Positions 1-64,000 of a DNA stretch of 64,000 nt are shown piece by piece. Source of the DNA: Chiloscyllium plagiosum (lineage: Eukaryota); assembly GCF_004010195.1 (NCBI RefSeq), contig NC_057719.1, positions 45,688,658 to 45,752,657 of the forward strand. Reading direction: 5' to 3'. The number at the start of each line of letters is the position of its first letter. Position 1 is the stretch's first letter. A program made the position numbers and the translations under genes. A model generated the notes under the pieces. That model searched no databases. It was not told the origin of the DNA and saw only the letters and a list, made by a program, of their open reading frames with translations.

Positions 1-517
1 TGGACTTTATATTGTGGTTAATTCCTTAATAACATTCAAGTTCTTACCCTTTTCATTAATTGCTAATGGATGCCCATCCATTGCATGCCAAGTATTCTCT
101 CCTAAATTACATTATCCATTTACGGGCATATTCCTACACAGTTTAGAGCCATCAACATATTTCCATATTTATCCTTACAAGAAGCCTGAGCAACAGAAGC
201 TCAGAATAGACCTCTGAGAAAGTTCATTAATGATGGGTTTGTGACATCAGCTTTTCCTCTTATTGATCATTCCATTGCTTAGGCAATTCCCAATGCAGTA
301 TATAATTTATCATTCGTTCCATGACCCTAATCTTCAACAGTCTCATTGAGCTTTCCCAAATACCTTGCTAAATCCAATATATATTCTAAACATTCAATGA
401 TATTGTTATATTGTGATGATATAATGGCTTTGAAAGGTGCATTTCTCCTGTTCTTTTTTATGAAGAAAGGTTGAGAGAGGAGCACCGATCAGTCTACTCA
501 GAGCCAATAAACAATAC

Positions 518-1962
518 AGTCATAGAGGTGTACAGCATGGAAACAGACCCTTCGGTCCAACTCGTCCATGCTGACCAGATATCCAAACCCAATCTATTCC
601 CACCTGCCAGCACCTGGCCCATATCCCTCCAAACCCTTCCTATTCATATACCCACCCAGATGCCTTTTAAATGTTGCAATTGTCCCAAGCCTACAGCACT
701 TCCTTTGGCAGCTCATTCCATACACGTATCACCCTCTGTGTGAAAAACTTGCCCCTTAGGTCTCTATTATATCTTTCCCCTCTCACCCTAAACCTATGCC
801 CTCTAGTTCTGGACTCCCCCACCCCAGAGAAAAGACTTTGTCTATTTATCCTATCCAAGCCATTCATGATTTTATAAACCTCTATAAGGTCATCCCTCAG
901 CCTCCGACACTCCAGGGAAAACAGCACTAGCCTATTCAATCTCTCCCTGTAGCTCAAATCCTCCAACACTGGCAACATTCTTGTAATTTTTTTCTGAACT
1001 CTTTCAAGTTTCACAATATCCTTCCAATATGAAGGAGACCAGAATTGCACTCAATATTCCAACAGTGGCCTAACCAATGTCCTGTACAACCGCAACATGA
1101 CCTCCCAACTCCTGTACTCAATACTCTGACCAATAAAGGAAAGCATACCAAACACCTTCTTCACTATCCTATCTACCTGCGGCTCTACTTTCAAGGAGCT
1201 ATGAACCTGCACTCCAAGGTCTTTTTGTTCAGCAACACTCCCTAGGACCTTACCATTAAGTGTATAAGTCTTGCTAAGATTTGCTTTCCCAAAATGCAGT
1301 ACCTCACATTTATCTAAATTAAACTCCATCTGCCACTTCTCAGCCCATTGGCCCATCTGATAAAGATTCGGAGGTAACCTTCTTCGCTGCCCACTACACC
1401 TGCAATTTTGGTGTCATCTGCAAACTTACTAACTATACCTCTTATGCCCACATTCAAATCATTTATATAAATGATGAAAAGTAGTGGACCCAGTACCAAT
1501 CCTTGTGGCACTCCACTGGTCACAGGCCTCCAATCTGAAAAACAACCCTCCACCACCAACCACTGCCTTTTACCTTTGAGCCAGTTCTGTATCCAAATGG
1601 CTAGTTCTCCCTGTATTCAATGAGATCTAAGCTGGAAATGTGTTGCTGGAAAAGCGCAGCAGGTCAGGCAGCATCCAGGGAACAGGAGAATCGACGTTCC
1701 GGGCATAAGCCCTTATTCACGAACGTCGATTCTCCTGTTCCCTGGATGCTGCCTGACCTGCTGCGCTTTTCCAGAAACACATTTCCAGCTCTGATCTCCA
1801 GCATCTGCAGACCTCACTTTCCCTTCAATGAGATCTAACCTTGCTAACCAGTCTCCCATGGGGAACCGTGTCAAAAGCTTTACTGAAGTCCGTATAGATC
1901 ACATCTACCACTCTGCCCTCATCAATCCTCTTGGTTACTTCTTCAAAAAAACTCAATCAAGT
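518..1962 (-). mobile_element. 5'-truncated CR1-type LINE (RT C-terminal part and 3' UTR), decayed
   Basis: Frameshifted ORF pieces with [28 protein letters not shown] and QFWSP. 3' tail (reverse complement of agtcatagag) at about 518. Closely similar to the CR1 copies at 11200-12376 and 49700-51021. Confidence 0.93.
1631..1823. mobile_element. Fold-back non-autonomous PLE pseudo-LTR insertion (family A)
   Basis: 69-bp inverted arms 1631-1699 and 1721-1789 (1 mismatch), plus a one-sided tail of about 34 nt. 15-bp TSD TTCAATGAGATCTAA at 1616-1630 and 1824-1838. Sequence matches the terminal repeat of the GIY-YIG element at 42319-44204. Confidence 0.85.
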
Positions 1963-2452
1963 TTGGGTCTTTTTAAAATTTGGAACAGTAGAAGCAGCCT
2001 GAGAGTGTGGGGTCAATCTCCCACTTAACCAGAATTTTTAATTTTGGGTTTCAGTAGCAGTTCATGGGATGTTACTATATCGGACCAGTTACTGTTTAGT
2101 AGTTAAATAATCTATTATTCTTTAAAGTTTTCCAATACAGTAAAGTTATTTCAATTTTTTTTGTTGTCTTTTATTTATAGTGTATGAATAAAGTGTGTTT
2201 TGTTTCAAGATTGGTAGTTTAAGCAATCAAATTGCTTCTGGAAAACTAAATCTTACATTTGCCTTTAAAATAAGAAAAAGTTAGGGTCTAGACTATTTTC
2301 TAAAATATTTTGAGGGGGTTTGGTCTGATCCATAACAATATCCATAAATACTTTTCTTACTGTTTCTAAATCAATGTTCACTACTTATGATTGGTGTCAT
2401 CTTTATACAAACACTGATACCAGCATTTAAACCCAGTATGTACAAGCTCAAT

Positions 2453-2800
2453 GAGCTCTTGTGGCACAGTGATAGTGTCCCTGTCTCTGAGACAGAAGGC
2501 TCGAGTTCACATCCCACTCATTCCAGAGGGGTCTCATACCATCTCTAAATAGGTTGACTAAAAACACCTATGACGCACAGTAGCTACTGTTCATACATTC
2601 ACACAGTCCGCACTAATCTACATTGACTCTTGGTTTGTCAACACCGTTGAGGCTTTTGACTACAGTCATCTTTGTATGAGCATTGAAACCACTATTTAAA
2701 CCTAGTACATACAAAAACTGGAGGGCTCTTGTGGTAGCATCTCTACCTCTGAGCCAGAAGGCCCAGGTACAAGTTCCACCTCCTCTAGAGACGTGTTATA
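2453..2800 (+). mobile_element. Two degenerate tRNA-derived SINE heads (about 2453-2560 and 2722-2800)
   Basis: A-box-like gtggcacagtg and B-box-like gagttcacatccc / ggtacaagttcc. Related copies at about 51133-51200 and 62161-62200. Confidence 0.4.
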
Positions 2801-4422
2801 GCTTGAAATAGATGTGGTTAATTAGAAATTAGAAAATGTTTATACAAATATTGAGCGGGATTTTCATTTTATAGCTAGGTAATTCAATTCGGAATATTTC
2901 TCGGCTCAGCACACTCACCTCAGGAAAAAATGTCAAAGAGCATGCTTTCATTCTATGGGTAGGGGACTAAGGCAGAATAGAGTCCTGCCCTTGCAGGATA
3001 CAAATTAAAATCAACCACTGGGGCTGCCAAAATCTAGTTTAAAAACCCACCCCAGTTCTCTGGGACTTGGCCCCATTTATTTCATTAAATATCAGGCTCT
3101 CTCGCTCCTACTCATCATACCCCTCACGCACTCCTACGCCCCCTCCATACCAGCTCATGCCTCACCATTCCCAATGGCCTCATTGACTCCATTCCAACCG
3201 TGTCCTCACCCAATCTATACACCATCCTCTCCAAGTCTCACCAAACTCCCAAAGTCCACTTGTACCCTCAATGGCAACTTCGCACCTCAATGCCCATTCA
3301 TCCAACCTAAACTCCATATCGAAGCATGGGCCCTATAGTATAATAGCATATGTGGAAATGCTTAGAAATAGTCTTTGAAAAACTTGTTGTTATTACAACT
3401 CTTTAAAAATGTCAATCAACAGGCTCTTAATGTATCAATAACCGAGACTATAACTGTTCAACACTCGTTTAATCTTGTCAAATAAACATTGAACCGGAGA
3501 CAAAATAGATTACAAGCACGAAAACGTTTGTAAGTTTATCAATTAAGCAATATTTTCTCTTCCGTGCACCCATCTCAACAAACTAAATGCAAGTATGGGC
3601 TGTCAGTTAAGTCTCAATGTGCACGTGTAAGACCTTTAAAGTTATCTTTCAAAGGTTCTTGCATCTAGTCTATGGTCCACAGCTTCTCAGAAACAGACTG
3701 GGCACTTTTCAGGTTTGCATATAGCAGCATTTAGCCCATTTGTAAATTTGTGCATTACACACCAAACTATAACTAGTCTACTTCAAATGACCATGCAAAA
3801 GCCAAGGTTTTCAAAAATTTGAACAGGTGTTTTATGCTGCCACAATTGAGTGAAATTTTCTATTAATACGTAGATGCAAAAGGCATTCTGCCAACCGCAG
3901 AGAATGTCAGTCCCATTGCAGTGCCATATATCACAATTACTGGCTATTCAAATTAAAAAAATGTTCTTTCAGTTGTGCATAACAGGCAGAAAACACATTG
4001 TACTCAACCAGTCCACACGCAGAAACCTAAAACAAATGGCCAACTAATAGATGAGATTCTGTGATTAAGGAACGCTTGTTAAATATTCTGGATGTTTTAC
4101 TTGCTACAATTTAAAAAAAACAAAGTAAGACAATCAAGCTCAGAATGAGGGTCATGTACAATTGCTAGAGTGACATATATTCATATGCAAGGACTTGTTC
4201 TTTGCAAAAAAAAATTTGCAAACCTTGTGTTTTTGTGAATTAACTAGAACTTGAGGAATGTACATAGTTCCTTTGCTATCCCCCAGGAATGCCACCGCCA
4301 AATAGGTTTGATTTGTCAACTAATCAGCGCCTCCTTTTTCCTGGCGTGCAAGGTATTGCAATCATTTATAAAGTTAAAAATTACACAACACCAGGTTATA
4401 GTCCAACAGGTTTATTTGGAAG

Positions 4423-4457
4423 CACTAGCTTTCAGAGTTCTGCTCCTTCATCAGGTG
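4423..4457 (-). ncRNA. Minimal type I hammerhead ribozyme motif (family C), within a 4371-4460 repeat
   Basis: Minus strand CAC-CTGATGA-A-GGAG CAGAA CTCT-GAAA-GCTA-GTG. Stem I is CAC/GTG, helix III is the palindrome AGCT, and the cleavage triplet is CUA. The same repeat recurs as an inverted pair at 48561-48750. Confidence 0.7.
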
Positions 4458-5603
4458 GTTCCAAGTCAATCATTTATAAGATTGCATTCTAGTGTTAATC
4501 TTAGCGAGTCAAGACGAGCAGCTCTCTCTTCAGCAATGTTCAAGTACTGACCCGTCAAATAACTGTTTATTATAGTTAAAGGACAATATTTCACTGCCAA
4601 GGGACTTTTGGAGTGGTTTTACATCATGAAAGACCCAGTAATAGTCCTCCCAAGGGTTTCTCACTAAAAAGACAAACTGGAAGATATGAATTACATCAGG
4701 TCATTACAGATGATCTAAAAGCAGACGAAAAGTAAGCTAGTAAGAACTGATAAGATCATTTTCCTGGAAAAACAACAGGCTTGGGAAAAGGTTTCAGAAA
4801 TTCAACCCACAACATAACAAAGCCTACAAAAATATTGTTATATTGAACCTTTTAACACTGGATTTTGAAATGTCAAAATGTATGTAGACAAGTTCAGTGA
4901 TAAAAGCTGACATTGAAATTTCACTAAAAAAGTCATGAAAACAGAATGCTGAACCGAAAAATTCACGCATACATGAGATTTTTATATGCATTTATTAGGT
5001 ATAGATCTAATTTTAGATAATGAAGAAAATGAACCAGAAGATAGTTGGAAACATGACTGAAAAATGGACTTATCATATCAGCATTTGGAAGTATTTAAAA
5101 TGTGAAGACAGAGGTGAAGAAGTAGCAAGGCTCAAAACTGTGAAACAATGATAACTGACGGTCTCTACAAGCTGTTGTGCCAAAAGATTAAGGGAAAGTA
5201 CAAAAGGTTAGAGAATTCGAAAACTTGGCCTGAGATAAACGGCTGAGGAAGACTTAAATACATTATGAAACAAAGGTTTTTTTTATTAACTTTTACGACA
5301 TAGATGTCACTGGCTGGCTAGCATTTATTACCCATCCCCAATTGCCTTTGAGAAGGTGGTGGAGAGCTGTCTTCTTGAAATATTGCAGTCCATGGGCTGT
5401 AGGTTGATCCACAATGCCCTTAGGAAGGAAATTCCAAGATTTTGACTCAGCGACAGTGAAGGAACAGTGATATACTTCCAAACCAGGACAATGAGTGATT
5501 TAGAAGGGGACTTGCAGGTGGTATCTTCTAGTTGGAAGTAGCCATGTATTTAGAAGATGTAAGGATCTTTAGTGAATTTCTGCAGTACTACCTGTAGCTA
5601 GTA

Positions 5604-5779
5604 CAAGTAATTCTGGTACAATGTGATGGTTGCGTTCCTGTGCAACATTATAGGAAATCACACTGTAGATGATCGCTACAGAAAATTGCTATACCCATTC
5701 AGTAGAAAGTTCACGTCATTCATCAATCGCGTAATAGCCAATTCACGTAGATGAAACACACACTATACAGAAATGCCTG
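5604..5779. mobile_element. Probable TA-targeted MITE (Tc1/mariner-Tigger-like)
   Basis: Imperfect TIRs caagtaattctg...cagaaatgcctg. Interrupts the LINE at a TA site. Confidence 0.4.
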
Positions 5780-6220
5780 CATACACTGTTGCTACGGGGT
5801 GTCAGTGGTGGAGGAAGTGGACGCTTGTGGATGTTGTACCAATCAAGCAGACTGCTATATCCTGGATGGTGTCAAGCTTCTCGGGTGTCGTTGGAGCTGT
5901 ACCAATTCAGGCAAATGACTTATACTCCTGACTTGTACCTTGTAGATAGTGGACAGCCTTTGGATAATCAGGAGGTGACTTTCTTGCCGCTGTATTCCTA
6001 GCCTCTGGTCTGCTCTTGTAGTCACTGTATTGATATGGTGACTCCAGTTGAGTTTCCAATCAATGGTGACCCCCAGGATTTTGATCATGGGGGATTCATT
6101 GGTGGTAAAACCATTCAATGTCAAGGGACAGCGGTTACATTCTCTCTTGTTAGAGATGGTCATTGCTTGGCACTTGTGTGCCATGAATGTTACTTGCCAC
6201 TTATCAGCCTAAGCCTGGAT

Positions 6221-6361
6221 TGAAATAACTCATCAGTCATCAAGTCACCCTTTATTTACATCTGGATGGTCCTTGACACTGATCCAACTTCTTCATTAAG
6301 ATTAAGAGCCCCAATCAGGGAATTCATTTTCTGTGAGATCCACCTGTCTCAAGTCGTTACA
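6221..6361 (-). mobile_element. Short solo LTR (internally deleted)
   Basis: TG...CA termini and 5-bp TSD TGGAT at 6216-6220 and 6362-6366. AATAAA on the minus strand. Homologous to 58207-58433. Confidence 0.75.
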
Positions 6362-6928
6362 TGGATATTGCCCAGATCTTGTTGCATTTGAACATGGACT
6401 GTTTCAGTATCTGAGGAATCGTGAAAGGTATCATTGGTGGATCTCCCTACTTCTGACCTTATGATGGAGGGAAGGTTATTAATGAAACAGCTGAAGACGG
6501 TTGGGCCAAGGACACTACCCTGAAGAACTCTTGTAGAGATGTCCTGGAGCTGATATGACTGACCTCCAACAATCAGAATCATCTTCCTATGTGCCAGGTA
6601 TGAGTCCAAGCAGTGAAGAGTTTGTCTCTGATTCTCACTGACTTAAGTTTGCTAGAGCTTCTTGACGCTACGCTTAGTTGAGTGCAGCTTTGATGTCAAG
6701 GGCTGTCACTCTCAGCCCACCTCTGGAATTCAGCTCTTTTGTCTGTGTTTGACCAAGGCTGTAATAAGGTCATGAGTTGAGTGGCCCTGGCAGAACCCAA
6801 ACTGAGCGTCACTGAGCAGACAATTGCTGAGCAGGTGTTGCTTGATAGCACTATTGACAACACCTGCCATCACTTTACTGATGATCAAGAATAGAGTGAT
6901 GGGGCAATAAGTGGCTTGGTTGGATTTC

Positions 6929-7206
6929 ATAGAATCCCTATATTGCAGGAACAGACCATTCAGCCCATCCAGTCAGCACCAACTATCGAACAGCATTCCA
7001 TCCATACCCAGCATCTCAGTCATCCTGTAACCCCACATTTAGCATAGCCAATCCACCTAGCCTGCACATCTTTGGACCGTGGGAGGAAACTATAGCACCC
7101 AACAGCAACCTAAACAGACACGGGGAGAATGTGCAAACTCCACACAGTCACCCAAGGTTGGAAACAAACCTGGATCCTTGGCACTGTGATGCAGCAGTGT
7201 TAACTA
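6929..7206 (-). mobile_element. HE1-like shark V-SINE, degenerate
   Basis: Similar to the intact SINE at 28322-28640 (ttggaccgtgggaggaaac, agacacggggagaatgtgcaaactc, tRNA-like head). Confidence 0.8.
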
Positions 7207-7797
7207 CATCATTTGTCCTGCTTTGTGTACAGGATACAACTGGGCAGTTTTCCACATCGTTGGGTAGATGCCAATGTTCTAACTGTACTGAAACAGCTTG
7301 GCTAGGGGAGCAGCAAATTCTGGAGCACATGTCTTCACTACTATTGCTGGAATTTTGTCAGGGTCCACAGCCTTTGCAGTATCCAGTGTCTCCAAACATT
7401 TCTTGACATCACATGGAGTAAATCAAATTGGCTGAAGACTGGAATCTGCAATGCTGGGGATCACGGGAAGAGACTGCACCTCTGGCAAAGACTGCTGCAG
7501 CCTTATGTTTTGCACTGATGTGCTGCGCTCCCCCATCATTGAGGGGATATTTATGGAGCCCAGTGAGTTTAATTGTTCACCACCATTCACAACTTGATAT
7601 GGCACGACTGCACAGCTTAGATCTGATCCACTTGTTGTGTGATCGCTTAGCTCAGTCGATCACATCCTATTGTTAAGCATGCAAGTAGTCCTGATGGGCA
7701 AGTTCACCATGTTGACACATCATTTTCAGGTATGCCTGGTGCTGCTCCTGGCAGACACCCCTGCACTCTTCACTGAACCAGGGTCAACCCCCTGGCT

Positions 7798-8279
7798 AAA
7801 CAAAAGAAAATCAAAGGACTGCAGATGCTGGAAATCTGAAACAATAACAGAAATTGTTGGAAAAACTCAGCAGGTCTGGCAGCATCTGTGGAGAGGAACC
7901 AAGTTAACATTGTGGATGTCAATATTGAGTTCAATAATTTTAGGGCCTGAGCATCTTCTCACATATCCTTACCTTAAACCACACAAACTTGGTGTCTTGT
8001 CACATGGGGTGCTACCATGACCATCCCATTGTCAGCTACTAATAGTCCCAATTAGACCCCATTTCTTTGTCTGCCCAACTGTTTTTCTCTCTTTCTCAGC
8101 TCCTCCTCCACCTATTGTTTACTCCTCCTCTGTTCCCCTAGCCCATCTACAGCAGATAAACCAACCTCTTCCTAGCTACAATCAGTTTTAAAGAAGGGTC
8201 ACTGGATCCAAAATGTCAACTCTGATTTCTCTTCACAGATGCTGCCAGACCTGCTGACTTTTCCAAGCAATTTCTGTTT
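7798..8279. mobile_element. Inverted-repeat PLE pseudo-LTR insertion (family D) with decayed hammerhead
   Basis: Arms at about 7845-7915 and 8205-8279 are reverse complements. Decayed core agttTTAAAGA-A-GGGTC ACTG GATCC-AAAA-TGTC-aact at about 8184-8221. Degenerate TSD cccctggct / ccactggct. Confidence 0.6.
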
Positions 8280-8659
8280 TGATCCACTGGCTTGATGATA
8301 ATGGTTGAGGGGGGAATGCCGAGCCATTAGGTTGCAGATTGTACTAAAGTACAATTCTGCTGTGACTTGACCCACATCACCTCATGGATGCCCAGACCTG
8401 AGTTACTAGATCTATTTGAAGGCTGTCTCATTTAGCACAGTGGTAGTGCCACACATCATGATGGGCAGTATTCTCAATGTGAAGGCAGAACTGCGTCGCC
8501 ACAAAGACTGTACAGTGGTCATTCTTACCAATACTGTCATGGCCAGACATGTGCGACAGATATACTGGTGAAGACGAGTTCAAGTAGAAATTTCCCTCGT
8601 GTTGGTTCCCTCACTCTCTGCTGCAGATCCAGTCTGTAAGTTATGCCCTTTAGGATATG

Positions 8660-11600
8660 TCTCTTGATTAAACTTAAAATAAAAGCCATAACTATTAATT
8701 TAACCTGGGGCAGTATTTTGTAGAGGAATAAGATGGTGTTACTGTCTGGGTCTGTAGATTGTGAAGGAGCAAAAATGGCCTTTAGTAGACTGATATGCGC
8801 TTCTTGTCAGATGTGGGAGTTTAAAGAGAGGTTAAGGGTTACTGCGGATTATATCTGCAATAAATGCTGTTGGTTGCGAATCCTATCAGATCGAATGGAT
8901 CGGTTGGAGAGACAGTTAGAGGCAAGGACAAATTTGCAACAGCTACAGTATGTGATGGATGGCAGTTATAGGAAGGGGGAACAAAATCGCAGATTGAGTC
9001 ACATAGATGGGTTAACTCCAGGAAAGGTAAGAGAGGTAGGCAGCTCGTGCAGGAGTCTTTTGTGGCTACCCCCATTTCAAACAAGTATGCTGTTTTGGAA
9101 AATGTAGGGCGTGATTGATTCTCAGGGGAATGTAGCATGAACAGCCAAGTTTCTGGTATTGAGACTGGCTCTAATATAATGAGAGGTACGTCAGGTTCCA
9201 TTCGATTGATTGTGCTAGGGGACTCTCTAGTCCGAGGTACAGACAGACATTTCTGTGGCCAGCAGCGAAAAATCAGAATCGTGTGTTGCTTCCCTGGTGC
9301 CAGGATCAAGGAAGTCTCAGAGAAGGTGTAGAATGTTCTCACAGGGGAGAGGGGCTAGCAAGAGGTCATTGTCCACATTGGAACTAACGGCATAGGAAGG
9401 GAAAAGGTTGAGATTCTGAAGGGAGATTACAGAGAATTAGGCAGGAATTTAAAAAGGAGGTCCTTGAGAGTAGTAATATATGGATTACTCCTAGTGCTAC
9501 AAACTAGTGAGGGCAGGAATAGGAGAATAGAGCAGATGAATGCATGGCTGAGGAGCTGGTGTATGGAAGAAGGATTCACATTTTTGGATCATTGAAATCT
9601 CTTTTGGGGTAGAAGTGACCTGTACAAGAAGGACAGTTTGCACCTAAATTGGAAGGGGACGAATGTACTGGCAGGGAGATTTGCTAGAACTGATCGGGAA
9701 GATTAAACTAGTAAGATGGGGGGTGCAACCCAGGGAGATAGTGAGGAAAGAGATCAATCTGAGACTGGTACAGTTGAGAACAGAAGCAAGTCAAACAGTC
9801 AGGGCAGGCAGGGACAAGATAGGACTAATAAATTAAACTGCATTTATTTCAATGCAAGGGGCCTAACAGGCAAGGCAGATGAACTCAGGGCATGGTGAAG
9901 AACTTGGGACTAGGATATCATAGCAATTACCGAAACATGGCTCAGGGATGGGCAGGACTGGCAGCTTAATGTTCCAGAATACAAGTGCTACAGGAAGGAT
10001 AGAAAGGGAGGCAAGAGAGGAGGGGGAGTGGCATTTTTGATAAGGGATAGCATTACAGCTGTGCTGAGGGAGGATAGTCCCAGAAGTACATCAAGTGAAG
10101 TTATTTGGGTGGAACTGAGAATAAGAAAGGGATGATCACCTTATTGGGACTGTATCATAGACCCCCTAATAGTAAGAGGGAAATTGAGAAACAAACTTAA
10201 AAGGAGATCTCAGCTATCTGTAAGAATAATAGGGTGGCTTTGGTAGAGGACTTTAACTTTCCAAACATAGACTGGGACTGCCATAGTGTTAAAGGTTTAG
10301 GTGGAGAGGAATTTGTTAAGTGTGTACTAGACAATTTCCTGATTCAGTATGTGGATGTACCTACTGGAGAAGGTGCAAAACTTGACCTACTCTTGGGAAA
10401 TAAGGCAGGGTAAGTGACTGAGGTGTCAGTGAGGGAGCACTTTGGGGCCAGTGACCATAATTCTATTAGATTTAAAATAGTGATGGAAAAGGATAGACCA
10501 GATCTAAAAGTTGAAGTTCTAAATTGGAGAAAGGCCAATTTTGATGGTATTAGACAAGAACTTTCAAAAGCTGACTGGGCGCAGATGTTCGCAGGTAAAG
10601 GGAAAAAGGGAAGCCTTCAGAAATGAGATAACAAGAATCCAGAGAAAGTATATTCCTGTCAGGGTGAAAGGAAAGGCTAGTAGGTATAGGGAATGCTGGA
10701 TGACTAAAGAAATTAAGGGTTTGGTTAAGAAAAAGAAGGAGGCATATGTCAGGTATAGACAGGATAGATCGAGTGAATCCTTAGAAGAGTATAAAGGAAG
10801 TAGGAGTATACTTAAGAGGGAAAATCAGGAGGGCAAAAAGGGGACATGAGATAGCTTTAGCAAACAGAATTAAGGAGAATCCAAAGCATTTTTACAAATA
10901 CATTAAGGACAAAAGGGTTACTAGGGAGAGAATAGGGCCCCTCAAATATCAGCAAGACGGCCTTTGTGTGGAGCCGTGGAAAATGGGGGAGATACTAAAC
11001 GAGTAATTTGCATCAGTACTTACGGTGGAAAAGGATATGGAAGATATAGAATGTAGAGAAATAGATGGTGACACCTTGAAAAGTGTCCATATTATGAGAA
11101 GGAAGTGCTGGATGTCTTGAAATGCATAAAGGTAGATAAATCCCCAGGACCTGATCAGGTGTACCCTAGAACTCTGTGGGAAGATAGAGAAGTGATTTGG
11201 ACTTCAGTAAGGCGTTCGACAAGGTTCCCCATGGGAGACTGATTAGCAAGGTTAGATCTCACAGAATACAGGGAGAACTAGCCATTTGGATACAGAACTG
11301 GATCAAAGGTAGAAGACAGAGGGTGGTGGTGGGTGGTTGTTTTTATGTCTGTAGGCTTGTGACCAGTGGAGTGCCACAAGGATCGATGCTGGGTCCTCTA
11401 CTTTTTGTCATTTATATAAATAATTTGGATGTGAGCATAAGAGGTACAGTAAGTAAGTTTGCAGATGACACCAAAATTGGAGGTGTAGTGGACAGCAAAG
11501 AAGGTTACCTCAGACTACAACGGGATCTTGATCAGATGGGTCAATGGGCTGAGAAGTGGCAGATGGAGTTTAATTAGGATAAATGCAAAGTGCTGCATTT

Positions 11601-12376
11601 TGGGAAAGCAAATCTTAGCAAGACTTAGACACTTAATGGTAAGGTCCTAGGGAGTGTTGCTGAACAAAGAGACCTTGGATTGCTGGTTCATAGCTCCTTG
11701 AAAGTGGAGTCGCAGGTAGATAGGATAGTGAAGAAGGCGTTTGGTATGCTTTCCTTTATTGGTCAGTGTTGAGTACAGGAGTTGGGAGGTCATGTTGCAG
11801 CTGTAGAGGTCATTGGTTAGACCACTGTTGGAATATTGAGTGCAATTCTGGTCTCCTTCCTATCGGAAAGATGTTGTGAAACTTGTAAGAGTTCAGAAAT
11901 GTTTACAAGGATGTTGCCAGGGTTGGAGGATTTGAGCTATAAGAAGAGGCTGAACAGGCTTGGGCTGTTTTCCCTGGAGTGTCGGAGGCTGAGGGGTGAC
12001 TTTATAGAGGTTTTAAAAATTTATGCGGGGCATGGATAGAATAAATAGACAAAGTCTTTTCCCTGGGATGGGGATGTCCAGAACTAGAGGGCATAGGTTT
12101 AGGGTGAGAGGGGAAAGATATAATAGAGACCTAAGGGGCAACTTTTTCACACAGAGGGTGGTACATGTATGGAATGAGCTGCCAGAGGAATTGGTGGAGG
12201 CTTGGGACAATTGCAACATTTAAAAGGCATCTGGATGGATATATGAATAGGAAGGGTTTGGAGGGATATGGGCCGTGTGCTGGCAGGTGGGACTAGATTG
12301 GGTTGGGATATCTGGTCGGCATGAACGGGACCGAAGGGTCTGTTTCCATGCTGTACATCTCTCTGACTCTATGACT
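8660..12376 (+). mobile_element. Near full-length CR1 LINE (ORF1 zinc finger + SGNH esterase; ORF2 APE endonuclease + RT), with stops and frameshifts
   Basis: ORF1 pieces CASCQMW...YICNKC and IVLGDSLVRG...CFPGA. ORF2 pieces LNCIYFNAR, ITETW, SDHN, DFSKAFDKVPH, GVPQGSMLGP and FADDTK. 3' tail ctctgactctatgact. Internal deletion at about 11195. Confidence 0.95.
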
Positions 12377-13269
12377 TGACTAGCTCTTTGCTACTGATCC
12401 ACTCTTCATAATGGACATTCACATCCCCCACCAGAGTCCATGTCCTTGCTACCCTTAGTACTTAGTGGCATTAACATGAAGATAAGTGAGTCATCAGCCA
12501 ATGGAAGGAAGACAGTACACTGTAATTAGCTGGTTTCCTGTCTATATTTGACCTGCTGTGATGAGGCTGCATGGTGTTCAGAGTCAATGTTAAAGGCTCC
12601 CAGGACAACTCCTTTACGACTTTATGTCAGGACTAGATGGGAATGTGAAGAAATCATAACAGCCAGCATCTAACTGAACAGCACAGCAGACTCAAGATCC
12701 CAAATGGACCACTGCTGCACTGAATTTATGTGTGTCCCAGTGTGTGACCTGTGGCTAGGTCATGCCTGCAAGAACCATAAAAGCCCTGACAAATAGGGTA
12801 AATCCTAATACTTTCCCTGATTCCGTGTCACAAGTGGAAGAATATCCATGCATGTTCATTCTCTCCCACCCCATGATTTTTTTTTAAAGATTTCACTAAG
12901 AATTGTTTCCTGACAGCATTTATAGAGGTTGGCCTACAGGAACAGAATGTTTCCAATGAATGACAAGAGGACAATAATTCATTAATTGGATTGTCATATA
13001 CCAGTTAGAAGGCCAGTGTTTGTATCATCTAGAGTAGTTACTATGTTGGTTAAATAAACATTTCAGCATTTATTGCAATCCAGCAGCAAATGTAGCCCAA
13101 CTATAGGTATCAGGAATTTTGTCCGTGTGCAAATAATGAAATCCAACTATATACATCCTGAAAAATCTTTGTCCCAAAATAGTTAAGACATTCTCATAAT
13201 GTACTGCTTGAAAGCATCTCTAAATAACAGTCCTCAAACACACAATTACATTACTATGGCTGCTTGTCC

Positions 13270-14160
13270 TCAATATATTTTCCTGCTAAGGAAATTGGTT
13301 TAGCAGCAGGAAATTGTAAGCAGTGTAGATGGAAGTGTACAATTACAAAATAACATTAATGGATTGAATGAATATGCAAAAGTCTGGCCAATGGATTTTA
13401 TCACAGGCAATTATTTAACCATCAATTTTCACCTTGAAATGGTAGATGAGAGGACTTTCTAAGTCATGCGAAGTGAGAAATAGTGGATGTCCAAAAAAAG
13501 ACTTGAGGTCAATGTAGATAATGCATTAAAATGCTATGAGCAGGTACAAAAGTAGATTCATATGGATTCAAAATGTAAATCGGCTCCTCTCTCCACATAT
13601 ACTGCCAGATCTGCTGAGTTTCTCCAGTATTCTCTGTGTTTGTTGCAGATTTCCAGCCTCTGCAGCACTTGGCTTTTATATAGAAAGTAACTTGGGAGGA
13701 GTAGAATACATGTGAGTAGATGTTATGCCTAGTTGCACCACATTGAGCAGTCCTAGATGCCATGACTCAGAAGCAATTTATTAGCCTTGGATGGAGAGTA
13801 GTATAGTTTCTAAGATTCACCAGAAAGATACCTAGATTCCAAAGATGCAATTACATGGAGAGATGTAATGGACTGTACTTTCTGGAATTTGAGAGGTTAT
13901 GATGTGGTTTGAGCTCAGATTTTAAAATAGTAATGGAAACTGAAAAGACAAGTCGAGAGTACCTACTTTTCCTGGTTGGTGAGTCTAGGATGGAAAGTTT
14001 GGAAAATTGGAGTCAAACCATTCGAAGTTGAACTAAGGAACACTCTTACACACAGTGAGTGGCAAACATTTGTGACCTTCTTCCACGAAAAGCAACTGAT
14101 GTGAAATCTAAGATTACTAAATTTTTAAAATTAAATCAAGGTTTTTGAGGGATATGGAAT
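13270..14160 (+). mobile_element. Very old CR1 3' fragment, with a small family-D PLE remnant at about 13585-13680
   Basis: Residual similarity to the CR1 RT C-terminal and 3' regions elsewhere in the window. Confidence 0.45.
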
Positions 14161-14204
14161 ATTTCACTTTCTTCTTTCAGACACTCCCTCAGACTAAGCT
14201 TTTG

Positions 14205-14320
14205 GGCATATGGGCCAGGTGCTGGCAGGTGGGACTAGATTGGGTTGGGATATCTGGTCGACATGGAAGGGTTGGATCGAAGGGTCTGTTTTCATGCTGT
14301 ACATCTCTATGACTGTATGA
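14205..14320 (+). mobile_element. CR1 3'-end fragment
   Basis: Near-identical to 12265-12376, ending ctctatgactgtatga. Confidence 0.8.
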
Positions 14321-15968
14321 CCCTATTTGACCTAATATTGCCTGGCATGTGATGTGATGAGGTGAAATAAAATGACTAATTTACTTTATATTGCTCCAAT
14401 GAAATGGCTAGATGTTTTATTATGCTAAAGACACATCTATAAGTAAGCTGTTGTTGAAAAGACAGACAGGTGAATGGAGTTTGACAAAGAGTAGCCATAA
14501 TCACATTAAACTTTGAGTTGTCTCTGAGGGGCTACATAGGTTTCTCTGTTCCTATAAAAAGCAAATGTTACAGGAGAAAAATTCAAACATTAGAATATAT
14601 TTAGGGAATTTTAAAATAAGCTTACTATATTTAAAAAAAGTGACAGACTGATCCACAGCCACTAACCCCTGTTTTATCTAAATTGGCTATGACTTTCTGT
14701 GTGCCATGTCAAAGGGAATTGATTTGCTTTTTGAATAGTTGTCAAGATTAGTTGAAATTTGAAATGAACAACTACTAAAATTGGAACCATTCACCAAACA
14801 TAATATACTGTCAGTAATATCCAATTATGATGACTTTTCAACTTGTTCATATTACACCAATTAATTCAGGTATAAACTGAAATGTAACAGTAGGTCAGAC
14901 GAACCTTATCAAGCACTTGCAAAATTTGTTGACTTAAATAGGTTTTGCTGGGTTAAAGATACAGATGCTAAATTTGACCAGCATAATTGGTTACGGAAAA
15001 AAAATCATCTCAAGTTCCTGCCTGCCTTGATCAGCAAATGCTGTTGGAAGCATATATGCAGACATCAAATGAGGAGACAATCAGGCTCATTGATGCAGAC
15101 TCTTCCACCCATGTGTGCCTCCCTATAGAACTTCCATTTTGTCAAAATTCAAGAGGCGTATTGAAACGCACGGCCAATACGCTAACAACGCTTTCTGGAC
15201 AGAAGGATGGAAGGACAGAAACATTTACAAATTCACATTCACCATCTTGGACACTTTAATAGACTTAAAATTAGGACAGAACCTGTGAAATTATGATTAA
15301 AAAGGAGAATGTCATGGTTTAAAAGGTAAACTTGAGGGTTTGAGTCTAGCTCCACAAGATCTTCTATAGTCAGTTAGTGTCTTTCTGCATTTGGGCTCAT
15401 CTTTGGTCTGTTAAACTTTATGTAGTTTCTACTTCTCTATTAATTTGACAGGATGCTCAGTCAATTTCCAAACAATCCCTGATCCATGCAAAGCAGTGAA
15501 AACAGTGAATTTGATGGAGCAATGACCTGTAGTTGTGATAGCAAACTGGCTGTGCAAATTTCAAAGGCATGCAGCCTTGCTTCTTAGTCACTGCTCAGCA
15601 CTTCAATGTTCATCTTACACAATTAAATCTACTGCGCTGCGGTAGTAGATAAAATCATTAATTTCCTGTACTTAGCTCCACTTATGAAGTGACTTGAGAC
15701 ATCTTCCCAATTAAGTGTTATACAAAGGTATGCTGCAGTCACAATAACTTGCAGCAATACAAAATAGAATTTATTGGCAAACAAATGGGGGAACATAAAT
15801 CTCAATGGCCTGTGAACTTTTAGAAACATAAATCTTCTGCAGGAATTGCGAAAACAAATTTTGATGTTACGTGTGAGTGAAAGTAAGCGTTTTACAGAAT
15901 TTCTTTTAATGCTTTCACAAACCTCAAGCACAGAATTCTTGGAAAAGAAGGAATATGTAATCACTTAC

Positions 15969-16053
15969 AGATAGATAGCATCTTTCTGGATGTACATTCT
16001 CAATACCATTGTGCCCCTGAGGGAATATGCAGCTTCAATAAAGGCATCATTTT
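15969..16053 (-). CDS. TXNDC16: TXNDC16 internal coding exon (85 bp, phase 1 to 2; last found in window)
   Basis: gtttcag|AAAATGAT...ATCTATCT|gtaagt. Translates (E)NDAFIEAAYSLRGTMVLRMYIQKDAIY(L), resembling human KEDFSEAGNYLKGYVITGIYSEEDVLLL. Phase is consistent with the upstream exon. Confidence 0.88.
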
Positions 16054-16722
16054 CTGAAACATAAGACAGGCTTTTAGGGCACTCAATTTCTTAAAGTTGA
16101 TGAAGGCAAAAAGTTGATTTCAAAGGCAAACACAAAAAGATTAAAGTTTCAATTTTGAGAAATATATTAATGATGCAACTTGATTTTTAGAGATTGCAGA
16201 GTGTAACCTTGTGTGTTATAGTCCACACAGATTCTGTATGGTAACAATTACAACATATTTTGGGATCTCCATGAAAGGGATGTTTATTTCTTACTGGAAA
16301 TTTCAGAATGGAAATAACACAATTCCAATATAGCTCAGTTGGCTAAATGATTTGCATGTGGTTCAGAGTAATACCAACAGCATGGGTTCAATTCAGGCTC
16401 AGAGAGACTTGGACCTCCCTTCGCTTCCTTCCCCAAGTATGGAAAGCAATGGCAAACCACTATTGACAAAAAATTGCCAAGAAAACAGTTCAAGATGAAG
16501 GAACAACATCAGACAACAAGCCTTTGAGGAAAGCACACATGGAATGGAATGGAAATATGGTAGTTGAGGAACACAAAGTTACAACATTTAAAAGGCATTT
16601 GGACAATACAGGAATAGGAAAGGTTTTGAGGGATATGGGCTAAATTTAGGCAATGGGATTAGTTTGATTTGGGAAATTTGGTTGGTGCAGGCACATTGGA
16701 ATCAAGGGCCTGTTTAGACTGT

Positions 16723-18090
16723 AAGACATTGGAACAGAAATTAGGTCATTCAGCCCATCGAGTCTGCTCTGCCATTCAATCACAGCTGAAATGTTTCTCA
16801 TCTCCATTCTCCTGCTTTCTCCCCACAATCCTTGATCCCCTTGGTACTCAAGAACATATCTATCTCAGTCTTAAATATACTCAATGACCTGGCCTCCACA
16901 GCGTTCTGTAGCACTGAATTCCATAGATTCACCACTCTCTGGTTGAAGAACTTTCTCCTTATCTCCATTCTAAAAGGTCTTCCCTTTACTCTAAGACAAT
17001 GCCCTTGGGTCCTAGTCTCTCCTACCAATGGAAACATCTTCCCTACATCTACTCTGTCCAGGCCATTCAGTATTCTGTATGTTTCAATTAGATTCCCCCT
17101 CATCCTTCCAAACTCTCAAATATAAACCGTGAGTCCTCAAACATTCCTCATAGGTTAAGCATTTCATTCCTGGGACCATTCTCATGAACCTCCTTTGAAC
17201 CTGCTCCAGGGCCAGTACACTCTTCCTGAGATATGGGGCCCAAAACTGCGCACAACACTCCAAATGTGCGCCAGAGCCTTACAGAGCCTCAGAAATACAT
17301 CCCTGCTTTTATACTCAAGACCTCTCAAAATAAATGCCATCGTTGCATTTGCCTTCCTAACTACTGACTCAACCTTAAAGTTTACCTTAAAGTTGAAAGA
17401 ATCTAGGACGAGAACTCCCAAGTCTCTTTGCACTTCAGATTTCTGAATTTTCTCCCCATTTAGGAAATAGTCCATGCATCTATTCTTCCCACTAAAGTGC
17501 ATGACCTCACACTTTCCCATGTTATATTCCATCTGCCACTTCTTTGCTCACTCCCCTAACCTGTCCAAATCCTTCTGCAGTCTCCTCACCTCCTCAATGC
17601 TACCAGTCCTTCACCTATCTTTGTATCGTCTGCAAACTTAGTGAGAATGCCCTCAGTTCCTTCATCTATATCGTTAATGCATAAAGTGAAAATTTGTGGT
17701 CCCAACATGTGCCTTGTGGAACACCACTTGTCACCAGCTGCCATTATGAGAAGGACCCTTTTATCCCCATTCTCTGCTTTCTGCCAGACAAGCTTCTATC
17801 CTCTGACACAATGGGCCTCTTATCTTACTCAGTAGCTTCCTGTGTGGTACCTTGTTGAAGGCCTTCTTGAAGGTAGATAACCTCCATTGGGTCTCCTTCA
17901 TCTAACCTGCTCGTTACTTCCTCAAAACATTCTAGCAGATTTGTCAGGCATGACCTCCCCTTGACGTAACCATGCTGACTTTGCCCTATTTTAGCATACA
18001 CTTCCAAGTATTCAGAAACCTCATCCTTCATAATGGATCTTACCCAAGACTGAGATTAGGTTAATTGGTTTGTAATTTCCCATTTTGTGC
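16723..18090 (-). mobile_element. 5'-truncated CR1 LINE (second subfamily)
   Basis: ORF pieces QHGYVKGRSCLTNLL, MEYNMGKCEVMHF, RDLGV and RGNLIETYRIL...VVNLWNS. Confidence 0.9.
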
Positions 18091-19343
18091 TTTACTCACT
18101 TACTTTTGCCTTACTTACTTTCTGTAATATATTTACCATTCCTCTTCTCATTGTCATTCGTTTGTCCAGAGTGCTTGAAGTTTGATTGTTAACCCTTTCC
18201 ATGTACTCTGTCCTATGTGTGTCTGTGCTGGAGATTTTAATAACGTCTCCTGGACTTTGCACTCTTACCTCTGCCTTTCATTCAGGTTTTCTAATTTACC
18301 TGATAAATTAGAAATTTCCACCCCCCCCCCCCCCCCCCCGTCCACCACCTATTTAGCTTAAAGCCCTGTCTATAGTCTTAGTTTTGCAATGCACTCGGAC
18401 TCTGGTCCCAGAACGGTTCAACTGAAGACCGTCCCATCGGAACAGGTCACTTCTTCCCCAGTACTGGTGCCGATGACCCATGAATTCAAACCCATTCCTC
18501 CAACACCAATCTTTGAATCACGCATTTACCTGCTTAATCTTATTGACCCTGTGCCAATTAGCTCGTGGCTCAGCTAGGAATCCAGGGGTTAATTACCTTT
18601 TTGTGTTTCGGTGCTGTTTGACTCTATAAGAAAGGAAGGTAGTAATAGGCCAGTAAGCTCACTGCCCACTCTCATATTTAATGAGATCATTGCTAATCTT
18701 GTACTTCAAAATCATTTTCCTGCATTGTTCCCCTCCCCTCCTTATCTGTTAATGTTTCTAAAATGTAGAAATTTATTGGTATCAGCCCTGAACATAACTA
18801 AACACTGAAATTCCCACAGGCGCATGGGGGCAAAAAATTTCAAAGATTCAAAGTAGTGATCTTTCTGGTATTCAATTGGTCATAGCCTATCAACCCGAAA
18901 ATGATTCATCTATTTATATTCTATGTTTTCTGTCTGTTAACCAGTTCTCAATCCATGCCAGTATATTCCACAAATCTGAAGTGCTTTAATCTCTTGTGTG
19001 GGACCTTATCAAAAGACTTAAACATGCCACATCTACTGGTTCCCCTTTGTCTATTCTGATAAGTAATATACACACAAAACTCCAACAGGCTTGTCAAATA
19101 TGATTTGTCTTTCATAAATATAAAGTAGACTAGATACAATCATAACATTTTTTTCTAAGTGTCTGTTGTCACATCCTATTAGATTCTAGCATTTTACCTA
19201 CAACTGATATTGGGCTAATAAGTCTGTAGTTTCAGGTTTTCTCTGTAGTTTTCTGTTATTTTCCCCTGGCGATGAAGAACAAGTGTTGAAAAATGTGATG
19301 CTGGAAAAACACAGCAGGCCAGGCAGCATCCGAGGAGCAGGAG

Positions 19344-19378
19344 AATCAACGTTTCAGGCATTAGCCCTTCTTCAGGAA
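19344..19378 (-). ncRNA. Minimal hammerhead motif (family A) in a PLE pseudo-LTR fragment at about 19285-19392
   Basis: Minus strand TTC-CTGAAGA-A-GGGC TAAT GCCT-GAAA-CGTT-GATT. Immediately followed on the plus strand by a short inverted copy gaagggcttatgcccga. Confidence 0.6.
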
Positions 19379-20462
19379 GGGCTTATGCCCGAGGAATGAT
19401 TGGTAAGGGATCAGGTGGGCACTCATATAAACTGTTCCATTTGGTGCTCCTCCTCCTTCAATCAACGGCAGAAAAACAATTACTTTTCTGACCTTTCTTA
19501 GCTCCATAGAAGAAACACACTGGACTCAAATCATTAACTCAGTTGCTCCCTCACAGATGCATCTAGGTCTGTTGAGTTCCTCCGGGACTTTCTGTTTTTA
19601 TTTCAGATCTCTAGCATTTGCAGTGCATAGCTTGTATTACAGAAGTATTCCTCTGATCTAAAACAAATGTTAGCCACACTTGGAACACTTCCCTTACTGT
19701 ATTTTTTTGTTCTTTTTTCGTAAATGTTCTTTAAATTGTCCCTCTACCATCGTACATTTTTTTGTAAATGTATTTATTGGCCAAAAAAAACTTTGTTTTG
19801 ACTTTACAAAAATATAAAGTTGTTAAAAAAACACAAATACCAGTATAATAAACAAAAATGCAAATTACAATGCAACTACTAATCTACCCTATAAACAAAC
19901 CAAAACCAGACACTGTGCAAAACAATACCAATAAATAAGGAAGTGACTGAACAAAAAACAAAAGAACACACAAGAACACAGAATAACAATGCTGGGCACA
20001 AAGCTTCCAAACCAAAAAACGGGAGCGTTTTATATATATACCCATATACTCAGGAATCCTCTTCCAGGGCCCAGGGGTCAGCAAACCTAACCATCCTGGT
20101 TAAACTAACGCCCTAGTTAAGATAGCAGACAAATCTGTATTCAAATAACTCAAAAAGGGCTGCCATGTCTTATAAAAAAGGTCTGTGTTGTGGTGCACCA
20201 TATTCATGAAAAATTAATTTTCACCATCCCAGCAAGCCTAGTGAGTTCTCAGACACCCAATTCATCAGAATATTCTTCTGTGCATAGTAAGTAAGAATAT
20301 CAAATAGTTTCTTCCCATGCCTTCCTAAAGATGATAAATTCGGGAGACCCAGGAGATGTCGAGTCTACTTTAACTTTGATCCTCAATACCCTCCCTATCT
20401 CTGCCGCCTCGGCGCCCAATAAGCATGTGCCTGTGGCATGTCCAGAAGCAATAGGTAAGAGT

Positions 20463-20659
20463 AGATTAGATTCCCTACAGTTTGGAAACAGGTCCTTCGG
20501 CTCAACAAGTCCATACTAACCCTCCGAAGAGTAATCCACCGAGACCCATTTCCCTCAGACTAATGCACTTAACACTACGGGCAATTTAGCATGGCCAATT
20601 CACCTGACTTGCACATCTTTGGACTGTGGAAGGAAACTGGAGCACCCGGAGGAAACCCG
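20463..20659 (-). mobile_element. 5'-truncated HE1-like SINE inside the L1/Tx1 element
   Basis: Matches 28330-28520 (gcaatttagcatggccaattcacctgac...ggagcacccggaggaaaccc). Confidence 0.85.
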
Positions 20660-22465
20660 TCCATCACCACTTAAAGGAGAACCTAGGGCCACCTTCAGCT
20701 TCTGCCACTTTCTTAAGGTCCCCCAAAGGCATAGCCTCCAACTTTGCAAAGTTGACCTTATATCCTGAAATAGCCCTAAATGAATTGATACATTGTATCA
20801 GATGGGATACGGAGGTCATCGGGTCCGATAAAAGCAGAAGGACATCATCCGCATACAGTGTAATCTTGTGTACCCTCGATCCCACTTCTGGAGCGGTTAT
20901 GTGGACATTCTGATGAATGGCATCTGCCAGCGGCTCTATCACCAACGTAAATAACAACAGTGAGAGGGGCAGCCCTGAAAACCATCCCTACCAATCCCAA
21001 AGTTCCCAGACTTCACCCCGTTGGTGATGACCACGGTCAGAGGGTGGTAATATAAAACTCCACCCTCCTAGCAAAGACCCCATTCAACCCAGAATCTTAA
21101 CATTTGAATTTAATAGAGAGATGGGCCTGTATGAGGCACAATCCTCAGGAACTTTCCCCTTCTTAAGAATGAAGGAAATATTAGCTTCTGGTAGGCAGTC
21201 ATGCATATGGAGTGATTGTACATCTCCAACATCGGCCCTGACAGAATCCCTATAAACTCCTCATAAAACTCACCCGGGAGACCATCAGGGCCAGGCGCTT
21301 TCTCACTTTGAAGTTGCCTAACTGCCTCCTGTATTTCCTGAACTGTCAAGGGTGCATTAAGGAGACAGGCCTCTTCCAGGGTTACCCCCAGAAGGTCCAG
21401 GCTCTTAAAAATGGTTTCCATCTTGACCTACCTGTCCTCAGACCAATACAATTCAGAGTAAAAACTCCGAAAAGCCTCTTTAATCCTTTTGACATCGTAT
21501 GTAAGGACCCCGCGCTGTCTCTGATTGCAGTAAGGGATTGGGGAGCTAGTTTTTTCCTAGTCAGATATGCTAAATACTTCCTTGGCCTATCCCTATACTC
21601 ATAGAACATAGAACAATACAGCGCAGAACGGGCCCTTCGGGTAAAATGAAGGATGCATGGCCTCGACCACAGATGGGATTTAGATACAGCGTGAGGAAAT
21701 TTAGGATGAAAACAAGCAGTAATCTTGTTACGGGTTGTGAAATAAAGGCGAAAAAGCAAGCATATACCACAAATCCATTTCATGTCTCAGTTCATGCTGA
21801 GTTTCTAAATTAACAGTTGTGGGTATTGTATGATCGATATCCCTTGAAATTTCTAATGCCTGCTGTGATACGCCAACTACCTTACCTGAGCATCACAAAG
21901 CTGAATACTGACCACAGCCATGTCTACAAATAGAGGAGAGTTCCTGGATAGTTCAGGCCTCTTGTGGGAACATCTGTTCATGACCATCAGTAAGAATGAC
22001 CATTATATAGCCCTTATGGAGACAAAGATCCATCTTCATATTGAGGACATCTGTTGTACAGCACGATGATGAATAGCATTGACTTCAAACTGATCTATCA
22101 ACTAAAGAGTGGGCACCCATGAGGCAATGTGGGCCATCAGGAGCAGCAGCAGGATTGTACTCCAGCACAACCTGTAACCTCATAGACCAGCATATTCCCC
22201 ACTCAATCATTACCATCAAGCCAGAGGATCAACCTTCGTTCAGTGAAGGCATTCCTAAAAACGAGGTCTCAAACCCTGGTGAAGCTACAGCACAGGACTA
22301 CTTGCATGCCAAACCACATACACAGAAAGGGATAGACAGGACTAAGAGATTCCCAACCAATGGATCATATCTCAGCTCTGCGTTCCTGTGACATTCAGTT
22401 TTCAATGGTGGTGAACAATTAAACAACTCACTCCAGGGAAGCCTCCACAAATACCCTTATTGGCA

Positions 22466-23181
22466 ATAGAACATAGAAAATACAGCGCAGAAGAGACCCT
22501 TCGGCCCTCAATGTTGTGCCGACCTGTGAACTATTCTCAGCTCGTCACCCTACACTATCCCAAAATCAACCATATACTTATCTAAGGATTATTTAAATCT
22601 CCCTACTGTGGCTGAGTTGACTACATTAGCAGGTAGGGCATTCCACGCCCTTACCACTCTCTGCATAAAGAACCTGCCTCTGACATCTGTCTTAAATTTA
22701 TCACCCCTCAATTTGTAGTTATGCCCCCTCGTACACGCTGACATCATCAACAAGAGACTTTCACTGTCTACCCTATCTAATCCTCTGATCATCTTGTATG
22801 TCTCTATAAAATCCTCTCTTAGCCTTCTTCTTGCCAATGAGAACAGGTTCAAGTCTCTCAGCCTTTCCTCATAAGATCTTCCCTCCAGACCAGGCAACAT
22901 CCTGGTAAATCTCCTTTGCACTTTTCCAATGCTTTCACATCCTTCCCGAAATATGGGGACCAGAACTGTACACAATATTCCAAGTGTGGCCGCACCAGCG
23001 TTTTGTATAGACGCAGCATGATGTTGCAGCTCTGGAACTCAATCCCTCTACGAATGAAACCTAATACACCGTATGCCTTCTTAACAGCACTATCCACCTG
23101 GGTGGCAACTGGATGGCAACGTTCTGGGATCTATGTACATGGACTCTAAGATCCCTCTGCACATCCACACTACCAAGAATC
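22466..23181 (-). mobile_element. 5'-truncated CR1 LINE (third subfamily, GTTCTAT-type tail) inside the L1/Tx1 element
   Basis: ORF pieces LVRPHLEYCVQFWSP, RRFTRMLPGL and VVRAWNALP. Tail atagaacatagaa. Confidence 0.9.
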
Positions 23182-26100
23182 TTGGCTAGCAAAAGCAAGT
23201 TCTTTCTTTGTGCTCTGTGGTGCTGAATTCAGGGCAGACCAGAGGGCCGTGATCCACTTAGTTTGGTTAACTAAGGTCTTGCAAAATATGCCACCTCAGC
23301 GGCTTTCAGCCACGTCTCAATTAGATGCTGCTATTCCTCCTTCTGTTGTTTCCGGCTAGTCGAACTGGAAATAGCTAGTCCCCTAGCAAAGGCCTTAGCA
23401 GTTTCCCATAGCATAGATAGACTACTAGCCACGCATGAGTTGGTATTCAAAAACTCCTGAAACTCCCTCGAAAAGAATTCCACAAATTTGGAATCCTTGA
23501 GGAGAAAAGGATCCAAGTGCCAGTGCCGTGAGCCTAGGCCCACACTCTTGGCCTTAAGCCACAAATATGCCATCATGTGATCAGAAATAGCTATGGTTCC
23601 CAATTTTACAACCCAGAATCGAATCCAGAAGGGCTGAGGGCACCAGAAAAAGATCCATCCTTGTAGATATTTAAGCGGGTCTGAAAAAAAGGTGAAGTCT
23701 CTGCCAATAGGGTGAAGACATCTCCAAATGTCCACAAAGCCCAACTCCTCACATAAGTCAGTCACCTGCATGGCCCGCAAAGAGATAGTTGGGGACTCAC
23801 TAGACATCCTGTCCACTGTCAGATCCAAAAGGCAATTGAAACCCCCCCCGCCCCACTATAATAATGTGCCATGTTCCAAAGGCACTCAGCTTAGAGAAGG
23901 CACTGATCAAACATTTGAGGGGATGTGCCAAAGGACAGTAGACATTTAAGATGCCATATTTCTCCCCATGTATCAGGGCCTTAAGTATCACAAACCGTCC
24001 TTGCTCATCTTTCACCTGTTCTAATAATGTGAATGGAAGGTTTTTCTGGATAAGTATAGCCATTCCCCTACTTCCCTGTCAACCTTCAGATCGATACAAT
24101 TCAGAGTAAAAACTCCAAAAAGCCTCATTAATCCTTTTGGCATTGTGTGTAAGGACCCCGGCACTGTCTCTAACTACAGTAATACCCAATCATAAACCTA
24201 CTGTTGTAACTTCACATGTTCCCCATCATCACGATGGGTTTCCTGCAACAGAGCACTTTCAACCCTTTACCTCTTAAGGCTAGAAAGCACATTTTTCCTT
24301 TTAATAGGCAAATGACTTCCCTTAATGTTCCAGGTGCACCATTTAACAAGACACTTAGCCACATCCCCTACCAGAGACCCTTGAAACTCCGGGGAGGGAG
24401 AATGCAGCTTGCAATATGCCGAGCACAAGTAAACGAAGACTCAGAGCTGTAAAATTGTGTACACGAAAACCACTCGAAGATAACTACAAATGACTATTGC
24501 TACCAAAAAACTACAAAGAAAACCAACTATAAAACCTTGAATGGGAGACTCTCCCCTCGCCCATATGGGGCACTCACCCTACCCAATCCCCCCCTTTACA
24601 GCTCCTTCAAGCCAGATTGCGCCCCCAGCCTTAGGCAAAAAAAAGTAAACAAGGAGATTATCCTTAACAAAAGAAGACAAAGTCAGATAAGCACTCCCCC
24701 ATCCATGGCTCCATGTCAGCCCCAATTATGACTAAAAGAGAAAAAGAACAAAAAAAAAGTGGAAAACAACAAAGAGCACCCATTATATTTCCCATGATAA
24801 AATCCACTCATAAAAAATATAATAGGAACAACATATTCCAAGATTTTTTTCTCCTTTCTTAAAAAAGATTATTAGGGAGAGAGGAAAAACAAAAGAAAGG
24901 GAAAAGGGAAAACACAGGGAAAGAAGGAAAAGAGGACAAACATTAACCATATTCTTCAGATCAGTTAGTCTATTTTAAAGTGTCCACAAAGTTCTTGGCT
25001 TTATCCACCGAGTCAAACATATAAACCGAATCCTCGTGGCTGAAATGGAGCACCACCGGGAACTTCATGCAGTCCTGGATGCTCAGGTTCTTCAGCTTCT
25101 TCTTAACTTCATTGAGGAACTTCCTCTTTTGGACTATAACTGCTGAGAAATCTTGGAAGAACATAATTTTTGACACCTTGCACAGCGGTGGTTGTGGATT
25201 TTTCTCCACTGATCTGGAGGCTTCTATCACTCTTTGCTTGTCCCTGTATGTGAGAAAGTGCGCTAGGACCGGATGGGGGCACTGTACCGGCCTGGATCTG
25301 CACACTGACACCCGATAGACCCTTTCAATCGAGGGCCTGGATTCACCCGGACAAGGACTCGATCGCAGCTTCCGAGGCCTTGGCTCGACCCGCCACCTCT
25401 TCCATCCGCGCCCCAAGGCCCTGGAGCTCCTGTTCATGATGGGTTGGATCTGGGCACGAATCTCCTCGAACGCAGCCTCTAAGTTCGCGGCACGTCTTGT
25501 CACCGCCACCAGCAATTCCTGCAGGTCCGTGAAGTTCCTTGGGGGTTTGAGAGAGACCGCTGCTCAGCCTCTGGTGCACCTGGTGCTGCGGGGGAGTGTC
25601 CTTCCTGCTGGTGTTTGCTCCCTTTGGCATCCATCCCATTCCAAATTGTGAACAAATATATGTTCTCAAAGTTTTAAATTAACAATTCTTTCATAGAAGT
25701 TAGCCAAGGACGGCAAAAAATACACCAATTGCTGAGCCGTCTAATTCTAATGAGTCGCCGCCATCTTGCCAAGACCTACCATTGTATATTTTAACAGTTT
25801 CCTAATTCACTATCGCCAATTTGTCCACCACAGTTTCATTACTTCCTGAGACCAGATTGTAAACCCGAATGTCTGATTAAACTGCATCATTCTCAAACTT
25901 AATTTAGAATATTATCATAGTGTGGTCACTATTCCTAAAGGCTCCTTTACAATGTTTTCTTGATACTTGGTTTAACAAAGCCCATTCTGTATTAGTTCAA
26001 AGAAAGCAATTCAATACATGTGACACTTTGAAGGCCAGGCCAAAACCTTGCCAAATCTGTCAAGCATGGAAAATGTACCATCCCAACCTGATCTTATCCA

Positions 26101-27269
26101 AAGTAAATGCCTGTCAATGTTCCCTGAAGATGCAGTGGTAATTAGGAGTGGACAATTACTGCAGCCTAATGAGCATTGTCCAAATCTCAGGAACAAATTT
26201 TAAAATAAAATAGTGATACAACAATTGTAAGATTGGTGTTAGTATCAGCATTACATAGATTGTGCACAAAACTCATTTATATGTACCAATAACATCATGA
26301 AATACTTCCTTGCATTCCTAAGAATTGCTAGATGTTCGAAGAGGTACCTGAAGGAGTGGCCTTTTCAGACACCACACTCCAACTGGTAGAAGAGGAAGAA
26401 TCAGAGGATGCTATTAAAGGAGATAGAGAGTAACTGAGAAATGGTTGAAGGTTCTGCCACCAAACAAAGAACAGAAACATACAGGTATCCGAAGACAACA
26501 GCAAGGAATGTAATCAACGCCATTAACTATGGAGGAGCAAGACCATGAACGGATTTGAAAATAAATGGTAAGCATTTTAAATTCAGTGTTGTGGTGAGCC
26601 AAATAAAGGCTTGCAGGTTTAGGGGTGATACGAGGACTAGATTCAGTACAGGAAAAGATACAGGCAGCAGAGCTTTGGCCAAGGTGGAGTTTGTGGCGAG
26701 CATAGCATTGGAAATGTTGAAGATGGGGAGCGTGAGGGACTGCTGAGGGTTTCAACAACAATGGAAGAAGTGCTGGGGAGGAACGCAATGTTGCAGAGTT
26801 GGAAACAGTAAACCGGGTGATGGATCGAACATGAGCTTGGAGGTTTAGTGTCAAGCAAGGCACAAATGTCATACATCATTGGATTCAATCTAAATGTGCA
26901 ACTGGTGTGAAATGGAGTCAAGCATAAAGAAATTAGGAAAAAGAAAAAATTGCCAGGAGTTATGTCAGATGATGTAAGGCTTTCTAATCAATCTTAAATT
27001 TATCACATTCATCTAGTATTTATGTTCTTTCAACACTAAAAATATTCTGTTTCAATTTAAATACAGGAGTTGGTTAGCTCATTTGGCTGGATGGCTGGTT
27101 TGTGAACAGTATGGATTCAATTACACACTGACCGAAGTTACCATGAGGGACTCTCCTTCTCAACCTCTCCCATTGCCTGAGGTGTGGTGGCCCTCAGGTT
27201 AAATCATCACTTGTTGTCTCTCTCTAATGAGACAGCAGCCCTACGGTCTGATAGGAGGCACCTTGAGAG

Positions 27270-27715
27270 AAGAATGATTCTGAAGATGAAGGGTTTTTTA
27301 AATGAGGAGCAGTTGAGGACTCTGGGCCTGTACTCAACAGAGTTTAGAAGAATACTCCATTGAGTTTAAATCTTACAGAATACTGAGAGGCCTGGATAGA
27401 GTGGACGTGAAGAAGATGTTTCCACTGGAGAGATCAGGACCCAAACGCATAGCCTCAGACTGAAGGGATGACTCATTAGAACTGAGTTGAGGAGAAATTC
27501 CTTTAGCCAGAGAACTCATTTCCATAGAGGGCTACAGAGGCAAAGATATTGGGTGTCTTTTAGACAGAGATAGGTTTTTGATTAGTAAGCGGCTCAAGGT
27601 TTACAGGGAGAAGACAGGAGAATGGGATTGAGAAACATGTTAGCAACGGATGCATTGTGGAGCTGATTCGTTAGATTGAATGACCTTGTTCTGCTTCCAC
27701 ATCTTATTGTTTTAT
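27270..27715 (+). mobile_element. Old CR1 3' fragment
   Basis: Reverse-complement similarity to 16740-17180. Confidence 0.65.
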
Positions 27716-28026
27716 GGTGAAAGGGATGGATTCAGAATCTGAAAAACAATATTTTCAGTGAATGTCAAATAGATGGGTAGTTGCAACAATGGCAATAATA
27801 GTACTGGGAGAGGATGATGAGCAGCAAAGTGGTTGTCATTGACATAGCCTGAAGCTGATCTAGTACTTGTGTCATACAGAGGAAGGGAAATATGCATTAT
27901 ATGTTGCCTTTCAAAATGTCAAATCTAATTTCCATCAATTTCATTTTCGGAATTCAGACCACAGAGAAGCAAACCTTTAAGAATAATCTGACAGTAATAA
28001 TAATAAGTTTGGCATTCTTATTGTAC

Positions 28027-28163
28027 CTTCTTTCATTTCTGAGCTGAATAATCCTACAACAGGAATGTCCCATTGTGGTTTGAGATCACTGTGTAAATCT
28101 CCTTTTAAACAGGCTTCAACATCTTCTGTTGACGTCAACAGAACGGGAGTAGGTATTCTGCTC
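28027..28163 (-). CDS. TXNDC16: TXNDC16 internal coding exon (137 bp, phase 2 to 1)
   Basis: cttgctag|GAGCAGA...AAAGAAG|gtacaa. Translates SRIPTPVLLTSTEDVEACLKGDLHSDLKPQWDIPVVGLFSSEMKE, resembling human NRISYPVNITSIQEAEEYLSGEL...VLGLFSPTMK. Confidence 0.92.
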
Positions 28164-28321
28164 CTAGCAAGGGAAAAAATGAATATCAACAACTCAGGCA
28201 ATATAGTTGCACATCATTAAGAACTCTTAAAATGTCCAGCAAAAGGTATCCAACACAGTTTAATAGCAAGCAACATGACCAATGATGCTCAAATTCAACA
28301 ATCACAATCAACCATATTGTA

Positions 28322-28640
28322 TTTTTTTTTAGATTACATTACAGTGTGGAAACAGGCCCTTCGGCCCAACAAGTCCACACCGACCCGCCGAAGCGCAACC
28401 CACCCATACCCCTACATTTACCCTTTACCTAACACACTACGGGCAATTTAGTATGGCCAATTCACCTGACCTGCACATCTTTGGACTGTGGGAGGAAACC
28501 GGAGCACCCGGAGGAAACCCACGCAGACACGGGGAGAATGTGCAAACTCCGCATAGTCAGTCGCCTGAGGCGGGAATTGAACCCAGGTCTCTGGCGCTGT
28601 GAGGCAGCAGTGCTAACCACTGGGCCACCGTGCCGCCCAC
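28322..28640 (-). mobile_element. Full-length, young HE1-like tRNA-derived V-SINE
   Basis: Minus strand GTGGGCGGCACGG with A box TGGCCCAGTGG and B box GGTTCAATTCC. Central CTCCCCGTGTCTGCGTGGGTTTCCTCCGGGTGCTCCGGTTTCCTCCCACAGTCCAAAGA (V-domain). LINE-derived tail ggccgaagggcctgtttcc and terminal A-run. CpGs are retained. Confidence 0.9.
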
Positions 28641-30733
28641 TAATTTAAATGATTCAACAAAGTTGGTAATTCTTATCTAGTATTTATTTTTCCAATAGTC
28701 CTTCATTACAAATATAAGCCTGCTAATAATTTTGGGTAATTCAGCAGTTTCTAAATGGTGTCCTCTAAGCACATAATGTACAGACACCCTCTAATGGCCA
28801 TAATGGGCACTACTGTGTCAAGTATTCACCAGAATCCAGTTTAGCAGTAACCATGCATTTAAAGATATATTTTATGCATGGATATATTGAATTATTTACT
28901 AAATTTACAAACAGTTTGCTCAAGTTTCAAGAATATATCTTGAGGGAAGAAGAAGAGCTAATGGGTTGGTTTCACAGGTTAGGGCCTTCATGTCTAAAAG
29001 TACAGCCACCAATGGTGAAGTGAGTAAAATACAGAATGCTCGAAAGGCCACAATTTGATGAGTGCAGATATCTCAGATTGTTGTAGGGTTTGAGGAGGTT
29101 TCACAGATGGGGAGAGATGAGATCACAGAGGGATTTGAAAACAAGGTTAAAAACTGAAGGTGGTGTATGCCAGCATACATAAGGCTAACGAATAAACACG
29201 ATAGTGTTCAAGTTAGGATACAGACAGCAGATGTTTCAATGATTTCATGGAAATGGAGGGTTAAAAAGAAACAAAATGGCTGGGATTGTCAAGGTCAGAG
29301 TCAACAAATGCATGAATGAGGGTTTCATTAAATGTATGTTGATATTAGTTTGAGTACTTAGCAGGCATCATTGTTGACAGAATAAGAATTGCAGGAATAG
29401 AACCTCATTTTTTGAATGTCAGCTAAAGTTAACCATAAGAAACTCCATTACACAAACAGTTTGAATCTGAACTAATGATCCCACCCCAAGAACTGAAGAA
29501 TGCAATTTCCAGATGCTGTACATAATGTTCCAGATGTTCTTTTTTGAAGTCTGTGAATCTTGCCAGCAAAACAATTTAATCTATTAATTTCCAGTAATTT
29601 TACAGTTTAAGCATAACACTTTCCAGGCGAAAATTTCAATTTGACATGTCTTGAGTGATAGTTAAAATTCAGTTACTCAAGTAGCTTTACTACATCCTTA
29701 AAGGAATATGTTCCAGTTACATTGTGTTTGTTGCTTGTTTCTAAGGTTATTGCCTCAATATATCACCACCTCACATGACTGTATTGCATCCAGCAGCTGA
29801 TGATACTTCAAGCTTAGTTATTATCTTCTCAAATTTAATTTTCCCATTCTGTTTGACAGTACTATTGATTACAATTTCCCTCACATTGCTGCTGACTGAG
29901 AGCAGACTAATGGAGCAGTAATTGATTGGGTTGGATTTATCTGCTGTTTGTGTATAAGATAAATTAGCAATTTTCCATATTGTCAGGTAGATGCCAGTGT
30001 CATAGCTGTACTAGGACAGTTTGGTTAGGGACATGGCAAGTTCTAGAGAGAATATCCTTAACATTATTGCTGAGATATTGTTGGAGCCCATAAACTTTGC
30101 AATGTCCAGGGCCTTCAGCCTTCTCGTGACATCAACTGATCGAATGAATTGAATTGTTTGAAGACTGGAATCTGAGAGCCAGGGGATATCCAGCAGATTT
30201 CCTTCCCTGAAGGACATCAGTGAACTAGATTTTTTCGATGATAATTAATACTGTTCCATGGTCATCTTTAGACTTTTAATTCCTAATATTATTGAAATCA
30301 AATCCCACTATTGACTGTGATCTTCTCTGTTTATCCATAGACCCATGTTGCTGGGCAACAATACAGATAATTCAACTTTCTTTAATGCATTAAACCACCA
30401 ATCTTCATTTCTTCACTTCAAAGGTTGAAAAATCTCATGAAAAATGCATATATACAAAGAGACCTCCAGACCTTCAGCATTAACCTGACAAAACAACTCT
30501 AAATATTAACCTGTAACTATGTCGCTGCCTTCTTAACAGAAAGATACAAAATATAAATTAAATTTAAAATTATTGTTCCTAACACCAGATACACAGTATT
30601 AAAAGAGGCCAAATTATCTCAACTGTGTATTCAATCAACCTCAGGATTGCCTCACCATAAGTAATTCTATAACCTACCACATGGACAGCAGCATAGGTTA
30701 ACGAAGGAAGCCAAATGTGCTGTTTTCACAGAA

Positions 30734-30825
30734 GGGTTCTGAAGAAGGGTCACGGGGCCCGAAATGTTACCTCTGATTTCTCTCCGCAGATGCTGTTAGA
30801 TCAGCTGAGTTTTTGTTTTGTTTCG
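30734..30825 (+). mobile_element. 92-bp hammerhead-bearing mini-insertion (family D)
   Basis: 12-bp TSD GTTTTCACAGAA at 30722-30733 and 30826-30837. Core GGTT-CTGAAGA(30739-30745)-A-GGGTC ACGG GGCCC-GAAA-TGTT-ACCT. Confidence 0.72.
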
Positions 30826-31214
30826 GTTTTCACAGAACGTGGGTGGAATACCCATGTAAAAGTGAAAATTACAGAATAACACAATAAAAAATGTACACCT
30901 CAGTTCAACACCGGCATCTCCAAATCATAATAAAAATGCATCTTTAATTAATCATCTTAAATGAGTGGTTTGGAGAATTATGTAAGAATCCTGAGGATAT
31001 TTGCCTAAAGTATAAACCTGTTTCTTCCTCAACTGCCTGATTTGCTGAGTATTCCCAGCATTTTCTGTTTCTATTTCAGATTTCCACTATTTACATTATT
31101 TGGCTTTTGTGATTGAAAATCCTGCATTTTGTGCTACATACCACCGCATGGCAAAAAAAAGTACATCCTGTGACTAATGGCCAGCAACGTTACATAAGAT
31201 CTATTTACCTCGTG

Positions 31215-31570
31215 TGAGTTGGTAGTACTTGCCCCTCTGAGTCAGAATATTGTGAGTTCAAGTCCCAAACCACAGATTTGAACACAGAAACCAAGGTTGG
31301 CAATTAGGATAGAAACCAAAGGCATGTTGTAATGTTGGGCATGCCAGATTTTGGATGAGACATTAAACCAAGACTCCATCTGCCCTCTCGGGTAGGCAAA
31401 AAGATTCCTTTTGAAAATGAACAGGGGAGGAGCCACTGTCCCATATCATTAAAGCACCCTCAATCAATCTCATAAAAACAGATTATCTGCTTATTCTCAC
31501 ACTGCTGTTTGTGGGAAATAGTGCAAGTTGGCTGACATGTTTCCCAGCGACTACACATCAAAAGTATTGC
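31215..31570 (+). mobile_element. Deu-domain SINE (SacSINE1/AmnSINE1-related), degenerate
   Basis: tRNA-like head (gagttcaagtccc) followed by ggatgagacattaaacc, ctgccctctc, aaacagattatctg and ctgctgtttgtggga, matching my recollection of the Deu core. Second fragment at about 53165-53430. Confidence 0.65.
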
Positions 31571-34500
31571 ATGCTGTAGACACATTCCAGATGCAAGATA
31601 CTTTCACTTGCAGAAAAAAATCACTTGCATCTTGTAGTATTTCTCACAAGTTTCAGAATGTGTGAATCACACCCCGTTTTATATTCCAAACAGTAACAGA
31701 TCTTGTTATAGATGCAATCAACAACAAACCAGCAGCAAGAAAATCAGACATTTTTGTTGATATGTAGCATGAAACTTTTAAGTAACTGTAACTGCCTTCT
31801 AATTAATCTCAGATGCTTAAGTGCAACTGCAATTTAGCATTTAGACTTTCTCAACAAGGAAAACAAAAACTTGAAAAAAAGCCTCAGGTGGACAGGGCAG
31901 ATTAAACATATCTTCATCGCAGCAGCTAGATACTGAAATGTGCTCTGGACTCCAGATTTCCAGTGACCATGTACTGGTCTCTTAACATAGAAATTCTCTT
32001 TCCCTTATCTATTACAGGTTATTATGGTGACAAGAATTATATCGAAAAGTTGGTTGCAGCAGTGCAAGCTGTAAACTTGAATGGCAAATCATTAAAATGC
32101 TTGTACATAAAAGACAAGAAAAGGATCTTGATTTTAACTGCTGAGTGGGAGTGCGGAAAAGATAATGGAGTCCTTGTTCAGGAGCTGCTTTTGGTAGGTT
32201 TGCATGCTTTTAATAGTGAGGCCTCAATATCATTGAAAAACCTGGAAAGCTGGTGGGAAGTGGCTAGCTGGCCTTTAACATCATAGGGCTAGAACGCTGG
32301 CATGGGGACCCAGGGCAAGAAGTGCCAGGTGAAACTGACTATATTGGCGAAGTGCAGCAAGAGTGCAGATGTTGGGTAGGAGAGGGAGAAGGGAGTGGGT
32401 GGTGGATGCCAAGGACAGTGGAGTCTGCAAAATAAAGCAAATTACTGGGAATGCTTGAGATCTGAAATGAAAAACAGAAAATGTTGAAGATGCTCAGCAA
32501 GTCTGGTAGCATCTATGTGGACAAAAACAGACTAATCAAGAGCTCCAAAAAAGGGTTATATTGGACTTGAAACATTAACTCTTTCAGTTGCCAAAGCTTC
32601 TTTCTGGTGACTAGAGAAGATACCCCAATCATAAAACAAATAATGTCTTACAATAACTCCTGGTCTTGGCCCGAGTGCTGCCTGATTGCTGTGCTCTTCC
32701 AGTCTCCTGCTTGTCTATTTGGATTCCAGCATCTGCAGTTTTTTTGTCTCTTGCTTCCCAGAGATCACTGTTCCTCATATCACAGTTCCACTTAAAATGG
32801 CAAATTGTTTACTTCACAGAAGTTTAGTCTACATACCTAATGTAGGGCCTCAGCATTTTGGGAAGTGTGACCTGCAATTCAAAACTGCAATGTGAAAGAT
32901 CATTGCGGAGAAAGAGATAGAGAAGAGTCTCATTCCATTTTGTTTGCCCCCTCTGGTTTGCAGAAGGGCAGAATTAAAAATCATGGCCCTGATGTCAATT
33001 TAAACTGTATCACATTTCTATCATTTGGTTGGCCTTTTCCTTTGCTCGTTTGTTTATTTAAACATTCTTCAAGTTCAGATTTGTACTCCCACGCGTAGTT
33101 CTTCTCCAAATGTTTGTGGACAGACTGATTGAAAATGATTAACTTTACAAACAGATGTAAATGGGAAATTCTTTCCAACAAAACTTAGATCAAAAACACA
33201 TTTCTTATTCACAAACCACGCAAGATACAAAGCATGGCTTAAAATACAGAAGAACAGACTTCAATAATTTCAGTTGTTAATTCCAAGTCTGATGTGCACA
33301 AGTTGAGGGGTTTGTGCTCCAAAACAACAGTTAACAGTTCTCCAGCAGTTTCAGTTTTTATGTCAGATTTCCAGCATCCAAGAAAAGGTGGGGGGGGGGG
33401 GGGCTTCCTCGATGCCACATCCCTTCTCCCAGATTATACAGTGCCATCAACTTCTCCAGTGTATCCCCCATCTCCCTTCCTCCCGGGACCAGCCTCACTA
33501 GTCACCCCTCTATGTATTCCCCCTCCCATATCCTCACAGCCTATTGCAGAGCCAGTTTCAAAGTTACATACTTTTTCTCGATATGCGCGTAGTGCAGTCT
33601 TTGCATATAATATCACACGCAAAAAGTGATGTATTGGGCCTGGAATTGTGTGCATGCACATTTTCAGAACAGTGCACATGGCCAGTTGTAGGTGTCAGCA
33701 AATAATGCCATAGTACAAAGATTTTGAAGATGTTTATTTTGTTAAATATTGCTTTGCCTGGAATGAGGGAAGAACTAATCTTTGCCGTGCTATTGTTAAT
33801 TTTATTAAATTATCTTGCTTTGCTTTAGAGTGTTCCTTCCAGTTTAATAATTCAAAATCCCAAGAGATCACCATGCGCCTTGATTATTGAGTGCTATTTG
33901 TTCTAAAATGTTTACAAGCAAAAGAGTTTGCCCACAGATCTTTCAGTTGGGACACTGCAACAATAATTCCAAGCCTGTCGCTCTACCATACCTAACTGTC
34001 AGCAAGAATGCATTTCTTCAAGTAGGCGTACTTACCGTGGCCAGTGAATCACACAGATCGGTGTCAGGTTCATGGAAGGTGTCACCATATACTGTGTCAA
34101 TCAGTCTGTCACATTTTGACCCAGCCCATAAAGTCAAAGGTTAGCTAATTGGGGAAAAGAGTTATCTTTTTATATCTGACTCAAGACAAACCTAATGATC
34201 ACCAACTCAATGGAGACACAACCAGAGCCATAGGATTACGAGAGGGACTATACATCACAGCTTAAGCAGCAGATTGCTACGTGGGCAAGTCTGAGGGGTA
34301 GTTTGCAACAAAACCCACAGTCCCAGATTGTTGTTCTCGGTTGTATCCTCGGTTGTATGCTGCAATGCAATGGAGACAAAGCACAGAGCTTGGTCAGCAA
34401 AGAAAACTTGCCCATTCAGGTAAGGAATATCCTACAATGATCAGGACAGAACAGAAGTGGGAGGACAGCACTGTACCAAGCTACATCCAAAGCAATTTTC

Positions 34501-34789
34501 CAACAGTTAGCTGACTAATAGGTCAATTGATAATGGTGCATGTCAATGTTAAATCTGGGACCTCATTACTGTGCATGCCTTCAATCTCCTTAATCAATGA
34601 AGCAAAAAGGCTAAAAAAAAAGAAAACCAAGTGACTGCTGTAAAACTAAATCAGATAAATAGAGCCAAATGAAATAATTGTAAGACAAGCAATCACAAAA
34701 ATATACATAAGACAGAACAAAAGAAGTTCCCAAAATTCTCTGAGAACAATTCATTATCTGTTGGAATAAGACTTCACAGGTTCACTTGG

Positions 34790-34967
34790 AGTCATTGAGA
34801 TGTACAGCATGGAAACATACCCTTTGGTCCAACTCATTCATGCCGACCAGATATCCCAGCCTAATCTGGTCCCATTTTCCAGCACTTGGTCCATATCCCT
34901 CTAAACATTTCCTATTCACATACCCATCCAGATGCCTTTTAAATGTTGTAATTGTACCAGCCTCCAC
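34790..34967 (-). mobile_element. CR1 3'-end fragment
   Basis: Near-identical to 518-700. Confidence 0.85.
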
Positions 34968-35851
34968 TTATTTCTTCTCTGAGCATCTAATGCTAATCTT
35001 GATGGCAGGACCATAAACCATGTCATCAGTGCTCGCTGTAGCAGTGAGATTAAGTCAGGTTTATAGCATGCATCTAGCAATTTCATGACATACAATTGAT
35101 ACACTTCATTTGTATTAGAGAGGTTTATGGCAAGATTGCAAATATTTTCAGATCTAACAACAGAATGGTGGAAATTATTCAGCAGTTTGCAGAGAAGTGG
35201 AACATTTGAAGCTTTTATCTTCACAATAAATTGTTGGATTTTTCTGCTAATTAATAACTGGTATTTTGAAACATTTTTAAACCATTTGTGAGTCATCTTC
35301 ACAGGAACACATCATGAAAATGTTAATCAAGGATACAATTAGAAAACTTCACGCAAAATGTCCACAGATAATCAAGTTTCCTAAGAAACTACAGGCGCAA
35401 AGTTTTGTTTTGTGGTAAAGCATCAAAATGCAACTGAGTAGAATAAGTATAGAGATGTGTTCCTAACAGTCAAGGACAAGAAAATTATCCCAATGGACCT
35501 TTCCTCCTTGACAGCCTTACTTATAAACAGGAAATAAAGTATAATATGTGAACAGCAAAAGAAATCAGTTCAAAATTAACTGCTAGTTCTTTAGCACTGC
35601 ATAAGCAATTTAATATAACTGGTCTTGGGTTATGGTATGCAAACTAACTTTATGCCCAAAAACCAATTATTTAAAAAAAGAATTAAATTAGTTCACTAAT
35701 GCTCTTCAGGAGGGAACTACCTTACACCTATATCTGCACAGGCACTCTATGGCTGAATTTTAAATAATATCAGGACAATAAATACTGTTTTAATAGAATC
35801 ATCCACATTCCAAGCAAAAGAAAATAAGAAGGTTTAGTTTAATTTACTTAC

Positions 35852-36020
35852 AGCATAATGAACTTTAATAGACTGTGTACTCCTAGCATTCCAGTGTAGA
35901 GTAAGGGTTTATCGCCTTGAATATATATCTTGACAGTTGGAAAGTGTGTAACGCCTTCATTCAAACAAACACCTGGCCAGTCTCCACAGTTAACTCGAGT
36001 CAGGACAAGGTCCTTCATAT
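35852..36020 (-). CDS. TXNDC16: TXNDC16 internal coding exon (169 bp, phase 1 to 2)
   Basis: gcatag|ATATGAAG...ATTATGCT|gtaagt. Translates (D)MKDLVLTRVNCGDWPGVCLNEGVTHFPTVKIYIQGDKPLLYTGMLGVHSLLKFIM(L). Contains the CX6C motif and the thioredoxin-fold cis-Pro FPT motif; resembles human LTRINCADWSDVC...FPIIKMY...YAGMLG...LLKFIQL. Confidence 0.95.
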
Positions 36021-36994
36021 CTATGCAGCAACGTTTTCAGAAGAATTTTATTGCATTCAATTTAAAACAAAAAATATATCAGTAAGGCAGTATTTATATG
36101 GGTAGTCCAAGATAAATGGTCTCTGAAGGTTCTACCCTGAAAACAAATGTAGGTTCGGAACTTAGCAGCATTACATATATTCTGAGAAATCTTAATTTTG
36201 TAACATTTACTCAAAATTAGAGGTTTCTACAATTTTACAATTACAATTTTGAACTGTACAAGACTGTCGAGCTTGGAAAATATCAACACTGCAGTATCAA
36301 TTAAAGCTAATATCTGTTTAAAATGTGTATTTAGAGGCATTAAAACAGCCAAAATGATATGACGTCATAAATATTGAAATGACAAAATACAACAGTGAAA
36401 GTTTGCGATGAGACAAAAGGTTGCATAGTGTCTATATGTACATTTTTTGGAGAAAATATATTTTAGGTTCATATTGAAATACTAAAATGATAGAAAACAC
36501 AGTTTGTTGGAAGACTTTTTTCCTACAGTACAGGCTGAAGAACTGATATATGCAAACCTGAGGCATTGCTGCCTCATCATATTGAGAGGATGAACTCCTC
36601 TGATTTTGGTAGCTAGTTTCTGCTCTACATACAGAAAGATAGAAAAAAAGTTGCCTTAAGTATGACATTAATATGAGAACAGAAACCAACTTTTTCAGAC
36701 AGGTACACATATGCATATGGCAAATTTATGAATCTGTATAGAAATTATTAGTTACAAAATACCATCTTGATTTGGGATTGTTACCAATTTTTGTTTGTTG
36801 TTATTATTTAGCATTTTCCACAAGTTTCATTTTAAGTAGATCTAGAAAGGAAGTTTATCATAGTGGGAAAAATAAATGCACAGATTTTAAAACAGTTTAG
36901 GTATCTGTAGCTGTTTTCGTTTTTATGAATACACCTTCACAGTTTTAAAATGATCAGTGAGCTTGATATGATTTCTCAAAGGAAAAATACTCTC

Positions 36995-37335
36995 AATTTT
37001 TTATTTACTCGTGTTGCATGGGCATTGCTGGCGAGAGCCAGCATTAATTTCCCATCCCTAGTTGCCCTTGAGAAGATGGTGGTGAGTTGCCTTTTTGAAC
37101 TGCTGCAGTTCACATGCTGTAGGTAGACCCACAATGTCATTAGGGAGAGAATTCCAGGAATTTGCTCGAGCAAGTGAAAAAACAATGATATATTTCCAAA
37201 TCGGAACACCAAAGGCTTAGAGGGGAACCTGCAAATGGTGGTGTTTCCAAGAATCTGCTGCCCTTGTCCTTTGAGGTGGAAGTGATTGTGTGTTTGGACG
37301 GTGCTGTCTAAGGATCTTTGATGAACTTCTGCAGA
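36995..37335 (-). mobile_element. 3' end of the old CR1-group LINE family
   Basis: Similar to 5285-5590. Confidence 0.75.
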
Positions 37336-39699
37336 CTTGCAGAACTATGCAGATTTGAGGCCATAGTCAAATCAGCCACGATCTTATGAAATGGTGAAGC
37401 AGGCTCAGGGGACAAGCCGCCTATTCTTGCTCCTATTTCATATGTTAATATGAGATGTGAAAGGTTAATTGATTTTGGATCACAAAAAATTGAGCAACAG
37501 GTTGGAAGTACAACGATTATGAGACTATGGAAGCTTTCTCAAGAGTCAGTATTCAATGAATAGCACCCAAGTTGTTTTGAGAACTCCTACAGTCAACTCC
37601 GTTCCCCAACTTAAACTTTCTCAATAGAAAATAACATCTGCCTCTCGAATATACTGATTGTCTGTGGTTAGTCATCCTACACAGTAATGTGAAACTTACT
37701 GGAAGCTGTCACGATTCATTCATTCTTCAGAATTTAAATGCCCTGAAAAATATTCGTGTCAGCAATGGCGTGGAAGTCACATACTGTGGATACTCCTATT
37801 TCCATGGAGAACAGTCTACATCAGCAGCTAGGCGGCATTATGCAAAGACCACAAAACTGTACCAGAATGATCATTCAGAAGGTAATTGGTGAGAAGGCTT
37901 AAAAACTGGTTTCACTGTCTTGTCAGTTCAGGCGGATCTCTGCAGTATAATCCTGAACGAATAACCTACATGGTAGAAATATTTCAAAAAGACCATGGTT
38001 GCATCTTTTGGCAGAGATAGTCTTTGCAACTTTGAGGAGAAAGTACATGGAGGAGATCAGTAGGATAATTATGATTTAGATGAGTCCTAAGCAATGCTGC
38101 TAGGAATATTTAACAAATGTTATGACTGTATTTGATGATCAGGATGCAGTGGGTATGTACATGTAAATTGAAAGAAATATATGCCTCAAATATAGTGGAG
38201 AATCTAGGATCAAAATTATTCAAGCAATTCACTATGACTAGAAACATCAGGCAGTGGTATGAAGAGTGCTAAGGCAAAAAGGATTCTGTAATCTAATTGT
38301 TGCACATAAATCTTAACTTAGTAATATTTTTGATAAGTATTGATGACCCAGCAAGCTTTTCAAATGGTGAGGCAATGAAAAAGAGAATCAAAAGTACATC
38401 TTCAAGTGAAAACTCAAAGTTTGAACAAACACAAAGATAAGCTAGTATGAACACATATATTGTTCAATTACAGGCTTTTTTACATCCAACCATTAAAAAT
38501 AGTACATTTAGCAAATTAGTCCATATTGAAAGATTGAAGAATGGAAGTACAAATTATTTTCCATTCTACTGGATTTAAAAAAATCATCCAGTACTTAAAG
38601 TCTCTGTTCTCCTGGCTAACTTAGGCACATGCCTTTTGTTAACATTGCTCAATCACAAGTGTAATATGATCAAACTAGTGGGTGGTAAAATATCAGTCAC
38701 TCAAATATTTTCCAAATCAGTTATATTCCTTAGAAGCATGAATTGAAATGGTGAGATGATAACATTCTAAGAATTCGGTCCCCTGATTTTTCTATAAATC
38801 ACAGCATGTATCAGCTAAAGTTATTTCACACCCTGCACCAAATGCAAAAGATTTCTCATGGCACTACCATGTAAAACAGGGATGGATTTTTAACTCCTGG
38901 ATAGGAATAGGAATAATAATATTAATAATCTGTAGGAAGCCCTCCCCACCCCATCCCCAGTGCTCCACCACCACTTACCGCTGCTTCAAATCTGGCAGAA
39001 ATAACAAACAGGCTGTTGTGCAGAAAGGGTCCAGGTCTAGACTTGAGGGAGTGTTCCCATCATATGGTAAGAGGTCAAGAATGGGTGACTAGAGCCAAAG
39101 CTATTATGGAAAGGTTTTAGAAGCCTAGGAAATGCCCAGAGTTTCTTTTTGATACATGGAGCAGTACACCTGATTCTTCTGATCCACAAATAAACTATTT
39201 TCTTTTAGAAAATGTCAAACATATAGTTTTTACTATTTTAAGTATCCATACCATTTATCCTCAAAACTTTCCATAGGCAAACTTTCACAGGGCTCTTAAA
39301 CCAGTTATCAATCAGGAATTGGATATTTCCCATTCCGTGAGGCCAGTATATACTAGATGCAGCCAGACAGAACTTCATACAAGGAAATGATTGTAGTATA
39401 ATTAAATGTCTCAACTACACATAGTAACACCATGTTTACACAGCAGCCTTACAGCAATTGCAAGAGATCTTCAATGGTTCAATTCCCAGGTTCTCTGCTC
39501 AGGAGTATTAAATGTACAACCTTTAACGATACATAAATGCTACTTGCCTATCTCCTTTTCCACCTATCCACTCCACCCTCTCCTCCCTGACCTATTACCT
39601 TCATCCCCTCCCCCACTCACCCATTGTACTCTATGCTACTTTCTCCCCACCCCCACCCTCCTCTAGCTTATCTCTCCACGCTTCAGGCTCACTGCCTTT

Positions 39700-39735
39700 A
39701 TTCCTGATGAAGGACTTTTGCCCGAAACGTCGATT
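39700..39735 (+). ncRNA. Minimal hammerhead motif (family A variant) in a PLE pseudo-LTR at about 39535-39826
   Basis: ATTC-CTGATGA(39704-39710)-A-GGAC TTTT GCCC-GAAA-CGTC-GATT. GUC triplet; one stem II mismatch. Confidence 0.62.
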
Positions 39736-40090
39736 TTGAAGCTCCTTGGATGCTGCCTGAACTGCTGTGCTCTTCCAGCACCACTGATCCAGAATCTGGT
39801 TTCCAGCATCTGCAGTTATTGTTTTTACCCTCTCAAGATGGATAAATCACCCAACCTAGATGGACTATACCCTAGAGTTCTGAAGGAGATAGCTGAGGAG
39901 ATTGTAGAGTCATTAATGCTGATCATAAAGGAATCACTGGAGATGGGGAGGATCCCAGAGGACTGGAAAATGTAACACTTCTGTTTAAGGAGGGAGAAAG
40001 GCAGAAGACAGGAAACTGTAGGCCAGTTAGCTTGATCTCTGTCAATGGTAAGGTTTTACAGTCCATTATTAAGGATGAGATTGCAGAATA

Positions 40091-40431
40091 CAGGTACACA
40101 ATACTTTATCCAAAATACCAGAATCCGAAAAACTCCAAATTCCGAAGTCTTTTTCGTGAAGTTTTCTTCTCCATAGTAAGGTTGTTTGACATGCAAACAG
40201 TTAACCCAGCTCCACATCCATTCAACCCATGTCACTCAGATATGAAGTAGTGGCATGGCCCAGCACTGGCCGGCATCAATTCTGTCTCAGAGCTCTTGGT
40301 ACTCACAGCCTGCTGTTTGGTAATTCTTGTTAATTTCACTGCGAAACTGTCAATTATTCAGAAATCCAAAGAATTCCGAATCCCGAAAACCAGCTGGCCC
40401 TAAGGGTTTCAGATAAAGAATTGTGTACCTG
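40091..40431. mobile_element. TA-targeted MITE (Tc1/mariner-Tigger-like)
   Basis: TIRs CAGGTACACAAT(a)CTTTATC and GATAAAG(a)ATTGTGTACCTG. Preceded by TA and followed by TG (mutated TA). Internal tccgaa sub-repeats. Confidence 0.75.
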
Positions 40432-41313
40432 TGCTTGGAAATGCACGGTAAGATAATAATGAGTCAGCATAGCTTCATCAAGAGTAAGGTCACGGGTGAC
40501 AAATCTGTTAGAATTTTTGGGGTGGTAATAAGCAAGTTAGACAAGGGGAAGCCAGTAGATGTAATCTATTTAGATGTCCAGAAATGCCAATCAGTTCTAA
40601 GTAAGAAGCCATAGTGTTAGGAGCAAGCTAATGGCATGAATAGAGCATTGGCTGACTGGCAAAAGGCAGACATCAGGGATAAAAGGGCCTTTTTCAGGAT
40701 GACAGCCAGTGACTCGTGGATCTCTGCAAGGGTTAATGGGTATTCACATTATACATTAACTATCTGAATGAAGGAACTGAGGGCTCATTCCTGAAACATC
40801 GATTCTCCTGCTGTTTGGATGCTCCAGAATGACTTGTACAGGAGAGTGGGCAAAGAGTAGCAGATAGAATTCAATCTGGGAGTGTTTGAGATTATGCACT
40901 TTTTAAGAACAGAGGTGTGAACTATTTTCTAAACAGAGAAAGACTTCAAAAACTGTAAGTGCCAAGGGAATATAGGAGTCCAATTCAGGATTCTCTAAAC
41001 ATGCAGGTTCATTTAGCAGTCAGGAAGGCAAATGCAATGTTAGCATTCATTTCAAGAAAGCTAGAATACAAAAGCAGAGATGTACTGCTGAGGCAGTAAG
41101 ACTGTAAAACTCTGGTCAGGCCTCATTTGGAATATTATGAGCAGTTTTGGGCCCCATATCCCAGGTAGTGTGATCTGGAGGAGATTTATATGAATGATCC
41201 TGGGGATGAAGGGTTTGTTATATGAGGAGTGATTGAAATGTTTGGGTCTGTACTCAGTGGGGTTTTTTAAGGATGAGTGGAGATCTCATTGAAACCTACA
41301 GAATATTGTGATG

Positions 41314-41748
41314 AGAAGATTTGTAGCTCAGGTTGAGGTTTTGGATGTAGGTTTGCTCGCTGAGCTGAAAGGATCATTTCCAGACGTTTCGTTACCTTGC
41401 TAGGTAACATCTTCAGTGGACCTCAGGCGAAGCAATGCTGAAAATTCCTGCTTTCTATTTATAGGTTTGGGTTGGTGATGTCATTTCCTGTGGTAATGTT
41501 ATTTCCTGTGGTGAAGTCACTTCCTGTTCCTTTTCTCAGGGGGTGGTTGATGGGGTCTAACTCGATGTGTTTGTTGATAGAGTTCTGGTTGGAATGCCAT
41601 GCTTCTAGGAATTCTCGTGCGTGTCTTTGTTTGGTTTGTCCTAGGATGGATGTGTTGTCCCAGTCGAAGTGGTGTCCTTCCTCATCTGTATGTGAGGATA
41701 CTAGTGAGAGAGGGTCATGTCTTTTTGTGGCTAGTTGATGTTCATTGT
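41314..41748 (-). mobile_element. 5'-truncated Penelope/Poseidon-type PLE (GIY-YIG C-terminus + pseudo-LTR, family B)
   Basis: ORF piece EHQLATKRHDPLSLVSSHTDEEGHHFDWDNTSILG...AREFLEAWHS...SINKH is typical of the PLE GIY-YIG C-terminus. 13-bp TSD GAATATTGTGATG at 41301-41313 and 41749-41761. Confidence 0.88.
41379..41420 (-). ncRNA. Minimal type I hammerhead ribozyme (family B), best-preserved copy
   Basis: Minus strand TCCA-CTGAAGA-T-GTTACC TAGCAA GGTAAC-GAAA-CGTC-TGGA. Perfect 4-bp stem I, perfect 6-bp stem II, palindromic ACGT helix III and GUC triplet. Confidence 0.85.
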
Positions 41749-42318
41749 GAATATTGTGATGCCTGGTCAGAATGGATGTGGAGAGACTAGTAGGAGAGAC
41801 TAGCACCCAAGGGCACAGCCTCAGAGTGAAGAGATGACCCTGGCACATATTAAAATAATATTCCAACCCTTCTTATTTAAGCTAACTCACGTTGCTTACT
41901 ATATTTTTTTAAAGCAAATACCTTTATAATCTTGTTATAATCTAGCTTTGCAATTTCAGCACTTTGCTAATTAAACTTAATTTTATAATATGTATGCTGT
42001 CACAACACTACACTGAGGTCACTACGAATAATTCTGTATAGTAGCAAATATCTTATGTGCCCTCTTAAACATTTTTTGTGCAAGTAAGCAATCACTTACA
42101 ATGTTTACAAATATTTTGGCCTTCCTGTCTCAACTGCTGTAAGACTGTCATGCCACTATTTAGTCAGGGGAGGGGAAAAGTCAAAATTAGAAAGGTGAAA
42201 ACACAATGGTTTCATGTTGAAACTATTTATACCCAACAAGGGATGATGGTAGTCTCAGCCATTCCACTACCTATATGGTTACTCTTCATATAATTATTTT
42301 TGACTGTCCTTCCATAGG

Positions 42319-44204
42319 AGAAAGTGAGGACCGCAGATGCTGGAGATGAGAGTGGAAAAGTGTGGTGCTGGAAAAGCACAGCAGGTCAGGCAGCATCCAA
42401 ACAGCAGGAGAATCGATGTTTCAGGAATAAGCCCTTCATCAGGAATGTCGGGAAAATAGCGGGCTGAGACATAAAAAGGAGGATGGGAGTGGGGCTGGAG
42501 GAAAGGTAGCTGGGAAGGCAATAGGTAAATGCAGGTGAGAGTGAACGTGATAGGTTGGTGGGGAGGGTGGAGCAGATCAATGGGAAGCAAGATGGACAGG
42601 TAAGGCAGGTCAAGAGGGTGGCGCCGGGTTGGAGGGTTGAATCTAGGATGAGTTGGGGGGGAGGGGAGATGAGGAAACAGGTGAAGTCGATGTTGATGCC
42701 GTGTGATTGTAGGGTCCCATGATGGAAGATGTAGTGTTCTTCCTCCAATCCTGGGCCCCCTCCAACCATGGCTTGCATTTGGCGGTGGAGGGGGCCCAGG
42801 ACTTGCATGTCCTTGGCAGAGTAGGAGGGGGAGTTGAAGTGGTTGGCCACAGGGTGGTGGGGTTGTTTGGTGCTTGTGTCCCAGAGATGTTATCTGAAAC
42901 ATTTCCACGAGTTGGCATCCTGTCTCCCCAATGTAGAGGAGACAATAGCAAAAGCAACGGACACAGTAGATGAGGTGCTTGGATGTGCATGGAAAATCTC
43001 TTGGGGGCCTTGGATGGAGGTGAGGGGGGAGGTGTGGGCACACAGTTTACATCTCTTGCAGTGGCAAGGGACGGTGCCAGGTGTAGAGGGTGGATTGGTG
43101 GGGGTGTGGACCTGACGAGGGAGACATGGAGGGAACGGTCTCTGTGGGAAGGGAAATATATCTCTGGTGTTGGGGTCTGATTGTAGGTGGCAGAAATGAT
43201 GGAGGATAATGTGCTGTATCCATAGATTATTGGGGTGGAAGATCAGGACCGGGGGGTTCTACCCTTGTCGCAGTTGGAGGGGTGGGGGGGTTCAAGGGTG
43301 GGGGGGTTCAAGGGTGGAGCTGCGGGAAGTGGAGGAGATGCACTAGAAGGCATTGTTGACCACATGGGAGGGGAAATTGTAGTCCTTGAAATAGGAGGCC
43401 ATCTGGAATGTTCTGGAGTGGAATTGCTCCTCCTGGGAGCAGACGCGGCAGAGGTGGAGGAATAGGGAGTAAGTGATAGCATTTTTATAGGAGCGGAGTA
43501 GGAGGAGGTGTAAGTAGGAGAAAGTGAGGACTGCAGATGCTGGAGATCAGAGTTTAAAATCGTGTTGCTAGAAAAGCGCAGCAGGTCAGGCAGCATCAAA
43601 GGAGCAGGAGAATCGACGTTTCAAGCATAAGCCCTTCTTCAGGAATGAGGAGTTGTGGTCCAGGTAGCTGTGGGAGTCGATGGATTTGAAATAGATGCCC
43701 ACGTTGAGTCATTCGCCAGAGATTGAGACGGAGAGGTCCAGGAAAGGAAGAGATTATGGTAGTCTCAGACTTTCCACTGCCAAATCCAAACCACCTGACG
43801 ACTGGAGGAAGAAAGCTTAATCTTCTGCCTTTGGACCCTTCAACCACACAGCATCAACATCAACTTCACTAGTTTCCAAATCTCCCCTCCCCCACCTCAT
43901 CCCAGATCCAACCCTCCAACTAGGCACCCCCTCTTGATCTGTCCTACCTGTCCAATGTCCTTCCCACCTATCTGCTTCACCCTTCCCACCAACCTATCAC
44001 AAATAACTCCCACCTGCATCTACCTATCACCTTCCCAGCTACCTTCTCCCCAGCTCCAGCCCCACCCCCACCTTCCTGTTTATCTCTCAGCCTCCTTTTT
44101 TACCCCACATTCCCGTTGAAAGGCTTATTCCCAAAAAGTTGACTCTCCAATTCCTTGGATACTGACTGACCTGCTGTGCTTTTCCAACGCCACACTCTTC
44201 GACT
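42319..44204 (-). mobile_element. Neptune-type PLE: RT thumb + GIY-YIG remnant, 3' pseudo-LTR and inverted 5' pseudo-LTR (family A)
   Basis: Pieces CTSKHLIYCVRC...LLYIGET, ANHFNSP and LEEEHYIF...GTLQSHGINIDF, plus a YFK-DSHSYLD-like thumb motif near 43660-43695. The plus-strand segment at about 43790-44204 is the inverted counterpart of about 42350-42750. TSD-like CTGTCCTTCCATAGG (42304-42318) and CTGTCTTTCCATAGG (44205-44219). Confidence 0.88.
43517..43646 (-). mobile_element. Younger family-A pseudo-LTR with hammerhead (43611-43646), nested in the Neptune-type PLE
   Basis: Minus strand ATTC-CTGAAGA-A-GGGC TTAT GCTT-GAAA-CGTC-GATT. Flanked by gaggaggtgt (43502-43511) and gaggagttgt (43647-43656). 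Confidence 0.72.
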
Positions 44205-44284
44205 CTGTCTTTCCATAGGGTAACCAATTTGCCTACTCTACAATGAATCAGTTCAAACGAAGGGACTAAAAATGCAGGGTTAAA

Positions 44285-45115
44285 GAACAATATGTGAGGG
44301 AGTAGAATTAACCAAATTGCAGGGATCCCGAAGATCTGCTTTGCCAGTCGATCATGGCAGATATGTTTCTCAACCTCATTCTCCTGCCTTCTCCCCATTA
44401 CTCTTGATCCCTTACTAAATAAGAGCCTATCTATCTCTGCTTTAATTACACTCAATGACAGCCTCCGCACCCTCTGGCTGAAGAAATTCCTCCTTATCCC
44501 AGTTTGAAAGGATAGTTCTTCCACTCAGAGGCTGTGGCCTCATGTCCGAGTCTCACCTACTAGTGGAACACCTTTTCCACGTCCATTCTACCCAGGCCTC
44601 TCAATGAGTTTCAATGAGCTCCCCGCTCATCCTTCTAAACCCTCAGTACAACCAAGAGTCCTCAACCACTCCTCGCGTGACAAACCCTTTATCCCTGGAT
44701 CATTCGTGTAAACCTCCTGTGGACTCCTTCCAAAGCCAGAACATCCGTCCTTAGATAGAGGGCCCAAAACTGCTCACAATAATTCAAAAGTAGTCTGACT
44801 AGAGTCTTATACAGCTTCAGCAGTGCATCCCTGTTCTAGTATTTGAGCCCTCTCTAAATGAACGCTAACATTACATTTGCCTTCCTCACTGCTAACTGAA
44901 CCTGCATGTTAATGTTAAAAGAATCCTGAACTAGTAATCCTGTTCTTCTGTGCATCAAATTTCCAAATCCTTTCCCCATTTAGCCTCTATTCTTCCTCCA
45001 ATGTGCATAATCTCACACATTCCCACATTGCATTCCATTTGCCACACTGCTTTGCACACTTTACCCTGTCCCAGTCCTTCTTCAGCCACTCCATCTCCTC
45101 TACACTATCTGTCCC
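44285..45115 (-). mobile_element. Decayed CR1 3' part
   Basis: Colinear similarity to 16740-17600. Confidence 0.8.
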
Positions 45116-45377
45116 TCCATAGCACTGACCATAGTTACCATTCTATAATTCAATACTGTTCTATGTCTCATTAGCACAACAGAACTATACTGAGCAGCAA
45201 GAAGAACGGCAAGGGGCAGTTAGCTACAATGCAAATGTTTTGAAATGAACAAAAAGTGAATGATTGGAACCTTAAGATTAGCACAAGTAACACAGATTGA
45301 GGATTCCATACAAGACATGCACAACAGACAGCTGCTGAAATTAAATATCAAGGAAAGGTAATTATGTCACAAATTAC

Positions 45378-45437
45378 CTGCAAGTCTGGTAGATACTTCT
45401 GCATAGGACTGCAAGAATGCCATGGAAACAGCATCCC
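45378..45437 (-). CDS. TXNDC16: TXNDC16 internal coding exon (60 bp, phase 1 to 1)
   Basis: cttttag|GGGATGCT...CTTGCAG|gtaatt. Translates (W)DAVSMAFLQSYAEVSTRLA, resembling human WQAVSMAFLQSYIDVAVKL as recalled. Confidence 0.93.
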
Positions 45438-45499
45438 CTAAAAGATCAATAATTAAAAATATTAACCCTGCAAAATGTCTTATACCAGCCTACCATACA

Positions 45500-46120
45500 T
45501 ATTTAAATGTAGGACTAGGTACTACAAGTCGTCTCACATAAACTCCTTATTTTTTTTGTAAACTTTCCAATCAAATTATCTTCTACTGAATCAACCAAGC
45601 ATACTGCTGAGATACCGCAGGAACCACAAGGGAATAAAGACCTTGATAGAATTTGTGTATTGGCCTCCTTACAGTAGTCAGGATGTGGGGAAGAAAATAG
45701 ATCAGGAGATAGAAAAAGCATGCAAAGAAACAATAATCACGCAGGATTTCAAAATGCAGGTATATTGGGAAAATCAGGTTGGCAATGAATCTCAAGAAAA
45801 GGAATTCATAGAATGTCTATGAGATTTTTTTTGGAGCAACCTGTGGTAAAGCCCATAAGTGTAATGAGGTAATGTGTAACATGTAACCAGAGGTAACAAT
45901 TGAGTAAAGGTAATGACAAAGACATGAGGAAGGAGCTGGTCAGAGTTGATTGGAAGGGGAACTTAATCGGGAATACGATGGAGCAGCAATGGCAGGCGTT
46001 TCTGGCATAATTTAGGAGAAGAAACACACAAAGGAGGACGAGGCAGTGATGGCTGATGAGGGAAGTCAAGGACCAGCATAAAAGCAAAAGGAAAAGCACA
46101 TGATATGGTGAAGATTCCAC
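45500..46120 (+). mobile_element. Old CR1 endonuclease-region fragment
   Basis: Similarity to 10100-10750 (YRPP-like and GDFN-like remnants). Confidence 0.55.
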
Positions 46121-48560
46121 TGGATGCTAATAGCTTCACTGAAATTGCACCATTACCTGACATTAATGATCATTCTCATAGCTAACAATAATATAATAAT
46201 TCATATTTAACTTGTAATAATAAATATGCCTGGTTAGTGCATCTGTAACCAGTAATTACATAATTCACTGCAAATCACCATGAAACCAAGCCTAAAACTC
46301 TCGGGTCAAGGTTCCATTCCCCTACAAAATCAAAGCCATTTAAAATGGTTCTGAGTTACTTTTGGATTATTATTCATAAAGAAACAGGAAATAATAGTCA
46401 AGTGAAATGAGATCCAGCTTGCCACCTCCACTGTTGCACTGTCCTGAGTTGTCGAGCAATAATTTATCAGTCCACCAGCCTTATGGGAAGTGGTAGCAAA
46501 ATAGTAATGTCACTGGTTTGATAATAACTCCTCACCCAGCTTTCTCCACTGCAACAATTATGAAATAGTTTGATTTTTGCTTCCCTAAACTATTCTTTAT
46601 AGCTAATGCAGTGCTAAGACGTTGGCGCAAAAGAAGTTTCTCTGACTGGGGATATGGTAGCTAAATTGCCATTGGTCTAATCAATATAAGAACTCATGAT
46701 GATCAGCTTGATGTATCACACTCCCATTGGGAAAGTCCTAGTAGAGCCCTATTTTCCTGCACCAAAACAGTTTTTGCCGTCCCTTTATTTGGAGGATTAT
46801 GGTATCTGAATTTTAATTAGCCTAATCAATTCAGAACATCATGATGATTATTTTGATGTACCATACTCCGTGTCAGGAAGCTGCAGTTAACTCTCACACA
46901 CAGCTAACTCGTTCATTTATAATAGATAAAGCAAGTCTCAGTAATGGAGCCAAGAAACTATTATCAGTTATCATAAAAACCCATCTAGCTCATTAAAGTT
47001 CTATAGAGAAGGAAATGTGCCATCCTCACCTGATCTGCCCCCATGTGACTCTATCACTGCAGCGTGTGGTTGATTCTAACCTGACCTCTGAAATGGCCTC
47101 ACGACCAGTGTTCAAGGACAATTAGGGATAGGGAACAAATGCTGATCTTACCAATGATGCAAATAAACTCCAGCCTTTGAATCTAGAAGTATGATTATTT
47201 TTAACTTCTGGAAACCAGAAGGCATATCTGGCTGGCCTGTGTAAGACCTCAAAGATTTAAATAGATTTTACATTGAATTAAATGAAGAACAACCAAACCA
47301 ATTAATGCCAGGCAGCGAGAAAAAAAGAGAGGCATCATCATTTGCAAACAAAATGGCAATCCAAATGGAATTAACACCCAACTAAAAAGTACCAATGGAG
47401 AGGTAATGTCTCCACTAATAACTGGGAGATAAGGGACTATGGCAGTAAAAAATACAAACAAAATTTGTCAGTGCACACCTCAAACTAAAGTCAAGCCATC
47501 AGATCCAACAAAGTGAATTTCAGAACAGGCACTTGGTGAACCTGTTGGCAATTTCTTACCAGGATTTAAAAATACAGCTGGATGATGTAAGGTTAAGGAT
47601 GAAAATGAAATTCTGCTAGTTCTGAAATTCTGAGGTATGAAAATATTTGTTTGGAGAAGGACAAGTTCTCAATATGTCAGTTTGTAGACATTCACCCAGA
47701 GACAATGAAGCCATTAGCAGACAGGTGAAGATGCTGGCTACCCAAATGGCTTGCCAACAGTTAAGTCAGGAAAAAGACTCAAAGATTGAAGCTGTGAATT
47801 AGTAAGAAAAGAAGGCAACCAGAAAGAAAGGTCACCAAGAGCTGTGATGAGATCACAGATGAAAATGACCAGTATATGGACTGCACTGCTGACCTTGTGG
47901 AAACCTTCAGAAGAAATACGCAGAACAAGGAAAGAAGATAGTAAAAATGTTACGAATGACTGAACATGGGATGAATGGGAAAAAAAAACATTTATATCTT
48001 ACATCATGATTGTTTGAAGATACAACAGGATAGGAACATTGCAACCAAATGAAATGTACAGATGCAACAGCTCTTATAGGAAAGCAGTTCACAAACATTC
48101 AGATTAGTAAGAGAATGAGAACTAAGCTCCCAGCCATAAATCTGGAGCTTATGATCAATACTAGAACATAGAGTAATATTATGCCAAGCAGACTAAAGCA
48201 GAGGACCTTGCCTGAAAATTTGAATGAAGATGATTACTCAAGGAAAGATGCTGTGAGATTGAGCAAAGTCATGCTCAGGCCATATAGGGGAAGTAGATGC
48301 AAGAAAAAGAAAAACTCATATCAGAAGGACACACAAAGAATACACAGTTGACATATATTTCTCTGTAACTAAAACAGATAACCCTAAAGTATTGGGATTG
48401 AACATTTGTGAAAAGCTGAAACTTGACTCAGCAGACCATGAAGTGAAAAAGGTGAGAATAAGGATTGAAAGTAGTAAATTCACTGAAAGGTATCCCTGAA
48501 TCAGAAGCAAGAACGTCTGGTACAATTGTCTGAAGAAATGTATGAACATCTTCTGGGATC

Positions 48561-48780
48561 AAGTTAAAAATCACACAACACCAGGTTGTAGTCCAACAGG
48601 TTTATTTGGAAGTGCAAGCTTTCGGAGCGCTGCTCCTTTGTCAAGTAGCTAGTGGGATGGCTACCTGGCGAAGGAGCAGCGTTCTGAAAGCTAGTACTTC
48701 CAAATACACCTGTTGGACTATAACATGGTGTTGTGTGATTTTTAACTTTGTCCACCCTAATCCAACACTGACACTCCAAA
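48561..48780. mobile_element. Fold-back family-C element with two degenerate hammerheads
   Basis: Arms at about 48561-48650 and 48659-48749 are reverse complements. Plus-strand core TAC-CTGGCGA-A-GGAGC AGC GTTCT-GAAA-GCTA-GTA. One-sided tail of about 30 nt. Confidence 0.75.
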
Positions 48781-51021
48781 GAAAAAGAAAGAAGCATATG
48801 TCAGGTGTAGACAGATAGATCGAGTGAATCCTTAGAAGAGTATAAAGGCAGTAGTGGTCTACTTAAGAGAGAAATCAGGAGGGCAAAAAGGGCACATAAG
48901 ATAGCTTTGGCAAATAGAATTAAGGAGAATCTAAAGGGTTTTTACAAATACATTAAAGACAAAAGAGTAACTAGGGAGACAATAGGGCCCGAAAATGTGT
49001 TGCTGGAAAAGCGCAGCAGGTCAGGCAGCATCCAAGGAACAGGAGAATCGACGTTTCGGGCATAAGCCCTTCTATGCCCAAAACGTCGATTCTCTTCTTC
49101 CTTGGATGCTGCCTGACCTGCTGCGCTTTTCCAGCAACACATTTTCAGTTCTGATCTCCAGCATCTGCAGCCCTCACTTTCTCCTCGAAGACAATAGGGC
49201 CCCTCAAAGATCAGCAAGGTGGCCTTTGTATGGAGCTGCAGGAGATGGAGGAGATACTAAACGAGTATTTTGCATCAGTGTTTACTGTGGATATAGAATG
49301 TGGAAATAGATGGTGACATCTTGAAAAATGTCCATATTACTGAGGAGGAAGTGCTGGATGTCTTGAAACGCATTAAGGTGGATACATCCCAGGACCTGAT
49401 GAGGTGTACTCTAGAAATCTGTGGGAAGCTAGAGAAGTGATTGCTGGGCCCTTTGCTGAGATATTTGTATCATTGATAGTAACAGGTAAGGTGCCAGAAG
49501 ACTGGAGGTTGGCTAACATGGTGCCACTGTTTAAGAAGGGTGGTAAGGACAAGCCAAGGAACTATACACCAGTGAGCCTGACGTTGGTGGTGGAGGGAAT
49601 CCTAAGAGACAGGATGTACATGTATTTGGAAAGGCAAGGACTGATTAGGTATAGTCAACATGGCTTTGTGGGTGGGAAATCATATCTCACAAACTTGATT
49701 GAATATTTTGAAGAAGTAACATAGAGGATTGATGAGGGCAGAGCGGTGGATGTGGTTTATGTGGACTTCAGTAAGGTGGTTGAAAAGGTTCCTCATGGGA
49801 GACTGATGAGCAAGGTTAGATCTCATAGAATACAGGGAGAACTAGCTATTTGGATACAGAACTGGCTCAAAGGTAGAAGACAGAGGGTGGTGGTGGAGGG
49901 TTGTTTTTCAGACTGGAGGCCTGTCACTAGCAGAGTGCCACAAGAGTCGGTGCTGGAGTCACTAGATTTTCGTCATTTATATAAAGGTTTTGGATGTGAG
50001 CATGAGACCTAAGGAACAATTTCTTCACGCACAGGGTGGTATGTGTATGGAATGAGCTGCCAGATGATGTGGTGGAGGCTGGTACAATTGCAACATTTAT
50101 AGTTAGTAAATTTGCAGATGACACCAAAATTGCAGGTGTAGTGGACAGCAAAGAAGGTTACCTCAGATTACAACAGGATCTTGATCAGATGGGCCAATGA
50201 GCTGAGAAGTGGCAGATGGAGGTTAATTCAGATAAATCTGTATTTTGGGAAAGCAAATCTTAGCAGGACTTATACACTTAACGGTAAGGTCCTAAGGAGT
50301 GTTGCTGAACAAAGAGACCTTGGGGTGCAGGTTCATAGCTCCTTGAAAGTGGAGTCACAGGTAGGTAGGATAGTGAAGAAGGTGTTTGGTATGCTTTCTT
50401 TTATTAGTCAGAGTATTGAGTACAGGAGTTGGGAGGTCATGTTGTGGCTGTACAGGACATTGGTAAAGCCACTTTTGGAATATTGTGTGCATTTCTGGTT
50501 TCTTTCCTATTGGAAGGATGTTGTGAAACTTGAAAGGGTTGAGAAAAGATTTACAAAGATGTTGCCAGGGTTGGAAGATTTGAGCGACAGGGAGAGGTTG
50601 AATATGCTGGGGCTGTTTTCCCTGGAGCGTTGGAGGCTGAGGGATGACCTTATAGAGGTTTACAAAATCATGAGGGGCATGGATAAAGTAAATAGACAAG
50701 GTCTTTTCCCTGGAGTGGGGGCGTCCAGAACTAGAGGACAAAGGTTTAGGGTGAAAGGGGAATGATATAAAAGAGACCTAAGGAACAATTTCTTCACGCA
50801 CAGGGTGGTATGTGTATGGAATGAGCTGCCAGATGATGTGGTGGAGGCTGGTACAATTGCAACATTTAAAAGGCATCTGGATGGATATATGAATAGGAAG
50901 GACTTGGAGGGAAATGGGCCGGATGCTGGCAGGTGGGACTAGATTGGGTTGGGATATTTGGTCGGCATGGACGAGTTGGACCGAAGGGTCTGTTTCCATG
51001 ATGTACATCTCTAAGACTCTA
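48781..51021 (+). mobile_element. 5'-truncated CR1 LINE (RT to 3' end), same subfamily as 8660-12376
   Basis: [31 protein letters not shown] and YCVHFW pieces. Tail ctctaagactctat. Confidence 0.93.
48991..49188. mobile_element. Fold-back non-autonomous PLE pseudo-LTR insertion (family A)
   Basis: 74-bp arms 48991-49064 and 49073-49146 (about 3 mismatches), plus a 42-nt tail. 14-bp TSD AGACAATAGGGCCC at 48977-48990 and 49189-49202. The empty site is visible in the paralogous CR1 at about 10927-10945. Confidence 0.87.
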
Positions 51022-52589
51022 TTACCCTACGTTAGCAGTAGTGGATAGAAGGTCCACAGTCCATTCCAGGAAGATGCCAGGAAATTCCAGGAAGCATGGG
51101 AAACACAAATGACAATATAACTGCATGTGATTGCTTGTGGCACAATTGTATTGTCCCTATCTTTGAGCCAGAAAGCTCAGGTTCAAGTGCCACCTGCCAT
51201 GGAAGTGCATCATAATCAAACATGTTGATAAAACAAAATTGCACATCAGAAAGAAGCAAAAGTGGTGACATTGAAACCTTATATGCCTTCAATTACAATT
51301 ATACGCACATATTTAGAAACAAGCCAGTGTCTATCAAAGTAACTGCTGATTCACTTTGTTTGGCTTCAACATTGGTTGTTAAGTCATTATTTATTTTGTA
51401 TTTTGTCACTATTTACACTCAAATTCCAATTATGCAAAACCTTGTTTACATTACATGAGGTCTGCCTGCCTGCAAACCTAAGCATGCTGCCAAAGATGTC
51501 TGCACAAGCTTAATAACGTGCACAGAGCATTCTGCAAACAAAACATTCAGGAGGACAAGAACCCTGACTTTCAATGTTTAAATCAAGACATTATTAAAAT
51601 GTGCCTAGGAAGATCAATGGACTATAATCTGGACTCTTATTCCATGCCATTTCAAAATGAAGCACGAAGACAAGACAGCTTCAGGGAACTCACTTCTCTT
51701 CACTTGGCTATCACTTGACTCCAGACTTTGACTGTAATCTTTCGTATTTATGTGAAGCAGAAACCACATTAGCACTTGTAATGAAACTTATGTGAAGCAG
51801 TCAAAAATTCCCAAATATGAAAATGCAATAAACATTCAATCCCTCCACCAACGCTGCACTGTGTCAACACATCAACAAAATGTAGTGGTGCAAATCACCA
51901 AGGTCTATCCACAGCACTTTTCAAACCTCCGACATCTACTACCTAGAAGAGCAAGACCAGGTGCATGAGAAAACCCCCATATAAGCGTTTCTATCAATGT
52001 CACTCATCATTCTGACTTGCAAATATATTGCTACTCTTTCACTGTTGCTGGGTCAGTATCCTGGAACTCCCTATCTTACTGCACTTTGTAATACCTACAC
52101 CATACAGGCTGCAACATTTAAGAAGGTAACTCTTGACCTTGAATTTATCGTTCATAATATGGATATGAATCAATATTTTCTAATGAAATACAAAATCTGG
52201 AAATCAAGCGATACAGGCTACATCATGCATCTGGCTCTGCTCTCCAAATCAAAGCTCACCAGTCGTCTCTGGCTGACTGAAGCAGATGGTACTCAGGATG
52301 ATGGCATTTTGGTCACATTATTTGATTCATAAACCAGACACCCACCTCAGAGAAGGGTTTAAAATGCCACCAAGTCAGCCGGTGGAAATGAAATACAACT
52401 AATTAATAAATCTGGAAATATAAACTAGTCTAAGAATGACTGATCCTGAAACAATTGGACTATCATAAAATTCCATCTGGTTCATGGATGTCCTCCAGGA
52501 CAGGAAATCTGCTATCTAAACCTAGTTTGGCCCATACTTGGTGGCCCATTTTATTCCCTTAATAAGCATTCATTCAGGACCAGCACTCT

Positions 52590-53158
52590 GAATTCAACAG
52601 TCAAAACGTTATGCTGCAGCTCTATAGAGCCCTGGTTAGACCATACTTGGAATAGTGTGTTCAGTTCTGGTTGCCTCATTATAGGAAGGATGTGGATGCT
52701 TTAGAGAAGGTGCAGAGATTTATCAGGATGCTTCCTGGATTGGAGGGCATGTCTTGTGAAGAGAGGTTGAGGGAGCTAGGGCTTTCTCATTGAAGCAAAG
52801 GATGAGAGGTGACTTGATAGAAGTGTACAAGATGATGAGAGGCAGATACAGTGAATAGTCAGAGGCTTTTTCCGAGGACAGAAATGGCTACCACAAGGGG
52901 GCATAATTTTTAGGTGACTTAGAAGAGATGTCAGAGGTAGGTTCTTGACACAGAGAGTGGTAGGTGTGTAGAATGCACTGCCAGCGGTGGTAGTAGAGTC
53001 ATATACATTAGGAACATTTAAACGACCCTTGGATAGGCACATGGATGATAGTAAAATGAAGGCTATCTAGGTTAGTTTGATCTTGGAGTCGGATAAAAGG
53101 TTGACACAACCTCGAGGGCTGAAAGGCCGGTACTATGCTACAATGTTCTATGTTCTAA
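52590..53158 (+). mobile_element. CR1 3' fragment (GTTCTAT-type tail)
   Basis: Reverse-complement similarity to 22466-23040; ends atgttctatgttct. Confidence 0.8.
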
Positions 53159-53869
53159 CACCATCAGCCTTCTCAGGTGGACACAAGAATCCCCATTTTG
53201 AAGAGATGGAGAGATTCTGTTGCGTTTCTATTTGACTTTCTGTTTATGTTACAAAACGAGTGCGTTCTCCAGTGTTCTGGCTAATACATATCCTTTAACC
53301 TACGTCGCTAAAAGACGTCATTACTTCACAGCCAATGGTATGACCTTGTCTATTCAAATTGGTTTTCACAGTTGCACATCACAACAGCGAGTACACTTCT
53401 AAAGTACTTCAGTGGCCGTAAATTGCTTTGAGTCACAACATAACTGCAAAATTTATAAGCTAGTTCAAATTCTTCCTTTACCCCACAACAGTGAACCCAA
53501 AATGTTCAGGACTCCAGAGTTACTATTCTCGAAACGTGTATCCTTTTCATGATTGGGACTTCCTATGAAACTTTATTGAGATTACGCCTGTGTCCATAGG
53601 AGACCAGCATCATACAATTGGCTCTAGGTGTAAAATCAGAAATGTGCTCTTTCCTATGAGCATTACTGTTCATAGTATTGCACCAGATTATGACCAAACA
53701 GGATAAGCCATCCTGTTATGCGATGTTCAAAGTTTTTTGGGGTTTGCTCCCCATGTCTTGAGGATTTAAGAAACAGGGCGAAAGTGAGAACTGCAGATGC
53801 TGGAGATTAGAGTAAAGAGTGTGGTGCTGGAAAAGCACAGCAGGTCAGGCAGCATCCGAGGAGCAGAAG

Positions 53870-53902
53870 AATCAACGTTTCGGGCAAATGCCCTTCATCA
53901 GG
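53870..53902 (-). ncRNA. Minimal hammerhead motif (family A) in a pseudo-LTR fragment at about 53778-53902
   Basis: Minus strand C-CTGATGA(53895-53901)-A-GGGC ATTT GCCC-GAAA-CGTT-GATT. Core and stem II are intact, but stem I is truncated by the junction with the L1/Tx1 element. Confidence 0.6.
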
Positions 53903-56900
53903 GTGGATATTGCTTTGTAACAGGAGACACACTTGGATGACAAGGAGCATCTGAAATTACAGCAGAATGGCTTTGACTGAGTTTATTTTTCATCATTTAA
54001 TGCCAGAGGTAGGGGAGGGGCTATATTGGTCAGGAAGAATCTTCCATTTAAATTGTGAGTGTGTGTTAAGACACACACGGGAGGTTTGTAGTTCTTCAAG
54101 CCTTGAGTAATGGGGAATAATATGGTGTTTCAAATGTTTATTGCCCTCCAGCTCATCCTCTTAAATTTTTGGTAGATGCATTTTCTAAACTGATAAGTCT
54201 CGAGTTCCGGCACATCATTATAGGGGGAGATTCTAACTGTCTCATGGATCTCAGAGTAGACAGGTTGCCCAAAGGTCCCTCGATACCCTCTGTACAAACT
54301 AAACAGTTAATGGGTCTGTTTGGGGAGTTAGGGTTGGTGGATGTCTGGAGGCGTCTCCACTCTACAGGCAGGGATTTTATGTTTTTCTCCAATCCGCACA
54401 GATGTCACACCAGGATTGGTCTTTTTCTGACCCCTGCAGCAACTCTGGATTTAGTGGCATCTTGTACGATTGGTAATATTACCATCTCTGCTCATGCTCC
54501 AGTGTACCTTATGGTTATGATTAAGGACATTACAATGGGTTCGAGGCACTGGCGAATGGATCCCTTCATCCTCAAGGATAATAAATTTGTGGAGTATTTC
54601 TCTAGGGAATTTCGGGCGTTCCTAGACATCAACTTAGGCTCGGTTGGTAGTTCATCCATCCTTTGGGAAACTGCCAAAGCCTATGCCAGGGGTTAATTAT
54701 TTCCTATTCCACATAAGCCCTTCTTCAGTCAGCATCTGCAGTCCTCACTTTTTCCCTTACTTTGACAGACCCTCATTGGTCAAACTACAGAGGTTTACGT
54801 CACTGCAGTCTGCACTAAATTCCGTGCTCACACAGACAGCAAAGAAGGAGCTGGCTTTTGCAAAGCAAAGGTTATACGAGCATGGTGACAAGCCAGGCAA
54901 ATACATAGCGTATCTTTCCAGGAAAAGGAGTGCCCCTCAAGCCAAAACAGTGATTAGTGAAGGGTCTGGGAACCTAGCATGTGATTCTAAAAAGATTAAT
55001 ATAGCGTTCTAGAGATTTTACTACCAATCTGAGGATTGTGAGGGGGAGCTGGACAAAATGGAGCCTTTTTTTAAGGATCTGAAGCTCCCGAGTACGATCC
55101 CTAAACAAGAGTCCTTTCTCAATGCCCTTATCAGAGCAAGAAGTGCAGGAAGCTGTGAGGCAACTTCAGAGTGGAAAGGCGCCCGGTCCTGGTGGACTTC
55201 CCAGTGAATTCTATAAGGAATTTATAAGTATACTGTCAGGCCCGATGTTCAATATATTTTATGACTCATAGAGTCATGATTGTCTCCCAACATCTCTGAG
55301 ACTGGCCAATATTTCACTTAGCCTTAAAAAAGGGAAGGACCCAGAAGACTGTGCTTCATACAGGCCCATTTCACTCCAATAATGTTAGGAGGCTGCTAAA
55401 TGTAATTCAAGCATGTCAACAACAGTCAATACAGGAATTGGTGATTTCTCTAGATGCAGAGAAGGCAATTGACTGAGTTGAATGGTAGTACTTTTTCTAT
55501 ACTCTGGAGTGGTTTGGTTTGGGTGAAGTCTTTATTAGATGGGTAAAGGTTCTCTATCGTGGTGCTCTCGCAGGGGTCATCACCAATGGGGTACGAACAA
55601 GCAGTTTATTATTTTTAGGAGCAGCTGGCAGGGCTGTCCCCTCTCGCCACTGCTTTTTACGCTGGTGATTGAACCATTGGCGGAGGCCATTCATGGGATC
55701 TCAATACATCAGCTCTAGAAGCGGGGTCAAAATTACATAAGATTTCATTGTATGCAGACACTGTCCTACTTTTTGTGACAAATCCAGCAGTTTCAGTGCC
55801 TCGCCTGATACAATGCGTTCACGTGTTTGGCACTTTTCAGGGTATAAGATTAATTTTGCGAAATCAGAGGCTATGCCATTGGGTGGTCTTACGAAGGAGC
55901 TAGTCTTGAGGGCGACTATAGATTCCTATTTAGGAGGTCACAGCGGGGTTTTGTGTATTTGGGCACATTCATTACTCCAGTTCTGGATCAGCTGTTCAAA
56001 GACAATTTTAACTAATTATTTGATAAAATTAAACTTTAGGAGACCTTCAAAGATGGGAGGCACTTCCGGTCTCGTGGTTGGGTCGGATAGCGCTTATTAA
56101 GATGAATATACTCCCCCCGTTTGCAATACTCTATACGGTCGTTCCCCCGATTTTCAGTAAGCAAACATTCAGGAGGCTGAACGGCTGGATCAGTTCCTTT
56201 ATTTGGCACCGTAAGTGGCTCCTCATTAAATTAGCTAAACTGCAACTGCCTCACAGATGGGGGGGAGTGGACTTTCCGGACATTAAAAATTACCAATTAA
56301 GAACGCTTTGGTCCTACATGAGTGCTTGAGTTTGTGGAGATCCTCTTTCAAAATGGCTAGGTATCGAAGCCTCCCAGGTGCCCCCTTACCAGTTTGCTGT
56401 TTTTGGACAAAATGAGGACAGTTAGGGAATACTGCCATAACCCAATAGTCATCAATACTGTTAAAGCATGGAGGGCAATTTGGTAAAGGGAAGGCAATAT
56501 TGGCAAAACATCTTTGTTTACACCTTTAGTGAGTATGCTAGGTTTTCAAGCGGGAATGAGAGATTCAGGTTTTAAACACTGGGCAGCTAGGGGTATGTTT
56601 TGCACTGGCAATTATTTGAGGGAGACGTAATACAGTCAATACAGTTAATACAGAAGTACGAGTTATCTAATAGAGACCTCTTTCATTTTTTGACAGATCC
56701 CTACAAATTTGACAGAGAGACAAGGGGGTGCTAAGTGATAAAAGTACACTTTCTGCCCCCTCAGATGAGTTTGATCGACTCTGCAAGGTGTGGGAGAGAG
56801 AGCTGGGCGTTGAAGTTTCCTCAGAGGCATGGGAGAATATTTGGGAGAATGCAAGGAAGATATCCATTTGCAATAGGACTCATGCTTTACAGTTGAAGGT

Positions 56901-57650
56901 TCCCACAGGGTCCATTTGGCTCTGGACCATTTGTCAAAATTTAAACCAGGGATACCTTCAGCATGTCCCAAGTGCAAAGTAAGAGTCCACGGGCATTCTT
57001 ACCCATTGTCTTTGGTCTTGTGATAGGCTTCAAACATATTGGAGTGCTGTGGCGGGCGCAATGGAGAGGACTTTGGGTCTAAGGGTGGAGAAGGACCCTA
57101 TCTCTCTCATTTTGGGCCTGCCCACTGTATTCCCTGCAGACGAACATAAGAAAATACTTTTCAATATTCTCATGTTCTGTGCAAGAAAGAATATCTTGCT
57201 AGGCTGGATATCCGAAAATCCCCCGGGCCTGTCGGTTTGGCGGAAGATTGTTATGGAGCATATTCCCTTGGATTTTCTCACAAATATGGTACCCCACAAA
57301 ACTGAGAATTTTTATAAGATGTGGCAGCCCTTTTTGGAATACCTGGACACAGATTTATCTGCCACACTTTATATAGTTGTAATGCTTGGGTTTTATGAGT
57401 CCAATATACAGGGAGGAGGAACTGTGAACTTATGAGCGTTTTGGTTGGCTAGGCTGAGTTATTACTCTTTATTAGTTTTTTGTTGGTTATTATTTATTTA
57501 GTTAAATAGCCAGTTTGGGGTTTTTTATTGTATAGTTTTCTATATGTGTTTATACATTTGTACCTGAGGGTAGGTTGGGTTTTTTTCACTTGTGTTTGTT
57601 TTTGTATTGTTTTGGATTGTATTGTTTTGTACTTGTTGTAATATTTGTAC
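53903..57650 (+). mobile_element. L1/Tx1-clade LINE ORF2 and 3' UTR, decayed
   Basis: Begins at the APE motif DIAL*QETHL. Then IIIGGDSN, DVWR, KAPGPGG, QGCPLSP, SGYKINFAKSE, GRIALIKMNILP, GGVDFP and a C-terminal CCHC-like CPKC...HCLWSC remnant. T-rich 3' UTR. Confidence 0.92.
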
Positions 57651-57651
57651 T

Positions 57652-58095
57652 TGTAGGTTTGCTCACTGAGTTGGAAGGTATGTTTCCAGACATTTCGTCA
57701 CCCTCCTAGGTAACATTTTCAATGGGCCTCTGGGCAAAGCACTTTGATAATTCCTGCTTTCTATTTATATGTTTGGGTTTCTTTGGGTTGGTGATATCAT
57801 TTCCTGTGATGATGTCATGGCATTCCAACCAGAACTCTACCAACAAACACATCAAGTTAGACCCCATCTACCACCCCCGGAGAAAAAAGAACAGGAAGTG
57901 ACATCACCACCGTAAATGATGCCACCACAGGAAATGATATCACCAGTCCAAAGAAACCCAAATATATAAATAGAAAGCAGGAATTATCAACAGTGCTTTG
58001 CCTGGAGGCCCACTGAAGATGTTACCCAGTAAGGTGACGAAATATCTGGAAATGAACCTTCCAGTTCAGCGAGCAAACCTACATCCAGAACTTCA
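57652..58095. mobile_element. Family-B PLE fragment with inverted pseudo-LTR pair
   Basis: Arms at about 57652-57818 and 57918-58083 are reverse complements around a GIY-YIG C-terminal remnant. Homologous to 41314-41600. Confidence 0.82.
58010..58049 (+). ncRNA. Minimal hammerhead motif (family B)
   Basis: CCA-CTGAAGA-T-GTTACC CAGTAA GGTGAC-GAAA-TATC-TGG. Helix III palindrome ATAT; AUC triplet. Confidence 0.72.
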
Positions 58096-58206
58096 ATCCT
58101 ACTCTGCCATTCAGTATCAACATGGCTGATCATCCAACACAGTAACTTGTTCCCACCTTTTCCCATATTCTTTGATCCCTTTACCCCTAAGAACAAAATC
58201 AAACTC

Positions 58207-58433
58207 TGAAACAACTCCACAGACAGCAGTATCTTGTCACCAGGTCACCCTTTATTTACATGTGGAAAGCCCTTGACACTGATCCTGTTTCCTCAGAGTC
58301 AGCTCTCAGAATGAACAGAACGTCTGTCATGTTTGTTTCTATCAGTCAGCCAGGGCTCCCTGAGTGCAGCAGATTAACAGTCCCAATCGAGGAATTCATA
58401 TTCTTTGAGGTCCATTTGGCTGACCTCGCTACA
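58207..58433 (-). mobile_element. Solo LTR (227 bp) inside an old CR1 3' fragment (about 58100-58620)
   Basis: TG...CA termini and 5-bp TSD AACTC at 58202-58206 and 58434-58438. AATAAA on the minus strand. Homologous to 6221-6361. Confidence 0.8.
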
Positions 58434-58720
58434 AACTCCTTCTTGAATACATCCCAATGTTTTAGCCTCAACCACTTCCTATGGTTGAGAATTCCATAGA
58501 TTCACCATAGTCTGGAAGAAATTTCTCCTCATCTCAGTACTAAATGACTGCCATATCCTCAGACTGTGACCTCTGGTTCTAGACTCCCGATCATCGGGAA
58601 CATACTAACTGCATTCACCCTGTCATTGACAGTCATTGACACTGTAAGAGAATTAGTTGCAGCATTCCTGGATTAACAGAAGGCAGGAAACAAATCAGCA
58701 AACCCCATAATTAGCATTGT

Positions 58721-59510
58721 AGAGTCATAGAGATGTACAGCATGAGTTGGTCCAACTCGTCCATGTTGAACAGATATCCTAGTCTCATTTGCCAGCACTT
58801 GGCCCATATCCTCTAAACACTCCCTACTCATATACCCATCCAGATACCTTTTAAATGTAATTGTACCAGCCTCCACCACTTCCTCTGGCAGCTCATTCCA
58901 TACAAGCACCACCCTCTGCGTAAAAAAAGTTGCCCCTTAGGTCCTTTTTAAATCTTTCACCTGTCACTGTGAACATTGCCCTCTAGTTTTGGATTCCTTA
59001 TCCTAGGGAAAATACCTTGTCTATTTATCCTATCCATGCGCGTCATGATTTTATAAACCTCTACAAGGTCACCTCTCAGCCTCCAAAACTCCAGGGAAAA
59101 TAACCCTAATCTATTCAGCCTCTCCCCATTGCTCAAACCCTCCGACCCCGGAAATCCCCTTGTAAATCTTTTCTGAACCCTTTTAAGTTTCACAACATCC
59201 TTCCCGTATCAGGGAGACCAGAATTAAATGCACTCCGACAATAGTGGCCTAACCAATGACCTGTACAGCCGCAACATGATCTTCCAACTCCTGTACTCAA
59301 TGCTCTGATCAATAAAAGCAACACTTCTTCACTATCCTATCTACCTGTGACTCCACTTTCAAGGACCTATGAACCCGCACCTCACGACTCTTTGTTCAGC
59401 GACACTCTCCAGGACTTTAACATTAAGTGTATTATTCCTGCACTGATTTGCCTTTTCAAAATGCAGCACCTCACATTTATCTAAATTAAACTCCATCTGT
59501 CACTCCTCGC
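58721..59510 (-). mobile_element. 5'-truncated CR1 LINE 3' part
   Basis: Colinear with 518-1345; pieces KRVQKRFTR and VWNELPEEVVEA. Confidence 0.9.
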
Positions 59511-61245
59511 AATAACCAATCCTGGAAAAAATATGTGTGATCATTGGATGTGGAGAGGCTCTGAACTCAATTACTATGTCTTCTGCGGTCAATCCATAAT
59601 CTGATATGGAATGGTTAGGCTGGCCATTTGGCTGGGATACTAGCCAACAATGGAATTAGAGACTGAATATGAAGGTTTTTTAAATAATTAATCCCGCACA
59701 AAAATAACTTATTTTAGGTTTCATATTATAAAAAACACTTCAGTTAAAATTTCAAAACTGAAAGACCACAAACATTGCTTAAAAAATTGTTAACAAATGG
59801 CAGAAGAGGTGTATTTCTGCATTGCTTCACACATTATTTACATTTAAGTTAACTGTATATAAGCATAACAAAATATCTTTACTGCACGTTCATTCTCAAC
59901 ACTAGCATTCCTGCAGAAATTTGAAATAAATGTTTAGGTAGACTGTCTGTACAGTTATACACATTATAAGGTAAATAAAGATGTACTTAAAATTAAGAGC
60001 AAAAAGATTTCTAAGTAGACAAGTAGAAAAGAGAACATCAATCTTTTAGCCACTTAATCGGAACTGAAACACTCTAGAGGTCTCTTGTAGAGGGCAAAAT
60101 GGATGACAGCAGAAAGCGTGGTCAGTCGAGGCTGACAGATGTGTCAGAATGGCATAAGACAGCTCAGTAGGGTCTATCTTGACACGAGATCACCTGCCAC
60201 AAGAACCTATAGACAACAACTGCATGGAAAATATTGACTAAGACCGAAAATAGGCAGAGTTATGGAATGCAGATATGAATGCAGTTAATCTAGCTAGAAT
60301 TAATAAATAAATTATGATAGCCGACATAAATTAGAGGAACAAATTCAAGGTTTCGACTCTGCACATTAATCTCATTGTTGTTATCTGGCACAGGACTTTG
60401 TGTATATTACCAGAAATACACAGGACGTTAACAGGAACATACTTTTGTAATAGCATTCAAAATGTGTGGGAAACATGGTCATAAAAATATATACTGTCTC
60501 ATTAAATTCTGTATACACCCCATACATGGGGTAAATTTATCCACAAAAATGTTGCTTACTGTTTCATTTCAAATTCATTAATCATAACTACAGCAAATGT
60601 GCCAGAAATGTGTACTTTCATTCTCTAACAGTAATGTTATTAGTAATTCACAAATGATGTGATCGACATCAATTCATTACCATGATATGACATGAACAAT
60701 TTGATTACAGCTGTCATAAGGCTTTATCTAATTAAGAACACTGACTAAGGGAAGCTACAGGAGGACTGCCAATATAACTTGTGGAACTTCACCTTAGTAC
60801 AAATCACGAACATCAGGAGAAAATTGAAAATCGGAAAAAAAAATGCTGCACATACATGTACAACTGACACCTGGGGAAAAAAATCTACAACCAGCCTAAT
60901 CAAAAGAAATCAGGGATATTTGCTGTATAAATGATTGTAGATAAACACCAAAAGGATTAACAGTCACTATTTATTTGCTCCATCTAGTTAAATTAGCCAA
61001 TCATATCACCCTTCACAACATATCTAACATAATTTGCTTATTAATAAAAAACACAAACATTTAATTTGTTTTGTGTTCAGCTCTGCATATTGTACCCAAT
61101 CATTTTTCATTGCTCTTGACAGCTGAAATTCATTTTTGTTCAAACTTTGTAATTTAATGCTTAGCCCAGGAATTCTTTTCACTTCATCTTTTAATAAGTT
61201 AATTCTATTTAGCAGCTTGTATCTATAAAATGCCCCAGTACTTAC

Positions 61246-61392
61246 AAGCAGTGTAGAACAGCACCACCACGTGGGGAATTGTTTCTAAGATTGTAGGAAA
61301 GCTAATGTCTGTTAGTGCTTGAATTAAGCCTAGATCATGCTCTTTCCACATGTATGCGCTGATAGCTTCTGCCACTTCATCATCTTGAATAC
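61246..61392 (-). CDS. TXNDC16: TXNDC16 internal coding exon (147 bp, phase 1 to 1)
   Basis: ttcag|GTATTCAAGAT...TACACTGCTT|gtaagt. Translates (G)IQDDEVAEAISAYMWKEHDLGLIQALTDISFPTILETIPHVVVLFYTA(W), resembling human VQDDEVAETVF...IVLFYAGW as recalled. Start of a thioredoxin-like domain. Confidence 0.93.
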
Positions 61393-61839
61393 CTGAACCA
61401 CAGAAAAAAATTTTCAGACCCAATGGAAATAAACATTTTTCCTAATCGTGCATTCATCCTTCATAATTTTGTAAGCATCTTAATACATACACTGTCGGTA
61501 AAACAACATTTTGCTACTAGTTGTGAAGACACCACAGATCATCGAAAGTGACTTTCCTGGATACCTCAAAGAAGTAGCAACGCTAAACCAGCAACCACTG
61601 CCATTTTGTCTGGGATGCTCATTTGACATGTGTGCAAGTGCGTGTTAACCTTATTCAAAAGTTATTTGCTTTACCCTTTTCTAAAAGGAATGATTATTCT
61701 AATCTCAGGAAACTATGATAGTACATTGTTCAGCAGGAGGATGCTGAGAATAATGCCACATTTTGATTATTTGATCCCAGAGGTACACAATCAACCAGCA
61801 AAATTCAACATGAAAATACAAAGGAAACAATCTGCACAA

Positions 61840-61871
61840 AATATAATATAATATAATATAATATAATATAA
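61840..61871. repeat. (AATAT)n pentanucleotide microsatellite, about 6 units
   Basis: Direct reading: atataatataatataatataatataatata. Confidence 0.9.
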
Positions 61872-62643
61872 AAATATTCCATCAAAATATAATACATTAT
61901 GTTGAAATAAATATTATAATAAAGAATCATTCCAGTTCTGCAAACAAATGGATTTGTTCTGGTTGACTTGCTGAGATGTAGTACTTTATATTCTTATTTC
62001 ATCCTTCTTTAAGCATAAATAATAGAAAACGTACTAATGGGAACCTACTTAATAAGTGATGAATATGTAGCATATGCATCTCTGTTACAAATAAAACAAT
62101 TCAGATCTATTTTATTGTCAATAGTACCCTCAATCTCTTTATTAGCATGACATTTCTGAAGGGGGCCTTGTGGTGCAGTGGTAGGATCCAGACCTCTGGG
62201 TCAGACATTGCTGAGGTAGCCACAGAAGGAGCATTGAGGATGCACATCATAAAAAGTCACCCCAGGAATCTTTTTACCACTTTCCTATTATTCTTAAAAA
62301 AGGGAATACCAAGTGTGTGAGAAGACATGCAAAAAGCATTAACATTTTTGAATAGAGTATATCTTATGAAATGGCATTATTGTGGTTTTAAAATATGCTT
62401 TCGTGAAGAAGAATTCTTACTCTGCCTACAGTTATTTACTTAACAGGAAGTCCTGAGGTTTGAATATGCTGAATGACTTTTAGTAGATGCTACCTAGTAA
62501 TACAATGCATTTACATTATGAACTTACATTCTTCTCTTATGATATCAAACACAAGATGGAAAATGAAAGGTTATTCATTATTCTCCATGTGTGAAGTTGT
62601 CAATAGATTTTGCTCTTTTGTATCTAACTGTACTTCACCATAC

Positions 62644-62773
62644 CTATGAAATCCAAATCTTCATTTTCCTCTTCTTCATCTTTAACGCCGTTGGACACAT
62701 TTTTCACTTCACCTTTGACAAGATCGACAATTTCTTCAACAGATGATATAACCAAGTAATTGATGGGTAAGTC
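62644..62773 (-). CDS. TXNDC16: TXNDC16 internal coding exon (first in window; 130 bp, phase 0 to 1)
   Basis: Minus strand tctttag|GACTTACCC...GATTTCATAG|gtatgg. Translates DLPINYLVISSVEEIVDLVKGEVKNVSNGVKDEEEENEDLDFI, an acidic linker like the one that precedes QDDEVAE in vertebrate TXNDC16 (recalled). Phase matches the next exon. Confidence 0.85.
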
Positions 62774-63499
62774 CTAAAGAAACATGACAGAATTCAAACA
62801 AAACCAATTTCTATGGATTAACGAATAGTTAAACACAGAAATGATCTAGTTTTTAGCTTTTAAAAATTAACTTTTGGTGAATGTTTCAATGTTATAGGAA
62901 AATAAAAGCCACTATTCATATTCATGCACAATTTTGTTTCATGATATTACCACAGGATTTTCCTCTGGGCAGTAACTTATGCTCAACTATCTTCAGCTGC
63001 TTCAATCAATGGCTTTTCTTCCACCATAAGATCAGACCAACATGTAATCTCTAACACATTGAAAAAAAAGGATAGTGGACACAAGGGAACACCACCACAA
63101 GCTCCCCTCCAAGCCACACACCAGTCTAACCTGGAACTGTGTAATTACTCCATGACTTACGTTGGGTTAAAATCATGGAACCATCTCCCAAACACCACTT
63201 TGGGTGCACCTACAGCACATGGACTGCAACTGTTCAAGAAGGCAGCCTTACTCAAAAAGGGAAGGAGACAAAAGAAAATGCAATAATATGCCAGTTAGCT
63301 TAACACCTGTCACTGGAAAAATGTTAAGAGTCTATCATACAGGATGTAATAATAGAGCACTCAGAAGTACATAATATACTCAAGTAGAGTCAGAATGGTG
63401 TCATGAAGAGCTGACAAATTTATTGCAGTTCTTCAAGGAGGTAACTAGCACTTAAGATAAAAGGGAACTAATAGTTGTAAAATATTTAGATTCCAAAAA

Positions 63500-64000
63500 G
63501 GCATTGCACATTGAACTACTTAATAAGAGGAATCCATGGTAATGGGGTAGTATGTTATGGATATGATGTATATTAATGACTTTGACAAGTAATGTAAATG
63601 TACTAATGTAAATGATGAGACAAAGGTAGTGGGAAGTCAAGTAACGAGGATGACCATGAAGTCATAGAGGTGAGGGATATCAACAGGTTAAGTGAATGAA
63701 ATACCTTGGCAGATGGAATATAATGTGGAAAAATGGGATGTTATGCACTTCAGCAGAAAGAATAGAAAAGCTGGATGATGTTTAATTGAGGAAAGGCTGC
63801 ATAATGCTACAGCACAGAGGAGTTTCAGTCCTCGTTTATGGCTCACAAAAAGCTAGCATTCAGGTTCAGTGGATAACAGAGAAGGCAAGTGGAAAATTGG
63901 CCTTTGTTTCAAATTAGCCAATAAATATAGGAGGTCTTGCTAAAATTATGCAATTTAGACTACACCTGGAATACCATGAAATGCTTCTGATCCTCTTATC
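63500..64000 (+). mobile_element. Old CR1 RT C-terminal fragment
   Basis: tggcagatggaatataatgtgg (WQMEYN) and downstream residual similarity to the other CR1 copies. Confidence 0.6.

What the first reader, a model, noticed from the sequence alone, without database searches (positions are those of the whole stretch)
4423..58049. Four sequence-distinct families of minimal hammerhead ribozymes scattered through TXNDC16 introns
Seen in sequence: at least ten motifs share the form stem I-CUGANGA-extra nt-stem II-GAAA-4-nt palindrome overlapping NUH-stem I'. Family A (GGGC/GCCC, GAAACGUC) is at 19344, 39700, 42411, 43611 and 53870. Family B (GUUACC/GGUAAC) is at 41379 and 58010. Family C (GGAGC/GCUCC, GAAAGCUA) is at 4423 and about 48662. 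Family D (GGGUC/GACCC) is at 30735 and about 8184. The stems differ completely between families while the core and pairing are kept, which amounts to covariation. Established: PLE pseudo-LTRs carry minimal type I hammerheads with a palindromic, loopless helix III thought to act as dimers. Inference: these are four co-existing shark PLE or retrozyme-like lineages. A and B are physically linked to GIY-YIG remnants here, while C and D have no coding partner in the window.
Basis: partly seen in the sequence, partly recalled or inferred. Interest (0 to 1): 0.75.

Follow-up and report, generated by a model that had tools for sequence, protein, structure and literature searches.

The report
Penelope retroelement stubs carrying minimal hammerheads
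The motifs are real but ordinary: they are mostly decayed end-pieces of Penelope-type jumping genes (three lineages, not four) in the introns of a shark gene, carrying an already described minimal hammerhead motif that was likely uncut when the copies were made and is predicted to be inert as a single copy.

Summary
Motifs confirmed: 9 of the 11 listed have both core boxes; 8 fit a loopless-helix-III descriptor against 0.012 per shuffle. All lie in TXNDC16 introns of a bamboo-shark-like genome, 7 of 11... on either strand. They are pseudo-LTR ends of Penelope-like elements (PLEs): 12-15 bp target duplications, head-to-head inversions and an optional 30-40 nt tail. B follows a Penelope/Poseidon-type endonuclease end; A follows a Neptune-type RT-linker-GIY-YIG remnant. 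D shares its tail with A, so three lineages, not four. C has no coding partner here but has the full PLE insertion signature and tens of thousands of genomic matches. No tandem arrays, so not retrozymes. Most copies are CpG-decayed; only 41416 is letter-perfect. The motif class is known (PMC4209133), and this scan has reported it many times in this and other shark genomes. Two side leads: 12 of 22 arms begin at or just inside the ribozyme's front edge and none at its cut site, pointing to an uncut template; and in one RNA run family C ends in a used poly(A) site about 30 nt past the predicted cut. Cleavage itself was not tested.

The parts
41379..41420 (-). Family B minimal hammerhead, the only letter-perfect copy; same strand as TXNDC16
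41314..41748 (-). Family B insertion: C-terminal part of a Penelope/Poseidon-type GIY-YIG endonuclease, 3' repeat, hammerhead, tail; 13-bp target duplication at 41301 and 41749
57652..58096 (.). Family B insertion with head-to-head arms: hammerheads at 57685-57725 (-, first box broken) and 58010-58050 (+, boxes intact); short endonuclease remnant; no duplication found
42319..44204 (-). Family A parent remnant: RT thumb, CX4CxxC linker, GIY-YIG (frameshifts and stops), 3' repeat, hammerhead 42411-42446; inverted 5' arm 43800-44204 with decayed hammerhead 44109-44144 (+); 15-bp duplication (1 mismatch) at 42304 and 44205
43512..43646 (-). Short family A stub (hammerhead 43611-43646 plus tail) inserted into the RT of the parent remnant; about 10-bp duplication with 1 mismatch
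19282..19392 (-). Family A stub, hammerhead 19344-19378 (U17), tiny inverted arm at its head
53775..53904 (-). Family A stub, hammerhead 53870-53904 (U17)
39571..39826 (+). Family A subfamily copy with its own 3' repeat, hammerhead 39700-39735 (one stem II mismatch)
48991..49188 (.). Head-to-head family A pair, both arms begin inside the hammerhead; 14-bp duplication; empty site seen in a paralogous LINE near 10935
1631..1823 (.). Head-to-head family A pair, both arms begin inside the hammerhead; 15-bp duplication
40780..40823 (+). Family A fragment lacking the first box
4372..4466 (-). Family C stub: hammerhead 4423-4457, AAUAAA at 4416-4411, GU-rich stretch; 13-bp duplication; same strand as TXNDC16
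48558..48775 (.). Head-to-head family C pair: hammerheads 48613-48647 (-) and 48662-48696 (+), both first boxes broken; tail extension on one arm only; no duplication found
30734..30825 (+). Family D stub, hammerhead 30736-30771 (boxes intact, U17); 12-bp duplication
7798..8283 (.). Family D insertion: inverted arm 7798-7917, pyrimidine-rich repeat, decayed hammerhead 8184-8221 (+, both boxes lost); weak 9-bp duplication
15968..62773 (-). Host gene TXNDC16, exons 62773-62645, 61390-61247, 45435-45379, 36021-35851, 28156-28028, 16054-15968

Best explanation
These are dispersed, mostly decayed end-pieces (pseudo-LTR, minimal hammerhead motif, tail) of endonuclease-bearing Penelope-like retrotransposons from three lineages, likely copied from RNA that the ribozyme had not cut and predicted to be inert as single copies in the TXNDC16 pre-mRNA. 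Shown here: the motifs, the target duplications, the head-to-head arms, the optional tail, the coding links of A and B, and the A-D kinship. From the literature: the element's protein nicks DNA and starts reverse transcription at two sites in the tail; minimal hammerheads are inactive alone and weak as dimers or with protein help. Inferred (about 0.6): the 90-135 bp stubs arise when copying runs off the RNA's 5' end, which would lie a few bases before the CUGA box. Inferred (about 0.75): C is likewise the end of an autonomous PLE whose coding part is not in this window.
For: Duplications of 12-15 bp around 6 of 18 tested insertions, weaker 8-10 bp matches around 5, none around 7; empty paralogous site. 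A: upstream remnant hits all 56 relatives, best E 2e-31; two long relatives carry RT plus C-terminal GIY-YIG; CX4CxxC linker read directly, the Neptune/Nematis mark (PMC8557442). B: 82% identical to shark RT-GIY-YIG proteins without that linker. Tail: two 3' end classes in C genome-wide (loose ends at 4370 vs 4371-4373) and in the window's pairs. 5' ends of 22 arms: 7 at about -6 to -1 of C3, 5 at +5 to +13, 3 old D arms at +12 to +18, 7 long, 0 at the cut site (+28 to +34). Genome-wide inversion joints of C cluster at 4452-4460. Decay: CpG-type changes in 15-37% of laid D depth. No loss of sense-strand copies: 6 sense, 3 antisense among intact cores, P 0.51. PMC11167929 found uncut RNA to be the main substrate.
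Against: No cleavage assay and no whole genome, so no full-length parent of C or D was seen. The upstream repeat of D does not align with that of A (z 0.5-1.9); kinship rests on the tail. Arms were partly found through the hammerhead, three weak tail-only hits (31033, 32515, 32673) could not be mapped and were left out, paired arms are not independent, and the two C pair arms were placed by eye. Loose ends pile up at the query's edge by construction; only their low agreement (0.36-0.41) suggests unique flanks. The orientation test has n = 9 and little power. An extra G at the stub's head is seen in only 3 of 5 junctions.
Confidence: 0.88

Rival explanations
1. C (and perhaps D) are non-autonomous SINE-like or retrozyme-like elements that copy as short units using a PLE protein in trans.
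For: No coding remnant near C or D; very many short matches (about 57-58 thousand contigs per DNA run for C; 3.3-3.9 thousand for D); sharp 5' edge; retrozymes exist in one chondrichthyan genome and derive from PLE ends (10.64898/2026.07.22.740005).
Against: No tandem array holds a motif; many C and D copies continue upstream into shared sequence (loose ends; 8188 has 260 nt); A, which has a coding parent, makes the same stubs; D shares A's tail.
Confidence: 0.12
2. Some sense-strand copies cut the TXNDC16 pre-mRNA, for example 43642 (A) and 41416 (B) pairing through their shared ACGU 4-mer within one intron.
For: Three sense copies with intact boxes lie within 2.3 kb of one intron; two share the same 4-mer; predicted folding of 41416 gives stems I and II, and its self-dimer pairs through the 4-mer.
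Against: 43642 has two G-U pairs in stem II and a 2-bp stem I, and its predicted fold hides the CUGA box; dimers cut weakly in vitro (PMC4209133) or need the element protein (PMC11167929); no strand bias.
Confidence: 0.05
3. The 5' edge of the stubs reflects reverse-transcriptase stalling, template switching or an intron end at the ribozyme rather than the RNA's start.
For: Five A arms begin inside the hammerhead, four of them at inversion joints; in Drosophila virilis Penelope the intron's 3' end maps to helix I (PMC4209133); D has an AG two bases before the box (sequence).
Against: A stall should fall at the 3' foot of a helix, not beyond its 5' foot (inference); A and C have no AG at that place in the long copies or loose-end consensus.
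Confidence: 0.3
4. The motifs are chance matches in repeated DNA.
For: Core boxes alone occur about 3 times per shuffle; copies of one repeat are not independent.
Against: Even three or four hits to the fuller descriptor never occurred in 500 shuffles; seven pair positions keep pairing across families, permutation P 1.5e-6 for four families and 1.7e-4 for three lineages (pairs chosen after seeing the data); the position in the element matches known PLE hammerheads.
Confidence: 0.01

Closest known systems
Minimal hammerheads (min-HHR) in pLTRs of metazoan PLEs, Cervera and De la Pena 2014 (PMC4209133; parts 1-2 of 4 of the main text read, supplements not seen)
   Same: CUGANGA and GAAA boxes, one extra base before stem II, G10.1-C11.1, self-pairing 15.2-16.2, no loop 3, several sequence families per genome, mostly single dispersed copies, some opposite-strand pairs; reported in fish Xena, Poseidon and Neptune elements.
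   Different: No shark is named in the parts read. Stem II is 4-5 bp in A, C, D (7 in B); stem I of A is 2 bp; D has U17.
Endonuclease-positive PLEs: Neptune (family A, D by tail) and Penelope/Poseidon (family B) (PMC8557442 and PMC3846280, passages read)
   Same: C-terminal GIY-YIG after RT, CX2-5CxxC linker in A and absent in B's relatives, strong 5' truncation, inverted 5' arm, 30-40 nt tail on one end, target duplications.
   Different: Only remnants here; Neptune versus Nematis was not separated by a tree; duplications are 12-15 bp against 8-10 bp in the rotifer examples.
Poseidon of Anolis (PAc), Frangieh et al. 2024 (PMC11167929; passages and second half of main text read)
   Same: Hammerhead at the repeat-tail junction; two 3' end classes that match two RT start sites; no reads ending at the cut site.
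   Different: Tested in vitro there; nothing tested here. The clustering of 5' ends at the ribozyme's front edge is not described in the parts read.
Non-LTR retrozymes (10.64898/2026.07.22.740005; parts 1-2 of 5 and passages read, supplements closed)
   Same: Type I hammerheads related to PLE ends; one chondrichthyan genome has them.
   Different: Defined as tandem repeats with a ribozyme in each unit; nothing here is tandem.

Membership tests
Minimal PLE hammerhead (min-HHR) | CUGANGA and GAAA boxes | tested here: met
   9 of 11 listed copies, 9 of 14 tabulated; genomic majority letters intact for C and D
Minimal PLE hammerhead (min-HHR) | Extra base between 9 and 10.1 and G10.1-C11.1 | tested here: met
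   Extra base in 14 of 14; G-C in 8, G-U in 5, broken in 1
Minimal PLE hammerhead (min-HHR) | Loopless, self-pairing helix III | tested here: met
   12 of 14 tabulated copies
Minimal PLE hammerhead (min-HHR) | Two-sided changes between families | tested here: met
   only three independent lineages
Minimal PLE hammerhead (min-HHR) | Self-cleavage at NUH as a dimer or with protein | not testable with these tools
   No assay; poly(A)-primed reads cannot show the short cut product
EN+ Penelope-like element | RT followed by C-terminal GIY-YIG upstream of the repeat | tested here: met
   A and B (only the part after the YIG motif is in the window)
EN+ Penelope-like element | Coding link for C and D | tested here: inconclusive
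   None in the window; no genome held; D linked to A by tail only
EN+ Penelope-like element | Inverted 5' arm, optional 30-40 nt tail, target duplication | tested here: met
   Seen in A, B, C and D insertions; 7 of 18 tested insertions gave no duplication
Neptune clade (family A) | CX2-5CxxC linker before GIY-YIG | tested here: met
   Read at about 43063-43040 minus; 53 of 56 relatives have it; shared with Nematis
Neptune clade (family A) | RT tree placement | not tested
   RT core absent from the window; no named references at hand
Penelope/Poseidon clade (family B) | No cysteine linker between RT and GIY-YIG | tested here: met
   By eye in P0013, P0018, P0020; no tree
Non-LTR retrozyme | Tandem units each with a hammerhead | tested here: not met
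   7 tandem rows, none holds a motif
Rfam hammerhead families | Covariance model hit | tested here: not met
   0 hits at gathering score; none at E up to 10 in 39500-44300

The most novel reading that the evidence does not exclude
In family C the hammerhead sits just upstream of a working poly(A) signal, so a cut would remove signal and tail together: a ribozyme-gated 3' end cassette, spread in tens of thousands of copies through shark genomes, that ends both element and host transcripts; and the element RNA itself starts at the ribozyme's first helix, so the stubs record the RNA start and the two RT start sites of each family.
Probability: 0.12. Interest if true: 0.6.

Novelty: new member of a known kind. 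Interest (0 to 1): 0.2.

Why it matters
As a discovery it matters little: the motif class, its link to PLEs and multi-family variation within one genome were published in 2014, and the scan has met it repeatedly in sharks. Its use is as material: very many stubs with sharp ends could map RNA starts and RT start sites for PLE families and test whether the hammerhead is ever used in transposition, which the literature read here leaves open (PMC8557442, PMC11167929). The poly(A) site in family C, if confirmed in more samples, would mean these repeats seed transcript ends.

Tried and rejected
No whole genome is held, so no genome-wide consensus or parent search. Rfam found nothing. Pfam on 16 window ORFs found only a thioredoxin piece and an endonuclease piece; no GIY-YIG hit on the broken remnants. 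A word-indexed protein search with the end of the A endonuclease found nothing; the full-library search with the linker did. A metagenome scan for the C motif gave two GC-rich bacterial-looking chance hits without the CUGA box. MAFFT did not hold all four families in register, so pairs were counted in a script and no covariance model was built. No RNA holder was listed for the unique test stretch. Run X22 laid no reads on D (no test). No RNA read ran into the unique flank of 4454 or 30739, so use of these particular copies is not shown. Minimum-energy dimer folds mostly gave non-hammerhead duplexes and are uninformative. Four weak core-only hits (5243, 21441, 44478, 54728) and 49340 were rejected by the fuller descriptor. 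A resemblance of C to reptile Neptune ends is recalled only and was not tested. Lunse et al. on dimer cleavage is not held and is known here only through its citation in PMC6765202. Look-ups of earlier findings by sequence and for the poly(A) site returned nothing.

Full report
Setting. An exon-like ORF at 35851-36036 (minus) found 12 shark TXNDC16 proteins, the best 95-96% identical, from Chiloscyllium and Hemiscyllium. With two of them tblastn mapped six exons on the minus strand between 62773 and 15968. All listed motifs are therefore intronic; the two lowest lie beyond the last exon seen. No whole genome is held.

The observation. Each of the 11 positions holds a hammerhead-shaped motif, 6 on the minus and 5 on the plus strand. 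Nine have both core boxes. 48662 has a broken first box; 8184 has lost both. A stepwise descriptor gave 10, 9, 8 and 5 hits as stem II, U16.1, the self-pairing 4-mer and H17 = A/C were added, against shuffle means of 0.106, 0.024, 0.012 and 0.004 in 500 shuffles. That U17 cuts more slowly than C or A is my own knowledge. Only 41416 is perfect throughout. D has U at position 17 in the majority and heavy CpG-type decay (15-37% at 30759-30761). About 57-58 thousand contigs per DNA run were laid on C in three runs from two organisms, and 3.3-3.9 thousand on D in two; these are not copy numbers. Rfam does not see the motif.

How many families. Tails after the cut site align strongly between A and D (z 3-17 over 9 pairs, 8.9-17 for the two better D copies), and not between C or B and the others (z at most 2.8 over the remaining cross-family pairs). 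So there are three lineages: A+D, B, C; 39704 is a further A subfamily. Across the four families seven pair positions keep pairing, six with changes; permuting 3' letters gives P 1.5e-6, or 1.7e-4 for A, B, C alone (majority pairs chosen after seeing the data). Within families most changes are decay. Stem I of A is two pairs and then a U-U mismatch.

What carries them. B at 41416 follows the C-terminal part of an endonuclease 82% identical to a Stegostoma protein with RT and GIY-YIG domains and no cysteine linker, the Penelope/Poseidon layout (PMC8557442, passages). A at 42442 follows a broken RT thumb, a CX4CxxC linker and a GIY-YIG core; the linker ORF found 56 relatives, two long ones with RT and GIY-YIG, named ones from a ray, whale shark and gar; all 56 hit 42647-43753 and only two marginal single-query hits fell elsewhere, none near C or D. 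Of 18 insertions tested, six have 12-15 bp target duplications, five have weaker 8-10 bp matches and seven none. One has its empty site in a paralogous LINE. Head-to-head arms occur in all four families, and the extra 30-40 nt tail sits on one arm; in C, contigs show the same two 3' end classes. These are the insertion marks described for PLEs (PMC8557442, PMC3846280, passages). No motif lies in a tandem array, which excludes retrozymes as defined in 10.64898/2026.07.22.740005 (parts 1-2 of 5).

How it likely works. PMC11167929 showed for an Anolis element that reverse transcription starts at two sites bounding the tail, that the hammerhead cuts only with the element's protein, and that uncut RNA is the main template. 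The window agrees: of 22 arms, 7 begin about 1-6 nt before C3 (two C arms judged by eye), 5 begin at +5 to +13, 3 old D arms at +12 to +18, 7 run far upstream, and none begins at the cut site (for 1696 and 1725 the alignment to 44113 was used because the partner arm mimics upstream sequence; three weak tail-only hits were left out). In contigs, the listed inversion joints of C have one side at 4452-4460 in 12 of the 13 opposite-strand rows shown, and loose ends at the front edge have near-random agreement (0.36-0.41 against 0.49-0.67 for shared tail). I infer that copying ran off an RNA 5' end lying on the first helix; stalling or template switching is the rival. I noted this reading before seeing that earlier agents had reached it many times; their added point, an extra G, appears in 3 of 5 junctions here, which is not significant. 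In Drosophila Penelope the start lies 46 nt before an intron that ends at helix I (PMC2377424 passages; PMC4209133), so a start upstream of the ribozyme has precedent, though not at it.

Effect on the host. Among nine intact cores six are sense to TXNDC16 and three antisense (P 0.51); same-strand neighbours are 1.0-18 kb apart. Single minimal hammerheads did not cut in vitro and dimers cut weakly (PMC4209133; PMC6765202 passages). The copies are predicted to be inert; a mixed A+B dimer in the 36021-45379 intron is not excluded.

A side result. In RNA run X21, 1,515 of 3,175 reads laid on C carry poly(T) at 4396 or 4399, 12-15 nt after AAUAAA, and depth is 98% unchanged across the predicted cut. 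So uncut, polyadenylated RNAs end in family C copies, mostly ones with upstream element sequence. This is one sample, reads are not assigned to loci, none entered this copy's flank, and such a library would lose a 30-nt cut product, so it says nothing on how much is cut.

Comparison and novelty. The motif is the min-HHR of PMC4209133. Library searches for shark, Penelope and hammerhead ribozyme gave one paper (PMC6155905, listing only); searches on Chiloscyllium/Neptune, start sites and poly(A) signals showed no paper on shark families, on the 5' edge or on a PLE poly(A) site, but the library is partial and the supplements of PMC4209133 and of the preprint were not seen. Penelope is listed among whale shark repeats (PMC8455134 passages). 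Verdict: new members of a known kind, interest 0.2.

Noticed in passing
window 4396-4416 (minus), family C genome-wide: In single-cell RNA run X21 (about 2% read, one sample) 1,515 of 3,175 laid reads carry poly(T) joined at 4396 or 4399, 12-15 nt after AAUAAA; about a third of DNA depth has the AUUAAA variant; a GU-rich stretch follows and no genomic A-run is present in the window's three copies.
   Followed up: partly
43512-43646: A family A stub sits inside the RT of an older family A element.
   Followed up: yes
4423/4457 vs 48662-48696: Third pair of stem I is C-G in 4454 and U-A in 48665, a two-sided change within family C.
   Followed up: partly
families A and C, first box: Predicted folds of 4 of 9 intact-core copies hide the CUGA box in a CCU/AGG hairpin, which would disfavour the active fold.
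   Followed up: no
30894-30927: An isolated piece of the family C tail end, with no hammerhead beside it.
   Followed up: no
13540-13670, 19480-19610, 30985-31085, 32470-32525, 32640-32745: Older A/D-like tails with little or no recognisable core.
   Followed up: partly
513-1965, 8600-12375, 16579-18100, 20125-25700, 48779-51193, 54006-57362 and others: Many LINE remnants (CR1-like and L1/Tx1-like by eye of their translations); about 30% of the window repeats within itself. Several stubs are inserted into them.
   Followed up: no
41473-41527, 57891-57945: An 18-bp unit repeated about three times in the family B 3' repeat.
   Followed up: no
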